Positions 1-58,456 of a stretch of DNA of 58,456 bases are shown here, in pieces; position 1 is the stretch's first letter, and every line of letters begins with the position of its first letter. The translations under genes were made by a program, and so were the position numbers. A model generated the notes under the pieces. It had not been told where the DNA came from. It saw nothing but the letters and a program-made list of their open reading frames with translations, and made no database searches. The DNA is from a virus: the IMG/VR virus record IMGVR_UViG_3300035034_000432; one strand, given 5' to 3'.

Positions 1-127
1 GCCATTCAAAGGATTGGTTAAAAACGCTCGACCGGTGGATTGATCTAATGTCGCGGCTAAAGAAACAGCCAATCCGCGAGTCAATGCAGCAAGAGGTTGA
101 TAGAGTCAGAACCGAAGTAATGCGCTA
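1..127 (+). repeat. 127-bp exact direct terminal repeat, left copy (overlap of a circular or circularly permuted genome assembly)
   Basis: nt 1-127 (gccattcaaaggattgg...gaagtaatgcgcta) match nt 58330-58456 base for base by eye. A k-mer-sized overlap like this is typical of a circular contig. Confidence 0.95.
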
Positions 128-560
128 CCGCGAACACAAGGTTTTGCCGGCATTGGCCGATAAGCAGGTGCCGTGCGAGCCGAGGCCCAGTATTGGCAGG
201 CGCAAGGCCGCACAGATTGGCCAAACCATCGGCGTACTGGCTCAGAATCAGGAAGGTAGAGTTTGTGCTGTGACTGATATGGGCCGGTGTACTTGGCTAC
301 GGGAGAATGTGACCGGAGAGGGAAATAGCCAAGGTGAGTTGCAGGGCATGGCCAACACGGTTTGTGGAACTCTGCCGTATGGCCAGACACTATCCCTGCG
401 AATGGAAAAGGACGCAGCCTGGCTGGAACTGGAAGACGAAAACGGCAACAACTTGGAACTAACTCACATGGATGAAGGCACATTGCTTGAGCAGATTGCA
501 GAGTCGGTCTTTACAGGCATTGCTGCAGCATTTGAAGAACAAAAGGACAAATCAAAATGA
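3..560 (+). CDS. hypothetical early protein, 3' part of a gene that wraps the contig ends (true start ATG 58308)
   Basis: The frame of ORF 48-560 stays open back to nt 3. Through the terminal repeat it is continuous with ATG 58308 (MSDAKAEGHSKDWLKTLDRWIDLMSRLKK...). No recognised motif. Confidence 0.7.
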   Translation, partial: HSKDWLKTLDRWIDLMSRLKKQPIRESMQQEVDRVRTEVMRYREHKVLPALADKQVPCEPRPSIGRRKAAQIGQTIGVLAQNQEGRVCAVTDMGRCTWLRENVTGEGNSQGELQGMANTVCGTLPYGQTLSLRMEKDAAWLELEDENGNNLELTHMDEGTLLEQIAESVFTGIAAAFEEQKDKSK

Positions 561-1054
561 GCCGCCGGTTTGGAAGGAATCAGCGCCGCAAGCTGCAGGC
601 CAAAGTCGCTTTCTTGGAGCGCAACCTGCTAAGAAGCCAGGGCCATTACCAGCAAGCGGTGAAGAACGGCGCCACTAACGCGGAAATCATCCAAGAAACA
701 GCTAATTTGCTGGGACAGCATTTCTGTACGCTTCCTGCCGAAAGCGTAGAAGTGACGAGCATGGGACCGTATCTGGAAGGCTACATGATGGACCGCAGCA
801 TTACGCACAGTCAGAATTTTATGCTGGAGGTATTGCCAGTGCTGCGAGGATCTGCAGTTATCGATGATCTAAGCGGCATGATGCACGTTCGGATAGAGAT
901 TGATGGCCATGTAGCTGGGTACGCAATAAGCCCAAAGGCGCTGGCCGAAATGCGATACGTGAGCGCGGCAAGAAAGCTGAACAAACAGATTTCAAGCATT
1001 CTAACGCACCACATAATGCGCTCAATTCAGAAAGAATACGGGATCAGGCCATGA
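557..1054 (+). CDS. hypothetical protein
   Basis: 165-aa ORF. Its ATG overlaps the upstream stop (ATGA), suggesting translational coupling. No recognised motif. Confidence 0.65.
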   Translation: MSRRFGRNQRRKLQAKVAFLERNLLRSQGHYQQAVKNGATNAEIIQETANLLGQHFCTLPAESVEVTSMGPYLEGYMMDRSITHSQNFMLEVLPVLRGSAVIDDLSGMMHVRIEIDGHVAGYAISPKALAEMRYVSAARKLNKQISSILTHHIMRSIQKEYGIRP

Positions 1055-1239
1055 GCGATATTCTGGACGAAGGTTGTTCGTGCCACGTCAGCCCGCCCTG
1101 CCGGTTTTGCGTAGAAACCTATGAATGTGAGCAGTGCCACTGCAGAGTAATTGGAGAGGACCAGGACGAACTGGCGGCAAGCAATCAGCTGTGCGATGAA
1201 TGCTTGGAGAAGGCGCCGCAGATCGACCCGCGATCGTGA
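1051..1239 (+). CDS. small Cys-rich (zinc-ribbon-like) protein
   Basis: 62 aa with CxC, CxxC, CxxCxC and CxxC clusters (CSCHVSPPCRFC...CEQCHC...LCDEC). ATGA overlap with the upstream gene. Confidence 0.55.
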   Translation: MSDILDEGCSCHVSPPCRFCVETYECEQCHCRVIGEDQDELAASNQLCDECLEKAPQIDPRS

Positions 1240-1292
1240 CAGGCACTGATTTACTCAAACCAAAATTCAGAGTTAAAAAGAAGGATCAAAAA

Positions 1293-1658
1293 ATGATACC
1301 GAAAAATGAAGACCTGGCAAGAGCGCTGACCAGAGAAACTCAACCGGAGAACAAAGCTATGGACAAGACACTAGGCAACACTGATGTAAACGGCGCGCGT
1401 AAAAACGTGAAAGACATTGTGGTATTCGGCAATGGCGACCTGTTTAAGCTACTGGCCAAGGCGTCAAGCGAAGCCGAAGGCTGGATGAAGTCAACGAAGG
1501 CCATGGCCACCGCCAAAGGTTGCGCAGTCCAGGTAACGACCCAACAGCGAAACCCTGACGGAACATACTCGATTGCGGAAGCGCTAACTTTTGTACCTGG
1601 CGTATTCATAGATGAGGACGAACACGGCAATCGTTACTTACGGTCAATAGACGGCTAA
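1293..1658 (+). CDS. hypothetical protein
   Basis: The ORF track starts at 1200. I prefer ATG 1293, which follows AAGAAGGA and avoids overlap with the upstream gene. No recognised motif. Confidence 0.6.
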   Translation: MIPKNEDLARALTRETQPENKAMDKTLGNTDVNGARKNVKDIVVFGNGDLFKLLAKASSEAEGWMKSTKAMATAKGCAVQVTTQQRNPDGTYSIAEALTFVPGVFIDEDEHGNRYLRSIDG

Positions 1659-1719
1659 ACCGCACATAGAGCGGTCACCAGCCTTCAATGATACAATCTG
1701 TGCATCTGTCAGCGCCTTA

Positions 1720-2409
1720 ATGGAGGAAACCATGGCAAACGAAGATGCACAGACACCAAAACCCGCAAAGAAGAAGATCCCCAGATCACCAGCTGGACGA
1801 AAGCCCGCAGCGAAGAAGCCCGCCGTACCTGTAAAACCAAAAACCCTGAAGAACGGCAAGCCTGACCACCGCGCAAAGCCCAAGGGTAAGACCCAGGCCG
1901 CAAAGGATGCCGCAATACCGTCACCAGAAGGCAGGCCAACAATGTTCGATGAAGCCATGGCCGATAAGGTTCTGGAACACTTGGCAACCGGCGGAGCAAT
2001 GCGCACATTCATGGAAATGGACGGTTACCCATACCCTTGTACGGTCTACCGATGGCTGTTCAGATACCCTAAGTTTAGAGACAACTACCTTGAGGCCCGA
2101 AATATCGGCATGTTTGCGATGGGTGAAGACATGTTCGATATTGCAGATGATGGCGCCAACGATTACATGGAAAAGCTGGATAAAGACGGGCAGGCGGCAG
2201 GCTGGCGCGAGAACGGCGAGACTGTCCAGCGCTCACGTTTACGGGTTCAGACTCGCCAGTGGTACATGGAGCGAATGAACGCGCGCCATTTTGGCGACAA
2301 AAAGCAGGTTAAGCATGAAGTGGACGAGGATTCAGTATTGTCGGGGATCTTGAAATCAGTAAGCGGAGCCACTTTGAGGCCGAAGCCCCAAAGCAAGCGT
2401 GAGGATTAA
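1720..2409 (+). CDS. terS: terminase small subunit (Sf6 gp1-like)
   Basis: TVYRWL..FRDNYLEAR...FDIADD...RSRLRVQTRQWYMERMNARHFGDK parallels the Sf6 gp1 small terminase as I remember it (TVFRWL..FRDKY..AR..FEIADN..ARLRVDTRKWALARMNPRKYGDK). The N-terminal tail is basic and Lys/Pro-rich. ATG 1732 behind GGAGGA is an alternative start. Confidence 0.85.
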   Translation: MEETMANEDAQTPKPAKKKIPRSPAGRKPAAKKPAVPVKPKTLKNGKPDHRAKPKGKTQAAKDAAIPSPEGRPTMFDEAMADKVLEHLATGGAMRTFMEMDGYPYPCTVYRWLFRYPKFRDNYLEARNIGMFAMGEDMFDIADDGANDYMEKLDKDGQAAGWRENGETVQRSRLRVQTRQWYMERMNARHFGDKKQVKHEVDEDSVLSGILKSVSGATLRPKPQSKRED

Positions 2410-2753
2410 TTGCGTTGACACAGGTTTTCGATTGCGCTGATACGCTGCAACAGAGTCATGGCTCCCACTTCATCGGCAGCCAGCTTTACCTCGGCCCGGG
2501 TGAAGGCCGGCAGTTTAGACTCAACGATCAGTCGCGGCAGCAATTCGATCATGCTGGCGCGCATTCTGTGAATTGTGGAGGGCAAGGCCAACAAAACCTC
2601 ACAAGATTTCACGGAGAGCGCCGTTTCAGCATTGCGCATGACCAAGTAATGGTACCGTTCGGCCATTACGTTGACCCGCTTGCTGAATGGCAGGGGCGAG
2701 GTGTCCTTGATTCTTTGCAGTTCAGGAGACAGTCGAATTGATGTATTGCTCAT
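2406..2753 (-). CDS. hypothetical helical protein, last gene of the reverse-strand cassette
   Basis: 115-aa ORF. Its start overlaps the stop of the RadC-like gene. Its stop and the terS stop share the palindrome TTAA at 2406-2409. No recognised motif. Confidence 0.6.
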   Translation of the reverse strand: MSNTSIRLSPELQRIKDTSPLPFSKRVNVMAERYHYLVMRNAETALSVKSCEVLLALPSTIHRMRASMIELLPRLIVESKLPAFTRAEVKLAADEVGAMTLLQRISAIENLCQRN

Positions 2754-3280
2754 ACCAGACCCCTTTCAGCCAGAGACACAGTTTGGTTGCCGCCAACAAC
2801 CGTGTGGTCAAGAACACGAACATCAATGTGGGCCAGTGCATCCTTCAATCGCTTGGTAAGCGATATATCGGCTTGGCTTGGCTCTGGATTGCCGCTTGGG
2901 TGGTTGTGAAAGAATATGCAGGCGCCGGCGTTGTGCTGCAGGGCAGACTTGATTACTTCGCGCGGATAGACCGCAGCGCCATCGATCGTTCCGTAAAACA
3001 TATCGATCACGGCAATCGTTTTATGCCGGTTATCCAGCCAGATTACGCCGAACACTTCCGATTGATGCTTGGCCAGGTGATTAGCCAGAAACCGCTTGGT
3101 AATGTCCGGCGATGTCAGGCAATCAGACTTGCGCAGAAACTTGGCTTCAATAATGTCAGCCGCTTGCTCAAAAAGGCCCAGTTCTTCAGCTGTAAACATA
3201 TCGAATCCGTTATTAGGCGCAGTGAATGGATCTTGCTCAACGTTGTAACTTGGCGATTGCTCTGTTCCGATGCTTTTCAT
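2750..3280 (-). CDS. radC: RadC-like JAB/MPN domain protein
   Basis: VFGVIWLDNRHKTIAV..FYGTIDGAAVYPREVIKSAL.HNAGACIFFHNHPSGNPEPSQADISLTKRL...DVRVLDH is the classical RadC/JAMM signature (HNHPSG...S..D). Confidence 0.9.
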   Translation of the reverse strand: MKSIGTEQSPSYNVEQDPFTAPNNGFDMFTAEELGLFEQAADIIEAKFLRKSDCLTSPDITKRFLANHLAKHQSEVFGVIWLDNRHKTIAVIDMFYGTIDGAAVYPREVIKSALQHNAGACIFFHNHPSGNPEPSQADISLTKRLKDALAHIDVRVLDHTVVGGNQTVSLAERGLV

Positions 3281-3334
3281 AGTCGTTTCCTTGTGTGCAG
3301 TAGAGTGGCGCCAGCTTTGCCAGCGCCGTTGTGG

Positions 3335-3595
3335 TTAAGTCGCGGTATAACGGCCAGCGTCATACGCTGCCATGATCTTGTCGGTGGTGACGTAATCGCC
3401 ATCCACTTCCATAGTGCCTTTGATTCCGCGCGTGGTGTCGTGAAACTCAACCGTATGAACGATGTTCCATTCCGGCATGACGGAACATTTCTCAGACTTG
3501 ATAATCTTGGCCTTGATGATCTGGCCATCGGGCGAGTACATACGCCCAGTGTTAAAGTCAGCTGCGATGTTAAGTTTAAAAACGTGGTAGTCCAT
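3335..3595 (-). CDS. hypothetical small protein, first gene of the reverse-strand cassette
   Basis: The ORF track gives 3335-3688. I prefer ATG 3595 (MDYHVFKL...), preceded by AAGGAAG at a 7-nt spacing. No recognised motif. Confidence 0.55.
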   Translation of the reverse strand: MDYHVFKLNIAADFNTGRMYSPDGQIIKAKIIKSEKCSVMPEWNIVHTVEFHDTTRGIKGTMEVDGDYVTTDKIMAAYDAGRYTAT

Positions 3596-3629
3596 TTTTC
3601 GGCTTCCTTTTTGGCTTGCTTGAGACTGT

Positions 3630-3657
3630 ATTGTAATACGTTTTGTACCACAAACAA
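3630..3657 (-). promoter_or_regulatory. candidate sigma70-like promoter for the reverse cassette
   Basis: On the minus strand: TTGTTT (3657-3652), a 16-nt spacer, then TACAAT (3635-3630), about 35 nt upstream of ATG 3595. Pattern match only. Confidence 0.35.
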
Positions 3658-3699
3658 AGTATTTATTGACCGGATTACCCAAAAACACGGGGTTTTAAC

Positions 3700-5343
3700 G
3701 TGACAGCAAGCAAAAACCCGCCAGCCGGTCCTATCACCAGGGCGCGGCAGTTATCGCTTGCTGCCAGGCCGATGGACTTCACGCCGCGTGATCCAGCGGA
3801 AACACAGGCAGCGCTATCTGTTCCGCTCTGGCGTATCAGCCACCTGTACAAGATCATCGTGAAGGGTGAAGACGAAAGCGGGGACGACCAAGACCTGATA
3901 ATGATGTTCAAGCCCAACAAACCGCAGCGCAAAGTGATAGCCAGGCTATGGCACCGCAACCTAATTTTGAAAGCGCGGCAGCTGGGTTTCACAACGTTCA
4001 TAGCCATCCTGTTTCTGGATTACTCGCTGTTTGGCAAAGGAAACACTCGGGCAGGCATCATTGCGCACACCGAGGGCAGCGCTAAGAACATCTTTAGAGA
4101 CAAGGTTAAGTTTGCCTATACCAACCTACCAGCTGACCTTCTTGCGCTGTTCCCTGTGCAGCGTGACAGTGCAGACGAGCTACTGTTTGCGCACAACAAC
4201 AGTTCTATTCGCGTATCAACGTCAATGCGATCGGGAACGATCAACTATTTGCACGTTTCTGAATTTGGCAAGATATGCGCGCGATTCCCTGACCGAGCGA
4301 ACGAGGTAATCACCGGCAGCATTCCGGCGGTACCGCTATCAGGCATGGTCTTCATTGAAAGCACGGCAGAAGGTAAAGACGGCGAGTTTTACAAAATGTC
4401 CCAGCGGAGCCAGGCGCTCTTCGACGCAGGCCGAGAGCTTAACCTCAAACAGTACCAGTTCCACTTTTTCGCGTGGTGGGAGGCGCCAGAATACAGAATG
4501 GCGGCAGATTCGACGGTCATATCACCGGAGGAACACGCTTATTTCGATTCAGTAGAGCAAAAGATCAAACGCAAGCTGGACCCTGAGCAGCGAGCGTGGT
4601 GGATAGTCACTCGGGATGAAGACTTCGTTGGTGACGAGCAGAAGATGTGGCAGGAATACCCGAGCTTTCCCGAAGAGGCATTCCAGGTATCGCGCGAAGG
4701 GACGTATTTTTCTAAGCAACTGCAGCAGGCCCGCAAAGAGAAACGCATTATTGACCACTTGCCTATGCTGCCTGGCATACCGTGCTGGACCTTTTGGGAT
4801 ATCGGCAACAACGATGGAACGGCGATATGGGTGATCCAGAAGGTTGGGATGGAATTTAGATGCGTCCGATTCTATGAAGCGTGGGGGGAAAGCTACTCAC
4901 ACGCCACAAAATGGCTGCAAGACCAGAACATAACGTATTCGACGCATTACTTGCCGCACGATGCAGACCACACCAGGCAGGGCAAGGAGATCAACGAAAG
5001 CCCGAAACAGATGCTTGAAAAGCTATTGCCAACGCACAACTTTGAAATTGTGCCTCGCATTGAAGAGATAACGTGGGGCATCAATCAAACCCGGGACGTA
5101 TTCCCGCTGCTATATTTTGATCTTGAGCATTGCAAAGAAGGCGTGGTGCATATCGAAATGTACCGGAAGAAATGGAACTCGACTCAAGAGCGATGGAGCG
5201 ACCAGCCCGACAAGTCTGGCGGTCACTCAGAAGCGGCAGACGCACTACGGCAGTTTGGCCAGGCATACACAAATGGGCAGATTAACGTTTACAAAACTCG
5301 GAAAAAGCCTAAAAACCGTCGACCAGGCGGTATGACGGCATAA
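3700..5343 (+). CDS. terL: terminase large subunit
   Basis: 547 aa. Contains KARQLGFTT (Walker-A-like motif of P22/Sf6-type large terminases), FIESTAEG, and the nuclease-region segment HYLPHDADH. GTG start 7 nt after GGGG. In-frame ATG 3772 is an alternative start. Confidence 0.88.
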   Translation: MTASKNPPAGPITRARQLSLAARPMDFTPRDPAETQAALSVPLWRISHLYKIIVKGEDESGDDQDLIMMFKPNKPQRKVIARLWHRNLILKARQLGFTTFIAILFLDYSLFGKGNTRAGIIAHTEGSAKNIFRDKVKFAYTNLPADLLALFPVQRDSADELLFAHNNSSIRVSTSMRSGTINYLHVSEFGKICARFPDRANEVITGSIPAVPLSGMVFIESTAEGKDGEFYKMSQRSQALFDAGRELNLKQYQFHFFAWWEAPEYRMAADSTVISPEEHAYFDSVEQKIKRKLDPEQRAWWIVTRDEDFVGDEQKMWQEYPSFPEEAFQVSREGTYFSKQLQQARKEKRIIDHLPMLPGIPCWTFWDIGNNDGTAIWVIQKVGMEFRCVRFYEAWGESYSHATKWLQDQNITYSTHYLPHDADHTRQGKEINESPKQMLEKLLPTHNFEIVPRIEEITWGINQTRDVFPLLYFDLEHCKEGVVHIEMYRKKWNSTQERWSDQPDKSGGHSEAADALRQFGQAYTNGQINVYKTRKKPKNRRPGGMTA

Positions 5344-5358
5344 ATTGGAGCAAGCAAA

Positions 5359-5799
5359 ATGGCTGAAAGACCCGCATTAGATTTGACTGTATTTGACTTT
5401 AAACGCCAGTCGCGTGAATTAACCGTATTCGGCACATGGATCGAAGACGAAGAGGAAGAGGATGACGAGCCGTGCCTTGTTATCACTGAAACAAGAAAGA
5501 TTGGTAGTGACAAACTGATACCCTGTGCAGTATTGCTTTCGGAAGCCTGGCGGTATGATGACCCTGCCAACGGTCACCTTCATTTGCTGTCAGTCGCCAT
5601 GAGATTTGTGAAGGCCATGGGTTTAACCGACAATATGACAAACGCGCACATGGTTGCTGACGCAATACACGGACACTTGCTGGACCTAATCAAGATTCCG
5701 CCAAAGCCAAGAGGCGTAAATCGAAATTCAGGAGCCGAGGCTACTATTGTAGATCCCAACGGCAAGCGGATATCAATTGAAATGTATGACAACGAATAA
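5359..5799 (+). CDS. hypothetical protein between terL and portal
   Basis: 146-aa ORF containing an acidic run (EDEEEEDDE). No recognised motif. Confidence 0.6.
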   Translation: MAERPALDLTVFDFKRQSRELTVFGTWIEDEEEEDDEPCLVITETRKIGSDKLIPCAVLLSEAWRYDDPANGHLHLLSVAMRFVKAMGLTDNMTNAHMVADAIHGHLLDLIKIPPKPRGVNRNSGAEATIVDPNGKRISIEMYDNE

Positions 5800-5810
5800 G
5801 GGGCATTCCA

Positions 5811-8168
5811 GTGTTTGATTTAAGCGACGATACGATCACCGAAGTTAAACGCAGGAATAACCCGCTCGAGGACAATAGCCTTTACGGAAAAATGGACGAT
5901 GAAGACGAGGACGCCGGCGAAGATTCAGGCAAAGACGACCTCGACAGTGCTGACAACGTGGAACTGCACAAACGGCTTTTGGCGTTTTACCAAAACGAAC
6001 TGGACCGCCAAGAAGAAAACCGAGTGCAAATGTCGATCGATGCCGATTATTACGACCATGTTCAGTGGAGCGAGCAAGACTCGGAAGAGATCATGGCGCG
6101 CGGGCAAGAGCCATTGGTGTACAACGTGGTGTCGCAAGCCTGCAACTGGATCATCGGCAGCGAGAAGAAAGGCCGAGTTGACTACAAGGTTTTGCCGCGA
6201 GGACCGGAGGACGCAGTACCGGCGCAGCGCAAGACCAAGATGTTTAAGTACGTCACTGACATAAACCGTACACAGTTCCACCGGAGCCGAGCGTTTGAAG
6301 ACTCCGTAAAAGTCGGCATAGGTTGGATGGAGTGCGGCATACAGGACGATAGCGACGAAGAAATGCTGTTTGAGCGCTACGAGTCATGGCGGAACATGCT
6401 TTGGGACAGCAGCAGCACTGAAATGGACCTCAAGGATGCGCGTTACGTGATCCGCAGCAAGTGGATCGATGAAGATATCGCCATAACGATGTTTCCCGAC
6501 CGCGCCGATATCATTAAGCGATCTGCAGTAGAAAATACGTTCGATGCTGGCAACGACCACGAGTACGGCGACCAGGCAATGGACAGCCAGGAAGAGACTC
6601 TGGAAGACAACGTTGGTGGCCGGGGTACCGATTCAGGCACCAGGCCGCGCGTGAGAATGATTGAAATTTGGTACAAGAAGCCCATTCGCCGCGAGCGCTT
6701 GCAGGGCGGCAAACTTAACGGCGACACATTCGACGCGGAAGACGAGCAGCAACAAGAGGAAATCCAATCAGGCCGGTCGGTTGTTAACAGTCTGGTTCAA
6801 ATGCGTGTATGCGTTGCGGTAATGGCCATGGCCGGCCTGTGCTACAACGATGAAAGCCCCTACAAGCACAATCGATATCCCTTCACGCCGATTTTCAGCT
6901 ACCGCCGCGACCGCGACAACCTACCGTATGGCACCATTCGCGGCATGCGTGATGTTCAGAAAGATATAAACAAGCGCGCAAGCAAGGCGCTCTACATTAT
7001 GTCGACGAACAAAATAATGATGGAGAAGGGCGCCGTCGACGATATTGACGAGCTTAGAGAAGAAGCCGCACGGCCTGACGCCATCATTGAGTACAAAAAA
7101 GGTTACGCACTTGATTTAAACGTCGACCGGGGACTGGAAGAAACCCATCTGCGCATGATGGAGCGTGATATTGCATTCAGCCAGACCGCCAGCGGTGTAA
7201 CGGATGAACTGCAGGGCAAGACAACCAACGCCCAGTCTGGTATCGCCGTTCAGCGCCGGCAAGAACAAGGCATGATGAGTACAGCCAAGCTGTTCGATAA
7301 CCTTCGCCTGGCATTCCAGATCCAGGGTGAGAAGGTTTTGTCGTTGATGGAGCAATATTACAGCGAGGAAAAAGTATTCCGCATTACGAACGAGCGTGGG
7401 ACGCCGGAGTTTGTGACCGTAAATGACGGGCTGCCAGAAAACGATATTGTGAACACGAAAGCAGACTTTATTGTGTTTGAAAGCGAATGGCGCGCATCAA
7501 TCCGTGAGGCCCAAGCAGAGAAGCTGGCGGATATGATGGGACAGATGCCGCCGGAGGTTGCCATCATCTTGCTGGATCTGGTTGTCGAAGCCATGGACTT
7601 GCCAAACGCGGAAGAAATTGTTAAGCGTATTCGCCAGATCAACGGGCAGCGTGACCCTGACGCCACTGAAATTACAGAAGAAGAACAGGCGGCTATGGAA
7701 GACCAGGCCCAGCAGAAGAAAATGCAGAACGATATGGTTCAGGCTGAATTGCGCAAGAAAATGGCCGAAGCTGGCAAAACCGAGGCAGAGCAGCAGGCTG
7801 TATTGTCGAAGCTTAATGAGAATGCTGCGGCAGCTACTAACCGCAACATGGACAGTCAGACCAAAGCCATTGAAGCGGCCAAGGAAGCGCTGGCGTATCC
7901 GCAGGTGACCCGTATCGCTGACAAGCTGATGCGAGAGTTTGGTTTTGTGTCACAGACCGAAAAAGAGGCAACCGAGCAAGCCGCCGCAGCCGATCAACAG
8001 CGCCAGGCTGCCATGGAAGAGCAGGCAATGATGGAAGAGCAGGCCCAGCAGGAGCAGCAGGCGGCAATGGAGGAAGAACAGACCGCCATGATGAAGCAAC
8101 AGCAGCAGGGCCAGCAGCAGCAGGGCCAGCAGCAGCAACCAACCCCAGGCATGACGCCAGGCACATAG
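5811..8168 (+). CDS. portal protein (putative)
   Basis: 785 aa, in the portal position after terL. GTG start 7 nt after AAGGGG. A C-terminal extension of more than 150 aa, helical and E/Q/A/M-rich, is reminiscent of a P22-type portal barrel and ends in (QQQQG)n. The call rests on position and size, not a motif. Confidence 0.72.
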   Translation: MFDLSDDTITEVKRRNNPLEDNSLYGKMDDEDEDAGEDSGKDDLDSADNVELHKRLLAFYQNELDRQEENRVQMSIDADYYDHVQWSEQDSEEIMARGQEPLVYNVVSQACNWIIGSEKKGRVDYKVLPRGPEDAVPAQRKTKMFKYVTDINRTQFHRSRAFEDSVKVGIGWMECGIQDDSDEEMLFERYESWRNMLWDSSSTEMDLKDARYVIRSKWIDEDIAITMFPDRADIIKRSAVENTFDAGNDHEYGDQAMDSQEETLEDNVGGRGTDSGTRPRVRMIEIWYKKPIRRERLQGGKLNGDTFDAEDEQQQEEIQSGRSVVNSLVQMRVCVAVMAMAGLCYNDESPYKHNRYPFTPIFSYRRDRDNLPYGTIRGMRDVQKDINKRASKALYIMSTNKIMMEKGAVDDIDELREEAARPDAIIEYKKGYALDLNVDRGLEETHLRMMERDIAFSQTASGVTDELQGKTTNAQSGIAVQRRQEQGMMSTAKLFDNLRLAFQIQGEKVLSLMEQYYSEEKVFRITNERGTPEFVTVNDGLPENDIVNTKADFIVFESEWRASIREAQAEKLADMMGQMPPEVAIILLDLVVEAMDLPNAEEIVKRIRQINGQRDPDATEITEEEQAAMEDQAQQKKMQNDMVQAELRKKMAEAGKTEAEQQAVLSKLNENAAAATNRNMDSQTKAIEAAKEALAYPQVTRIADKLMREFGFVSQTEKEATEQAAAADQQRQAAMEEQAMMEEQAQQEQQAAMEEEQTAMMKQQQQGQQQQGQQQQPTPGMTPGT

Positions 8169-8183
8169 AAAAGAGGTCAGGAA

Positions 8184-8504
8184 ATGGACGATAAGAATTT
8201 TTACCTAAATTCAGAAGGCGTAGTAATGCCGCGCCACAACACGGTTACAGACGAGTTGATTGATTCGCGCATAATCAAAGAGCAATACCACGTATTTGAC
8301 GGGACCACGGTAACGGTCTGTGTGCTGACGCTGGTTAATGAATTTACAGTCATTGGAGAGTCGGCCTGTGCAGACCCGGCTAACTTCAATGAAGGTACCG
8401 GAAGGCATTACGCTCGCCGTGACGCAACCACGAAAATTGGCCGGCTGGAAGGTTACTTGCTGCGCCAGCAGCTGCACGAAGGCAAAGGAAAAACCCGAGC
8501 TTAA
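8184..8504 (+). CDS. N4 gp49 / Sf6 gp66 family protein
   Basis: TVTVCVLTLVNEFTVIGESACADPANFNEGTGRHYARRDATTKIGRLEGYLLRQ fits the remembered signature of the Phage_gp49_66 family (..C.l.l.NGf.v.GeSac..p.NF....G...A...A..k.w.lEGY.L). Confidence 0.75.
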   Translation: MDDKNFYLNSEGVVMPRHNTVTDELIDSRIIKEQYHVFDGTTVTVCVLTLVNEFTVIGESACADPANFNEGTGRHYARRDATTKIGRLEGYLLRQQLHEGKGKTRA

Positions 8505-8533
8505 CAATTAACAACTGTTCAAAAGGTGATGAA

Positions 8534-9433
8534 ATGGCACGTCCTGAAGAAATCAGCGAAGAGTTTTGGAACCAGCTAACCGAAGAAGAGCGCGAGGCGC
8601 TGGAGGAAGAGGAAGGCGAAGAAGACGAGGATGGCGACGACGACGACGACGAAGATGAAGGCGAAGGCGAAGGCGAAGAAACCGGCGATGATGATGCAGC
8701 CGCAGCCGCAGCCGCAGAAGCTGCCGCAGAAGCTGCCGGCGATGAAGGTGAAGGCGATGAAAGTGAGTCTGCAGAAAAGGCCAGCGCTAAAGAGGGCTAT
8801 AACCCGCTACTACGCGCGGATTTGCCCGCCGATATCGAAGAGAAAATCGCTACCATTGCCACCAAGCGCGAAGAATTGGAAGTTCAGTTTGACGATGGCG
8901 AACTGACCACGAAGGAATACCGGCAATCCATGGGTACGCTGGACAAAGAAGAGCGCGGTATTGAGCAGCAGCAGTTCAAGGCTCAAATTGCAGTCGAAAT
9001 GGAAGAGCAGCAAGAGCGCGCGGTATGGATGGACACAGTACGTTCGTTTCTGGACGAGAACACGCAGTATGAAGCGAAGCCCTTGCTGTATGAAAACCTA
9101 GACCGGATGGTGATTTTATTGGCAAAAGATCCCGCCAACAAAGAACTAACCGGCGAAGAAATGCTGAATAAGGCGCACACGAAAATCTATGAAGACCTTG
9201 GCATTGCTGTACCGGCAAAAGAGAAAAAAGCTGCAGAAGGGAAAAAGGCAGCAAAAAAAGTGGTGAAGGCAGTACCAACACTAGGAGCATTGCCTAGTTC
9301 GGACACCCAAGACCCAACCAACGTGAGTAAATACGCAAGGCTGGACCGGTTACTTGACTCTGACCCTGTAGGGTACGAAGCGGCATTTGATGCAATGTCG
9401 GAAAAAGAGCAAGAGCGCTACCTGGCGCAATAA
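8534..9433 (+). CDS. scaffolding protein (putative)
   Basis: 299 aa, very acidic N-terminus (E/D/G/A runs), coiled-coil-like body, located between portal and major capsid. Call by position and composition only. Confidence 0.55.
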   Translation: MARPEEISEEFWNQLTEEEREALEEEEGEEDEDGDDDDDEDEGEGEGEETGDDDAAAAAAAEAAAEAAGDEGEGDESESAEKASAKEGYNPLLRADLPADIEEKIATIATKREELEVQFDDGELTTKEYRQSMGTLDKEERGIEQQQFKAQIAVEMEEQQERAVWMDTVRSFLDENTQYEAKPLLYENLDRMVILLAKDPANKELTGEEMLNKAHTKIYEDLGIAVPAKEKKAAEGKKAAKKVVKAVPTLGALPSSDTQDPTNVSKYARLDRLLDSDPVGYEAAFDAMSEKEQERYLAQ

Positions 9434-9481
9434 CTAGAACGTGGCCTATAAATGGCCACTAACTTTATATGGGGCGCCTGA

Positions 9482-9688
9482 ATGCTTAGTATTGACCTGA
9501 AGCCGGGAGAAACCGTTGTCATTGGAAAAAATGGTGAGATACGGGTAACTCTTGAGGAAAAGAAAGGCCAGGTTGCCCGATTATCCTTTGACGCCGACCG
9601 CAGCATTCCAATAAACAGGGTAGAGAAAATCAAAAGCCTTAGCGGAATAGCTGCAAAATACGGCATTGGCAAGCGCAAGGAAAAGTAA
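9482..9688 (+). CDS. CsrA-like small RNA-binding protein (putative)
   Basis: 68 aa. MLSIDLKPGETVVIGKNGEIRVTLEEKKGQVARLSFDADRSIPINRVEK aligns by eye with E. coli CsrA [46 protein letters not shown]. Shared elements are ML, GE-T, IG, KG, the R-[LI] strand and the R-x-E near the end. Confidence 0.55.
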   Translation: MLSIDLKPGETVVIGKNGEIRVTLEEKKGQVARLSFDADRSIPINRVEKIKSLSGIAAKYGIGKRKEK

Positions 9689-9797
9689 CTGGCTTGCACA
9701 AAGCCTTTATCGAACAGATAATGAACACCGAGCAAGTGAAGTCGCAGGAGTGACGGAGCTAATACGAAAACCTAAACCCAATGAGGGGTAACTCCTG

Positions 9798-10895
9798 ATG
9801 GCTTCTACCGTAGTTGCTTTTGGCGATCCTAAAGCCGCAAAAAAGTGGTCTGGCTCACTCGCAGTCGACCAAATCAAAAAATCATACTTCGAGCGCAAGT
9901 TCGTTGGTACCGAAGACAACAGCATCATCCAACGCAAGACTGAACTGGAAACCGATAGTGGTGACCGGATTTCATTCGACCTGTCTGTGCAGCTGCGCGG
10001 TGAATACACCGAAGGCGACCGCCGCTTGGATAACAAAGCGGAAAACCTGAAATTCTACACCGACGAAGTAAATATCGACCAGGCGCGTAAAGCCGTATCA
10101 GCCGGCGGCAAAATGACCCGCAAGCGTACTGTGCATAACTTGCGATCCATTGCCCGTAACCGCTTGGGTGATTACTGGTCCCGTTTCAGCGACGAACTGA
10201 TGTTCATGTACCTGTCTGGCGCGCGCGGCATCAACAGAGATTTCCTGTTTGGCCTCGACTTCACTGGTCACGCTGGCAATCTGTTTCAGACGCCTGATGC
10301 AATTCACCAGATGTACGGTGGCGATGCAACCAGCAAGGGTTCAATCGTTGCGGGTGACAAAATGACCCGTTCTATTGTTGAGCGCGCAGAGGTGAAAGCC
10401 ACCATGCTGCAAGCGCAAGACCCTGACGCAGCCAACATGGTCCCAGTTACCATGGAAGGCGAAGAGCGTTATGTGTGCGTTATGTCGCCCTTCCAGGCTC
10501 ACGACTTGCGCAATGAATCCGCAGGTGAATGGCTCGATGTTCAGAAAGCCGCCGCCGCCGCCGAAGGCCGGAACAACCCGATCTTCAAAGGCTCACTTGG
10601 TATGCTTAAAAACGTGGTTCTGCACAGCCACCGCAACGCCATCCGTTTCAGCGATTATGGCGCTGGTAGTAACGTCAGTGCGTCCCGGGCATTGTTTATG
10701 GGCCGTCAAGCCGGCGTAGTGGCTTACGGCACACCCACTGGCCGCCGTTGGGAGTGGAAAGAGGAAATGAAGGACTTCGGCAACGAGCCAACAGTCGCAT
10801 CTGGCTGTATCGTTGGCATGAAGAAGACTCGATTCAACAACAAAGACTTTGGTGTTATTTCAATCGACACCGGAGCCGCAGACCCCAACACATAA
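9798..10895 (+). CDS. major capsid protein (N4 gp56-type, HK97 fold)
   Basis: 365 aa. The N-terminus FGDPKAAKKWSGSL.......SYFERKFVG......IQRKTELETDSGDRISFDL matches my memory of the N4-gp56 capsid family. Strong SD GAGGGG. The block ends with a strong terminator after the next gene. Confidence 0.82.
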   Translation: MASTVVAFGDPKAAKKWSGSLAVDQIKKSYFERKFVGTEDNSIIQRKTELETDSGDRISFDLSVQLRGEYTEGDRRLDNKAENLKFYTDEVNIDQARKAVSAGGKMTRKRTVHNLRSIARNRLGDYWSRFSDELMFMYLSGARGINRDFLFGLDFTGHAGNLFQTPDAIHQMYGGDATSKGSIVAGDKMTRSIVERAEVKATMLQAQDPDAANMVPVTMEGEERYVCVMSPFQAHDLRNESAGEWLDVQKAAAAAEGRNNPIFKGSLGMLKNVVLHSHRNAIRFSDYGAGSNVSASRALFMGRQAGVVAYGTPTGRRWEWKEEMKDFGNEPTVASGCIVGMKKTRFNNKDFGVISIDTGAADPNT

Positions 10896-10955
10896 GCAAT
10901 AGCGCGGGGTGATCCCCGCGTTTAGCTTGCACCGACTTACCAGGAGAATATCAAG

Positions 10956-11402
10956 ATGGCTATTACTCAATCCGCATGGGCAAGTGGTCGCAAAATGCCC
11001 GCTACATCTGGCTGCGCAGCCGAGGTTGTTGCGCAGAAATTTTCAACCGTTATCACCGCCGACAAAGCTATTGGCGATATCATTGAAATCGGCGTATTGC
11101 CGGCGGAACACGATATCGTTGACGTTGTAATGCTTGCTGGCGCAATGGGTACCGGCGTAGATATCGACGTTGGGATTATGTCCGGCGCCTACGGTGACAC
11201 CGATCAAGCCCGCACTTGTGGCGCCGAGTTTCACGCTGATGTCGACGTTGCAGCTACAAGTGTCACACGCATGACTCTGGTGGGTGGCTTCACTTTGGAC
11301 TCTGGACGCGAAGACCGAAGCATTGGTGTAAAGTTCAAGAGCGCAAGCACCACCGCAGCAGACCAGCTATTGGTGGCGATGGTTCTATACCGTCAAAAGT
11401 AA
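10956..11402 (+). CDS. putative head decoration / capsid accessory protein
   Basis: 148-aa ORF with SD AGGAGA, directly after the capsid gene and before the strongest terminator in the genome. Function inferred from position only. Confidence 0.4.
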   Translation: MAITQSAWASGRKMPATSGCAAEVVAQKFSTVITADKAIGDIIEIGVLPAEHDIVDVVMLAGAMGTGVDIDVGIMSGAYGDTDQARTCGAEFHADVDVAATSVTRMTLVGGFTLDSGREDRSIGVKFKSASTTAADQLLVAMVLYRQK

Positions 11403-11426
11403 GGCAAAATAAGTGACCCAAAAAAA

Positions 11427-11458
11427 GGGGCGGCACCAAACGCCGGCCCTTTTTTTTT
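11427..11458 (+). terminator. rho-independent terminator
   Basis: GGGGCGGC-accaaac-GCCGGCCC forms an 8-bp stem with one mismatch, followed by T9. An A7 run lies upstream, so it could act in both directions. Confidence 0.8.
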
Positions 11459-11474
11459 ACACAAGGAAAAGATA

Positions 11475-11978
11475 ATGCAAATTGAATGCAAGATTAAACG
11501 TGCAGCAGGTACAGACGTTGAATTGTTTGGAAAAACGTACAAGTTCCGCGCCGATAGCATTGAGCGGCATGTTTGCGAAGTGAAAGACAAAAAAGCAGTG
11601 GGCAGACTCCTGGCGATATCGGAAGCCTACCGAATTGTCACAGACGACGAAGATGATTTTGGTTATGGCAGCACTGAATCCGACACTAACCCCGACACCG
11701 AAAACACATTGCAGCCGTCCGGCAGTTCGTTGGATGGCGACATTGAAATTTCAGATGATGATATTGAAGGTTACGTTGAGCCGGAGCCAGAAGACGAAAA
11801 CGAAAACAGTCTGGGACCGGTTAACGCGCCAGATGATGGGCGCAACGCGACTGATGAAGATGAAGCCGTAAACGAAGGCGCCGTTCGTCTTGAATGGGAA
11901 GAAGTATTTGGCAAAAAGGCAGGCCGGCGCAAGCTTGAAACCTTGCTGGAAGACTTGCGCGCCGAAGACCAGGAGTAA
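11475..11978 (+). CDS. acidic hypothetical protein
   Basis: 167 aa, SD AAGGAAA, with a long D/E-rich central region. No recognised motif. Confidence 0.6.
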   Translation: MQIECKIKRAAGTDVELFGKTYKFRADSIERHVCEVKDKKAVGRLLAISEAYRIVTDDEDDFGYGSTESDTNPDTENTLQPSGSSLDGDIEISDDDIEGYVEPEPEDENENSLGPVNAPDDGRNATDEDEAVNEGAVRLEWEEVFGKKAGRRKLETLLEDLRAEDQE

Positions 11979-11983
11979 TCATT

Positions 11984-12607
11984 ATGTTTGCCGTTTCCGA
12001 AGTAACCAAGCGGGCCAACCTGCTATTAAACGATATTGAGAACGTCACTTACACGATCGACGAGCTTCTTTATTGGGCGTATGACGGAACGGCAGCCATT
12101 TTAAGAGCAAGGCCGCCGGCGGGAACACAGACGGAAGAGATTGCATTGGTGGAAGGCGCACTACAGACGCTCTCTGACAGCGCAATTTTGCTATCTGATG
12201 TGATCCGCGTCATTGGTGGCCGACCTATCGAACGTACTTCACGGCGTCAGCTGGACAGCTGGGAGCCGGATTGGTACCAGACACTGCCAACGAGCAAGAT
12301 TGTCCATTTCACGTATGACGAGCGCAAGCCAACCCAGTTCTACGTTTATCCGCCGGCAATAGCTGGAACCGTGGTGGAAGCGCTGGTTGTCAGAATGCCG
12401 GAGGTGTTCACCATAGCCTCGAGCGTCCCAATGGGACCGGAATACATTGACCCGCTGACCAGTTACGTTGTCCACAGGGCGATATCTAAAGACTCTGAAT
12501 ACGCCGATACGCAGCTGGCAGTAATGTTCTACCAACAGTTCAGCGATGCCCTTGGCACTAGCAACCAGAGCCAGCAAGCGGTATCAGCACAGGCGGGTGA
12601 GGCATGA
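11984..12607 (+). CDS. putative head-tail completion protein
   Basis: 207-aa ORF in the run of tightly packed structural genes. Call by position only. Confidence 0.45.
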   Translation: MFAVSEVTKRANLLLNDIENVTYTIDELLYWAYDGTAAILRARPPAGTQTEEIALVEGALQTLSDSAILLSDVIRVIGGRPIERTSRRQLDSWEPDWYQTLPTSKIVHFTYDERKPTQFYVYPPAIAGTVVEALVVRMPEVFTIASSVPMGPEYIDPLTSYVVHRAISKDSEYADTQLAVMFYQQFSDALGTSNQSQQAVSAQAGEA

Positions 12608-13221
12608 TTGGCTTTGAGGCATTCTTGAGTAAGATTCTACCGCGTGTGGAAGGCGCGCCAAGGCCGGCAGTAAATGATGCCATTCGGGTGGCCGTCCAGG
12701 AATTTTGCCAGCGCACCAGGCTATGGCGTGGCGTGGACACCATCCATATTGTTTCGCTCGAGGAAGGAATTATAGCGGCAGAACACGGCGCCGTTATCTA
12801 TGAAATTGAGAGCGCGCGGTTTAATGGGTACAACCTTGAGCCGGCAAGCATTACCTGGCTGGATGGAACGAAGGAAGGTTGGCGCACATGGGGCGATGGC
12901 CAGCCCAAGTACATTACGCAGACAGAGCCTGATACCGTTCTACTGGTACCCGGGGGGATTGGCACACTGGAACTAAGCACGTTCCTAAAGCCATCTGAGG
13001 ACGCAACAGTATTCCCTGATTTTATCGCTGACCACTACAAACAGATTATTGCAGATGGTGCGCTGGCGGAGCTTTACATGCAGCCAGGGCAGCCGTACAG
13101 CAGTGCAGAGTTGGCAATGTTCCATTCAACCCGCTTTGAACGGCGACTGGATGGCATGAACAGCGATAGCGTGAAAGGCCAGCAGCGAGCCAGAGTCAGA
13201 ACAAAACCGTTCTTTTTCTAA
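12604..13221 (+). CDS. putative head-tail completion protein
   Basis: 205-aa ORF with ATGA overlap to the upstream gene. Call by position only. Confidence 0.45.
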   Translation: MIGFEAFLSKILPRVEGAPRPAVNDAIRVAVQEFCQRTRLWRGVDTIHIVSLEEGIIAAEHGAVIYEIESARFNGYNLEPASITWLDGTKEGWRTWGDGQPKYITQTEPDTVLLVPGGIGTLELSTFLKPSEDATVFPDFIADHYKQIIADGALAELYMQPGQPYSSAELAMFHSTRFERRLDGMNSDSVKGQQRARVRTKPFFF

Positions 13222-13241
13222 TACCAGTGGGAGCATTACCA

Positions 13242-13667
13242 ATGTCAGCAGCAAGTAATTACCTCGAAACAGCAATAATTAACTCTATAATCCGCGGCAT
13301 AGCTTTTACTGTGCCAGATGAAGTGTACGTGGCGCTCCATACAGCCAACCCAACGGAAACCGGGACCGTGGGCGAGGTGAGTACAGGTGATTGGCCTGAT
13401 TATGTGCGCATTGATTCCAGGCTTGGCGCCGGAACACTGGCTCAAGCGTGGACCGCACCAACAGATGGTGTAAGCCAAAACACCAAACAGCTGATCTGGC
13501 CTGTTCAAAATGGTTCTGCCGATGTGGTTGTTACTCACTTCTCGTTGCGCACAGCGGCCACCGGTGGCGAAATGATTACCTATGCAGCCTTGGATACTGC
13601 CCGAACAATGAAACCAGGTGATGTGTTTGTGGCCAACGTGAACCGATTGGAAGTTCAAGTTCTCTGA
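13242..13667 (+). CDS. hypothetical virion protein
   Basis: The ORF track starts at GTG 13227. ATG 13242 lies 8 nt after GGGAG. The N-terminus NYLETAIINSIIRG..FTVPDEVYVALHTANPTETG resembles a conserved phage structural family whose name I cannot recall. Confidence 0.5.
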   Translation: MSAASNYLETAIINSIIRGIAFTVPDEVYVALHTANPTETGTVGEVSTGDWPDYVRIDSRLGAGTLAQAWTAPTDGVSQNTKQLIWPVQNGSADVVVTHFSLRTAATGGEMITYAALDTARTMKPGDVFVANVNRLEVQVL

Positions 13668-14461
13668 TGCTTGCCAGCAGCCCGTTAGCAGCAGGCCCAA
13701 TAGCTTCGGCCAGCCAAGCAGTGCAAACAGCTGGCGGGGCGGGAGTTGTGGCTGTTAATTCAAGCGGCGGCCTCAGTCTGGTTCTTCTTTGGGGCGCAAC
13801 AGCAATAATTGAATTTAGATCCGAAGGAATTGGCCGGCGAGGCGCTACGCTCATTGGCTCAATGCCGGTCCAGGTAGCAACGGAAGGTGTCATGCACCGC
13901 GGCGCTACTGGCAGCGCATCGTTTGAAGTTGTTGTGGCTTTAGATAGTGATTTCAGGGTGGCGACCAAGGTTGAGGCTGTATTCAGTGTGCAGGTTGATT
14001 CTGCACTTGATGGGCGGGCAGTCACACCAAAAACAGGCAGTGGCAAAGCATTTAACGAGGTAGTCTCAAGAGGTAGTGAGCCGGGGCGGGCCTCACATAT
14101 ACCCAACATGCAATCAAGCATCTGGGTAAACGCCAACGGCAAAGCAAACCTGATTGCCAGCGCTCCCGTTTCCAGAGCAGTCATTACCGTGCATAGCACC
14201 GGTGAATTTACGTTTGGGGACTACCATTATGGCAGTGGCCGAGCGTTAGCGGCTGCACTGTTCAGCACTGGATCTATTCAAGCTTTGCCTTACGTGTACG
14301 CATCTGGATCTGCAGCTGTCAGCGTCAAAATGATTGACCATGGCTATGGGATACCGCCAATACCCAGCCTGTTTATAAGCGCGCCAGGCAGCCGGACAAT
14401 GTACGCACCACCAAGCGGGCGCACCATGTACGCTGGCAAGAACCGGAGAACGTTACCATGA
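13667..14461 (+). CDS. hypothetical virion/tail protein
   Basis: 264 aa, A/G/S-rich, ending in a short duplicated SRTMYAPP/GRTMYAGK. Start overlaps the upstream stop. Confidence 0.5.
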   Translation: MLASSPLAAGPIASASQAVQTAGGAGVVAVNSSGGLSLVLLWGATAIIEFRSEGIGRRGATLIGSMPVQVATEGVMHRGATGSASFEVVVALDSDFRVATKVEAVFSVQVDSALDGRAVTPKTGSGKAFNEVVSRGSEPGRASHIPNMQSSIWVNANGKANLIASAPVSRAVITVHSTGEFTFGDYHYGSGRALAAALFSTGSIQALPYVYASGSAAVSVKMIDHGYGIPPIPSLFISAPGSRTMYAPPSGRTMYAGKNRRTLP

Positions 14462-14748
14462 GGCTTGGAAGTCAGAGAAAGCCCGACCAGGCGCGTCTGG
14501 ATTACGACATTGACTACGCTGAATTAGGTTTGCTCGAGGTGAACGAAATCATTCAAACCGTTGCTGTCACTGTTACCGGGACCGACGAGCTTTTGCTGGT
14601 TGATTCGATTCAGCACACCGACACAGTGGCAAAAGCCTGGCTATCGGGTGGTACCGCTGGGCACACCTACGAAGTAACACAAATCATGGCGACCAACCAA
14701 GGCCGGATTTATGAGGACTGTTACAAAATCCGCATAACTCGCTGTTAA
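14458..14748 (+). CDS. hypothetical virion protein
   Basis: 96-aa ORF with ATGA overlap to the upstream gene. Confidence 0.5.
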   Translation: MRLGSQRKPDQARLDYDIDYAELGLLEVNEIIQTVAVTVTGTDELLLVDSIQHTDTVAKAWLSGGTAGHTYEVTQIMATNQGRIYEDCYKIRITRC

Positions 14749-14768
14749 GCGAACCATAGGGGCAGAAA

Positions 14769-16202
14769 ATGGCCGTACTCTTTTCAAACAATGCGCGCGC
14801 CATAGTGGCCAGCGCCCTGTCCAGTTCAGCAACGACCGTCACCGTTGAGACAGGGCAAGGCGCTTTATTCCCTGCACCGACCGGTGGTGATTGGTTTCCG
14901 TTGGTACTGCAACGGTCAGCCGATTACACGCAGATTGAAATTACGCGATGCACAAGCCGTTCCGGCGATGCTTTGACCATTACGCGCGCCCAAGAAGGCA
15001 CGACAGGTATCACGTTTGCAGCTGGAGACACTGCAGAGCTGCGAATTACCGAGGATGCGTTAACTACTCAGTTTGCAACCGCGGCGCAAGGTGCATTGGC
15101 AGATAATGCCGAGCCAAAACAATCAGGAAAAAGTCTATCTGCCAACGACTTTACCGACTTGCTAGAAACAAAGCTGGGGAACATAGAGGCCAACGCGACA
15201 GCTGACCAAACAGCAAGTGAAATTAAAAGCGCGTATGAAAGTAACACTAACACCAACGCATTTACCGATGCTCAGGTTACAAAGCTTTCAGGGATAGAAG
15301 CCAGCGCCACAGCTGACCAGACCGCGGCACAAATAAAGACCGCATACGAGAGCAATGCCAATACCAATGCTTACAACGATGCTGCAGTCTCAAAGCTTGC
15401 CGGAATAGAAGCCAGCGCGACAGCAGATCAGACGGCAGGCGAAATAAAAACGGCATACGAAAGCAATTCTAATACGAATGTTTTTACCGATGCCAAGGAA
15501 TCAAAGCTTTCTGGAATTGAAGCTAATGCCGAAGTGAACACGGTTGATAGCGTGGCCGGCAAGACAGGCGCCGTGAGTCTTGTAAAAGGTGACGTTGGGC
15601 TTGGTTCAGTCCGTAATGTGAGTTCATACAGTCAAACAGAATCAGATGCTGAATATATTGCAAAAAACGGCGGCGGGATAATAACCAAAAATACAAGTGC
15701 AGGCGTTGTTTACAGTAACGGGCATCTTGAACTTGTGACAAGCGATGGTAGTGATGTCTCTGTGGGCTTTCATCGTGGCGGTTATACTGCTTGCCAGTTA
15801 AGGCATGAAAGCAACGGTCTTATATTAAGTGGAACGTCACGAACTAGTAGTTCTGATTTAGTTGTAACAGGAAATATCACTGCGTATTCAGACAGCAGAT
15901 TAAAAGAAAATCTGGACCCAATTGATGGAGCGCTTGAACTGATAGGCCAGTTAACCGGTTACAGGTACACGCGAACAGAAAGCACCAGGCGCGAAACTGG
16001 TCTAATCGCGCAAGAGGTATTAGCGGTATTGCCAGAAGCGGTAATGGGTGGTCCAAACGAAAAAAACCCTGGCGGCATGTACTCGCTGGCCTACGGAAAC
16101 TTGGCAGGTCTGTTTGTCCAGGCAATCAAAGAGCAGCAGGCGCAGATTGAAACCCAGCGCCAACAGATTGAACAGCTAACCGAGAGGATGGCGGGATTAT
16201 GA
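14769..16202 (+). CDS. tail fibre 1 with C-terminal S74 intramolecular chaperone domain
   Basis: The C-terminus ITAYSDSRLKENL...GYRYTR......TGLIAQEV..VLPEAV......YSLAYGNLAGLFVQAIKEQQAQIE is the endosialidase-type S74 chaperone signature (S-D-x-R-x-K). The centre carries three 37-aa repeats. The N-terminal ~100 aa are paralogous to fibre 2. Confidence 0.88.
   Translation: MAVLFSNNARAIVASALSSSATTVTVETGQGALFPAPTGGDWFPLVLQRSADYTQIEITRCTSRSGDALTITRAQEGTTGITFAAGDTAELRITEDALTTQFATAAQGALADNAEPKQSGKSLSANDFTDLLETKLGNIEANATADQTASEIKSAYESNTNTNAFTDAQVTKLSGIEASATADQTAAQIKTAYESNANTNAYNDAAVSKLAGIEASATADQTAGEIKTAYESNSNTNVFTDAKESKLSGIEANAEVNTVDSVAGKTGAVSLVKGDVGLGSVRNVSSYSQTESDAEYIAKNGGGIITKNTSAGVVYSNGHLELVTSDGSDVSVGFHRGGYTACQLRHESNGLILSGTSRTSSSDLVVTGNITAYSDSRLKENLDPIDGALELIGQLTGYRYTRTESTRRETGLIAQEVLAVLPEAVMGGPNEKNPGGMYSLAYGNLAGLFVQAIKEQQAQIETQRQQIEQLTERMAGL
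15180..15539 (+). repeat. in-frame 111-nt (37-aa) tandem repeats, 3 copies plus a partial fourth, inside tail fibre 1
   Basis: Units start at 15180, 15291 and 15402, with a partial unit at 15513. Unit consensus is (N/G)IEA(N/S)ATADQTA.(E/Q)IK.AYESN.NTN.(F/Y).DA...KL(S/A). Confidence 0.9.
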
Positions 16203-16999
16203 CCACCATGAATGCAATAATTGCCAACAACGCCACGTCACGGCTGCAGGTCAGCTTAAATGGCACACAAACCACATTAACCGTGCTGTCAGGCGAGGGT
16301 GACAAGTTCCCGTCACTTCAAGCCAATGAGTGGTTTCCTGTAACCGTGGTGAAAGGGGACGCGACTTTTGAAATCATGCGCTGCACAAGCCGCAGCAATG
16401 ACATTTTGACCGTAGTTCGCGCAAGGGAAGGTACCGGGGCGCTCAGTTTTGCCATAAACGATCGAATAGAGCTTCGCTACACAAAAGGCGTCAACGATGA
16501 CGTGATGGCCGGAATTAATGGTAATCACAGCGCCGGCGAGGCAGCGGCCAGTGCAATTATTGCACTTCAAAATGAGCAGGACGTACAAGACCTCGCCATA
16601 GCTGCAAGGCTGCCATTAGCTGGCGGCACAATGACCGGCGACCTTGCGGTAAGCGGAAACATTACGACAACAGGCAATTTTGGCGCAGCAGGCAGCATTA
16701 CAGCAGCAGGAAATATCACCGCTTATTCGGATGCAAGGCTAAAGCGTGAAATAACAAAAATACCTGATGCTTTGGAAAAGGTGATGTGTCTAAACGGTTA
16801 CATTTTTAAGTTGCTTGAAGGTGAGAAAAAATTCACTGGCGTAATTGCACAGGAGGTTAATTCTGTTTTGCCCGAAGTAATTGAACATGACTCAGAGGGC
16901 ATAATGTCCGTTGCTTACGGCAACCTGGCCGGCTTGTTGATTGAGGCAATCAAGGAGCAACAGGCGCAAATTGATGAACTGAAGCGGAGGATTGGCTAA
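16199..16999 (+). CDS. tail fibre 2 with C-terminal S74 intramolecular chaperone domain
   Basis: ITAYSDARLKREI...GYIFKL......TGVIAQEVNSVLPEVI....GIMSVAYGNLAGLLIEAIKEQQAQIDEL. The N-terminus (..WFPVTVVKGD..FEIMRCTSRSNDILTVVRAREGT) is homologous to fibre 1 (..WFPLVLQRSADYTQIEITRCTSRSGDALTITRAQEGT). Confidence 0.88.
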   Translation: MTTMNAIIANNATSRLQVSLNGTQTTLTVLSGEGDKFPSLQANEWFPVTVVKGDATFEIMRCTSRSNDILTVVRAREGTGALSFAINDRIELRYTKGVNDDVMAGINGNHSAGEAAASAIIALQNEQDVQDLAIAARLPLAGGTMTGDLAVSGNITTTGNFGAAGSITAAGNITAYSDARLKREITKIPDALEKVMCLNGYIFKLLEGEKKFTGVIAQEVNSVLPEVIEHDSEGIMSVAYGNLAGLLIEAIKEQQAQIDELKRRIG

Positions 17000-17853
17000 T
17001 GGCACTACCAACCACAGGCCCAATATCCTTTAACGATGTGAACGCAGAGCTTGGCTTGACAGCAACAGCGACTCTTGCCCTTGGAGCGTCGAGTGTTCGT
17101 GGTCTTGCCGGCGTGGCAAGCGGGCCAATATCGCTGGCGGATTTACGTGGAAAAGCCAACGAAATCATATTTACAAATACAGTGCAGAGAGTTGGTGCAA
17201 GTATTTTCTCGCTGATGGGATCACCAGCAGCAGCCGGCAATTACGTTTTTGTCAATCAAGCCAACATATACTCAACAGCAACATTTGCCTTGCGAACTGG
17301 CGTATTCCCTGCCGGCTCAACCCTTAAAATAATTAACCAAAACTACATTCGCGGCAGAGGCGGCAGCCCCGCTTATGTTAATGGGCCTAGTGGCAATTCC
17401 CCAGTAGTGCAAGGCTTCCCTGGCGGCGCTTCGATTCTGTTAGATATGCCGGTTTCTATAGACAATTCCGCAGGTTACTTGTGGGCAGGTGGAGGTGGAG
17501 GCCAGACTGCTTCATACGGCTTTGGCTTTGGTCCTAATTATTTGTTGGGCGGCGGCGGTGCAGGACAAAACATAGGTATAAGCAACAGAGAACCACGCTA
17601 CAACTTTAATGGCAATAACGGGACGTTAACCGCTGGTGGCGCTGCGGTTGAATCCAGCTCAAGCTCTATAATTTGGCGATCAGGGGCAGGTGGGGCAAAC
17701 GGTATTGCTGGAAGTGCAGGTTACGTAGACCCAGCTTGGTACCCAAATTATCAACCCGCTACTGCCGGAGGCAGGGCAGTACAGCGAAACGGCCATGCTG
17801 TCACTTGGATAAGCGGAAATAACACAACCCGCGTCAAAGGCGCAGTGTCTTAA
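16999..17853 (+). CDS. glycine-rich tail-fibre-like protein (putative)
   Basis: 284 aa. Duplicated N-terminal motif GPISFNDVNAELG / GPISLADLRGK, followed by Gly-rich stretches (GGGGGQ, GGGGAGQN). Sits directly after the fibre genes. Confidence 0.45.
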   Translation: MALPTTGPISFNDVNAELGLTATATLALGASSVRGLAGVASGPISLADLRGKANEIIFTNTVQRVGASIFSLMGSPAAAGNYVFVNQANIYSTATFALRTGVFPAGSTLKIINQNYIRGRGGSPAYVNGPSGNSPVVQGFPGGASILLDMPVSIDNSAGYLWAGGGGGQTASYGFGFGPNYLLGGGGAGQNIGISNREPRYNFNGNNGTLTAGGAAVESSSSSIIWRSGAGGANGIAGSAGYVDPAWYPNYQPATAGGRAVQRNGHAVTWISGNNTTRVKGAVS

Positions 17854-17872
17854 CAATCAAAAGGAAGCAGAA

Positions 17873-18319
17873 ATGGCAATACTAAAAATTATATCTATTA
17901 GCCCTGAATCACAAACGATGGTGATTGACTGGGGTGATGCAACTTTAAACCACTTCATACCCGATCAAATTCTTGATGGTGAAAACCTTACAGAAGCGGA
18001 AACACTGGCCATTCTTGAGCTTATGCGACCGGAGCAGGTTGTAACAAAACCAATACCAGCAGTGCTATCAGGATTGGTTCAGCCGGCTGTTCAGCCAGAT
18101 AACTTTTTGCTAGTTGATAAAAACACGCTTACCGCTGACAACGTTGATATGGTGACGGCCACTGTTAAAACCAGTGAGCAGGCGGTTTTTTTGGTTGATG
18201 ATGAAGAGTTCCCAGTGAATCCAGTTGATGGCGTGGCAACCCTTGAAATAAAGGCAGACGCTAAGGGATTTATATTGCTTCAATATGGGCCGCAAATCAT
18301 TTCAATAACTGCCGTTTAA
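17873..18319 (+). CDS. hypothetical protein
   Basis: 148-aa ORF with SD AAGGAAG. No recognised motif. Confidence 0.5.
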   Translation: MAILKIISISPESQTMVIDWGDATLNHFIPDQILDGENLTEAETLAILELMRPEQVVTKPIPAVLSGLVQPAVQPDNFLLVDKNTLTADNVDMVTATVKTSEQAVFLVDDEEFPVNPVDGVATLEIKADAKGFILLQYGPQIISITAV

Positions 18320-18349
18320 AACCCACGGCAACCCAAAGAGGATAAAGGC

Positions 18350-18817
18350 ATGCAAATTACAGTGACCCCTGGCATGGTTCGTCGTCAGCTTGAAGCGCTG
18401 GGAAGGATCACCAGTCGCAGCGCGATACTTCAGGATCAGCTATCTGATGAAGAGGTTCGGGCATTGTCAGGCCTGTACCCAAAATTCAAAGCTGGTTTGG
18501 TTGTTGCAATTGACGACTTGTACCAGTTCGACGGTGACCTTTACCGAGTGGTTCAGGCTCACACTACGCAGGCGAACTGGACGCCACCAACAGTACCGGC
18601 ACTCTTCACACCGGTTGTCGCAGCTGGCGTTATTCCGGCATGGGTTCAGCCTACGGGCGCTCAAGATGCGTATGCCGTTGACGACCAGGTAACGCACGAT
18701 AATCCGAATGACGCCGACAATATCTGGTTGTATGAGTCGGCTATTGCAGCCAATACGACTGAGCCTGGCCGCGATGGTACGTTTGATCGGTACTGGTCGC
18801 CCATTTCAGCAGTTTAA
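18350..18817 (+). CDS. putative carbohydrate-binding protein (CBM5/12-like motifs)
   Basis: YQFDGDLYRVVQAHTTQANWTPPTVPALFTPV, plus a second weaker copy (...IWLYESAIAANTTEPG...YWSPI). Both resemble the chitin-binding type-3 pattern Y..GD.V.Y.G..Y.a...h.s...W.P....alW. Confidence 0.5.
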   Translation: MQITVTPGMVRRQLEALGRITSRSAILQDQLSDEEVRALSGLYPKFKAGLVVAIDDLYQFDGDLYRVVQAHTTQANWTPPTVPALFTPVVAAGVIPAWVQPTGAQDAYAVDDQVTHDNPNDADNIWLYESAIAANTTEPGRDGTFDRYWSPISAV

Positions 18818-18838
18818 ACACATTAGAATGGAGCTAGT

Positions 18839-19060
18839 ATGGATGACGAGCACCACCCTACCTCCACGGATTTTGTAGAGCGTAGGCATCTGCACAAGAT
18901 TGATGTTCGCGTAGCCATACTGGAACAGCAAACCATGACCACTGCAAAGCAGTTGGCTGAAATAAACGACAACATAAAGTGGTTGGTGCGGATCGTATTG
19001 GGGGGGGTTATCAGTGCCATACTAGTGCTACTGTTCAACAATACGGGGGGTTTGTTGTGA
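18839..19060 (+). CDS. holin-like / XhlA-like single-pass membrane protein (putative)
   Basis: 73 aa. Charged helical N-terminus and a C-terminal TM segment (WLVRIVLGGVISAILVLLF). Lies two genes upstream of the endolysin. Confidence 0.45.
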   Translation: MDDEHHPTSTDFVERRHLHKIDVRVAILEQQTMTTAKQLAEINDNIKWLVRIVLGGVISAILVLLFNNTGGLL

Positions 19061-19551
19061 AGATTGGCGCAAGATATGTCCTGAAAGCTGTGTTTTACCT
19101 TATTATTACTTCAGGTCTGGTAGCGTCATATAAAGGTATCGAAGCCTATATCCACCCGGTCATTGAAGATTTTACGGTGCGCGACTACGCGGTTGACGGC
19201 AGAAAATTAGTGGTTAGCGGTTCGATGAACAAAGTCAGGTATTGCGAATTTATCGGTGTATCTGTCTACGGCACTCAGTTGGGCGGCATACCTAATTTGA
19301 TCCCTCTCAGGTTTACCGACACCGGCACCGCTACTATTTCTCGCCGTACAGGTTACCAATCATGGGGGCCATGGGAGTTAATGCTGCCAAGCCCTGAATG
19401 GCGTGGAGTCATAGCGTTTTATGCCGGGCACTCTTGCACCCCGTTTTGGCAAACTCAGACAGAAATGGCCGTGCTGGAGGTTTATAGTTGCGGTGACTAT
19501 GTGTGCATCGACGATAAAACAACCAAAGGCGACAACAATGCGAAGGATTAA
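19057..19551 (+). CDS. N-terminally membrane-anchored protein of the lysis cassette, function unknown
   Basis: The ORF track starts at 18979. I prefer GTG 19057, which overlaps the upstream stop (GTGA). N-terminal TM segment YVLKAVFYLIITSGLVASY. The Cys-containing ectodomain is not coiled-coil, so it is not a typical i-spanin. Confidence 0.45.
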   Translation: MKIGARYVLKAVFYLIITSGLVASYKGIEAYIHPVIEDFTVRDYAVDGRKLVVSGSMNKVRYCEFIGVSVYGTQLGGIPNLIPLRFTDTGTATISRRTGYQSWGPWELMLPSPEWRGVIAFYAGHSCTPFWQTQTEMAVLEVYSCGDYVCIDDKTTKGDNNAKD

Positions 19552-19981
19552 ATATCTAGTCGTTCACTGTTCGGCGTCCCCGAACGGGCGCGATGATACC
19601 GCCGAGGATATACACCGCTGGCATCAAGAGCGTGGCTGGTCCGGTATAGGGTACAACGCGGTAGTGACTGTAAGCGGTTTGCTGGAGCAAGGCCGACCGG
19701 ATTACTGGCAGGGCGCACACGTCCGCGATTTTGACGAAAACGGCGAAGGCGACAACAGCGACAGCCTGGGTATTGTCTTGATGGGCACCGACATTTTCTC
19801 AAGCCAGCAGTTCAACATTCTGGAAGGTTGGCTGGTTGCCAAAAAGCTACAGTACCCTGACGCTGAAGTGGTGGGGCATTGTGATCTGGACAGCCGCAAA
19901 CCCTGCCCGAACTTTGACGTAAAAGCGTGGTGGCGCAAGCGCCGTGACAGCGCATTCTACATATACCCAGTCACCTCTTGA
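19538..19981 (+). CDS. endolysin, N-acetylmuramoyl-L-alanine amidase (Amidase_2 / T7 lysozyme / PGRP type)
   Basis: MRRIKYLVVHCSASPNG.DDTAEDIHRWHQERGWSGIGYNAVV...G....GRPDYWQGAHVRDFDENGEGDNSDSLGIVLMG...CPNFDV is the typical Amidase_2 pattern. The start was moved to ATG 19538 (ORF track gives 19421). Confidence 0.85.
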   Translation: MRRIKYLVVHCSASPNGRDDTAEDIHRWHQERGWSGIGYNAVVTVSGLLEQGRPDYWQGAHVRDFDENGEGDNSDSLGIVLMGTDIFSSQQFNILEGWLVAKKLQYPDAEVVGHCDLDSRKPCPNFDVKAWWRKRRDSAFYIYPVTS

Positions 19982-20070
19982 GGCCGCACTGGAGAGTCTG
20001 AAATGAAAAAGCTGATTGGTATTGGCTGCCAGTGTCAGCAGTGTGATGTTCAACTAACTACGGGGGCGGC

Positions 20071-21834
20071 ATGGCCACATTAAAGCTGATAGGTTTCACC
20101 GGCGAGCTACCGCGGATTATGCCGCGCGCACTGCCCGATATGGCTTCACAGTTCGCCATGGACGTTCGCCTTACTGATGGTGGTCTTGAGCCGGTCCGTA
20201 TCAGTAAGTTGGCCAACACGTTTTCAGAGACAGTTACCGGTAGCGGTGTAATCTATCTCAAAGACAGCGACTGGATGCTTTTTGCTGATGGAACTAGCGT
20301 GGCTAAGGCGCCAATAGCAGATGATCGTCTTTACGTTATGGGCGCACCAAGCACAACGCCAAAAATGATTGTCGACGGGGTTTCTTACGAGCTTGCCTTG
20401 CCGCGAGCAACCAGCGCACTGACGGCCACCGAAACCGGAACGCTGGACGACGACCTATCTGAAAGCAAGCTTTACAGCTACACGCTGGTAACCGAGATAA
20501 ATGGGATCACCGAAGAAAGCGAACCGTGCGCATTGAGTAACTCTGTGCTGGTGTCTCCTGGCATGAGTGTAGATTTAGAAGGGTTCCAGGTTGGAGTCGC
20601 CAGCCGCGGCATAACTTACCAACGCATATACCGCACACAGTTCGGAGACAGCGGCGTAAGACCTTATTTGATACACCAGCGCAACGTATCGACCGACGAT
20701 TTCACAGATGCTTCGCCGTTTACAGGCATACTTGGCGAGCTTGAGTCACTTGATTACAACCCACCACCGGACGGCTTGCGCGGCGTCATTTCTTTGCCCA
20801 ACGGAATCATGGCCGCGTTTAAGGGAAAAGAACTGTATTTCAGTGAGCCGTACAAGCCACACGCATACCCTGAAAAATACATCTTGAAAACTGACCATGA
20901 AATTGTCGGGCTGGGTGGTTTTGGATCTAGCATTGCGATTATGACCGAGGGATTGCCGTATATCGCCACAGGCACGTCACCCGACTCTATGCGAATGTCA
21001 GACCTTGAGCTTAACCTGCCGTGCATTAATGCCCGGGGCATACAGGATATGGGCTATTCCGTGGTCTATCCGTCATACGATGGCTTGGTGATGATATCTG
21101 ATGCCGGCGCCAGCGTGGTTACAAGCGGCATCATTGACCGAAACGAATGGCTTTCATACAACCCAGCTGGCTGGACTACTGGACAGTTTAATGCCCGATT
21201 TTACGCAAGTTACAGTTATGCTGACCCTGATAATGTAGAGCAGAGAGGCACACTCATTGTTGATTTGTCTGGCGCTCAACCTTTTATAATTCGCAGTTCA
21301 ATCCAGACTTACAGTTTTTATTACAGCTTGGAAATGGGGCGGCTGTATTACCTAGAAGGACAAAAGGTGTACCAATACGACCCAGCCGGGGAGGCTAATT
21401 TGCTCCTTCGATGGGACAGTAAGCAATTTGTTCTGTCCCGGCCAGAGTCGTACACGGCAATTCTGGTCGAAGCTGATGATGCGCTTACAGAAGATGAAAT
21501 CAGGGCGCTGCAGGACGAAATAGACTCGGCGGTATTGGCAAATACTGCGCTGTATGACTCAACCGATCCTCTTAACGGCGCTGTTAATGCGCTTGCTGTT
21601 AATGTGGCAGCCCTTGGTTTTGATGATCTGTTAGAGGTGCCAACTATAAACCGAACAGTCGTGACCAACGTTTATGCTGACGGAAATTTGGTTAAAGCTA
21701 TTGGGGGATACAACCAGGTGCGGAGGCTGCCAACAGGGTTTAAGGCTAAAAAATGGGAAATCCAAGTTTTTGCTGATACTCCAATCAGTCAAATTAGCCT
21801 ATCCAGCAGCGTCAGGGAGTTGAACGCAATATGA
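20071..21834 (+). CDS. large virion structural protein (putative tail component)
   Basis: 587-aa ORF in the structural region. No motif I can name. Confidence 0.5.
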   Translation: MATLKLIGFTGELPRIMPRALPDMASQFAMDVRLTDGGLEPVRISKLANTFSETVTGSGVIYLKDSDWMLFADGTSVAKAPIADDRLYVMGAPSTTPKMIVDGVSYELALPRATSALTATETGTLDDDLSESKLYSYTLVTEINGITEESEPCALSNSVLVSPGMSVDLEGFQVGVASRGITYQRIYRTQFGDSGVRPYLIHQRNVSTDDFTDASPFTGILGELESLDYNPPPDGLRGVISLPNGIMAAFKGKELYFSEPYKPHAYPEKYILKTDHEIVGLGGFGSSIAIMTEGLPYIATGTSPDSMRMSDLELNLPCINARGIQDMGYSVVYPSYDGLVMISDAGASVVTSGIIDRNEWLSYNPAGWTTGQFNARFYASYSYADPDNVEQRGTLIVDLSGAQPFIIRSSIQTYSFYYSLEMGRLYYLEGQKVYQYDPAGEANLLLRWDSKQFVLSRPESYTAILVEADDALTEDEIRALQDEIDSAVLANTALYDSTDPLNGAVNALAVNVAALGFDDLLEVPTINRTVVTNVYADGNLVKAIGGYNQVRRLPTGFKAKKWEIQVFADTPISQISLSSSVRELNAI

Positions 21835-22100
21835 GAAACCCAGAGCTATCCCCTATCTTAAAACGTCTTGAATTGATCCAGGAAAAGGTAGAGCTATTGA
21901 ATGGCGACAAAAGCGCCACACTTGAGAAGTCAGCCATTCGCAGGAAGTCATTGGACGGCCTTAGCCGTGCAAGTAACCAGCGCAGCAAAAAGGCAGCCGG
22001 TTCAGCGCCCACTAAGGCAGAGTTTGATCGATTGGTTACTGATGTTCAGTCCATCATCGAAGCATTGCGCGCGGTATTACAGGCAGTGCAAGACCAATAA
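21831..22100 (+). CDS. hypothetical protein
   Basis: 89-aa ORF with ATGA overlap to the upstream gene. Confidence 0.5.
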   Translation: MRNPELSPILKRLELIQEKVELLNGDKSATLEKSAIRRKSLDGLSRASNQRSKKAAGSAPTKAEFDRLVTDVQSIIEALRAVLQAVQDQ

Positions 22101-22142
22101 GCAAGCGGTTACAATGGCGGCACAGTTAATGACAGGAAGCGC

Positions 22143-22577
22143 ATGATTACAGCAGATTACGGCAATCAAGATAGCGCAATTACATGGGCGCAAGAACGGC
22201 TTGCCGGCCTTAGCTTTCGGGATGACGCAAAGACCATAGCCTTTACCCGGGAGTGTGGATCTTACGCTGCAGTGATTGTGTATGACGGGTTTTCGCAGTG
22301 TGACTGCAACATTCACGTTGTCAGTGACGGCTCATGCAGCTGGATGACAAGGCAGATGCTTTCTCGGGCCTTTGCATACCCGTTTGTTCAGCTGGGATTG
22401 CGCAGGGTGACCGGGCTGGTACCGAAAAAGAACAAGGCGGCATTAAACATGGATTTGCGCCTGGGGTTTGAAATAGAAGGTTTGTGCAGAAATGCGCTCC
22501 CTGACGACGATGTTTACGTAATGGGCATGCTCAGGGAGCATTGCCAATTCATTCCACAGGAGTATCGAAATGTTTGA
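22143..22577 (+). CDS. GNAT-like acetyltransferase (putative)
   Basis: 144 aa. LGLRRVTGLVPKKNKAALNMDLRLGFEIEGLCRNAL.DDDVYVMGMLREH resembles the C-terminal core of GNAT acetyltransferases (R.t..v...N..a......lGF..EG..r). Confidence 0.5.
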   Translation: MITADYGNQDSAITWAQERLAGLSFRDDAKTIAFTRECGSYAAVIVYDGFSQCDCNIHVVSDGSCSWMTRQMLSRAFAYPFVQLGLRRVTGLVPKKNKAALNMDLRLGFEIEGLCRNALPDDDVYVMGMLREHCQFIPQEYRNV

Positions 22578-23865
22578 AGCAGCAATTATTGCGCTGATTG
22601 CCGCCGGAGTTGTTGCTTTGACGCACCGACTGCCTTGGAATTTTGGCGGGGAAATGGTCACACCGGAAGGTTTTGTTATTACGGAAGAGCCAGAGCAGCC
22701 GGAGTGGCAAAAAAACCTAATGTTTAAAAAGGGCGGCGGCAGCGCGCCTTCGCCGGACCCGCTGGTGGGCCAGGCCGCCATGGAAAATGTGAGACTGGGC
22801 AAAGAATGGCTCGAGGTCACAAAACAACAGCTTTCGACAGAACAGCAGCGGCAAGTAGGCATTGATGCTCTAACCAAAAGGATTGGTGAAAGCCAGCTGG
22901 ATACCGCCGAAAAAGCCAAGGCCCAAGGCGAGGAAGACCGCCAGCGATATGAAGACGTTTTCCAGCCATTGGAAGATGAATTTATTGATACCGCTAAAAA
23001 TTGGGATTCTGGCGAACGTCAAGACAAGTTGGCAGCAGAGGCCAAGGCAAGCGTATTAACCGAGTCACAACAGGCGCGCGACCAGAGCCGCCGAAGCATG
23101 GCCGGCATGGGCATTAAGCCAGGAAGCGGTAGGTATGCCGGCGTAGAGCGAGCAAGTGACTTTAACACCGCACTGGCAGCCGCTGGCGCAGGCACTCAGG
23201 CGCGCAACCAGGTACGAGGCCAAGGTGTAGCGCTACGTGGTGATGCCATCAACATGGGCAAAGGTTTGCCAAGTCAAGCCGCTGGCGGCGCACAGCTGGG
23301 AATCCAGGCCGGCAACAGCGCCCAAGGTGGTGCTTTGAATGCTGCAGGCAATGCTCGAGCAACTAACGCAGCAGCTGGTCAAGGCTACAGCGGAGCAATG
23401 CAGGGCAACAGCAGCGGCGCCAGCATTATGAACCAGCAGTACAACAATGAACTGCAGGCATGGTCAGCCAACCAGGCAGCCGCCGGCGCAGCGTGGCAGG
23501 GCATTGGTCAGCTTGCTGGGACAGCTGGGATGATGGCTGTTTCCTCGAAAGACTACAAAACCAACAAAGAAAAGATCAAGGAAAGCGCGATTGAAAGCAT
23601 TAACAAACTGAACATTGAAAAGTGGCGCTACAAAGAAGGCATTGAGGATGGCGGCAAAGATGAGCATGTTGGTGCTTACGCTGAAGACTTCAAGCGTGAA
23701 ACCGGCATGGGTGACGGCAAGAGCATACCCGTTGGCGATGCCCTTGGCGTGACAATGAAGGCTATTCAAGAGCTTGACGCTAAAATCACCCGTTCACTGC
23801 CCGAACTGTCAGAAGTTAAACGCAAGGGCAAAGCCAAGCCGAAATCGAAAGGAACCAAATTATGA
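22570..23865 (+). CDS. putative internal virion (ejection) protein with N-terminal TM segment and S74-like C-terminal domain
   Basis: 431 aa. N-terminal TM segment (AAIIALIAAGVVAL), coiled-coil region, then an A/G/Q/N-rich region. The C-terminus VSSKDYKTNKEKI...INKLNIEKWRYK......HVGAYAEDF......GVTMKAIQELDAKI parallels the S74 chaperone domains of the two fibres, with the same Ser-x4-Lys spacing. Confidence 0.5.
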   Translation: MFEAAIIALIAAGVVALTHRLPWNFGGEMVTPEGFVITEEPEQPEWQKNLMFKKGGGSAPSPDPLVGQAAMENVRLGKEWLEVTKQQLSTEQQRQVGIDALTKRIGESQLDTAEKAKAQGEEDRQRYEDVFQPLEDEFIDTAKNWDSGERQDKLAAEAKASVLTESQQARDQSRRSMAGMGIKPGSGRYAGVERASDFNTALAAAGAGTQARNQVRGQGVALRGDAINMGKGLPSQAAGGAQLGIQAGNSAQGGALNAAGNARATNAAAGQGYSGAMQGNSSGASIMNQQYNNELQAWSANQAAAGAAWQGIGQLAGTAGMMAVSSKDYKTNKEKIKESAIESINKLNIEKWRYKEGIEDGGKDEHVGAYAEDFKRETGMGDGKSIPVGDALGVTMKAIQELDAKITRSLPELSEVKRKGKAKPKSKGTKL

Positions 23866-24968
23866 ATTTCTTTGCCGGACTCGGAAATTTTGCCAGCGGG
23901 GCATCCAGGGGCATTGATGACGCCCAAAAGATCAAAGGTGCATACGACAAGGGCAAGCTGCAGAAAGCCTACAAAGACGGCATAAAAGGAGCGGAGGCTT
24001 CACGACAAAGCGAAATCGATGCCGGCGTAAAGCCTACCTATGAAGGCGGTATCAATACAGGCTACAAAGGTACTGGCGGGAAAGTGTATGGCGATGAAGC
24101 CAGCGCCCGCGCGGCATCTGAAAAAGCGGCGCCGGACGTGATGGAATACTTTATGAAGGACGCGGCGCCCAAGATTGGCCAAATGTACCTTGAGCAAGGA
24201 TCACCGGAGAAAGCCGCAGCCTGGGGAACATGGGTAGACGGCCAGAACGGCAAGAAGGCAATCGGCCAGTGGTCAGATGCTTACAAGTCGCTTATGACCG
24301 GAGATATTGAGGCCGGCGCCGAGAAATTCGGCCAATTTTACACAGACCAGATAGACGATGGCGTGGATTACCGTGGCCAGACGCCAGTAAAAAACGAGGC
24401 CGGAGATATTACCGGTTTCAAAATGAAGCTGTTCGATCGTGATACCAACAAAATGCACGATATCGAAATGAGCAAAGACAAAATGATAGAGCTTGGCAAC
24501 GCTTTCAATCCGCAAGCATTGTTTGAGCGAGTGACAGCCCAAGGAGATAAAGCCAGTGCGTTAGCTGCCGAGGTTGCCATGGGTGATCGTGAGTCTAACC
24601 GTGACCTGAAAGGCAAGATAGAGCTGGAAGGCGTGAAAAGCGGTTATCGCCAAGAGGAATCACGTACAGACGCACAGCTGGAACAGACATACGGCACAAA
24701 CACTGTTCGCGGTAAATTCGATGCCAATGTAGACATTTTGAGCCAGTCAGGTTTTTCTGATGAAGAAATAAAAGAATTTACTCCAGGCATTCTTGGCATT
24801 AGTACCACCAGAGCGGCAATGTCAGACCGTGATTTGCGATCAAAAATAGTTGACCGGTTAACTGATGGATACATGCTTGCCTCTAAGTTTAATGCTCTAT
24901 CGTCTGAAGAGCAGGAAGCTAAGATAAATGCTATGGTCCGTCTCATCGACAAAATTCAACCTAACTAA
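23862..24968 (+). CDS. putative internal virion (ejection) protein
   Basis: 368-aa ORF with ATGA overlap, immediately upstream of the giant gene. Call by position only. Confidence 0.45.
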   Translation: MNFFAGLGNFASGASRGIDDAQKIKGAYDKGKLQKAYKDGIKGAEASRQSEIDAGVKPTYEGGINTGYKGTGGKVYGDEASARAASEKAAPDVMEYFMKDAAPKIGQMYLEQGSPEKAAAWGTWVDGQNGKKAIGQWSDAYKSLMTGDIEAGAEKFGQFYTDQIDDGVDYRGQTPVKNEAGDITGFKMKLFDRDTNKMHDIEMSKDKMIELGNAFNPQALFERVTAQGDKASALAAEVAMGDRESNRDLKGKIELEGVKSGYRQEESRTDAQLEQTYGTNTVRGKFDANVDILSQSGFSDEEIKEFTPGILGISTTRAAMSDRDLRSKIVDRLTDGYMLASKFNALSSEEQEAKINAMVRLIDKIQPN

Positions 24969-24981
24969 AAGGAAGGCCGGC

Positions 24982-27900
24982 GTGGCGCGAAATCTATTCT
25001 CGGAATCAGCTGTAGATACATTTACCCGCGACGTTAAAAGCAGCCCGTACCAGCTGCCGGACCTTTCGGAGCTTAAAAGCAAAAACCCTGCACTTTCAGG
25101 CGGTGCGCCTGGCGATGTGCAGCTGGACGTTAATTACGACCCAGCGAGTTTAAAGCCGCCAGAGCAATTCGCGCAGTTTTTTAACACTGCGTCAGAAACC
25201 CACGGCGTACCTTCCGATATTCTGCAGGCGCTTGCACAGCAAGAATCATCCTACCGGCCTGATGCTATTGGCGTGGAAACCCAGTGGGGCCGCGCCAAGG
25301 GCATGATGCAGTACCTAGACAGCACCGCTAAGGGAATGGGCATCAACCCGTTCAATGCGGAGCAGTCTATCAACGCAGCGGCACAGCAGATTCGTGACCG
25401 GATAGCGAAAGGTTACAGCATGGAAGAGGCCATCATGGCTCACCATGGCGGCGACAATCGCAAGCAGTGGGGGCCAAAAACCCGAGCTTACGCCAAGAGC
25501 GTAATGAAAAAGGCCGGCGTATTGGCCAACAACCCTGGCATTTACCAGTCTGCAGGAGATCCCAACCCGCAGCCGCCAGCATTGCTTGCGCGCGAGGGTA
25601 CCGGTTACGACCCTGAACAGCGCGAGCCACGTACAGCCGAGCAGATTACTGACGGGCTGATGCGCAACACGCTCAAGAAGCAGGAAACAGGGCCAATCAC
25701 CGTTGAGCAGGGCTGGGGCGTCAACAAAGATATGCCGGACGGATCGAAGCCGGAGACTGCCATCCGGTTTGAACGTGCGACCGGAGCTTACGCCAAGGAC
25801 GCTGGGCCAAAGGATTACGACACGTTCCTGCAGGCGACCAAGAAAGAGCTTCAAAACGTACCAGAAAACATGACGCAATCAGCTGGCGGCATGATTCAGC
25901 TATTGGGTGAAAGCCTGGGAGAAGAGCGGGAGCGTTATTTTGCAGACGCGGGCCGGCGCATGGGCCTGACTGCACCAGAATTTAAAATGATTTATTGGGC
26001 CGAAGAAAACGGCCTGATTACCGAGGCCATGAAAGCCGGTAAAGATATCAAGATGGTTGCCGAGCAGCTGAAAGACCAGCTATCAGCCATTCCTGACGAG
26101 CGTATTCAGCGGGCTATTGTTGAGGGTGGTCTAGTGTCGCCCGAGCGCTTGGCCGGCTTTGGCGAATACGTCAGAAAGTCACAGGAAGAGCAAAAAGAAA
26201 CTGTAAACGCAGAGCCTGGCACATTGGGCTATTACGGCAGCCAGGCTATCCGCAGCATTGCGGAGAACATGCCCGCGCTGGTTATGTCCATTGCCACCAA
26301 AAACCCAGCCTACGCATTGGGTGACATTGCCTTTCGCACAACTGGCCAGTCATACGGTCAAGGCCGCGATGCCGGTTTGGACCCTGAAAAAGCCCGGGAA
26401 TACGCCACTGTCATGGCGATGGCCGAGGTTATTCCAACTGCAATACCGCTGGCCAGATTTATGGCTCCAGGCGGCAGCAACATTCTAAAGCAGATTTTTG
26501 GCGATGCACTGACCGAAGGCGCGCAGGAAACCATTACCGCAGCACTGCAGGCCGGCATAGACAAAGACTACATCAATCCAGATATGACCCTGAAAGAAGC
26601 GCTGATTCGCATGGCCGAGGGCGCACTGGTTGGCACAATGGCCGGCGCAGGTATTGCCACCGGCATACGTGTAGGCGAAAGAGCGATTGGCGCTGCCCGG
26701 GGCGGGGAAGAAGGCGAGCGGGCTAGAGCGCTTGCTGCAGAGATTGACCGAAACGTAAATGACGGCGAGTTTACCGGCAGCCTTGATGAAGCCGTAAACC
26801 GGGCTTATAACAACGTGCGAGGAACTGCCGGCGGGGCAGACTTTACCGGAGAGTCGACCGAACAAGGTGAGGTGGTCCGCGAAACAGTACAGCCAAGCAG
26901 GACAGACGTGCTACAAGGCCGGTCGCCGGCAGAGCTTGAACAGAAGTTTGACATCCTTGAAGCACTGGATCTGCTAATTGGACAAGCGGGCAAGCTGGAT
27001 GGCCGGATAACCGAACAGGCCGATGAAGCGCCCCTGGGAGCGCTAGGCCGCGCGCAACAAGAAAGCGTAAGAGAGGCCGCACTCGAAACAATTAAGGGTG
27101 AGCGCGTTGCGGTGAAGACGCCCACCGGTGTCATTGACGGCATTGTGTCCGAATACACCGAGGACGGACTCGGAAACTTTAATGCCCGCATTTTGGATTC
27201 TGCCAGCGGTGAGTTGTTCCAGTTTACTCAAGACGATGAAATCACCATTGCCAGGTTGATGGGTAACCGTGGCGTTAAAAAAGAAGAATTGCCGCCAGAA
27301 GAGCCAATGCCGCTGGAAGAAATGACGCAAGGCCAGCTTGTTGAGCAAATGAAAACGATCAACCAAAGGGCCAAGGACAACGGGTTCACCGCTGAATTAC
27401 TAAAAGAGCGGCAGCAGGTTGAATCCCTGATTAAAGATTTGGCCGAATTTGAAGGCAAACAAGGCGCCGATATTGACGCCATGGCCGACCAAGCAGGCGG
27501 TGAGCAAGATCAGTCCTCCATGCAGCCAACCATGGAAGAAATGCAGGCCGAGCAATCTGCAGCAGACCGCCGGCAAGACCCAGCAAAGCGCCGCCGAGTT
27601 GCGGATATGGCGCCCGAAGAAATGCAGAAAGCATTGCTTGAGTCAGACCTGACCGGCTTGGGTAACCGCCGCGCATACGCGGAAAACCCACGTAAGGCAG
27701 TTCAGGTATCGGTAGACGCCGATTCGCTCAAGTGGGTAAACGACAACATGAGCCATGGCGCCGGCGACCAGATGCTGCAGGCTATTGGCCGAGCATTGCA
27801 GAACAATGGCGCAGACGCTTATCACCCAAGCGGTGATGAATTTTGGGTGCAGGCTGACACGCAGGAAGAAGCCGACAACCTAATGGCATGGGTGCAAGAT

Positions 27901-30900
27901 GAACTAGAAGACGCTGTTATTGAATTTCAGCTTCCGAACGGCGAAATTATTACGAAAAAAGGAATAGGACTTAGTTATGGCACCGCGGAAACCATTGAAG
28001 CAGCCGAACAAAACCTCCAAGCCGACAAATCAAACCGACAGCGCGCAGGGCAGCGCGCAGGGCGAGGCGAAACCCCGCCAGGCGTCACCAGAAGTAACGC
28101 CAGAGTTCCTGGCGACACTGCCCGAGGGGACCAAGATTCTGAAGGTAACGCTGCCGAACGATTAACCGAAAAACAACAGCGTGATATTGGCTACCAAGAC
28201 CGCTTGGAAGAGCGCGCGAACAAGATCATTAAAGCTGATACCAGTGAAGAAATTGACGCCATTGTGGCCGAACATGAAAAAGACCCTGATGGTCACATGG
28301 AAGGCGTCAGCAAGATCCAGTTTGTAGCAGAGTCGCGTAAGGGCGCCATTGAAAACCCAGTAACTCCTGGCCTGATTGAGTCTTCTACTTCAGAGCGGGA
28401 AATAAACCTAAAGCTTGAGCGCGTCAAAGCAGATAACCCTGGCAAGCAATACAAAGTAGAGAAGCGGCAAGGAGGGTTCGGGCCTTACTTTGAGCTTATT
28501 GAAACCCAGCAGGAAGCAGTGGAAGCCGGCAATCCAAAGCGCGACAAGGCTGTTCAGCGGATCACCGATGGCAAAGCGTGGTTTGGCACCGAGGATAAGG
28601 CAAACAGCTTTATATCAAAGAACGAATTGGGCGACGAGTACGGCGTAGAGCAGAATGGCCAGCGGTTTGACGTTAAGCCATTGACCGAAATTGGCGCCGA
28701 AAAACGCCAGCAAATAACCAAGAACGATGGCACACCGTTTATGAGCGAGGCAGTGGCAGCCATTGCCATGAAAAATCGCCGTTTAAAGGGCTATGAAATT
28801 GTGGCCGTTGAAGGTGGGTTTGTACTTGAGCCAACAAAAGGGAACCAGGATGCGACAGAAGCAGCGCCAGCGCCGGAAGCAGCGCCAGAAAAAAGCAAAA
28901 AGTGGACAGCTGAATACCGAGCAAAAGCCAAAGAGCTAGGCATGGAGGAAGGCGGCAACGGTTATGGCGTCATGTTTACCACTGACGGCGGTGTAACCGT
29001 AAATTCTTCAATCACCAAGGTAACCAGTGGCCAGTTCCAGGCGTCTACATCGGCAAAAAGTGGATCTGTCACTGTGCCATCTGTATCCAGAAGGTTTGAC
29101 ACGTTCGACGAAGCGGTAGAAGACTTGCGCAGCCGCGATGCGCTGCCCGATGAAATTTCTGGAAACACAGGGCTGATTGGTGAAAATACACCTAAAGCCA
29201 TAGCGTCAATGAAATCGGCGCGAACCAATCCCGATGTTAAAAAAATAACGCCGGATAGCCGCGGCAGTTATCCCACGAGCGAGCTTCCTGAATGGTCAGA
29301 CGCTGGCCGCGGGTTTAAGTCGCGCCAATACGTTGTTGGCAAAAGAGTATTTCAGGAAGTAAAAAGCCCAAGGGGCAATGTCGTTACGAGAATGCTGGAC
29401 GCGAACGACAACCCAACCGCTTCCATTGACGCACCGCTAAACGAGTTCTTCAACGGCAGAGCAACCGAAGAATTTGATGGGTTCTTTGATAAAGCGCCTG
29501 CTATTTCTGCGCCAAAGAACGACAGCAAGGAGCCAGGTAAAAAGCCGCAGGTGAGCCGCACAGAGAAGGCATTGGGCGCCGTTAAGGGTGACACCGTAGA
29601 GCGCACCAGGGCCGATGGCACCAAGAAGACCTACAAAGTCAGAGATATTGACGGTAAGGGCGTGGCAGACCTGCAGCAAGTAGATGGCAAGGGCGGTTAC
29701 ATGATGAGCGCCAATGAAATCATTGCTGACAAACGGGATGGCACCAAATTTGCCAAGGTTGAACTGGCCGCTGGAGAGCTTGAGGTAATTGAGCTTGAGC
29801 CGCCAAGGGGCGGGCCAAATCTTCGACCAATAGAGATTTACCAGCAAATTGATGGCAAGCGCACATTGGTATTAGAGGCCAATATTGGGCAAGCAAAGTT
29901 TACTGACGGCAGTTTTCAGCGTCATCACGCCATGAAAAATCTGAACATGGCGCCAGAAAATAACCCCGCATACTTCCAGGTGTATTTTGTATCCCCGGCA
30001 GCCACGGACCCTGGCGCCGTATTGGAAAAAGCCATATCCGTTGCTACTGAGAAAAAAGTACCTTCCATATTTTTTATGAACATGGCCGCGTCAGAAAGAA
30101 ACGCCAAAATTGATACCGCCATCTTGACTAGAATTGGATTTCAAAAAGTGGGTGGCCGAGACAACTACGGTATGGCATTACCGGCAGCCGTTAAGTTTGA
30201 GCGCCCATCATCGGATGATGTTTTCAAGGCAGCCAGTGACGAATATGCGCTGCGAAACCCAGCATCTGTTCTTGCTCAACTGGCATTGGACGAAGAAGCA
30301 GGCCCAACGGACCGACCAGATTTTGCATACGGCCCTATGAAAACAGCCATGTATCAGCCTTCACGCCGTGGCCAGGGCGTTGCGGAAAGCCGAGCTAAGT
30401 CATTGTCGGAACGTGACGGCAGGAGCTACGCGGTAATTGAAATGTTTGGTGGCCTGACCGGCAGCAAGAGCGCTGGATACGTTGTTGTTCGCTCTGTTCC
30501 AGATATGCCAACAATGGACGAGTTATTCAGCGCTTCTTCAAACACCGGTTTGGGCGGTGACATCAACACCGAAATAGTGTTTGTGGCCGAGGGCAAGCAA
30601 GAAAAGGCAGCCGTGCCTGCAGCGATGCCCGAGCTTGAGCAATGGATGCGGAATAACAAGCTTGTTATTGGTGACACCATTCAAGCCGACGACAACTTGG
30701 CCTCAGAAATAATTAAGGGCGTTGACTACCAGCTATTTTCCGATGGACAGGGAGGGCTATTACTGCAGGCTCCATCCGGCGCCGTTCGATTGTCCAGAGA
30801 AATACTGCGCAGCATCAACAATTCTATAAGACCACCGGTGATTACCAAAATTGAGGCGCAGCAGGACGACCCAGTAGCGGTTAAAGGGCTGCGTGATTTC

Positions 30901-33900
30901 ATCGAACAGGAGTGGGACAAAGGCCAGCGCAACCGTTTCGCACTGGAAGACGGCGAGGTGAACGGCAAGAAGATCACCATTAACCAGAACGATGCCAGCG
31001 CAACAGTGGATGGAGTGAGAGTTCCATTCCTCGAAATCCAGTGGAAAGCGCTTGAAAAGCGTAAACAGGCGGAATCGCGCTCAAAAGGGCCAGATTCCGG
31101 CGTGAGCAAAGCAATTGCCACAGTCTTTGCTGCGCAGCGCTCTTTTTATAGCGAAAAAACAAAATCAACGGCGCCTATTGACCGAGCCGAACTGGTTGCA
31201 GCCATTGAGGCAGCGAAAACCGCAGGGATTGATGTTTCTTATATTCCCGCAAAGAACAGGGACGACAGCGAAGTTTGGACGCTAACAACCCCTGGCGGAG
31301 ACAGCTATACGGTTTACTTGTCGTCAACCGGCAGGGCGATGTGGAAGCAGGCTTCAACACCGAACGAAGAAACAGCACCCGACATTCAGCCTATGGACGA
31401 GTGGCGCGGCGACACAATGAAGACCCGCGAATATGCTAAACAGCTGGTCAATTCAGGGCTTGTATCGCGCAGTGAGTTTGAGAAGGCATGGCCGAAAACG
31501 CCGGAACTGACCCAGCTGATTGATCGTTACGAGAGTAATGCAAAACCAGCAGAAGAGCCGAAACTGCGCACACTAGACGATTTTGGCGAAGTTCTGGACG
31601 GCGTGGGCATTAAGCCAGGCGAGCAGTTTTCTACCACCAGTGGGCGCACGACTACGCCATACCCTAAACAGAAGTCAGAAAAATACGCTTCACAGTGGCT
31701 GATTGAAAACGCAACAGCGGAAGCCAGGGCGCGCGGTAACGACTTTGCAGCGGATCAGTTTGAGCAAATTACTCCACTTAAAGGCGGGTTCCTGACCCCG
31801 GCTGACAAAGAAAGCATGACCCTGTACCTGTTCGGGGATAGCACAGGCGCTGACACTGGCGCCGGCGCAAGCATACTCAAGCCATTATCTACGCCAAAGG
31901 CTGACGCATCAAAAGCCAGAAAGCCAAAGGCAAAATCTGCAAAGCCGGCACAGGAAAGCATTGTAGAAAAGTCGCAGTCTACCGAATGGGGCGCCAACAA
32001 CACGCTGGTATCCAGGGAGCGGGCCGACGAACTACGCGCCAAGCTAAAAGCCAAACTGGGTAACCTGAACAGCGGGCTGGACCCTGAAATCATGGCCGCT
32101 GGTACCGAGCTTGCCGTGTATCACTTGGAAGCCGGCGCCCGCAAGTTTGCACAGTTCGCCAAAGCGATTGCTGCAGACCTGGGTACCAGGCCATCACAAC
32201 TACGGCCATTCTTGCGCAGCTGGTACAACGGCGCCCGGGATATGATGGAAGACAACGACCTTTCCATTGAAGGTACCGACAGTGCAGACGTGGTGCGTGA
32301 ACAGCTGGCCAACATTGAGCAGCTGGACGTTGAAGATGCACCGGTTACCGAGGGTGAACGAACACTTGCTGACGAGCTATACGATAACCTTGATTCAATC
32401 GGGGACAACCGCAAGCTGAAATCAGTCATTGCCGCCTTCAACAACATGAGGCCGGCAGAAGTCGACGCCGCTATGATGAAGGACGCGCAAGAACAGCTAG
32501 AGTTAGCCATTACTCGCAGGGCGCGGGAGATTGCAGCCGAAGGTTTAACCGTAGAGGAAACCTACGACAAGCTGCTAGACCTGTACCAGTCGCAACCGCG
32601 GCTAGATATGCGCTCAAGCACTTCCATGAAGAATCAGGCGTATTCGACACCAGCGCCATTGGCTTACCTGGCATCCAAGATGGCGGGCATAACTCAAGAA
32701 ACGACCGTGTACGAGCCGACCGCCGGCAACGGCATGCTGCTAATCGATGCAAATGCAGAGACAGCCGTAGTCAACGAGCTAAACGACCTACGTGCGCAGC
32801 AGCTGAGAGCGCAGGGCTACAACGTCACGCAGAATGACGCCACAACCTTTGTGCCAATTCGATTGGTTGATTCGGTAATTGCCAACCCACCGTTTGGCAA
32901 GGCGCCAGAAGTCGTGAAGTTTGACGGCTACAAATTAAGCCAGATTGACCACGTTATTTCGGCTAAAGCGCTTGAATCACTCAAAGACGATGGCCGTGCA
33001 ACCCTGATACTGGGCGCCAGCATGGAACAGGGCGGTATGTCGGCAGCCGATCGCATCTTCTTCAACTGGCTGTATAGCCATTACGGCGTAGAGTCACACT
33101 TTGAGGTAGACGGGAAGCTTTACCAGCGCCAGGGCGCCGGCTGGCCAGTTCGCGTTATCACAATCAATGGCCGTAAAAACAGCGACCAAAATTCTACAAA
33201 TGTCGGCGATGTAAGCCGCGCAATGACTTGGGGCGAAGTCTATGAACGATACAATGAAAACGTGGATGCCAGCGCCGGACGGGCTGACACCGCAGGGACA
33301 GAAGGCGATGACAGTACGACTGTTACCCGGGACGAGCCAACCGGCGACCCACGCACAATTCCGGGACCGGCTGGAGTCGAAACTGGCACGACTGGTACGG
33401 CAGGCACAGGTGGCCGAGGACAACGTACCGGAACTACTGGAAGTAATGCCGGATCTAAAACTGGCAGCCAGCCAGGTGGGACCAAAACCAACACCAAATC
33501 AGATGGCAGCAGCACTGATGGAAGCCGACAGCCTAGTGGAAATGATGTACAGGGTGGAACACAAGGCGGGCAAGGTCAGCGGGGAAGCCAGGGCGGAGTA
33601 CGAAAGCCAGGATCTAAGGGCGTTTCTACAACTGATGGCAAGCCAGACAGCGTAAGTGGATCTGACTACCAAGTAGGATACACCGCGCGCTCAGAAGGCC
33701 CAAACAACGAAGTTCTGACACCGGTGAATATGGCCGAGGCAACAGAGCGAGCGTTAACGCGCATTGAAAATGAAGTGGGCAATCTGGATCAGTACGTTGT
33801 CGACAAGCTGGGATACGCCAGCAAAGCGGAGTTATACGAAGCCATGATGGGGCTGCAGATTGATGCCGTGGCCGCAGGCATTTACAACATGGAAAATGGC

Positions 33901-36900
33901 AAGGGCCAGATCATAGCCGACCAAACAGGCGTAGGAAAAGGCCGCCAAGCTGCAGCAATGCTGCGTTACGCGCTATCGGTTGGCAAAACACCGATCTTTG
34001 TCACGGCAAAAGACAACCTGTTCACCGATATGGTTAATGACTTGTCCGACATTGGTACCAAGGGCGCCAAGCCATTCCTTCTAAACAAGGACAGCTTTGT
34101 AAAAAAGGATGGCAAGCGGATATTTACCAACCCGAAAAAAGCCGGAAAGCATAAAAACACATTGCAGGGGATAGTAAACACCGGACAGCTGCCAGAAGGC
34201 AGCAACATGCTGTTTATGACTTACTCGCAGATCAACAAGCCCAATATTCAGCGTGACGTTCTTTCTGCGCTAAAAGGCAATGCTGTATTCGTTCTGGACG
34301 AATCACACAACGCTGCCGGCGACCGGGAAATCAAAAAGAAGGGTGGAGCGCAAAGAACAACAGCGGGCTTCATCTACGACACCATTGCAGAGTCGCCCGT
34401 ACAGTACCTGTCTGCAACGTATGCCAAGACCCCTAACAACATGCCGGTTTATTACCGCACCGATATGATGGACGCGGTAGACGATGCAGACCAGCTGGTT
34501 GAGGCCATGCAGATTGGCGGGCCACCACTGCAAACCATACTGGCAGGCATGCTGGCGGAGAGTGGGCAGCTATTCCGCCGCGAAAAATCGTTTGAAGGTA
34601 TCAGCGTAGATACCGAGATTGATTACGACAACAGCGAAAAGCACACGAAAACAGCTGACGCTGTGACTCAGGGGCTGCGGGCCATTGTGGAAGCCGATAA
34701 GGCATTCCATTCGGTTACCGTTGCTGCCCTTAACGATGTGGCCAAAGCGTCTGGCGGAGTGGCTGCCAGTGGCGGCAACCAGGCATCCAAGGGCGTAGAC
34801 CATACCCACTTCACCAGCATTGTGCATAACTTTGTTGGCCAGATGCTGGTTGGCCTGCACATAGATCTGACCGTGAAAAAGGCTATCGAACTAAACAAGG
34901 CAGGCAAGAAAACCGTTATCGCTCTTGAAAACACCATGAGTTCGTTCTTGGTGCGATACATCAAAGACAAAGGGCTACAGATGGGTGACCCCATCGATGC
35001 AGATTACCGCGACATTCTGCAAGATGCGCTCAACCGCACCAGGGGCGTCAACTACACATTGCCCAACGGCGAGAAAGAAACTCGCTACATACCGCTTAGT
35101 CAGCTTTCGCCTGAAGTTCTCAAGGTATACACCAAGGCGATGAAGGCTATTGACGGTATTCAAATTGACCTTCCAATATCCCCGATTGATTTTGTGCGAA
35201 ACGAGCTTACGAAAGCTGGGATCACAACGTCAGAAATCACAGCCAGAAGCGTAATTATTGATTACTCATCTGGCCAGCCCATCGTGGCAAAACGTGATAG
35301 CAGAGAAATTGATGACCGCCGCGGCACCGTTGACGGTTACAACAGCGGTGAATATGACTCACTGGTTTTGAATGCTGCCGGATCTACTGGCTTGAGCATT
35401 CATTCGTCAGAGCGCTTTGAAGACAAAAGGCCACGTCACATGCTTGTTATGCAAAGCATGAGCGACATTAACATTCTGATGCAGATGCTTGGCCGAATTA
35501 ACCGCACAGGCCAAGTAAACTTGCCGGCCTACACGTTCATTGGTTCTGACATTCCAGCTGAAAAGCGGATTCTTGCGCGCACCACGCAAAAAATGAAGTC
35601 TTTGAATGCGAATACCAGCGCGAATACCGACTCAGATACCAGCCTGAAAGCACCGGATATCCTGAACAAATACGGCGACAAGATAGTGAATGACTATCTC
35701 ACGGAAAACATGACGCTGGCGCTCAGGTTAGATATGTGGGTGACCGGTGGCGATATGACCCCAGATGCCGGCACCGCTTCCCAGTTCACTGGCCGACTGG
35801 CGCTATTGAAGGTTTCCGAGCAGCGCGAAATCTATGAGGACATAGAAGAGCAATACGAAAACTTCATGGACTACCTGAACAAAACCAACCAGAACGACCT
35901 TGAAACGGAAGTTATCGACTTCCAGGCCAAGCCGATTGAAAGCAAAGTTGCCTACGAAGGCACAGCACCAGGCACCATATTCGGTGGCAACACGATATTG
36001 CACAAAGCTGACGTGAAATATCAGGGCAAGGCGCCGCTGCCAGAAGAAGTGGCCGCTGATTTGGATAAGGCCGGCGACCCGCAGCAGGTTAAACAGGACA
36101 TTTTGGACAAAAAAGCCGCAGATACTGGGCCTGCCGAGCGTATCAAGGCTCTTGCAGCAAAACGCCAGTCAGATTTAGAAGTTGCAGAAATTGCCGGCGA
36201 CGAGAAGAAAGTAAAAGCCGCAAAAGCGGCTATGAAATCTTCCGAGAGCAACATGACTGGATACAATGACAACAAGCGCCAAGTTATTGATCTAATTGAA
36301 ACTTTCACCATTGGCCGCAGGGTAAAGCTGGAAATTGAAGGTGAAGAGGTTACCGGCGTTATTACCGGCGTGAAGGATACGTTTAAGCCTGGCAAGGGCA
36401 ACCCATACGCCAGAAGCAAAACCATTGTGTCGTTTGCTATTCCATCTGGCATCCGGCGCATTGACCTGCCGTTGACGCGGCTACGCTATGGCGAAATCTT
36501 CAAAGGCTTTGAGCGCGGCACCGGCAAGACCGGGCTTGAAGATATATTCAAAGCTGACATGGCCGGCGCGAACCGGCGCGAAACCCGCTACTTGGCAACA
36601 GGTAACGTGATTGCAGGCATGGCCAAGCTGAAAGGCCGGATCATTTCGTTTACGGATCAAAAAGGGAAAATCCACCAGGGCATATTGATGCCCAAAAACT
36701 ACAGCCGCGGAATAGATGATTCGTTTGAAACGATTGAAGGCACCGTGGCTTTCCCAATACGCGATGCAAAAGTTATGGCCAACTACATTCGCCAGAATAT
36801 TGCATCCATCGGCACCAGCCCATTAATCGACACATCGAAAGAAGTGGTTGTTAGTTCGTTCAAGGGCCGGCCATCTATTTCGGTACCGAGAAACAACAAG

Positions 36901-39900
36901 GGGACAATTACCAAGAAAGTGAAGTTTGACGAGCCGCTAATGAAGGCCATGGGCGCCGAGTTTGTAGGCTCTGGATCAACGATGGTAGCCGTATTTGATA
37001 TAAGCCGAGTGGATGCCGTGACCGAGGCGCTTCTTGACTTGGTGACCCTGCAGGGCAAGCCGGATCAGCGTAAGGCATGGGTGCAGGCGGGAGGCCAGGC
37101 GCGGGCAACCGCAGCCAAGAGCTTTACCGAAGGCGCGACCGACACAGACGATGCCATGCTGCGCCGGCCAGGTGGACAGACTGAAACCCCGGCATTCAAA
37201 AAATGGTTTGGGGAAGGCGGATTACGCGATGATTCCGGCAATCCTTTGGTTGTTTACCATGGCACCAAGACAGATTTCAGTGAATTTAAAACGACAGGAC
37301 TGAAAAGGACTTCGGCTGGGGGGCAATCCGGTAAAGGAAGAATTAGCCTAAGCACTGATTCCAACGTTGCCAGCCGCTACGCTACGGATATTGCCACAGG
37401 CTCTGCACTGCCAAAAAAACCAAGCCGATTTGAGTTAATGGATTATTTTGATTCGATAGGTGACACGCAAACAGCAAGGCACGTTGAACAGTATTACGAT
37501 CCCGGCAACAAGCAGCAGCTTGCAATGTATTTAGCCAAAGACCCTTCAGGCGGCAACGTAATGCCAGTCTATGTTCGGGGAAAGGTGAAAATAGTTGATG
37601 CCAGCAAGGCAATGCCCGCCGGAAACTCTGGCTTTGGGTGGTTCACGCGCGAAGAAAATTCCGCCAAGAAGGAAGGGTACGAGGTTGTTAAGTTTGAAAA
37701 CGTACCTGGAAACCTATTTCCTGATGACATTGGGAAAATAACGGTATTTGATGGATCTCAAATCAAATCCGCCACCGGCAACACCGGCGACTTTGATTCC
37801 AACAGCGCAGACATTACCTTGCGCCGCGGTAAAACCGGACTAAACCTAAAACAAAGGATTCTCGACCGGTTCACCAAGCCCGAGAACATCATGCAGGGGT
37901 GGGCAAACGCGCCAGAAGTTGTTAACGCAAAGTCTATGGACGACTTGCCGGCTGACCTGCAGGAAAAAATCCGCAGAGAGGGCGCTGAACGAGACTTCAC
38001 CGGCATTTACCAAGCCGGCGTGATGTACCTGTACTTGCCAAATATGCGCAACGCGGCAACCCTGCAGGAAACCATACTGCACGAAGGCATTGGCCACTAC
38101 GGCGTAGAGGGATTCTTTGGGCCACAAATGAAGCCGATGCTACAGCAGGTATTCCAGAATTTCCGCGGCACACCAGAAGCCAAAAAGCTGATTGCCGCTT
38201 ACTACACCAAGGAAAAGTTTTCAGGATCTAATCCTAAGCACCGAGTTCGTATAGGCGCCGAGCTACTGGCGCACCTGGCTGAAAGCAACAAGCACCGGAC
38301 CCTATGGAGCAAAATTCACAGCGCGATACTGGCCGGCTTGCGCCGGATGGGATTCACCATTCAGCCGTCGAAAGCTGACCTGTACAAGATACTGCGGGCA
38401 GCCGAGCGCTTTGTTACCAATGGTGAGATAGCCATGCGCGGCAGCACAGACGTTTATTTCAGCCGCAAAGGTGATATGCAACCAACAGGCACCAAGGAGG
38501 CGATAGACCTGAAGCCAGTATTGGCTGCCAGCAAGAAGGCACTGTATATCAATGCCAAAACAGTGATCGAAAATGGCCGCTTCATTGGTTCTATAGACAA
38601 GGCCATCAACAGTGGCGAGCTGACTGACGCAGAAATTGGAATGCTTATGGGTGATGCTGATTTTGGGGAGTCAGCCGTTGTTATGAACGACTTAGACACC
38701 CAAAAAGCCATCAGAATTATTGCCAATTCATCGTGGCAGCTATCCGATTACATGGGACCAGGCGGATACCAGACCGTTAACAGCACGGCCAGCAACCCAT
38801 CGACCAAGCAGGTTAAGGTTTCAGTCAAAACCCCGTTCTTCATTGAGCGTGGCTGGAATGACTTTAGTGACAACCAAGTTCAGACGCTTGTAGATATGGG
38901 CTATGACTCAATCGTTGATGTGAGCTTCACCGAGGCCACCATATTCAACCCAAGCGTAATGTCAGGCCCGGGTAAGCCAAAGTTAACAGAGGCTACCAAT
39001 GACGCTCCGGTAGCACAGAAAGCGCCTTCAAACTCCGCAATTGCAGAAAGAAACTCCGCAATTGCAGAAAGAAAGCCGGCAGCTGCAGAAGGAAACCTCA
39101 CAGCAGAAAAAGCTGCAACTGGGACCGGGGTGGAACGATTTGACGGCGTGAATGTTCCGGTTGTTAATTTTTTAGGAACTATAAATGCTCAAGGTAACTT
39201 TGATTCCATTTTGGGCGCCACGTACAACCGACCAATTGGCGCAGCAACGGCCAAAGAAAACTCCCTGTTCCCTGGCAACGAACGTCGAATCAGCGTGGCC
39301 ATGTTTGCCACTACTTCTGGACCAAATGCACGGCCAATTGATCTGTATAGCGTACCGCTAGATCAGCTTATTAAAATGGTCCCGGGCATGGCCGAACAGG
39401 TAAATGCACTCTACGAAAAAAACCAGCCTATAAAAGCCGAGGACTTGGATGCACAGCTGGACGAGGCTTACACGATTATTGAATCTTCCATTAGCGACAT
39501 TGAAGACAATGACGCCATCCATTTTCCAGACAACGAAGGGATAGCTGGCGTAGAAGCCAGTAGGATTCGGGATTTAATCGAAGCTGGTCCAGGTGACGTG
39601 ATTGATGGCCAAGAAGGCAGCATTGATGAATTGATGGCCGTCGAATGGGAACGTTTTTTGGAAGGCCAGGGCGGGCGCAATAAAGAAGAGTTTATTCGCG
39701 TATTGCGTGGTTTGGTAGACGAGTTCAGCGACCGGATGGGTGGCGAGAAAAATTACACCGACGAAGCTGTTTTTGAGGCTGCCAGAGAAGCTTACCAGCT
39801 GCGCCAGCGCCGCGGCAGCCGCAAAAAGACCAGCGACGATAACGCTTACCTGTCACGCAGGCCGAACATTGACGACCTGACGCCAGAGCAAAGAGCGGAA

Positions 39901-42900
39901 GCCGCGCGGAATGCACTGACGGCAGCCGAAAACGGTCTTGCCGGTATACCGCTAAGATCAGCCAAAGTTGTTGGCGATATGAGCATTGCCGCTAACTTCC
40001 TTGTCCATCCTCGCCAGGTGGCGACCCTTCACAAGACGTTTACACCGGTGTACAGCACTGCAGTTAGTCAGTTTGAAATGCGCGACCGCATCATCGATAC
40101 CCTGTCCGCGGATTACAGCCCGTATATGCAGATGCGAAAAGCCAGCAAAGAAAAAGTGAACAAGTTGCTGGAACTGGGCCGCATCATTGGCGTGACCTAC
40201 ACCCAGTCAGACAAGCTGACAACGGATGGAATCATCGTTCCATACGAGGTTGACCGTGTGATTGTGACTGAAGAAGGCGAAAAGATAATCGCGCAAGAGC
40301 CAATCCAGCTTGAGTTATCGCAGCCCGGGGACAAGATAAAGCTGACGGAAGAGGAAGCAACGGCGTACCTGAGAATGCGCGATATGTTCAATGCTGCGCT
40401 GAATATGTTTAAGAGCCAGATGCTCAAAGAGTTTGGCTTGGGTGACTATGCCGGCATGGAGAACGTGACAGCAGAAATAATGAAAGATATTGAATCAGAT
40501 CCCATGATGCCGACCAAAAAACTTGAGCGGCTACTGCAGATTGCCAAGACCATTGAGGAAATTGAGCAAGCCAAGCGCCGTGGGTACGTGCCACTGGCGC
40601 GAGAAGGTGATTACGTGGTCACCGTTAAGCAGAAGCCGGAGAACATGACGGTTACTGAGTCTGGCGATAACTACGTGCTTTCTGGACTGTCTAAGACCTA
40701 CAACCCGGTATTGGAGGCAGTAGGTGGCACCAAAAAGGATGACGGAACATGGCTGATGGACCCCAAGGCTTACCGCGAGTTTTTAAACGATGCCGAGCGC
40801 GTAATTTACAGCACAAAAGTTGAGACAGGTTTCCGCGATGCGTTTTCTATTCGCAAGCTTGGCCGGAAGGGTGGCGGGCAAGAAAAAATACCGTCAGTCA
40901 AAAAGGCCATCATTGAAATCAATGAAAAATGGGTGAAGGGCCATTCAGACAGAAGGATAGACACTTTCCCAACAAACAAGATCAACCCTGAAAACATAAA
41001 TCTGGACCAAATGGACAACCTGGCCAGCCTCGCCGGCGTGGACAACGAGCAGTGGGACATAATCAGGGACCAGATGGCCAACGAAATTAAAGGCCGAAGC
41101 TTCCGGCGGCATTTCTTCCGTTCCGACAATGTTCCAGGCTACAGCACTGACTTTGAGCGCAGTATTTCCAGCTACATTTCCGGCATGGGCGGTTACCTTT
41201 CACGGCGCCATCATATTCAACAGTGGGACGCTTCAATCAAGAAGATAAAAGCGCCAAGACTGCACGGTTACGCGAATAAGTACCGCGAATACACCAACAA
41301 CCCGACAGAAGAGTTCGCCATGCTGCGGCAGACGGGATTCTTGATGTACATTGCCGGCAACCTGTCTACGGCACTGGTCAACGTGTCACAGGTTCCAGTG
41401 ATGACCATGCCGTTTTTGAAGATGATTTCAGGCAATGCGATAGCCGGCAAGGAAGTGGCGCGAGCTTACAAAGACGCCTTGCTAATGTTTAGGGCTGACC
41501 GCAAAACGGGTTTGCAGATATTTGATGTGGACGCAGCACCGGCGGATATTGCCACTGAATTGAAGGAAGCGTGGGCCGAGGGCGCATTCGTGCCGCTGGA
41601 AACCTATGAAGTAATGGCAACAGCAAGGACCAGGGGCGTAGGTCAGCGCCAGCTTAAAAGGAAGTTTGAGCGCAGCATCCAAGCTATCGCTTACACCTTC
41701 ACGGCAGCCGAGCGGCTAAACCGACTGGTGACGTTTATTGCCGCGGCGCGGATCGTGAAATCAGGCAAGTATGACGAAAAGATCAAGCGTGTGCTGGGCG
41801 GCAATCACTTGGCTAACGCAACCCTGTTTAGTGGCAAGGGGCTGACAGCCAAAAAGTTTGGCGAATTTGCCATTGATGAAACTCAATTCAGGATGGGCAA
41901 AGTTAATCGGCCACATATAACCCGGGGCGTAGGTTCTGCAATCATGCAGTTTAAGGGCTTTATGCTGCAATCGCTTGAAGCGTGGTACCGCTGGTCCACA
42001 GTACAGGGCAAAGAAGGCAAACTGGCTGCGGCATCCTCGCTTGTGATGATGATGGCATTGGGTGGCTTGTGGGGCTTCCCTGGCGGCGAAGAGATAAAAG
42101 GGCTGATCGAAGCGCTATATCGCAAGCTGACCAAGGAAGACAAAGACCTTGAAACGGACCTACGCTTGTACATTGCAGAAACGAGTGGCCAGCAGTGGCT
42201 TGCTGAGTTTGTGACAAAAGGCGCCGGTTACCCGATGGGCATTGATCTTAGCCGTATAGGCATGGGTGACCTGCTACCAGATGACACAGTATCGGCGCTA
42301 GGCATACCTTATGACTTGACCATTGGCAGAGCCACAAGAGCTTTTGAAAAGGCTTCACAAGGGCAGTACGTCATGGCAGGCGCTGAGTTCCTTCCAAACT
42401 TTGTGAAAAACCCTGTGCAAGCGGTGACCTGGGCCAGTCAAGGGGTAAGGGATGGAGCAGGCCGCCGGATATTGACGCCAGAACAGGTAAGACCGAATTA
42501 CGTTCTGAAAAAATCCTTTGGTTTTCAACCGTCAGCTGTAACCAGTGTGCGCGATTATGAGTATGCGCAGTACCGCGCAGAAACTGCCATTTACAAAAAG
42601 AAAACGCGGATCTTAAACAGCCTGGCAAAAACCATTGTTCAGATGGAGCAATCGCAAGATCCAGATTTAAAGCTTGAGTTACAAAGTGATATTGAAGAGA
42701 TTTTCATAGAAATTGAGGCTCACAACCAAAAGCAAAAATCTGAATCACGCATTATCACCATTAGCGATAGAGCTTTAGACAACCGGATCAGGCGCGAAAT
42801 GGAAGGTGTACAAAGCACCTATGGCCGCGAGAGAACTGGGGCGCGCAGTGAAGCCGAGCAGATGCGTAGAGGTTTCGGTATTAACGAAATATTATCGCAA

Positions 42901-42912
42901 GAGGAAGATTGA
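24982..42912 (+). CDS. giant polyvalent virion protein (SLT, GGDEF-like, N6A-MTase, Sno/SNF2-like helicase, ART-like, membrane-associated C-terminus)
   Basis: One uninterrupted frame, listed by the ORF track as 24928-42912 (5,994 aa). I prefer GTG 24982, which lies 5 nt after AAGGAAGG and avoids a 41-nt overlap, giving 5,976 aa. Domain motifs are listed as separate features. Confidence 0.9.
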   Translation: MARNLFSESAVDTFTRDVKSSPYQLPDLSELKSKNPALSGGAPGDVQLDVNYDPASLKPPEQFAQFFNTASETHGVPSDILQALAQQESSYRPDAIGVETQWGRAKGMMQYLDSTAKGMGINPFNAEQSINAAAQQIRDRIAKGYSMEEAIMAHHGGDNRKQWGPKTRAYAKSVMKKAGVLANNPGIYQSAGDPNPQPPALLAREGTGYDPEQREPRTAEQITDGLMRNTLKKQETGPITVEQGWGVNKDMPDGSKPETAIRFERATGAYAKDAGPKDYDTFLQATKKELQNVPENMTQSAGGMIQLLGESLGEERERYFADAGRRMGLTAPEFKMIYWAEENGLITEAMKAGKDIKMVAEQLKDQLSAIPDERIQRAIVEGGLVSPERLAGFGEYVRKSQEEQKETVNAEPGTLGYYGSQAIRSIAENMPALVMSIATKNPAYALGDIAFRTTGQSYGQGRDAGLDPEKAREYATVMAMAEVIPTAIPLARFMAPGGSNILKQIFGDALTEGAQETITAALQAGIDKDYINPDMTLKEALIRMAEGALVGTMAGAGIATGIRVGERAIGAARGGEEGERARALAAEIDRNVNDGEFTGSLDEAVNRAYNNVRGTAGGADFTGESTEQGEVVRETVQPSRTDVLQGRSPAELEQKFDILEALDLLIGQAGKLDGRITEQADEAPLGALGRAQQESVREAALETIKGERVAVKTPTGVIDGIVSEYTEDGLGNFNARILDSASGELFQFTQDDEITIARLMGNRGVKKEELPPEEPMPLEEMTQGQLVEQMKTINQRAKDNGFTAELLKERQQVESLIKDLAEFEGKQGADIDAMADQAGGEQDQSSMQPTMEEMQAEQSAADRRQDPAKRRRVADMAPEEMQKALLESDLTGLGNRRAYAENPRKAVQVSVDADSLKWVNDNMSHGAGDQMLQAIGRALQNNGADAYHPSGDEFWVQADTQEEADNLMAWVQDELEDAVIEFQLPNGEIITKKGIGLSYGTAETIEAAEQNLQADKSNRQRAGQRAGRGETPPGVTRSNARVPGDTARGDQDSEGNAAERLTEKQQRDIGYQDRLEERANKIIKADTSEEIDAIVAEHEKDPDGHMEGVSKIQFVAESRKGAIENPVTPGLIESSTSEREINLKLERVKADNPGKQYKVEKRQGGFGPYFELIETQQEAVEAGNPKRDKAVQRITDGKAWFGTEDKANSFISKNELGDEYGVEQNGQRFDVKPLTEIGAEKRQQITKNDGTPFMSEAVAAIAMKNRRLKGYEIVAVEGGFVLEPTKGNQDATEAAPAPEAAPEKSKKWTAEYRAKAKELGMEEGGNGYGVMFTTDGGVTVNSSITKVTSGQFQASTSAKSGSVTVPSVSRRFDTFDEAVEDLRSRDALPDEISGNTGLIGENTPKAIASMKSARTNPDVKKITPDSRGSYPTSELPEWSDAGRGFKSRQYVVGKRVFQEVKSPRGNVVTRMLDANDNPTASIDAPLNEFFNGRATEEFDGFFDKAPAISAPKNDSKEPGKKPQVSRTEKALGAVKGDTVERTRADGTKKTYKVRDIDGKGVADLQQVDGKGGYMMSANEIIADKRDGTKFAKVELAAGELEVIELEPPRGGPNLRPIEIYQQIDGKRTLVLEANIGQAKFTDGSFQRHHAMKNLNMAPENNPAYFQVYFVSPAATDPGAVLEKAISVATEKKVPSIFFMNMAASERNAKIDTAILTRIGFQKVGGRDNYGMALPAAVKFERPSSDDVFKAASDEYALRNPASVLAQLALDEEAGPTDRPDFAYGPMKTAMYQPSRRGQGVAESRAKSLSERDGRSYAVIEMFGGLTGSKSAGYVVVRSVPDMPTMDELFSASSNTGLGGDINTEIVFVAEGKQEKAAVPAAMPELEQWMRNNKLVIGDTIQADDNLASEIIKGVDYQLFSDGQGGLLLQAPSGAVRLSREILRSINNSIRPPVITKIEAQQDDPVAVKGLRDFIEQEWDKGQRNRFALEDGEVNGKKITINQNDASATVDGVRVPFLEIQWKALEKRKQAESRSKGPDSGVSKAIATVFAAQRSFYSEKTKSTAPIDRAELVAAIEAAKTAGIDVSYIPAKNRDDSEVWTLTTPGGDSYTVYLSSTGRAMWKQASTPNEETAPDIQPMDEWRGDTMKTREYAKQLVNSGLVSRSEFEKAWPKTPELTQLIDRYESNAKPAEEPKLRTLDDFGEVLDGVGIKPGEQFSTTSGRTTTPYPKQKSEKYASQWLIENATAEARARGNDFAADQFEQITPLKGGFLTPADKESMTLYLFGDSTGADTGAGASILKPLSTPKADASKARKPKAKSAKPAQESIVEKSQSTEWGANNTLVSRERADELRAKLKAKLGNLNSGLDPEIMAAGTELAVYHLEAGARKFAQFAKAIAADLGTRPSQLRPFLRSWYNGARDMMEDNDLSIEGTDSADVVREQLANIEQLDVEDAPVTEGERTLADELYDNLDSIGDNRKLKSVIAAFNNMRPAEVDAAMMKDAQEQLELAITRRAREIAAEGLTVEETYDKLLDLYQSQPRLDMRSSTSMKNQAYSTPAPLAYLASKMAGITQETTVYEPTAGNGMLLIDANAETAVVNELNDLRAQQLRAQGYNVTQNDATTFVPIRLVDSVIANPPFGKAPEVVKFDGYKLSQIDHVISAKALESLKDDGRATLILGASMEQGGMSAADRIFFNWLYSHYGVESHFEVDGKLYQRQGAGWPVRVITINGRKNSDQNSTNVGDVSRAMTWGEVYERYNENVDASAGRADTAGTEGDDSTTVTRDEPTGDPRTIPGPAGVETGTTGTAGTGGRGQRTGTTGSNAGSKTGSQPGGTKTNTKSDGSSTDGSRQPSGNDVQGGTQGGQGQRGSQGGVRKPGSKGVSTTDGKPDSVSGSDYQVGYTARSEGPNNEVLTPVNMAEATERALTRIENEVGNLDQYVVDKLGYASKAELYEAMMGLQIDAVAAGIYNMENGKGQIIADQTGVGKGRQAAAMLRYALSVGKTPIFVTAKDNLFTDMVNDLSDIGTKGAKPFLLNKDSFVKKDGKRIFTNPKKAGKHKNTLQGIVNTGQLPEGSNMLFMTYSQINKPNIQRDVLSALKGNAVFVLDESHNAAGDREIKKKGGAQRTTAGFIYDTIAESPVQYLSATYAKTPNNMPVYYRTDMMDAVDDADQLVEAMQIGGPPLQTILAGMLAESGQLFRREKSFEGISVDTEIDYDNSEKHTKTADAVTQGLRAIVEADKAFHSVTVAALNDVAKASGGVAASGGNQASKGVDHTHFTSIVHNFVGQMLVGLHIDLTVKKAIELNKAGKKTVIALENTMSSFLVRYIKDKGLQMGDPIDADYRDILQDALNRTRGVNYTLPNGEKETRYIPLSQLSPEVLKVYTKAMKAIDGIQIDLPISPIDFVRNELTKAGITTSEITARSVIIDYSSGQPIVAKRDSREIDDRRGTVDGYNSGEYDSLVLNAAGSTGLSIHSSERFEDKRPRHMLVMQSMSDINILMQMLGRINRTGQVNLPAYTFIGSDIPAEKRILARTTQKMKSLNANTSANTDSDTSLKAPDILNKYGDKIVNDYLTENMTLALRLDMWVTGGDMTPDAGTASQFTGRLALLKVSEQREIYEDIEEQYENFMDYLNKTNQNDLETEVIDFQAKPIESKVAYEGTAPGTIFGGNTILHKADVKYQGKAPLPEEVAADLDKAGDPQQVKQDILDKKAADTGPAERIKALAAKRQSDLEVAEIAGDEKKVKAAKAAMKSSESNMTGYNDNKRQVIDLIETFTIGRRVKLEIEGEEVTGVITGVKDTFKPGKGNPYARSKTIVSFAIPSGIRRIDLPLTRLRYGEIFKGFERGTGKTGLEDIFKADMAGANRRETRYLATGNVIAGMAKLKGRIISFTDQKGKIHQGILMPKNYSRGIDDSFETIEGTVAFPIRDAKVMANYIRQNIASIGTSPLIDTSKEVVVSSFKGRPSISVPRNNKGTITKKVKFDEPLMKAMGAEFVGSGSTMVAVFDISRVDAVTEALLDLVTLQGKPDQRKAWVQAGGQARATAAKSFTEGATDTDDAMLRRPGGQTETPAFKKWFGEGGLRDDSGNPLVVYHGTKTDFSEFKTTGLKRTSAGGQSGKGRISLSTDSNVASRYATDIATGSALPKKPSRFELMDYFDSIGDTQTARHVEQYYDPGNKQQLAMYLAKDPSGGNVMPVYVRGKVKIVDASKAMPAGNSGFGWFTREENSAKKEGYEVVKFENVPGNLFPDDIGKITVFDGSQIKSATGNTGDFDSNSADITLRRGKTGLNLKQRILDRFTKPENIMQGWANAPEVVNAKSMDDLPADLQEKIRREGAERDFTGIYQAGVMYLYLPNMRNAATLQETILHEGIGHYGVEGFFGPQMKPMLQQVFQNFRGTPEAKKLIAAYYTKEKFSGSNPKHRVRIGAELLAHLAESNKHRTLWSKIHSAILAGLRRMGFTIQPSKADLYKILRAAERFVTNGEIAMRGSTDVYFSRKGDMQPTGTKEAIDLKPVLAASKKALYINAKTVIENGRFIGSIDKAINSGELTDAEIGMLMGDADFGESAVVMNDLDTQKAIRIIANSSWQLSDYMGPGGYQTVNSTASNPSTKQVKVSVKTPFFIERGWNDFSDNQVQTLVDMGYDSIVDVSFTEATIFNPSVMSGPGKPKLTEATNDAPVAQKAPSNSAIAERNSAIAERKPAAAEGNLTAEKAATGTGVERFDGVNVPVVNFLGTINAQGNFDSILGATYNRPIGAATAKENSLFPGNERRISVAMFATTSGPNARPIDLYSVPLDQLIKMVPGMAEQVNALYEKNQPIKAEDLDAQLDEAYTIIESSISDIEDNDAIHFPDNEGIAGVEASRIRDLIEAGPGDVIDGQEGSIDELMAVEWERFLEGQGGRNKEEFIRVLRGLVDEFSDRMGGEKNYTDEAVFEAAREAYQLRQRRGSRKKTSDDNAYLSRRPNIDDLTPEQRAEAARNALTAAENGLAGIPLRSAKVVGDMSIAANFLVHPRQVATLHKTFTPVYSTAVSQFEMRDRIIDTLSADYSPYMQMRKASKEKVNKLLELGRIIGVTYTQSDKLTTDGIIVPYEVDRVIVTEEGEKIIAQEPIQLELSQPGDKIKLTEEEATAYLRMRDMFNAALNMFKSQMLKEFGLGDYAGMENVTAEIMKDIESDPMMPTKKLERLLQIAKTIEEIEQAKRRGYVPLAREGDYVVTVKQKPENMTVTESGDNYVLSGLSKTYNPVLEAVGGTKKDDGTWLMDPKAYREFLNDAERVIYSTKVETGFRDAFSIRKLGRKGGGQEKIPSVKKAIIEINEKWVKGHSDRRIDTFPTNKINPENINLDQMDNLASLAGVDNEQWDIIRDQMANEIKGRSFRRHFFRSDNVPGYSTDFERSISSYISGMGGYLSRRHHIQQWDASIKKIKAPRLHGYANKYREYTNNPTEEFAMLRQTGFLMYIAGNLSTALVNVSQVPVMTMPFLKMISGNAIAGKEVARAYKDALLMFRADRKTGLQIFDVDAAPADIATELKEAWAEGAFVPLETYEVMATARTRGVGQRQLKRKFERSIQAIAYTFTAAERLNRLVTFIAAARIVKSGKYDEKIKRVLGGNHLANATLFSGKGLTAKKFGEFAIDETQFRMGKVNRPHITRGVGSAIMQFKGFMLQSLEAWYRWSTVQGKEGKLAAASSLVMMMALGGLWGFPGGEEIKGLIEALYRKLTKEDKDLETDLRLYIAETSGQQWLAEFVTKGAGYPMGIDLSRIGMGDLLPDDTVSALGIPYDLTIGRATRAFEKASQGQYVMAGAEFLPNFVKNPVQAVTWASQGVRDGAGRRILTPEQVRPNYVLKKSFGFQPSAVTSVRDYEYAQYRAETAIYKKKTRILNSLAKTIVQMEQSQDPDLKLELQSDIEEIFIEIEAHNQKQKSESRIITISDRALDNRIRREMEGVQSTYGRERTGARSEAEQMRRGFGINEILSQEED
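25174..25455 (+). other. domain: SLT-type lytic transglycosylase
   Basis: GVPSDILQALAQQESSYRPDAIG......AKGMMQYLDSTAKGMGINPFNAEQSINAAAQQI. The catalytic Glu of the E-S motif is at nt 25243-25245. Confidence 0.85.
27640..28045 (+). other. domain: GGDEF-type nucleotide cyclase (SGDEF variant)
   Basis: DLTGLGNRRAY....AVQVSVDADSLKWVNDNMSHGAGDQMLQAIGRAL......AYHPSGDEFWVQADT.EEADNLM..V...L...........IGLSYGTAET.EAAEQNLQADKSNR follows the GGDEF consensus D.LTGL.NRR / D.D.FK.iND..GH..GD..L / GGDEF / iS.G.a / A...y.AK..GRN. SGDEF lies at nt 27829-27843. I see no RxxD I-site. Confidence 0.8.
32590..33200 (+). other. domain: N6-adenine DNA methyltransferase (DarB-like)
   Basis: SAM-binding motif I VYEPTAGNGMLL (nt 32713-32733), followed by catalytic motif IV VIANPPFGK (NPPFG at nt 32884-32898). 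Confidence 0.85.
33270..33660 (+). other. low-complexity G/T/S/Q-rich linker between methyltransferase and helicase
   Basis: ...TGTTGTAGTGGRGQRTGTTGSNAGSKTGSQPGGTKTNTKSDGSSTDGS...GGTQGGQGQRGSQGG... Confidence 0.8.
33850..36000 (+). other. domain: SF2 helicase of the strawberry-notch / SNF2-like type (DarB-like)
   Basis: Motif I IIADQTGVGKGRQ (nt 33919-33945), motif II FVLDESHNAAG (DESH at nt 34297-34308), motif III-like LSATYAK, motif VI QMLGRINRTGQ (nt 35482-35514). Confidence 0.85.
37190..37800 (+). other. domain: ADP-ribosyltransferase-like (polyvalent-protein ART type)
   Basis: FKKWFGEGGLRDDSGNPLVVYHGTKTDFSEF ... ISLSTDSNVASRYA ... YEVVKFENV ... ITVFDGSQIKSATGNTGDFD. The F.kWFG...G.PlvvYHGT...F and ..QIKSA.gN.G.FD pattern is what I remember from ART domains fused to MuF/polyvalent phage proteins. 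Confidence 0.6.
38035..38110 (+). other. motif: HExxxH (LHEGIGH), possible non-canonical metallopeptidase-like site
   Basis: YLYLPNMRNAATLQETILHEGIGHYGVEGFFG. The His-Glu...His spacing is one residue longer than the zincin HExxH, so this is only a flag. Confidence 0.25.
39031..39072 (+). repeat. perfect 21-bp tandem duplication (NSAIAER x2) inside the giant gene
   Basis: aactccgcaattgcagaaaga occurs at 39031-39051 and again at 39052-39072. Confidence 0.95.
40570..42909 (+). other. C-terminal region with PLxR(F/E)G-like motif and hydrophobic/TM-like segments
   Basis: RRGYVPLAREGDYVV (PLAREG at nt 40591-40608). Hydrophobic segments: FLMYIAGNLSTALVNVSQVPVMTMPFL (about 41340-41420), AIAYTFTAAERLNRLVTFIAAARIV, and LAAASSLVMMMALGGLWGFPG (about 42020-42085). 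Confidence 0.45.
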
Positions 42913-43056
42913 TATTGCAGCCATGGTAAGGGGAAACGCTACACCGACCACGATACCAAACAGGGCAAGGCGGTGTTCCTTGCGCCTGTTCATATTCCAG
43001 CGCAAGCTGGTGACCGAATCCGGTCTGGTGTCGCGGTGAAACTTATGTTTTTCCAT
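42892..43056 (-). CDS. small single-pass membrane protein (putative moron)
   Basis: The ORF track gives 42892-43095. ATG 43056 follows AAGGAT. The 54-aa product has a basic N-terminus and the TM segment LALFGIVVGVAFPLTMAAISIFLL. It overlaps the giant gene's 3' end by 21 nt in convergent orientation. No clear promoter was seen. Confidence 0.3.
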   Translation of the reverse strand: MEKHKFHRDTRPDSVTSLRWNMNRRKEHRLALFGIVVGVAFPLTMAAISIFLLR

Positions 43057-43170
43057 GTGAGATCCTTGGTCAAGGCTTAGAAGATCAACATACACCGGTT
43101 TTCATTAACCGGCATAACAGAGGGCAGCCGGTATCAAACGCTGCACACTGAAACCTAGAAGGGAAAACCA

Positions 43171-43596
43171 ATGCGTAAATCAGTTTTTTATGTCTCGCTC
43201 ATGGCTATGGCCATGGTTCTATTCAGCGGCTGTTCTTTTGTCGAAGACAATCCAAACACCGCACGGCTGACGACCCAGTACGCCACAGTCAAGGTTATTG
43301 ACGGTGATTCTGCGCGCGCCGCACGTATCGTTGAAATTACCAGTCAGATCAAGCTGACGATTGCAGAAGATACGAGCGCCACCATTTCCGCACTGAATAC
43401 TTACGTGCGGGGTGAGATACGCTGGGAGAAGCTGACACCGGAAGACACAATCCTAATTGATGCCGTTTTATTGAATGCCGTGGCACGACTGGAAGAAGAG
43501 GTGAGCGCCGGATTACTGGACCCTGACCAACGCATCCAGCTGACCACGTTTTTAACTTGGATTGAAGAAGTAGCTGCGCGCTACCAGGAGGCATAA
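43171..43596 (+). CDS. lipoprotein (putative)
   Basis: Signal peptide with lipobox: MRKSVFYVSLMAMAMVLFSG|C. SD GAAGGGAAA. Confidence 0.65.
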   Translation: MRKSVFYVSLMAMAMVLFSGCSFVEDNPNTARLTTQYATVKVIDGDSARAARIVEITSQIKLTIAEDTSATISALNTYVRGEIRWEKLTPEDTILIDAVLLNAVARLEEEVSAGLLDPDQRIQLTTFLTWIEEVAARYQEA

Positions 43597-43598
43597 AC

Positions 43599-43958
43599 GT
43601 GAAATACATTGCTGCATTTTTAATGATGATGTTCGCCGGCGGGGCTGCGGCTGAAATCCTAAGCTGGTCACCACCGACTACGCGGGAAGACGGCACACCA
43701 ATGGACCCTGCTACCGAGCTTGCGCCTTATGAGCTTATTTGTGGCGACAAGGTAACCAGCATTCCCGCCGCGGGGACCGGGGAACAGGAATTTGAAGTCA
43801 CAAAGTATCAAATATTGCCGGCCTACGGTGATACCGAGTGTTTCATGGTGGCCATTGATACCGATGGCTTGCGATCGACTGAAAGCAACAGGGTAACGAT
43901 TACCTGGCTGCAGTCTGCGCCGATGGCGCCAACCAACCTGATTATCATTAGGAACTGA
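43599..43958 (+). CDS. secreted protein with FN3-like domain (putative)
   Basis: GTG start 7 nt after CAGGAGG. Signal peptide VKYIAAFLMMMFAGGAAAE. LSWSPPTTREDGTPMDP...APYEL resembles the start of fibronectin-III-like domains. Confidence 0.5.
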   Translation: MKYIAAFLMMMFAGGAAAEILSWSPPTTREDGTPMDPATELAPYELICGDKVTSIPAAGTGEQEFEVTKYQILPAYGDTECFMVAIDTDGLRSTESNRVTITWLQSAPMAPTNLIIIRN

Positions 43959-43959
43959 A

Positions 43960-44568
43960 ATGACGGTCCACTTGCTGCACGGTTTTAATATTAGCGATGG
44001 TGGGGAAAACACCATCCGAAAGCTTGAGCCGTACATCGGTGGTGACGAAAAGGCTTACGACTTCGGGTGGACCGGCGTTATTGGCCTACGCTGCGCGAAC
44101 AAAAAGGCGGTTAGGCATATAGCGCCAAACCTGCAACCAGGTGATGTTCTAATCGGCCACAGTAACGGCGCATTGATTTGCTGGACACTGGCGATTGAAC
44201 ACCACCAGAAACTGGCCGGTATCATTTTGATTAACCCGGCGCTGCGCAAGGATACCGTATGGCCAGAAGGGCTTAGGGTTTTGTGCATACATAACAAAAC
44301 CGACTGGGTAGTTCAGTTGGGTCGCATGTGGTCAAGACTGGTATCCCTGGGCGGGCTGAATTTTCACGGCTGGGGTGCCGCTGGGCGCGTAGGGTTTACC
44401 GCTAGACAGCCGCTGGTGACAAACTGGGACAGTGCAACCGGTATGATTTGTGATCCAGTCAAGGGGCATAGCGGGCTGTTCAGGCTCCCCCAACTCGAAA
44501 GCTGGGGAAGGATGATTAACAAGATGGCTTGGACCTACAAAAAGCTTTACCAGAACGGCAGCGATTAG
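43960..44568 (+). CDS. alpha/beta-fold serine hydrolase (putative esterase), no signal peptide
   Basis: VHLLHGF (oxyanion HG), VLIGHSNGA (GxSxG nucleophile elbow), NKTDWVV (candidate acid), VKGHSGLF (candidate His). All are in the canonical order for the fold. Confidence 0.65.
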   Translation: MTVHLLHGFNISDGGENTIRKLEPYIGGDEKAYDFGWTGVIGLRCANKKAVRHIAPNLQPGDVLIGHSNGALICWTLAIEHHQKLAGIILINPALRKDTVWPEGLRVLCIHNKTDWVVQLGRMWSRLVSLGGLNFHGWGAAGRVGFTARQPLVTNWDSATGMICDPVKGHSGLFRLPQLESWGRMINKMAWTYKKLYQNGSD

Positions 44569-44570
44569 CG

Positions 44571-45644
44571 TCAGTAGGTCAGGCTAACGTTTGGGATCTG
44601 TTTGCGAATAATTGCTTCAACCACGGCCTGGGCCTGATTCTGAGTCAGATCAGTCGCTTCAACGAATGCTTTAAGGGCAGCGCGGTTAACCGTTTGACGG
44701 TGCTTCACGTCATTAACCCTTTTCTGTTCCTGCTCTTCGGCCAGCATCCTGTTAAATTCTGCTACGTCTATGCGCTCTTGTTCGGCCTGTGCTTCACGCT
44801 GCGCAATACGGACCCGCTCATTTTCCTTCGCCTGATACTCTTCTTCCTTCGCAGCAGCGGCACGTTTGTATTCTTCTCGTTCGCGCTGCGCAGCATTTTC
44901 TCTTTCAGCTGTTTTGGCGGCAAACTTTTCTCGTTCTTCTCGCTGTGTACGCTCTACCGCTTCTTGCTGCAACCGCGCCTCACGTTCAATTCGGTCCTTG
45001 GCATCCTGTTCGGCTTGGTCTTTGGCAGCCTGGGCCTTCACTTCTTCTTCTTTGCGGGCGGCATCTGCCTGTGCCTGAACACCAGCCAACAAGGTTTTGA
45101 GCGTTTTGCAGGCATACGCCCATTGCACCTGGGCCTTTTCTTCAAATTCTTCAAACTCTTCACCCAGTTCCATGGCGTAGAGCGCGTCGAATCGCTCCTG
45201 TAGTTCGACAGCAGTGTAGAAATGGCCGCTCTGGTCTTGGGGCTGGGCCAGTGTGCGGAAATGTTCAATCTTGGCCAGGATGGCTTCAACCCGCTTCTGT
45301 TCGCCATGTTCAAACTGGGTAACCGGTTCCATCACGTCAGTTTTCAGCAGATCCATGGCGTCACGCCAATATTTTCGGCAATCATCGGTCACCTTGGCCT
45401 TGGCTTTGATTTCGGCAACGTGTGACTTCCCAAGATTGTCCAGTGTGGTTTTGCTGCGCGCGACCTTGTAAGCAAGGCTCTTTATTTCCGCGCGGCCTTT
45501 TTCACTACTGGCGTCAGGTACCAGGCTCATTACTTCTTTTCGTATATCCGAGGCCAGCTTCTCAATTTTCTTTTGCTCAAAAACTGCAGGCGTTAATGTT
45601 TCAACAATTTGCAGACTTTTGATTTCTTCTTTTGTGTCGCTCAT
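44571..45644 (-). CDS. coiled-coil protein of the recombination module (DUF1351-like?)
   Basis: 357 aa with a long E/K/A/Q-rich helical segment, last gene of the leftward operon. The family assignment is from memory and tentative. Confidence 0.4.
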   Translation of the reverse strand: MSDTKEEIKSLQIVETLTPAVFEQKKIEKLASDIRKEVMSLVPDASSEKGRAEIKSLAYKVARSKTTLDNLGKSHVAEIKAKAKVTDDCRKYWRDAMDLLKTDVMEPVTQFEHGEQKRVEAILAKIEHFRTLAQPQDQSGHFYTAVELQERFDALYAMELGEEFEEFEEKAQVQWAYACKTLKTLLAGVQAQADAARKEEEVKAQAAKDQAEQDAKDRIEREARLQQEAVERTQREEREKFAAKTAERENAAQREREEYKRAAAAKEEEYQAKENERVRIAQREAQAEQERIDVAEFNRMLAEEQEQKRVNDVKHRQTVNRAALKAFVEATDLTQNQAQAVVEAIIRKQIPNVSLTY

Positions 45645-45853
45645 TTTCGCGTCCTTTTTGACTCAAACTCTTCAACGTCAGTTTTCATAAACTTTATAGG
45701 CCGCTTGCTCAACAGTTCAGCAACCGGTGGATAAAGCCGCGGGCTTTTCTTGCGTAGACGGCTAAACCAGCCCTTGGAAGAGAAACCGAGCCGATGGGCC
45801 AGTTCCTCTTCCGTTATCCACGCCCTTTCCTCAATCGGGGGCATGCTTTTCAT
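45641..45853 (-). CDS. small HTH DNA-binding protein (putative)
   Basis: WITEEELAHRLGFSSKGWFSRLRKK is HTH-like. The start was moved to an internal Met (ORF track gives 45880) to limit overlap with the ERF gene. Confidence 0.45.
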   Translation of the reverse strand: MKSMPPIEERAWITEEELAHRLGFSSKGWFSRLRKKSPRLYPPVAELLSKRPIKFMKTDVEEFESKRTRK

Positions 45854-46649
45854 TGCTTTCACCTTGGTCAAGCATGGCATCCAGGCGGCTAGAATTACCC
45901 GGGTTTTTACGTATCCGAGCTTTCATTTCACCCATGCGCAATTCGTAATCACACGCCGGCATCTTAGCCAGATCGCCGTATTGCTGAATAATCCATTTCT
46001 GCACGTTATCTGGCACTTGGGTAAACACATAGGCCAATGATTGCAGCTGTTCCACGCTGACAGGGCCGCTTTGGCAGTCGTCGTCTTCGTCATCAAATAT
46101 CAGGTTAAGCAATGCGCTCATGGTGTATCGCTTGGCGTAGCTGACAGATGATGCAATAGCCTGCGGTCCACTTTTTCCGCCACCGCCATCTGGCGGAAGA
46201 GTCATTTGGGTAGATTCCCGGTGGCCGGCCTTGTGCGCAAGATTTGCTGTGACGGTAATTTCGTTATTTTCCTGAGTCACACCAAACGTCATTGAAAAGC
46301 CATACTTTGAAAGAATGGGTTTTACCTTTTTGTTGATATCTTCAAACTTGGCGTAGGTGCTGCGAACGGTCTTTTCATCCTTGTTCATGATTACACCGGC
46401 TTTTGTAATTACCGGCAGTTTTGGCTGCATCTTAGACATGGCCATATCAAATTCTTGGCGCGTTTGCCTGTCTAAAATTCGCTCCTGCATATCCAACAGC
46501 TTTTCCATTTTCACAACGTCAACGTCAGGGTTCATGGCGACACGTTCAATCACCTGAATCATTTGGCTGACAGTATTGTGATGTTCGTCACGCGCAGCCA
46601 GGGCAGTGTTTCGACTAACTGCCAAGGCTTGTTCTTTGTTTTCGTCCAC
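45831..46649 (-). CDS. erf: ERF-family single-strand annealing protein
   Basis: ...YAKFEDI...VKPILSKYGFSM.......ITVTANLAHKAGH...T.MTLPPDGGGGKSGPQAIASSVSYAKRYTMSALLNLIFDDEDDD parallels P22 Erf as I remember it (...tGATSSYARKYCLNGLFGIDDAKDAD). Confidence 0.72.
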   Translation of the reverse strand: MDENKEQALAVSRNTALAARDEHHNTVSQMIQVIERVAMNPDVDVVKMEKLLDMQERILDRQTRQEFDMAMSKMQPKLPVITKAGVIMNKDEKTVRSTYAKFEDINKKVKPILSKYGFSMTFGVTQENNEITVTANLAHKAGHRESTQMTLPPDGGGGKSGPQAIASSVSYAKRYTMSALLNLIFDDEDDDCQSGPVSVEQLQSLAYVFTQVPDNVQKWIIQQYGDLAKMPACDYELRMGEMKARIRKNPGNSSRLDAMLDQGESNEKHAPD

Positions 46650-46650
46650 G

Positions 46651-47751
46651 CTATTTCCCCTTCTTCGGCTTAGGCTGTGTCACGCGCGGGCTGCGGAAAG
46701 CGCTTCGTTCGCCCACTTTCTTGCCAATCATGGTTTCGTCAACCAACGTGCCAGGGTTCGCCTTGCGCTCAAACTGGCTAATGCGGATCGACACACTGCC
46801 CGAGCGAACACCAATACGGTCACCAATATCCTCGTCAGTCAGTACGCGACCAGGATTAGCGTCAACCTTCTTGGCATTGACGTTCATCGGACCCACGGTG
46901 ACTTTGCGGTTTGTGCCAATGATGGTCAGGATTTCAGCCTTGATGGCTTTCTGGCTGGCCTCGGCGTCACGCTTTTCTTTGCCAACTGCCATTTCTTCAA
47001 CGCACAGCTGGGCCAAGTATTCGTTGTCGCTCATATCCACTTCTTGGCCATCGTCGTCCAGCAGCAGCTGGCCAATGGTGGCGGCGTCGACATTAAAATC
47101 TGGCTCTGGCGGAGTAAGGTTGTCGACACGGTGCCAAAAGGCAGCACATTTTTTGATGATTGCTTCGTGGGCCTTGTCGCTCTTCACACGGTACGTTGGA
47201 TGCGGAGTATTGCCATTGACCAGGGGCGCAATGATCGACCACTGCAGGCCAGATACGAGCAGCTGGTGCTGTACCTGAAACTCAATGTGCGGCGGCGCTT
47301 CGATATCGGCGCCATCATCCGACCAGGTTTTACGGAATATGAAGCCATCAACGTTCTTCACTTCAAGGATGCCTTCGCCAAACTGACGGAATAGGTCGCG
47401 GTAGGTTTCGTCACCATCAAAGCCGGCAGTGATGCCCACAACCTTGTAATCAAAGCTGGACCCAATGCGCTCTACAGGAAGCTGCATGTACACCTTGAAA
47501 GGCTCCACAACCAGTCCGTAGTCCTCGGCCACACCCTCGGCAATGGCAGCCTCAAGCCGGTTCCCCCACTTCATCCGTTCGTTCGCTTCAAAGCCGTCAC
47601 CAATCTGACCCGTTTTTAGGTGGTACAGACTAAATTCAGTCACGTAGGGCGAGGCGCCGAACAAAGCGGAGGTTTCCGTACTGTTCAAATTTGCTTTGCG
47701 CATGCCCAACCATTCGGCTTCGGTCTGAAACTCTAAAATCTGCCTTTCCAT
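46651..47751 (-). CDS. YqaJ/lambda-Exo-type recombination exonuclease with C-terminal extension
   Basis: QTEAEWLGMRKANLNSTETSALFGASPYVTEFSLYHLKTGQI is the YqaJ N-terminal signature. SD AGAGGA. The C-terminal tail is basic. Confidence 0.72.
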   Translation of the reverse strand: MERQILEFQTEAEWLGMRKANLNSTETSALFGASPYVTEFSLYHLKTGQIGDGFEANERMKWGNRLEAAIAEGVAEDYGLVVEPFKVYMQLPVERIGSSFDYKVVGITAGFDGDETYRDLFRQFGEGILEVKNVDGFIFRKTWSDDGADIEAPPHIEFQVQHQLLVSGLQWSIIAPLVNGNTPHPTYRVKSDKAHEAIIKKCAAFWHRVDNLTPPEPDFNVDAATIGQLLLDDDGQEVDMSDNEYLAQLCVEEMAVGKEKRDAEASQKAIKAEILTIIGTNRKVTVGPMNVNAKKVDANPGRVLTDEDIGDRIGVRSGSVSIRISQFERKANPGTLVDETMIGKKVGERSAFRSPRVTQPKPKKGK

Positions 47752-47925
47752 AACATTTCCTCTTTTTTGATAGTGTCGCCTAATGACGAACTAACGCAAG
47801 TATGGTTACAGTTTTGCGCAAGATCAAGCGCTATTGAAAACTAAAGTTATTGTTTAACCTGTTCCGTTGTTGCAAAACAATGTAAATTGTATCAGTTACC
47901 GATAAACAGGAAAGGAGTCAGTAAA
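47752..47925. promoter_or_regulatory. divergent early control region
   Basis: 174-bp gap between divergent operons. Leftward candidate promoter: TTGATC (47827-47822), 17-nt spacer, CATACT (47804-47799). The perfect palindrome TTGCGCAA (47814-47821) sits inside that spacer. Rightward candidate (weak): TTGTTG (47867-47872), 17-nt spacer, TATCAG. A 7-bp inverted repeat ATTGTTT/AAACAAT lies at 47849-47855 and 47875-47881. Confidence 0.4.
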
Positions 47926-48267
47926 ATGGCTGTAAAAGTTAAAGCTAAAGCGCCTGTGACCAGTTATTTGCAGCTGACACCAGGCGTAACTCGCAGATTG
48001 CGCAACCAGCTTGGCATGAGCCAATCAGCATTTTGGGGGGAGCTTGGCATTAGCCTGCAGCGGGGCAACAGCTTTGAAACTCGCAAGACGGCCAGCAGCA
48101 ATCACCTGTTCCAGTTGGCGGTATTCGTTCGCTATGTCATGGGCGTACCGCTGGAAGATGGGCTTCAGTTGTTGGAATTGAGTCGACACGCCAGATTTGG
48201 GCGCGCGGCAGCAGACGTTATCAACCAGGCAGTAAATCTAGGAGAAAATGTATGTCACGCGGAGTAA
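47926..48267 (+). CDS. HTH transcriptional regulator (putative, Cro/XRE-like)
   Basis: ATG 47926 lies 8 nt after AAAGGAG (the ORF track uses TTG 47887). [27 protein letters not shown] is HTH-like. First gene of the rightward operon. Confidence 0.5.
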
Positions 48268-48977
48268 ACAAGGTAATCATCATCGGCAACCTGGGGCAAG
48301 ATCCAGATGTGCGTTATACGCCGAACGGCAACGCCGTGGCCAACATCAGCGTAGCCACAGATGAAAGCTACAAAGACAAAAACACAGGCCAGACGGTCCC
48401 AAAGACTGAATGGCACAAGGTTGTGATATTCGGAAAGCTGGCGGAAATTATCGGCCAATACCTGCGCAAAGGCTCCAAGGTATATCTGGAAGGCAAGCTG
48501 CAGACGCGAAAATGGCAGAACCAATCCGGCAATGATGTTTACACCACTGAAATTGTGGTCGCTGTAGATGGGCAGCTGGTCATGCTCGACGGCAAACCGC
48601 AAGACGAGCAGCAGGGCCAGCAGCAAAACAACCAACAAAACGGTCAGCAAAACGGAAATCAGCGCCCACAGCAGCAGCCAAACAACCAGCGACAGCAGCA
48701 GCAAATGCCGCAGAACAACCAGCGACAGCAGCAGCAAATGCCGCAGAACAACCAGCAGATGCCGCCGGCGCAGCAGCAGAATAAACAGCAGGGCTACCAG
48801 CGGCAGCCGCACATGCAGGAGCAATACCCGAACACAACCCAGCAAAATAACCAGCAGCACCAGCGCGGGCAGACTCACGCTGAACAGCAGCAAGGTGGCC
48901 AGACTAATAACCAGGCACCGCCACCGAATGACGACTTCGACGACGACATACCTTTTAGTCGACCCAATCTTAGTTAA
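48252..48977 (+). CDS. ssb: single-stranded DNA-binding protein
   Basis: The N-terminal OB fold is classical SSB: [47 protein letters not shown]....[34 protein letters not shown]. The Q/N-rich linker is about 110 aa. An acidic DDDIPF tip is present but followed by 6 extra residues. Confidence 0.95.
48681..48746 (+). repeat. 33-bp in-frame tandem repeat (2 full copies plus a partial third) in the SSB linker
   Basis: aacaaccagcgacagcagcagcaaatgccgcag occurs at 48681-48713 and 48714-48746, encoding [11 protein letters not shown] twice. Confidence 0.95.
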
Positions 48978-49043
48978 TGCCTAATCACTTGGGCATAAGG
49001 TTGGGATGATTAAACGTCATCACGGATAAGGGACAGGCTCGCA

Positions 49044-49628
49044 ATGAGTGAGAGAATCATAATGAGGCGGCGGGGCGATATGCTGGTACCCGCCGATGAA
49101 GCGTCAGCGGTGGCGCTTCGCGCGCTGCCAACAGATCAGATGATTGGCGTAGATACCGTGGTTGTTCGCAACTTCGAGAATCACAAGCGGGCCATGGCAC
49201 TGGTGAGGCTTTCGTTCGATTACTGGGAGCCAAAGAACTTTGTCAGCACGATAGAGCGCAAGACCGTGGGTAACCTGGGTAAATTCATGGTGAGCAACGG
49301 TGTCGACCGTGACGCAGCCAGGGCGCTGTGTAAAACCTACCTGCAGCACGTCAATGCAAACAGGCAGAACATGGCTGCCGAGCGCAGCTTTGAGTCGTTC
49401 AGAGAGTTTATAACGATTGAAGCCGGTTACTGCGACACAGTGTTAACGCCTGCAGGGCCGAAACGCATGGCCAGAAGCTGGGCCTACAAGAATATGACGG
49501 AGCAAAAATTCCAAGAAATGTACAAAGCGATATTTGCCGCTTGCTGGGATCTGGTGCTAAAGCAGACCTTCGACAGTGAATCGCACGTTGAGCAGGTGGT
49601 CATGGAATTAATCGGTTTCGACAGATAG
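49044..49628 (+). CDS. hypothetical protein (DUF1367/YbcN-like?)
   Basis: 194 aa. ...MLVPADE.....L..L...Q.I.VDTVVVRNFENHKRAMALVRLSF resembles the remembered pattern of nin-region DUF1367 proteins (..RN...H.kfFAl..l.f). It precedes a YbcO-like gene, as in lambdoid nin regions. Confidence 0.35.
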   Translation: MSERIIMRRRGDMLVPADEASAVALRALPTDQMIGVDTVVVRNFENHKRAMALVRLSFDYWEPKNFVSTIERKTVGNLGKFMVSNGVDRDAARALCKTYLQHVNANRQNMAAERSFESFREFITIEAGYCDTVLTPAGPKRMARSWAYKNMTEQKFQEMYKAIFAACWDLVLKQTFDSESHVEQVVMELIGFDR

Positions 49629-49637
49629 CGAGGGATC

Positions 49638-49943
49638 ATGGCGGTTAAAAGCAAAAAGATAACAGGCGCGGCGCGGGGACAGGATTGCACGTTGAACATT
49701 GTCGGCGCCTGCAACTATGACCCAGCGACAACCGTGTTTACTCATTTCCCTGACGAAAGCCACGGTATGGGAAGGAAGTCAGACGATGTATCAGGCGGTT
49801 TCGGCTGCGGCGCTTGTCACGATGTACTGGATGGCCGGCAACCCTGGCCGGAGGGCGAACAAGCGTATGAGCAATGGTACATGCGCCGGAGCCAGACCCG
49901 CACCACAAGGCTGCTAATTCAATCAGGGATACTGAAATTATGA
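49638..49943 (+). CDS. YbcO-like (DUF1364) putative nuclease
   Basis: AARGQDCTLNIVGACNYDPATTVFTHF......G.KSDD..GGFGCGACHDVLDGR parallels E. coli YbcO as I remember it (AARGRECQVRIPGVCSHNPETSVLAHI...ACSACHDEIDRR). Confidence 0.65.
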   Translation: MAVKSKKITGAARGQDCTLNIVGACNYDPATTVFTHFPDESHGMGRKSDDVSGGFGCGACHDVLDGRQPWPEGEQAYEQWYMRRSQTRTTRLLIQSGILKL

Positions 49944-50416
49944 AACTCTACGCAGCAATCGACCCTGGGCTAACCGGCGCAATCGCAATTGTGGACGACA
50001 AAGGCGAATACATTGGCCACGCCCACATGCCCACTGCAGTAGTGGGTACCAGCAAAGAGGTGAACGTACCCGCGGTGGTCCAGTTCCTGAGCAACCGACA
50101 CATTTCGCATTGCTTCATCGAAAAAGTGCAGGGCATGAACAAGAACGGCGTGAAGCAGGCGGCATCTGCAGCATTCAAGTTTGGTGACGCCTACGGCTCT
50201 GTGAAGGGCTGTGTAGGTGCTTTGCTAATACCCACCACCTACATAACCCCGCAAGTCTGGAAACGTCACGCTGGGATACTTGGCAAGGAGAAGGACGCAA
50301 GCCGCGGGCGATGCCTGCAGCTGTACCCGGGCATACCGGATCTGAACTTAAAGGGAAAAGGCCAGGCACTGGCAGACGCTTTACTGATTGCACGGTTTGG
50401 CCTGGGCCTGAAATAA
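49940..50416 (+). CDS. RuvC-like Holliday junction resolvase
   Basis: ATG 49940 overlaps the upstream stop (ATGA). The ORF track start 49874 lies inside the upstream gene. MKLYAAIDPGLTGAIAIVDDKGE... is the first catalytic Asp motif, and ...GQALADALLIARFG is the C-terminal Asp motif. Confidence 0.8.
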   Translation: MKLYAAIDPGLTGAIAIVDDKGEYIGHAHMPTAVVGTSKEVNVPAVVQFLSNRHISHCFIEKVQGMNKNGVKQAASAAFKFGDAYGSVKGCVGALLIPTTYITPQVWKRHAGILGKEKDASRGRCLQLYPGIPDLNLKGKGQALADALLIARFGLGLK

Positions 50417-50505
50417 AAACGGGCCACCGAAGCAGCCCGTAAAAGAGGAAATCACGCTGGCGGCAGGAGTAGATAACCGCCAGCGACAACCCACAATACA
50501 ATTCT

Positions 50506-50569
50506 GTGCCGGCACGGACAAACAAAGTTAGTGCCGGCATTTTGCGGCCCATCAATAATAGTCTACTAT
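50506..50569 (+). promoter_or_regulatory. paired palindromes (candidate operators) plus candidate promoter upstream of a small HTH gene
   Basis: GTGCCGGCAC at 50506-50515 is a perfect 10-bp palindrome. GTGCCGGCAT lies at 50531-50540, 25 bp centre to centre from the first. These are followed by TTGCGG (50542-50547), a 16-nt spacer, and TACTAT (50564-50569). Confidence 0.35.
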
Positions 50570-50604
50570 CAACCTGTGCAATAAATTTAGTGGAGAAACG
50601 TAAC

Positions 50605-50778
50605 ATGACCATTGAACAGATAAGGGAAATTTTAAAAGACAGAAATCTGAAAGAGGTTTCACGAAGGACCGGAGTGCATTACGTCACGCTCTCAACAATC
50701 AGAAGCGGATCAAACACCAATCCAAAATACAACACAGTTAAGACTTTGGAGAATTATTTCAAAGAGCAGGTGGCGTAG
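50605..50778 (+). CDS. small HTH DNA-binding protein (putative)
   Basis: 57 aa from ATG 50605, which lies 8 nt after TGGAGA. LKEVSRRTGVHYVTLSTIRSG is HTH-like. The ORF-track start 50506 is the palindrome itself. Confidence 0.55.
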   Translation: MTIEQIREILKDRNLKEVSRRTGVHYVTLSTIRSGSNTNPKYNTVKTLENYFKEQVA

Positions 50779-51701
50779 TGGCAGCACTTCCATACATGCA
50801 GCTTTACGTTGCTGACTACCTGGCCGACACCATGCACCTGACCACGGAGGAACACGGCGCATATTTGCTTTTGTTAATGAACTACTGGCAAACAGGTAAA
50901 CCAATACCTAAATCCAGGCTTTCAAGAATTGCACGACTGTCCAACGACCGTTGGATTCTCGTTGAAGCTTCGTTGGCCGAGTTCTTCAACGACAATGGGA
51001 CGGAGTGGGAGCAGGCAAGGGTAGAGCGTGACCTAAAGCTGGTAAAGGATTCGCAAGAGCAGCGGGTGCTTGCCGGGAAAGCGTCAGCAGAGGCAAGAAA
51101 GCGGTCACAACAAGAGAAAGACAAACGGAATCCCAACGAGAAGCCAACGACCGTTGAACGACCGTTACAACGAGAAGGCAACGAGAAGGCAACGAATATA
51201 GATATAGATACAGATACAGATACAGATACAGATACAGATACATATAAAGAAAAAGATCAAAAGCGGCCTGCGCCTGCGAGCGAAAACCCCGCCGATGTTC
51301 CAAGCGTTTCACCGCCAAGGAGCAAAAAGCCAGAAATTGATTACTCCAGCTGGCCAGAAATTCCAGAGCCACAAATACTTTTTGACTGGATGGCTGCCAG
51401 AAAAAAAGCCAAAGGCGCAAACAGCCAAACGGCCATCAACACAATCGGAAAGGAACTGCACAAAGCCGTGGATCTTGGATTTACTGTAGACCAATGCGGA
51501 GAACTGGCAGCCACACAATGCTGGCGAGGATTCAAAGCGGAATGGATGGTTAACCAGGTGGGAGGAAATTCTAAAGCGCCAAACCAGCAAGTGGGGTTCA
51601 ACGGACAGCAGATAAAATCTAAGCAGCAGCTTCTTGAAGAAAGAAACGAGCAAGCCGTCAGAGACTTTGCAGGGGAAGGTGAAACCTATGACCAATACTG
51701 A
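50778..51701 (+). CDS. replication protein with N-terminal DUF1376 (YdaU-like) domain
   Basis: PYMQLYVADYLADTMHLTTEEHGAYLLLLMNYWQTGKPIPKSRLSRIARLS.DRW......LAEFF is the DUF1376 signature. A (DT)n linker follows. The C-terminal part (SWPEIPEPQILFDWMAARKKAKGANSQTAINTIG...GF..D.......CWRGFKAEWM) resembles helicase-recruiting or DnaT-like phage replication proteins. Confidence 0.7.
   Translation: MAALPYMQLYVADYLADTMHLTTEEHGAYLLLLMNYWQTGKPIPKSRLSRIARLSNDRWILVEASLAEFFNDNGTEWEQARVERDLKLVKDSQEQRVLAGKASAEARKRSQQEKDKRNPNEKPTTVERPLQREGNEKATNIDIDTDTDTDTDTDTYKEKDQKRPAPASENPADVPSVSPPRSKKPEIDYSSWPEIPEPQILFDWMAARKKAKGANSQTAINTIGKELHKAVDLGFTVDQCGELAATQCWRGFKAEWMVNQVGGNSKAPNQQVGFNGQQIKSKQQLLEERNEQAVRDFAGEGETYDQY
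51201..51242 (+). repeat. hexanucleotide microsatellite: GATATA followed by (GATACA)6, in frame, encoding DIDTDTDTDTDTDT
   Basis: gatata at 51201-51206, then six perfect gataca units at 51207-51242. Confidence 0.95.
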
Positions 51702-52383
51702 CAAAAAAGAGTTTGGCCGCATCTGGATAGCAGCCTACGCGATGTACGGCAAAGATATGACGCAGCCAATGCTGGAAATGCTTTTCAGCTCAATGGAAAA
51801 TTACAACCTAGAAGATATCCGTTGCGGCCTTTCTGGACACGTCAAAAATCCAGACACTGGCCAGTTCCCGCCAAAGCCAAGCGATGTTATCAAGCACATA
51901 TCTGGCAGCAGCCAGTCGGCAGCCGGCGAAGCATGGGCAAAAGTGGATTACGCTATTCGCTGCATTGGAAACTACCGAACGGTGGTATTTGACGATCCAA
52001 AAATTCACGCAGCCATTGAGCGCCTGGGTGGCTGGGTGAAGATAACCACACTGGATGGCAAAGAATATCCGTTCATTCAGAATCACTTTTTGAAAATCTA
52101 CCAGGGGTTCACGGTAAATCCGCCGACCAAGTACCCAAACAAAATGATAGGCGCTTGTGAGCATCAAAACGAGCAGGAGTCTGGCTTCTTGCGCGGCAAG
52201 CCTGACAACCAGCCTGTACTGATTGGCGACAAGGAAAAGGCACGACTGGTCTACGAGGGAGGCAGTGTAGGTGGCATTGCACAGGTAACCCAAGGGCAGA
52301 CACAGACTTTCCTAGATACAGGAATCAAGGCCCAGCTGGACCGGATAATTAAATCCAGCAAATATATTGAAAACGAAGAGTAA
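51688..52383 (+). CDS. hypothetical protein (possible replication accessory)
   Basis: ATG 51688 follows GAAGGTGA (ORF track gives 51634). 231 aa with no Walker A motif. Sits in the position of a helicase loader, but the sequence does not support that role. Confidence 0.5.
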   Translation: MTNTDKKEFGRIWIAAYAMYGKDMTQPMLEMLFSSMENYNLEDIRCGLSGHVKNPDTGQFPPKPSDVIKHISGSSQSAAGEAWAKVDYAIRCIGNYRTVVFDDPKIHAAIERLGGWVKITTLDGKEYPFIQNHFLKIYQGFTVNPPTKYPNKMIGACEHQNEQESGFLRGKPDNQPVLIGDKEKARLVYEGGSVGGIAQVTQGQTQTFLDTGIKAQLDRIIKSSKYIENEE

Positions 52384-52443
52384 AAGGGCTACTTTTACCG
52401 CATAACAACAAAAAACACCCAATCCAAAACGAGGAAACGTTAC

Positions 52444-52668
52444 ATGCCAAAAAGTGAGAATATTTTTATAGAAGCAGATTTTGGGGAAATTGCAAAGCGC
52501 ATTGCAGCTAACGCGAAATTTGACGCGGCAATGATTCAATACATTTTAAGCCGAGAAGTAACCATTCTGCATGAAATTGTCGGCGAGGCTCTACTCGAAC
52601 TTCACGCAGAAGTCGTGGAAGCCGTCAAAGATTACAAGGAGACTCCCGGTGACAGAAGCAAGCATTAG
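52444..52668 (+). CDS. hypothetical protein
   Basis: 74-aa ORF with SD GAGGAAA. Confidence 0.5.
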   Translation: MPKSENIFIEADFGEIAKRIAANAKFDAAMIQYILSREVTILHEIVGEALLELHAEVVEAVKDYKETPGDRSKH

Positions 52669-53068
52669 GCATCTGCGCCAGCGCTTGAAGGCTTACAGCA
52701 ACCTGTGTATTCCGTTGAACCTGGCCTGCAAGAACATCGGCATATCGCTCAAGGTAATTGAGCGCATTGCAGCCGCAGAGAAGTGGACCCACGAACTGGA
52801 CGATATGTTCCAGATAACAGCAGGCCAAAAGCGCAAGGCGCCGGCAAAGCACGAAGGCATTCGATATCTGAAAGTAGAAACGCTGGAATCATTGGCACCA
52901 GAGCTTAATAAACGGCTGATTGTCAGATTTCTAACCGCGCGCTGGACCAGGCGCACAATCAAAAAGAAGGTAATGCTTCATGTCCCAAAAACCAGAAAGC
53001 AAGCCAGCAGTAGGCCCGGCATTGGTCAGTCGAATGACGGACACCATGGAAGTGCTGCAAGACTTTGA
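52649..53068 (+). CDS. hypothetical protein (uncertain gene)
   Basis: GTG 52649 lies 6 nt after AAGGAG and overlaps the upstream stop. However, the 3' end overlaps the next ORF by 89 nt, so one of the two calls may be wrong. Confidence 0.35.
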   Translation: MTEASIRHLRQRLKAYSNLCIPLNLACKNIGISLKVIERIAAAEKWTHELDDMFQITAGQKRKAPAKHEGIRYLKVETLESLAPELNKRLIVRFLTARWTRRTIKKKVMLHVPKTRKQASSRPGIGQSNDGHHGSAARL

Positions 53069-53378
53069 CGGCGGCGTATTCCTTGAAAAGCTGAACCGCG
53101 CACTTACCGAAGTCGCCGGCGGTGTGATTGATTACAAAGTCAAAGGCAGAGTGACGATTACTCTGGAAATGCAGCCCATCGGTGGCAGCGCTCAAGTAAA
53201 CCTGACTCACAAGCTGGAATACCTGGTACCCATGCCGAACGGATCTTTGCTCGACAAAGACAACACCAGCACGGTCATGCAAGTGCATACCGGTGGGCGC
53301 TTGTGTTTCGAGAAGGAAAACCAAACGGCGCTATTCAACCGCAATGGATCAATCAAGGACGCAACCGATGATAAGTGA
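52980..53378 (+). CDS. hypothetical protein
   Basis: 132-aa ORF. ATG lies 9 nt after AAGAAGG. Confidence 0.5.
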   Translation: MSQKPESKPAVGPALVSRMTDTMEVLQDFDGGVFLEKLNRALTEVAGGVIDYKVKGRVTITLEMQPIGGSAQVNLTHKLEYLVPMPNGSLLDKDNTSTVMQVHTGGRLCFEKENQTALFNRNGSIKDATDDK

Positions 53379-54255
53379 ATCTGGAATCGACAAGCTGGTG
53401 GAGCTAACTTCACCGGCTGAAATCAACAAAATGCTTGGCGCAATGACTGGACAGCGGGCGCTGGCAATTCCAACAACCGTAAAAGTGCATGACTTTGAAA
53501 GGTATTTCCCCAAGCTACTGCGAATGAAGCAACAATTCCAAACGCAAGACCTTGAAAGCTTTGCTGTGTATTCCATTGATATGGCTGGCCAGTATGCAAG
53601 AGCATCAGAAACAACAGATGCAGCAGGTTTAGACGAAGGATTGGCAGCGCAATTAACGCCTTTATTCGTGGACGAGTCGGCAATGTCGGCGCGCGTAGTG
53701 TTTGATTTTGCATCCGTAGAAGATCCACTGCACTGCGATAACACGGCAACATTGACGCTTCGCAAGACGGCTGAATACCGACAGTTCCTAGAAGCGAACG
53801 ACAACCCAATGCGCCAGAAAAACTTTGCCGAGTGGCTGGAAGACTGGCGCGCATACCTTGTGGTTTACGACCAGGACGGCGGGACGCTACCAATGGCCAC
53901 GGCAATTTCAGCCGTTCGCAAATACGAAGTATTGGAAAAGAACGAGGTTGGCAGCGAAGAAAAGTCGTTTTCACAGCGAAAATCCGCAACGTCAGAAGTG
54001 GGCGCGAAAAACGCCGAAAAACTGCCTGGCTTCGTCGGCTTCAAGTGTAAGCCGTACAAGGAACTGAATCAGCGCGAATTTATGACCCGCGTTTCAATTT
54101 CAGATCCTCAGTCGCCGGTATTCCGCTTGCGCGCTATTCAGCTGGAAACTGTAGCAGAAGATATTGCTAGTGAGTTTTGCCGGCTAATAGGCGACAGAAT
54201 CAATGAGGACGGCGTGAATTGCGATAGGTTTGCAATTTACAAGGGCAGCATTTAA
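53368..54255 (+). CDS. hypothetical protein (DUF2303/YfdQ-like?)
   Basis: ATG 53368 follows AAGGA (ORF track gives 53293). ...ALAIPTTVKVHDFERYFPKLLRMKQQFQTQDLESFAVYS resembles the remembered N-terminal pattern of DUF2303 prophage proteins. Tentative. Confidence 0.4.
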   Translation: MISESGIDKLVELTSPAEINKMLGAMTGQRALAIPTTVKVHDFERYFPKLLRMKQQFQTQDLESFAVYSIDMAGQYARASETTDAAGLDEGLAAQLTPLFVDESAMSARVVFDFASVEDPLHCDNTATLTLRKTAEYRQFLEANDNPMRQKNFAEWLEDWRAYLVVYDQDGGTLPMATAISAVRKYEVLEKNEVGSEEKSFSQRKSATSEVGAKNAEKLPGFVGFKCKPYKELNQREFMTRVSISDPQSPVFRLRAIQLETVAEDIASEFCRLIGDRINEDGVNCDRFAIYKGSI

Positions 54256-54533
54256 CCCTTAGCACGAGGCAGGGCCAGGTGACTGGCTCTGTATTCTATG
54301 CAAAAACACACCATTTAGACTTACATTGACGGGATACTTTGCCAGGTTGAGATTGAGTACAGCCCGGGCAGCGATCGATTAATTCACAGTGCAAGCACCG
54401 AGCCAAACGACCCCGAAGAGATTGAGGTGATATCTGCCATGTATCGCAGGGGTAACCCGGTAGCCTGGGTGGAACGGAAACTGACGAGGCACGAAGAGGC
54501 CCGCATCATCAAAGAGTTTAAGAGGGAAATCTA

Positions 54534-54941
54534 ATGGCAGACCTTGAACGACTGGCAAAGCAACACGCCAAGCTGGCAGACGAGCGCAACCGGTTAAAGC
54601 GCGAAGGCAGTGACGAATTAGGTAAGTGTTTGCGCGCGAACGCAACACCCGAAGGCTTCAATAATTTTGGTCCTGACAGCTTAAAAAACCGACTCAAAGC
54701 TAATTACGAAAAACTGAATTGCATTGAGGCCGCTTACGCAAATCTGGACGGTTTTACTTTTGAAGAGGCATGGCCGTACATCGATATCGACGACGAAAAC
54801 AGCATGGCCTGCATCCACTGCCAAAACACGCGCGAACTGCGAAAGCAGAGAATGGCCGCCGGCATCCAGCTGGGAAAGATCAGAACCGGCATTACCCTGG
54901 CGGGCAGGTATTTGTTGAAGCTTGAATCGGAAAAGGACTAG
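54534..54941 (+). CDS. hypothetical protein
   Basis: 135-aa ORF. ATG overlaps the stop of the upstream open frame (TAATG). Confidence 0.55.
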   Translation: MADLERLAKQHAKLADERNRLKREGSDELGKCLRANATPEGFNNFGPDSLKNRLKANYEKLNCIEAAYANLDGFTFEEAWPYIDIDDENSMACIHCQNTRELRKQRMAAGIQLGKIRTGITLAGRYLLKLESEKD

Positions 54942-54944
54942 GCC

Positions 54945-55460
54945 ATGCCGAGAAGCAAGAAGCCGCGTAAAAAATACGCATTAACCCAACGAAGCCGCCG
55001 CGAGTCAATCCTTGGCGTTGAAATGGAGCATGACACCGCCTGGCGAGTGGATGGCAAAGATAAGGCGACAGTTAAAATCAAAATACCTGATGGAAGTATT
55101 TACTTGCCGGAAGGCTACTACCAAGGCCGGTGGCTTATGCTTAACGGCGCAATTGACACCCATGCAATGGCTCTTGAGAGGCTAAAGCGGCTGGAATTTA
55201 ACTGGCAGGTTTGGTCTTGGGCGCTTGGAGAAACCCCAACGGGAGAGCAATACCGAGAAGAAACAAGCTTTAACGCCGACGAGCCGGTAAAGCTGGACGC
55301 ATTGCATGAACTTGCAGAGCAGGCAATGGCGGAGAATAAAAAAGCGCTTGGCCTGAATCACTATCGATCAAGTGGGTGGCGCGTAGTAACCACTGGACAA
55401 GCGGAGCCTTACAGCCTAGAGTTACTGAAACAGGCAAAGAAAGGTAAAAAAAGTGGCTGA
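54945..55460 (+). CDS. hypothetical protein
   Basis: 171-aa ORF. Confidence 0.55.
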   Translation: MPRSKKPRKKYALTQRSRRESILGVEMEHDTAWRVDGKDKATVKIKIPDGSIYLPEGYYQGRWLMLNGAIDTHAMALERLKRLEFNWQVWSWALGETPTGEQYREETSFNADEPVKLDALHELAEQAMAENKKALGLNHYRSSGWRVVTTGQAEPYSLELLKQAKKGKKSG

Positions 55461-55554
55461 ATACATACTATACGCAGCGCCATATATCCTTTTACCGTTA
55501 ATCGGCGCGGCAATAAAAATAATCAGGCGATCAATTTAAACCGAGGAAATCAAG

Positions 55555-55749
55555 ATGGAAGATCGTAATTTTTTGGTTTGGTCAAACGAACACAAAGCCT
55601 ACTGGGGATGGAACCATTGTGGTTACACGGTAGATGCTGCCCTGGCAGGGCGTTACACCCTGGCCGATGCCGTTGCTATCTGTCACCAAGCAAACGGACC
55701 CCAATCTTCGGGCGTCCCGCCTGAATCCATCGTACCGGTGGCGGAATGA
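55555..55749 (+). CDS. hypothetical protein
   Basis: 64-aa ORF with SD GAGGAAA. Confidence 0.5.
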   Translation: MEDRNFLVWSNEHKAYWGWNHCGYTVDAALAGRYTLADAVAICHQANGPQSSGVPPESIVPVAE

Positions 55750-56033
55750 ATGCCGAGCAGCTGCGCCAGCAGCTTGTTAACGCGCAATACTACCTGCACA
55801 CGAACGGTCAGCTTATATTCAAGCCGAACGGCGGTGTAGAGCGCGAGAGCAGCTTTGTGGTGAAGGTATGGCAGGTTCTTGACCACGTTCGCACACCGCA
55901 AGATTACACCCAGTTTTTGAGAGAAGCGCGAGAGGCAGGAGCAAGCGCAGATCGAATAAACGAAATCGCACTTGTAAACGATCTGGACGAAAATAATCCA
56001 GGCTGGCAATATCAAGTGTATGGTGGCGAGTAA
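55746..56033 (+). CDS. hypothetical protein
   Basis: 95-aa ORF with ATGA overlap to the upstream gene. Confidence 0.5.
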   Translation: MNAEQLRQQLVNAQYYLHTNGQLIFKPNGGVERESSFVVKVWQVLDHVRTPQDYTQFLREAREAGASADRINEIALVNDLDENNPGWQYQVYGGE

Positions 56034-56092
56034 CTGCCGGTGGCGCTATAGTGGCTACTACAGAATAAATACAGATTAAAAGAGGAAATATC

Positions 56093-56716
56093 ATGCTTGA
56101 GTCAGAACTAAAAGATCAAAAAAAACTCGCACAAGCGCAGCTTACACACTGGCGTTGCCACAAGATTGTTCAAGCCGGCTACATTGTGGAACGGCTGGAC
56201 TTTGAAGGCGGCGCGCATCTGTGCATTGACCAAATCCGCGAAGGAATTGCCGTAGACGCAGTGTTTCTGCAGCGACACAATCCGCAAATCGGCCAGTGTT
56301 ACGTTTTGTACGAAGATGGGTACGAGTCAATCAGCCCAGCTGGAAGCTTTGAGGCTGGATACAGCGAGGTTGGCTCTATTCCGCACACAGCAATAACTGA
56401 AATTGCTGAACAGGCCCACGAAATGAACCGGCTGTACTGTGAAGCGCTGGGGGATAACAGCCAGGTAAAGTGGGCTGATGCCGACGAATGGCAGAAGAAA
56501 AGCGCAGTTACTGGCGTGACAGCGGTATTGCATAGCATCGACAGCACATCGGAAGACCTGCACAACAGCTGGACGCTTGGCGATGTGAAGGATGGTATTG
56601 CAAGAACGCATCCCTGCATGGTCCCTTACGACCAGCTGCCAGCCGACCAGCAGTTCAAAGATCATCTGTTTCGCAGCTTTGTAACGCTCAACCTGCAGCT
56701 GTACGGCGCACTGTAA
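56093..56716 (+). CDS. RyR-domain-like protein (putative)
   Basis: AEQAHEMNRLYCEAL......W.DADEWQKKS... and ...THPCMVPYDQLPADQQFKDHLFRSFV resemble the bacterial/phage RyR-domain pattern (a..iHe.w....gw.yG....k.hP.lvpy.eLpe.ek.kD...v). Confidence 0.45.
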   Translation: MLESELKDQKKLAQAQLTHWRCHKIVQAGYIVERLDFEGGAHLCIDQIREGIAVDAVFLQRHNPQIGQCYVLYEDGYESISPAGSFEAGYSEVGSIPHTAITEIAEQAHEMNRLYCEALGDNSQVKWADADEWQKKSAVTGVTAVLHSIDSTSEDLHNSWTLGDVKDGIARTHPCMVPYDQLPADQQFKDHLFRSFVTLNLQLYGAL

Positions 56717-56780
56717 GAAGTTTGCCCGCATCTGGGGCAGCAAAAGATCAAAAGGCCGCCAAAAGGCCAAGGTGATACCG

Positions 56781-57101
56781 ATGAAAGTGAAATGTTACTT
56801 GGTAATCCAAGGCAAGACCCCAACCAGTGGACTTGACCGAAACAGACGGCGCGACCCGGGCACACTCCGCGTCACAAAAAGAAGGCCGGACACGGACAGC
56901 GATGAAATAGCCATTGCGCTATGCCTCGATATTCCTGATTCGTTGTTCATCAAACCCGTACTGCAAGCCAACATATCCGTGCCGGAAGGCTCCCCCATGG
57001 GCGGTGAAATAGACACGGTGGTTGCAGACAACATTGCTGACGTTATCCGCGAGCAGCTTGGAATCGTTGTTCACGTAACAGCAGAGCGGGGTGACAGTTG
57101 A
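56781..57101 (+). CDS. hypothetical protein
   Basis: ATG 56781 lies 6 nt after AAGGTGA (the ORF track uses GTG 56772). Confidence 0.5.
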   Translation: MKVKCYLVIQGKTPTSGLDRNRRRDPGTLRVTKRRPDTDSDEIAIALCLDIPDSLFIKPVLQANISVPEGSPMGGEIDTVVADNIADVIREQLGIVVHVTAERGDS

Positions 57102-57721
57102 TGGCCATTGAGCAGGAGCGCCAAAAAATGAAAACAAGTAAAGAGTCGTTCCACGATTGGGCTGACACTTTCGATCCAGAAGGTGACGAGTGGATGGATA
57201 TGGAAATTGATAAGGTTTACGCCCAAGGCTGGAAAGATTGCCAGGCGCAGCTGGAAAGCGCAGAGCCAGTAGGCGAAGTGATCTACATGATTCAGCCGAA
57301 TTGGGAAGACGCCAGCAAAACCAAGGGCGTAGCGCTGGTGGATCAGTTCATAAAGCCGGGGACAAAGGTTTACTTGCGGGTACCCGTAGCAAAACCGGAA
57401 AAAACCGAGCGTGATGTATTGAGCGAGGTGATGGACGCTTTGTTTGACGCTGGATACGTAATGCTTGGCGTCTGCGATGGCGAGGAATGGCTTCACGAAG
57501 GGACCAGGGCCGAGTTATTGGACTTTGTAATGGCCGCTGACGAGGGAACAATCCAATACAGCAGCCCAGTGGGGAAGAGGTTTTCAATGCACATGGTCTA
57601 CGGCAATGCGCCGTGGGAAGTGATTGCAGACCTGAGCGGTCAAGACGTTGACACATTTGAATACGGCAACGCCGTTATTACACCGGTCACTGACAGGGCC
57701 GAGCGAGAGCTACGCACATGA
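57098..57721 (+). CDS. hypothetical protein
   Basis: 207-aa ORF. It ends ...ELRT with ATGA coupling inside a 21-nt sequence that is repeated at the next gene junction. Confidence 0.6.
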   Translation: MMAIEQERQKMKTSKESFHDWADTFDPEGDEWMDMEIDKVYAQGWKDCQAQLESAEPVGEVIYMIQPNWEDASKTKGVALVDQFIKPGTKVYLRVPVAKPEKTERDVLSEVMDALFDAGYVMLGVCDGEEWLHEGTRAELLDFVMAADEGTIQYSSPVGKRFSMHMVYGNAPWEVIADLSGQDVDTFEYGNAVITPVTDRAERELRT

Positions 57722-57727
57722 GCGATG
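57707..57727 (+). repeat. 21-nt gene-junction repeat, copy 1 (gagctacgcacatgagcgatg)
   Basis: Identical 21-mer at 58297-58317. Each copy spans ...E-L-R-T-stop and Met-Ser-Asp of consecutive genes. Confidence 0.9.
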
Positions 57728-58311
57728 TAATCTTGAAAATGAAGATGTCAGCGATTTCAGCGGGAAAGCTATTTCAGCGCGCTTGCTACCTTGAAAGCCA
57801 AGTGGATCATCTAAACGCGCAGCTAGAAGGGATCAGAGCCGCTGCCATGGCGATTGTTAAAGATGCGCCAAGCTATGGGCCGTTGTGGTTTGGGAGTGAG
57901 GAAATCAAAGCTTTGCACCCATTCCTAAAGCCAGTCGACCAAGTAGAGGTTTATCACGTCGACGACCCAGTAGGTTATGTGAGCAAGAGAATGCTGGACC
58001 AGATGGACGCTAACGCATGGTCCGGCCTGATGATGCGCAGTCAGATGATTGACGGCGATATCGGTCTTTACACCCATTCTGTCAGTCGTTCGGAAATCCC
58101 GAATAACTCAGACCATTTAACCGATGCCGGTGAAATGAATGCCAGCGCCGATGTGCCGGATGGGTGGAAGCTGGTACCGCTGGAGCCAACACTCAAAATG
58201 CTTGAAGAAATTCATTTGGTTAAAGAGTTTACGCACCAAGCGATGACCGCCAGGTACGTGGCTTTGCTCGACGCTGCGCCAGAGCCACCAAAGCGGGAGC
58301 TACGCACATGA
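57718..58311 (+). CDS. hypothetical protein
   Basis: 197-aa ORF. It begins MSD and ends ...ELRT, both inside the repeated junction sequence. Confidence 0.6.
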   Translation: MSDVILKMKMSAISAGKLFQRACYLESQVDHLNAQLEGIRAAAMAIVKDAPSYGPLWFGSEEIKALHPFLKPVDQVEVYHVDDPVGYVSKRMLDQMDANAWSGLMMRSQMIDGDIGLYTHSVSRSEIPNNSDHLTDAGEMNASADVPDGWKLVPLEPTLKMLEEIHLVKEFTHQAMTARYVALLDAAPEPPKRELRT

Positions 58312-58317
58312 GCGATG
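58297..58317 (+). repeat. 21-nt gene-junction repeat, copy 2
   Basis: Identical to 57707-57727. Confidence 0.9.
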
Positions 58318-58456
58318 CAAAAGCCGAAGGCCATTCAAAGGATTGGTTAAAAACGCTCGACCGGTGGATTGATCTAATGTCGCGGCTAAAGAAACAGCCA
58401 ATCCGCGAGTCAATGCAGCAAGAGGTTGATAGAGTCAGAACCGAAGTAATGCGCTA
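58308..58456 (+). CDS. 5' part of the wrap-around gene (continues at nt 3-560)
   Basis: ATG 58308 (ATGA overlap) gives MSDAKAEGHSKDWLKTLDRWIDLMSRLKKQPIRES..., which is in frame with ORF 48-560 through the terminal repeat. Confidence 0.7.
   Translation, partial: MSDAKAEGHSKDWLKTLDRWIDLMSRLKKQPIRESMQQEVDRVRTEVMR
58330..58456 (+). repeat. 127-bp exact direct terminal repeat, right copy
   Basis: Identical to nt 1-127. Confidence 0.95.

Follow-up and report, generated by a model that had tools for sequence, protein, structure and literature searches.

A very large DarB-like/PLxRFG polyvalent protein encoded by a complete 58-kb short-tailed phage

The giant gene and its genomic setting

The window analyzed here, i.e. 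the whole 58,456-nt stretch of IMG/VR record IMGVR_UViG_3300035034_000432, is the genome of a complete 58-kb short-tailed phage in which a single giant gene takes up 30.7% of the length (31% of the genome; Table 1). The ends of the window overlap exactly over 127 nt, and the assembly therefore closes as a circle of 58,329 bp. On the 5' side of the giant gene lie genes for the large terminase subunit, portal, major capsid protein, tail fibres and a 587-aa internal virion protein, the last followed by an acetyltransferase and virion proteins, so that the giant gene is the final gene of the virion module, beside the portal-terminase head-morphogenesis genes; no tape-measure gene is found among the annotated ORFs of the window. 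The portal is 50-54% identical to portals of Itty13, Atu_ph08, Parlo and Ralstonia podophages, and a megablast query of the ORF and the leftmost 25 kb found no nucleotide match among 50,697 phage records. The earlier note had set the giant gene directly after two internal-virion genes, a placement supported by the matches of the upstream pair, of 431 and 368 aa, to PHROG families of structural proteins (phrog_8003, 9e-131, and phrog_9667, 3e-48); these two proteins hold the position of JC1 virion-associated proteins (PMC9144972) and are candidate partner ejection proteins.

Counted from the first ATG in the ORF listing, the open frame 24928..42912 (+) encodes 5,994 aa, and no internal stop was seen in its translation, in agreement with the uninterrupted frame from 24928/24982 to 42912 described in the earlier note. 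The other two forward frames over the same stretch contain 298 and 361 stops per 5,976 codons (5-6%), making an open frame of this length by chance impossible. The start codon is likely GTG 24982, which yields 5,976 aa and follows the upstream stop (24966-24968) by 13 nt; public gene calls on ENA contigs also place the start here. Protein coordinates of all domains are numbered from ATG 24928. Loci fetched from the JGI, ENA and Logan assembly collections, each covering pieces of the ORF, were 100% identical to the window wherever the ORF was covered (n=15 loci, at least 10 sample/run accessions, some of which may be the same reads re-assembled), and an assembly artefact is unlikely given this identity of contigs under at least 10 accessions; the break inside the ORF in a 58,419-bp contig arises solely from a different circular permutation. 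Self-BLAST of the giant protein found no internal repeats, and no convincing terminator was found 3' of the ORF.

Table 1. Positions in the window of the giant gene, its domains and adjoining features
Feature	Position	Strand	Basis or remark
Two virion-protein genes, 431 aa and 368 aa	22570..24968	+	both 'virion structural protein' (PHROG)
Shine-Dalgarno-like AAGGAAGG	24969..24976	+	direct sequence reading; GTG 24982 5 nt downstream
Giant gene	24982..42912	+	5,976 codons from GTG plus stop; 653.4 kDa, pI 5.4, no cysteine
SLT lytic transglycosylase (aa 85-190)	25180..25497	+	Pfam PF01464, E 8e-13
Conserved post-SLT region (aa ~230-800), Gly/Ala-rich hydrophobic stretches	25615..27327	+	in 16-20/120 homologues
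GGDEF-type nucleotide cyclase (aa ~885-1040)	27580..28047	+	Pfam PF00990, E 3.8e-8
Orphan block 1 (aa ~1050-2200)	28075..31527	+	phmmer, Pfam and DNA scans without usable homologue
Conserved all-helical domain (aa 2335-2476)	31930..32355	+	in 95/120 homologues; just before methyltransferase
N6-adenine DNA methyltransferase (aa ~2560-2780)	32605..33267	+	PHROG DNA methyltransferase families, best 7e-12
Low-complexity G/T/S-rich linker (aa 2781-2925)	33268..33702	+	composition
Strawberry-notch (Sno)-type helicase (aa ~2930-3930), C-terminal extension	33715..36717	+	Pfam
ART-PolyVal ADP-ribosyltransferase (aa 4101-4289)	37228..37794	+	Pfam PF18760, E 1e-15
Zincin-like metallopeptidase-like domain (aa ~4320-4500)	37885..38427	+	HExxH…E motif
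Orphan block 2 (aa ~4501-4990)	38428..39897	+	matched by same-protein fragments only
PLxRFG / LPD38-type module (aa 5000-5994)	39925..42909	+	NCBIfam NF032893, 6e-65

Domains along the chain and the absence of cysteine

The searches brought up at least 183 homologues, and the counts below refer to the 120 listed, which range from 1,613 to 5,089 aa (119 at ≥2,896 aa), with many on ~60-kb contigs; colinear homologues measuring 3,300-5,089 aa occur frequently. Profile searches (Pfam, PHROG, NCBIfam) recovered the SLT, GGDEF, N6A-methyltransferase, Sno helicase and ART modules, all in the order given by the earlier note, and its likening of the arrangement to that of ejection proteins such as T7 gp16 holds for the SLT, which is homologous to the N-terminal SLT of gp16 (residues 9-125; 32% identity, E 4e-11). 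The catalytic motif QQES occupies aa 104-107 and GMMQY aa 125-129, and the SLT begins within residue 75 in 93 of the 120 homologues. With hhalign, the profile of family alignment A2 matched gp16 at a probability of 90.7% over the SLT domain only, and BLAST of aa 200-900 against T7 gp16 found no similarity. The post-SLT region, without a Pfam match, is shared with Vibrio phage VvAW1 at 41.5% identity. The GGDEF domain (Pfam match to aa 919-1037 at 33.7 bits vs. a gathering score of 23.8, with NCBIfam diguanylate cyclase models matching as well) contains LTGLGNRR (908-915), DADSLK (930-935) and SGDEF (968-972), with DxD, K, ND and GD present; SGDEF aligns on the GGDEF/GGEEF of solved GGDEF domains with its first G changed to S, and the RxxD inhibitory site is absent from the domain. 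This domain is rare in the family (listed by Pfam in 2 of 120 homologues and recovered by a custom profile in 1), and a sequence search of the whole protein against PDB gave weak GGDEF matches only.

The predicted helical domain at aa 2335-2476, which the earlier reader overlooked along with the putative HExxH…E domain described below, is covered by phrog_10089 (E 5e-45) and belongs to no Pfam family. In the methyltransferase, present in 79 of 120 homologues, motif I EPTAGNG (2596-2602) and motif IV NPPFG (2653-2657) were read directly; the Pfam N6_Mtase score was 16.1 bits, below the cut-off of 20.4, and PADLOC returned weak matches to mad2 and a type I methyltransferase. Beyond the 145-residue linker (35 G, 24 T and 17 S; order-promoting fraction 0.09), the Sno helicase is recognized by the P-loop AAA_34 (2990-3230, 2e-19), ResIII (7e-7) and Helicase_C_4 (3435-3652, 2.5e-18) families, with Walker A GVGKGR (3001-3006), DESH (3124-3127) and motif VI GRINRTGQ (3522-3529), and occurs in 29 of 120 homologues. 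The ART match, found in 39 of 120 homologues, spans profile positions 1-140 of 140. In the metallopeptidase-like domain, HEGIGH lies at aa 4385-4390 with E4445 as a candidate third ligand; a 12-sequence alignment shows no variation at H4385, E4386, H4390 or E4445, and AlphaFold2 pLDDT is 81-94 over aa 4320-4455. Since no match to the HExxH domain was found in Pfam, PDB sequences (profile search) or Foldseek, the zincin fold is assigned from the HExxH motif; Foldseek of the aa 4290-5010 model against PDB listed anthrax lethal factor, a zincin, at E 1.5, which we do not count as evidence. As read from the sequence, the catalytic motifs of the GGDEF, methyltransferase-Sno, ART and HExxH…E domains appear intact.

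What the earlier note described as a hydrophobic C-terminus turned out to be a conserved, mostly helical module of ~1,000 aa with a single strongly hydrophobic helix (aa 5699-5717, nt 42022-42078). NF032893 ('tail-700') matches aa ~5370-5960 with 219.9 bits vs. a curated cut-off of 100, phrog_11358 matches the module at 3e-52, and the PLxRFG motif takes the form PLAREG (aa 5222-5227, nt 40591-40608), with P, L, R and G kept and F replaced by E; P223 and G228 do not vary in alignments A1 and A2, and R226 hardly does. In 64-73 homologues the module lies at the very C-terminal end (≤59 residues from it in 64 of the 120). Its AlphaFold2 model (pLDDT 77, pTM 0.69) found no analogue in PDB by Foldseek (best E 0.35) and 41 matches in BFVD, a collection of predicted viral protein structures, among them stand-alone podophage proteins of ~1,400-1,500 aa, one annotated 'internal virion protein D'. 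Because similarity to gp16 is confined to the SLT, it is the position, conservation and cysteine signature of the module, together with this one BFVD annotation, that suggest a role in the ejectosome.

The earlier note had counted ~3,000 residues without a nameable motif; roughly half of these are conserved within the family, and ~1,640 residues, in two orphan blocks of ~1,150 and ~490 aa, are true orphans devoid of detectable relatives. Both blocks have a globular-like composition, unlike the linker at aa 2781-2925. Four short patches of block 1 (aa 1192-1317, 1404-1535, 2047-2163 and 2142-2249) are also found elsewhere, and the core at aa 1536-2046 has no homologue; an exhaustive phmmer search of aa 1051-2250 against 1.84 billion representatives yielded 12 short weak matches only, and the nine of these proteins that were scanned had no informative Pfam domain, save an InPase neighbour in P0121. 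Pfam searches of ten orphan pieces of 140-260 aa at E≤5 gave chance-level matches only, and PADLOC yielded nothing beyond weak methyltransferase and DrmD matches. For block 2, no viral relative was found, and the homologue search with aa 4500-5010 returned no match yet also missed a known identical fragment, hence we do not trust this negative; AlphaFold2 pLDDT stays at 23-45 over aa 4510-4870 and reaches 61-85 over aa 4880-5000. DNA scans of the IMG/VR and JGI metagenome collections gave no orphan relatives, and we consider the collections as scanned to lack the phage, since the scans did not recover the phage itself; the libraries searched for the orphan blocks are incomplete with respect to the giant protein.

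Cysteine is absent from all 5,976 residues, as compared with 0.88% in the other 47 ORFs of the window (P ~1e-23), and the 120 homologues contain 46 Cys in 523,731 residues, with 105 of them having none. Zero cysteine is common to every proven podophage ejection protein checked (T7 gp15 and gp16; N4 gp50, gp51 and gp52), whereas the N4 replication proteins contain 0.75-1.2% Cys. The upstream 431-aa and 368-aa virion proteins also have 0 Cys each, a weak signal (P ~0.02-0.04 each) because several small structural proteins of this phage are likewise cysteine-free. Absence of cysteine may provide a cheap and testable marker for injected proteins.

A proposed ejection protein with cargo, and its alternatives

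The giant protein is a very large member of the known Bcep22/JC1/F116-type 'DarB-like' or PLxRFG polyvalent proteins. The earlier note was right to compare it with the Bcep22-like virion protein of ~4,600 aa: the 'DarB-like antirestriction' profile phrog_10089 (4,647 positions) matches in three colinear pieces, at profile positions 17-195 (7e-16), 1212-1522 (5e-45) and 4117-4618 (1e-18), corresponding to the N-terminal, middle and C-terminal parts. By tblastn, matches fell in genes annotated as 'DarB-like antirestriction' or 'PLxRFG domain-containing protein' in nine phages (Itty13, Skulduggery, SopranoGao, LASTA, Parlo, PEp14, Pavtok, F116 and H66). SLT and C-terminal module are both present in 63 of the 120 homologues, separated by 2,091-4,259 aa of cargo vs. 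~5,000 here; the family is thus built with constant ends (SLT, PLxRFG) and variable cargo between them. As to the record size claimed earlier, our protein is the longest when set against the 120 homologues (maximum 5,089 aa), but this cannot be generalized, and we have dropped the claim of largest of its kind because libraries list cluster representatives, which can be fragments (the library entry for the 5,976-aa protein is a 1,521-aa piece).

We propose with good confidence that the giant gene encodes the largest ejection protein of a Bcep22/F116/933W-type short-tailed phage, grown into a cargo-carrying polyvalent protein. Its injection is suggested by the SLT, the gene position, virion data on homologues and the absent cysteine, and the essentiality of a relative (PTXU04 gp25, see below) also counts in favour of this reading. 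We surmise that the head would hold few copies, which at infection would exit via the tail, largely unfolded, alongside the two upstream proteins; the SLT would open peptidoglycan, the C-terminal module would, via its hydrophobic helix, anchor at or form part of the inner-membrane end of the DNA conduit, and the cargo would refold in the cytoplasm. In analogy to DarB, the methyltransferase-helicase would shield incoming DNA from restriction, while the ART would modify host proteins, the GGDEF domain would produce a cyclic dinucleotide, probably c-di-GMP, and the metallopeptidase-like domain may cleave the chain into separate enzymes.

A middle that is free in content and length between constant ends would also fit a structural ejectosome component or spacer, in which length and ends matter, with the enzyme-like domains left as relics or scaffolds and the orphans as fast-evolving filler. 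The low-confidence fold of orphan block 2 (pLDDT 23-45), the lack of detected relatives for the orphans, the SGDEF in place of GGDEF/GGEEF and the sub-threshold Pfam score of the methyltransferase are in keeping with such a role, as is the finding that knock-down of PTXU04 gp25, a 2,198-aa relative, abolishes plating (PMC11879866), i.e. the relative is essential even though a laboratory host should not call for anti-defence cargo. However, relic domains usually lose their catalytic residues, and here none is missing from the SLT, the GGDEF domain (G to S aside), motifs I and IV of the methyltransferase, the Walker A, DESH and motif VI elements of the helicase or HExxH…E; in addition, the same enzyme classes recur among the 120 homologues (methyltransferase in 79, ART in 39, Sno in 29), and the orphans are globular in composition, unlike a true linker. 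We therefore give the spacer a small share of the probability, well short of that of a cargo-carrying ejection protein.

Progeny DNA could be protected by the methyltransferase in the absence of any injection, and one may thus envisage a late-made, unpackaged protein that acts in the producing cell, for instance by methylating progeny DNA. We find this improbable, given that the gene ends the virion module, that an N-terminal SLT would be pointless in the cytoplasm, and that homologues are present in virions: 51 unique peptides of the 4,515-aa JC1 gp69 homologue were detected by mass spectrometry of CsCl-purified virions, the Bcep22 protein is also virion-associated according to the same paper (PMC9144972), and phi24B gp47 is abundant in virions while missing from the cryo-EM map (bioRxiv 10.64898/2026.04.10.717836). 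The family also shares its freedom from cysteine with proven ejection proteins, unlike P1 DarB and the replication proteins tested. That the 18-kb ORF is an artefact, either a chimeric assembly or genes fused through sequencing errors, could be argued from its source in metagenomic short-read assemblies; we regard the odds of this as negligible in view of the 15 loci from three collections that agree fully over the pieces covered, the 127-nt overlap closing the window, the colinear homologues of 3,300-5,089 aa and the 5-6% of stops in the off-frames.

Extending our reading of an ejection protein grown by cargo, we speculate, at somewhat less than even chances for the three parts jointly, that SLT…PLxRFG is a general delivery chassis, that the ban on cysteine is a footprint of the route and that the orphan blocks are unseen injected effectors. 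If so, any insert between the ends would be threaded via the tail into the cell, the route would demand unfolded passage through the oxidising periplasm, and the orphan blocks would amount to ~7-8 domain-sized units of globular composition, most likely with anti-defence activity. Depletion of cysteine could then offer a simple way to predict, across a whole genome, which phage proteins are ejected. The family is widespread, in phages of Pseudomonas, Klebsiella, Burkholderia, Ralstonia and Erwinia as well as Stx phages, and to our knowledge no structure has been solved for any PLxRFG or 'DarB-like' member. The giant protein, longest among those retrieved, plainly displays a build in which both ends stay constant and the middle can expand freely, and its ~1,640 globular-looking orphan residues amid host-manipulating enzymes define a place to search for new anti-defence activities.

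Comparison with known systems

The closest counterparts are Bcep22 gp75 and JC1 gp69 (Lessievirus), likewise nearly cysteine-free and encoded at the virion-module end of a ~60-kb podophage, and the gene order here is that of Bcep22-like JC1 (JC1 gene table, PMC9144972). The Bcep22/JC1, F116-like, Itty13, SopranoGao/LASTA, Parlo and PEp14 proteins share with ours the SLT, the helical domain plus methyltransferase and the PLxRFG module, albeit at only 20-50% identity. Compared with the Bcep22/JC1 type, the giant protein is ~1,300-1,450 aa longer and adds the Sno-type helicase, the GGDEF domain and the two orphan blocks, and the lysis genes lie upstream of the giant gene rather than downstream.

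The module combination, which the earlier note had singled out, is not novel, as an Acetonema longum prophage protein (WP_004096050.1) already joins GGDEF, SNF2, N6A-methyltransferase, metallopeptidase and ART domains (Iyer et al. 2017, PMC5512222); we liken the two by description, including its encoding next to portal-terminase packaging genes. Phage-type polyvalent proteins form a class and not a homologous family, recognized by the joining of several effector domains, unrelated in their biochemistry, into a single large chain (typically >2,000 aa), as found here in 5,976 aa. Among the hub domains of the class, Sno is clear, the methyltransferase is recognized by PHROG and motifs with a sub-cut-off Pfam score, and the peptidase by its motif and local AlphaFold2 confidence. 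Delivery with DNA and autoprocessing by the peptidase were predicted for polyvalent proteins in that study (PMC5512222), which does not describe the freedom from cysteine or the constant SLT…PLxRFG frame.

T7 gp16, known as internal virion protein D, is also the largest and last of its internal-protein gene set, lacks cysteine and is ejected ahead of DNA, but has 1,318 aa and no enzymatic cargo; homology past the SLT was rejected, as BLAST, hhalign (A2) and Foldseek against PDB found nothing. N4 gp50, the virion RNA polymerase of 3,500 aa, is likewise a giant podophage enzyme and the third ejection protein, for which unfolded passage along the tail and refolding inside the cell have been proposed (PMC13434306). 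Unlike our protein, it has a single activity (RNA polymerase) and no SLT, and the two are unrelated in sequence.

P1 DarB, a head-packaged N6A-methyltransferase and helicase that shields incoming DNA from type I restriction, serves as a functional model for the methyltransferase-helicase part of the giant protein. Orthology was rejected, since BLASTP of aa 2300-3950 aligns methyltransferase motifs I-IV only (26 bits, E 0.049), and DarB differs in being a 2,255-aa myovirus protein with 9 cysteines and a helicase that is not of the Sno type and did not align. DarB requires DarA, Hdf, DdrA and other partners, DdrB and Ulx being counted among its partner proteins. According to the JC1 authors, homologues of these are lacking in the Bcep22-like phages (PMC9144972). 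The proposed anti-restriction role is thus an analogy of domain class, as P1 DarB is not an orthologue. Taken together, the giant protein leaves the category of polyvalent proteins unchanged and represents a large, well-documented case of a known class.

The giant gene and its surroundings

Translation of the + strand revealed a single ORF at 24928-42912 (5,994 codons as counted from the first ATG in the ORF listing) with no internal stops, in agreement with the uninterrupted frame from 24928/24982 claimed in the earlier note; over the same stretch, the other two forward frames carry 298 and 361 stops per 5,976 codons, and the open frame is therefore not due to chance. Choosing ATG 24928 as the start entails a 41-nt overlap with the upstream gene. 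GTG 24982 has AAGGAAGG ending 5 nt before it and the upstream stop 13 nt before it, and is the start in public gene calls on two ENA contigs, yielding a protein of 5,976 aa (653.4 kDa, pI 5.4). As positions 1-127 of the window are exactly identical to 58330-58456, this 127-nt end overlap indicates a complete, closed circular assembly of 58,329 bp; the giant gene takes up 30.7% of the genome. As a check for artefact, the neighboring proteins were looked up in public assemblies (JGI, ENA [MEGAHIT] and Logan), yielding 15 loci from at least 10 sample or run accessions, ERZ27315550 and JGI 3300012031 among them, some of which may derive from the same reads, assembled anew; all 15 were 100% identical to the window across whatever pieces of the ORF each covers. 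On one JGI contig the gene is called at "5,862 aa"; the reason is that contig's circular permutation point, which falls within the giant gene. The giant ORF is a real gene, very unlikely to be an artefact; it closes the virion module and carries a family-defining C-terminal module.

Nucleotide-level comparison of the giant ORF and the left 25 kb with 50,697 phage records gave no match. The gene order of the window matches that of the Bcep22-like podophage JC1 almost gene for gene (PMC9144972). The portal shares 50-54% identity with those of Pseudomonas phage Itty13, Agrobacterium Atu_ph08, Serratia Parlo and Ralstonia podophages. The closest relatives of the major capsid protein come from a Methylophilaceae MAG (76% identity), from a MAG of Pseudomonas sp. 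(71%) and from a contig of the Hoeflea poritis genome (59%), the last probably a prophage; these three relatives are the sole host hints obtained, and no tRNA genes were found in the window. No ORF above 800 aa other than the giant gene is present in the window, which therefore lacks a tape-measure gene. The GNAT gene lies inside the virion module, directly ahead of the putative ejection-protein genes and placed as in JC1 (gp63); with 6 cysteines in 144 residues, its product has the highest cysteine density of the window, amid cysteine-free neighbors. In contrast to Bcep22-like phages, in which the lysis genes come after the giant gene, the lysis cassette here is embedded in the virion module, with the tail-fibre genes on one side and the gene of the 587-aa internal virion protein on the other. 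Small minus-strand genes directly follow the giant gene in JC1 too; downstream of the giant ORF, no convincing terminator was found. Whereas relatives including JC1 are temperate, no integrase was found among the ORFs scanned.

Features of the window and of the giant protein (aa positions count from ATG 24928)
Feature	Position	Strand	Basis	Remark
Small and large terminase subunits	left arm		protein-level match	
Portal	left arm		phrog_156	
Major capsid protein	left arm		phrog_334	
Tail fibres	left arm		protein-level match	
"Internal virion protein", 587 aa	left arm		phrog_511	
Two "virion structural proteins"	left arm		protein-level match	431 aa and 368 aa
Lysis cassette	18839-19981		public gene calls	XhlA-like 73-aa protein, 164-aa protein, Amidase_2 endolysin of 147 aa
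GNAT acyl-CoA N-acyltransferase	22143-22577		phrog_4470, E 1e-43	
54-codon ORF	42892-43056	-	public annotations	overlaps last 21 nt of giant gene
Recombination module, ERF + YqaJ exonuclease	44571-47751	-		
Recombination module, SSB	48252-48977	+		
SLT	aa 85-190		profile search	QQES, GMMQ
GGDEF	aa 919-1037		profile search	LTGLGNRR, DxD…K…ND…GD, SGDEF
Helical domain	aa 2335-2476			in 95/120 homologues
N6A-methyltransferase	aa ~2560-2780		profile search	EPTAGNG, NPPFG
G/T/S-rich low-complexity linker, 145 residues	aa 2781-2925 (33268-33702)			between methyltransferase and helicase
Sno helicase	AAA_34 aa 2990-3230; Helicase_C_4 aa 3435-3652			GVGKGR, DESH, GRINRTGQ
ART-PolyVal	aa 4101-4289		profile search	
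HExxH domain	aa ~4320-4500			directly after ART

Constant ends and a variable middle

The earlier note had proposed one polyvalent, probably injected multi-enzyme virion protein. Searched with domain profiles in overlapping pieces of 1,000 aa, the giant protein showed all modules that the note had named (SLT, GGDEF, N6A-methyltransferase, Sno helicase and ART) in unchanged order, with catalytic motifs that are intact as judged from sequence; the overall reading is supported, with the correction that a metallopeptidase-like domain, a conserved helical domain and a PLxRFG module had been missed. The SLT is homologous to that of T7 gp16, with no similarity to gp16 found outside it. The SGDEF motif aligns with the GGDEF/GGEEF of solved cyclases, and the RxxD inhibitory site is absent from this domain. 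The G/T/S-rich linker could serve as a flexible tether or be a site of processing. In the HExxH domain, H4385, E4386, H4390 and E4445 are invariant in a 12-sequence alignment and AlphaFold2 pLDDT reaches 81-94 for aa 4320-4455, while its fold found no match in Pfam, PDB-profile search or Foldseek; the domain is consistent with a zincin-like metallopeptidase, which Iyer et al. rank among the hubs of polyvalent proteins and regard as a candidate for autoprocessing (PMC5512222). The helical domain, to which no Pfam family corresponds, is second only to SLT in spread among the 120 listed homologues.

What had been taken for a hydrophobic C-terminus is really a PLxRFG module of ~1,000 aa, albeit with just one strongly hydrophobic 19-mer (aa 5699-5717). 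This module scores 219.9 bits with NF032893 (cut-off 100); its version of the motif reads PLAREG (aa 5222-5227), and the Pfam LPD38 model maps within the module in homologues. AlphaFold2 with a 23-sequence alignment (pLDDT 77, pTM 0.69) predicts a largely helical structure with a small β subdomain, for which Foldseek found no solved analogue (best E 0.35). Against BFVD, a library of predicted viral protein structures, Foldseek returned 41 significant matches, the majority being C-terminal portions of further giant phage proteins, alongside a few stand-alone proteins of ~1,400-1,500 aa from Vibrio phage ICP2, Celeribacter P12053L and Roseobacter phage CRP-4, the last labelled "internal virion protein D", a label that is an annotation and not a test.

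Homologue searching with the N-terminal half as query yielded 183 proteins. The 120 of these that were listed span 1,613-5,089 aa (119 have at least 2,896 aa), and many reside on ~60-kb contigs and carry changing mixes of polyvalent-protein domains. SLT starts within residue 75 in 93 of them, and the same C-terminal module ends no more than 59 residues from the C-terminus in 64; in the 63 with both features, the two ends are 2,091-4,259 aa apart (median 3,908), vs. ~5,000 in the giant protein. The cargo varies, with methyltransferase in 79 homologues, ART in 39, Sno in 29, the N-terminal conserved region in 20, HExxH in 16 and GGDEF in one by a profile made for this analysis or two by Pfam labels. 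In this family, then, the ends stay constant and the middle varies. PHROG 10089 is a family built around Bcep22 gp75; its matches to the giant protein are colinear, at the N-terminus, middle and C-terminus, and tblastn matched "DarB-like antirestriction" or "PLxRFG domain-containing protein" genes of many cultured podophages. The module combination, which the earlier note had singled out, already has precedent (PMC5512222). In the protein collection, a 1,521-aa fragment stands for the 90% cluster of the giant protein, and homologue searches therefore cannot see the N-terminal 4,473 residues of this protein; negatives for internal regions of giant proteins are to be read with such representatives in mind and, since cluster representatives can be fragments, we do not claim the largest protein of its kind.

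Unassigned blocks

Three regions in which the earlier note could name no motif (about 25.5-27.6, 28.1-32.5 and 38.2-40.5 kb) consist in part of family-conserved or known modules and in part of orphan blocks. The first (aa 190-890) is mostly the family-conserved region aa 230-800; the second (aa 1058-2525) comprises an orphan block (aa ~1050-2200) and, after it, the helical domain that the family conserves; the third (aa 4425-5190) takes in the last part of the HExxH domain, a further orphan block (aa ~4501-4990) and the beginning of the C-terminal module. When 1.84 billion representatives were searched exhaustively with aa 1051-2250 by phmmer, 12 matches came out, all short patches (aa 1192-1317, 1404-1535, 2047-2163 and 2142-2249), one of which adjoins an InPase domain found in a different large protein, and none to aa 1536-2046; aa 4501-4990 matched nothing except fragments of the same protein. 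This phmmer search gave no self-match, and one homologue search missed the 1,521-aa representative, to which its query is 100% identical over 511 aa; because a fragment stands for the cluster and self-matches were missed, "orphan" means here no homologue among searchable representatives. As judged by residue content, the two blocks are composed like folded domains, with 0.33-0.36 order-promoting residues and 6.5-6.8% aromatics, in contrast to 0.09 and 1.4% in the G/T/S linker, and dips in hydrophobic content mark out some seven or eight units within the blocks, each 150-210 aa long. AlphaFold2 modeling of aa 4510-4870 without homologues was uninformative (pLDDT 23-45).

Cysteine absence and the proposed ejection route

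The giant protein contains no cysteine in 5,976 residues, vs. an average of 0.88% in the other 47 ORFs of the window (P about 1e-23; an estimated 1e-15 at the 0.56% of the structural module). The two genes upstream are also cysteine-free, which is weak evidence at such size. Among the 120 homologues, 105 have none, with 46 cysteines in 523,731 residues altogether. Cysteine is likewise missing from proven ejection proteins of short-tailed phages, as exemplified by T7 gp15 (0/747) and gp16 (0/1,318) and by N4 gp50 vRNAP (0/3,500), gp51 (0/644) and gp52 (0/150); in contrast, N4 replication proteins have 0.75-1.2% cysteine, and P1 DarB has 9 cysteines. Because enzyme cargo acquired independently in different lineages is cysteine-free as well, this absence looks like selection on the route of the protein, which, by analogy, would be unfolded threading via a narrow tail and an oxidizing periplasm; unfolded passage of this sort has been proposed for N4 vRNAP (PMC13434306). 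We count the absence of cysteine as independent support for injection. The polyvalent-protein paper makes no mention of this property (PMC5512222), which may more generally mark, at the sequence level, the proteins that short-tailed phages eject.

Published work on related phages offers context: the JC1 homologue, gp69, is present in virions (51 peptides; PMC9144972); phi24B gp47, abundant by mass spectrometry and invisible in the map, has been proposed as an ejection protein (bioRxiv 10.64898/2026.04.10.717836); and a 2,198-aa relative is essential, being needed for plating (PMC11879866). In short-tailed phages generally, three internal proteins come out before the DNA, the third in N4 being a 3,500-aa enzyme (PMC13434306). 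We surmise that the 431-aa, 368-aa and giant proteins are the three ejected here. The SLT would open the wall, the C-terminal module would anchor or build the inner-membrane end of the conduit, and the cargo would refold and then act in the cytoplasm, where the methyltransferase-helicase may shield incoming DNA by analogy with DarB, ART may modify host proteins, and the GGDEF domain, which has the guanine-specifying Asp in its GD motif and lacks a feedback site, may make c-di-GMP or a related dinucleotide; the peptidase may separate units. P1 DarB itself, upon comparison, was rejected as an orthologue of the methyltransferase-helicase.

The giant protein is an exceptionally long new addition to a known, already annotated class. 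What it adds is a clear chassis-plus-cargo layout, ~1,640 unassigned residues that look globular, and a cysteine signature held in common with proven ejection proteins.
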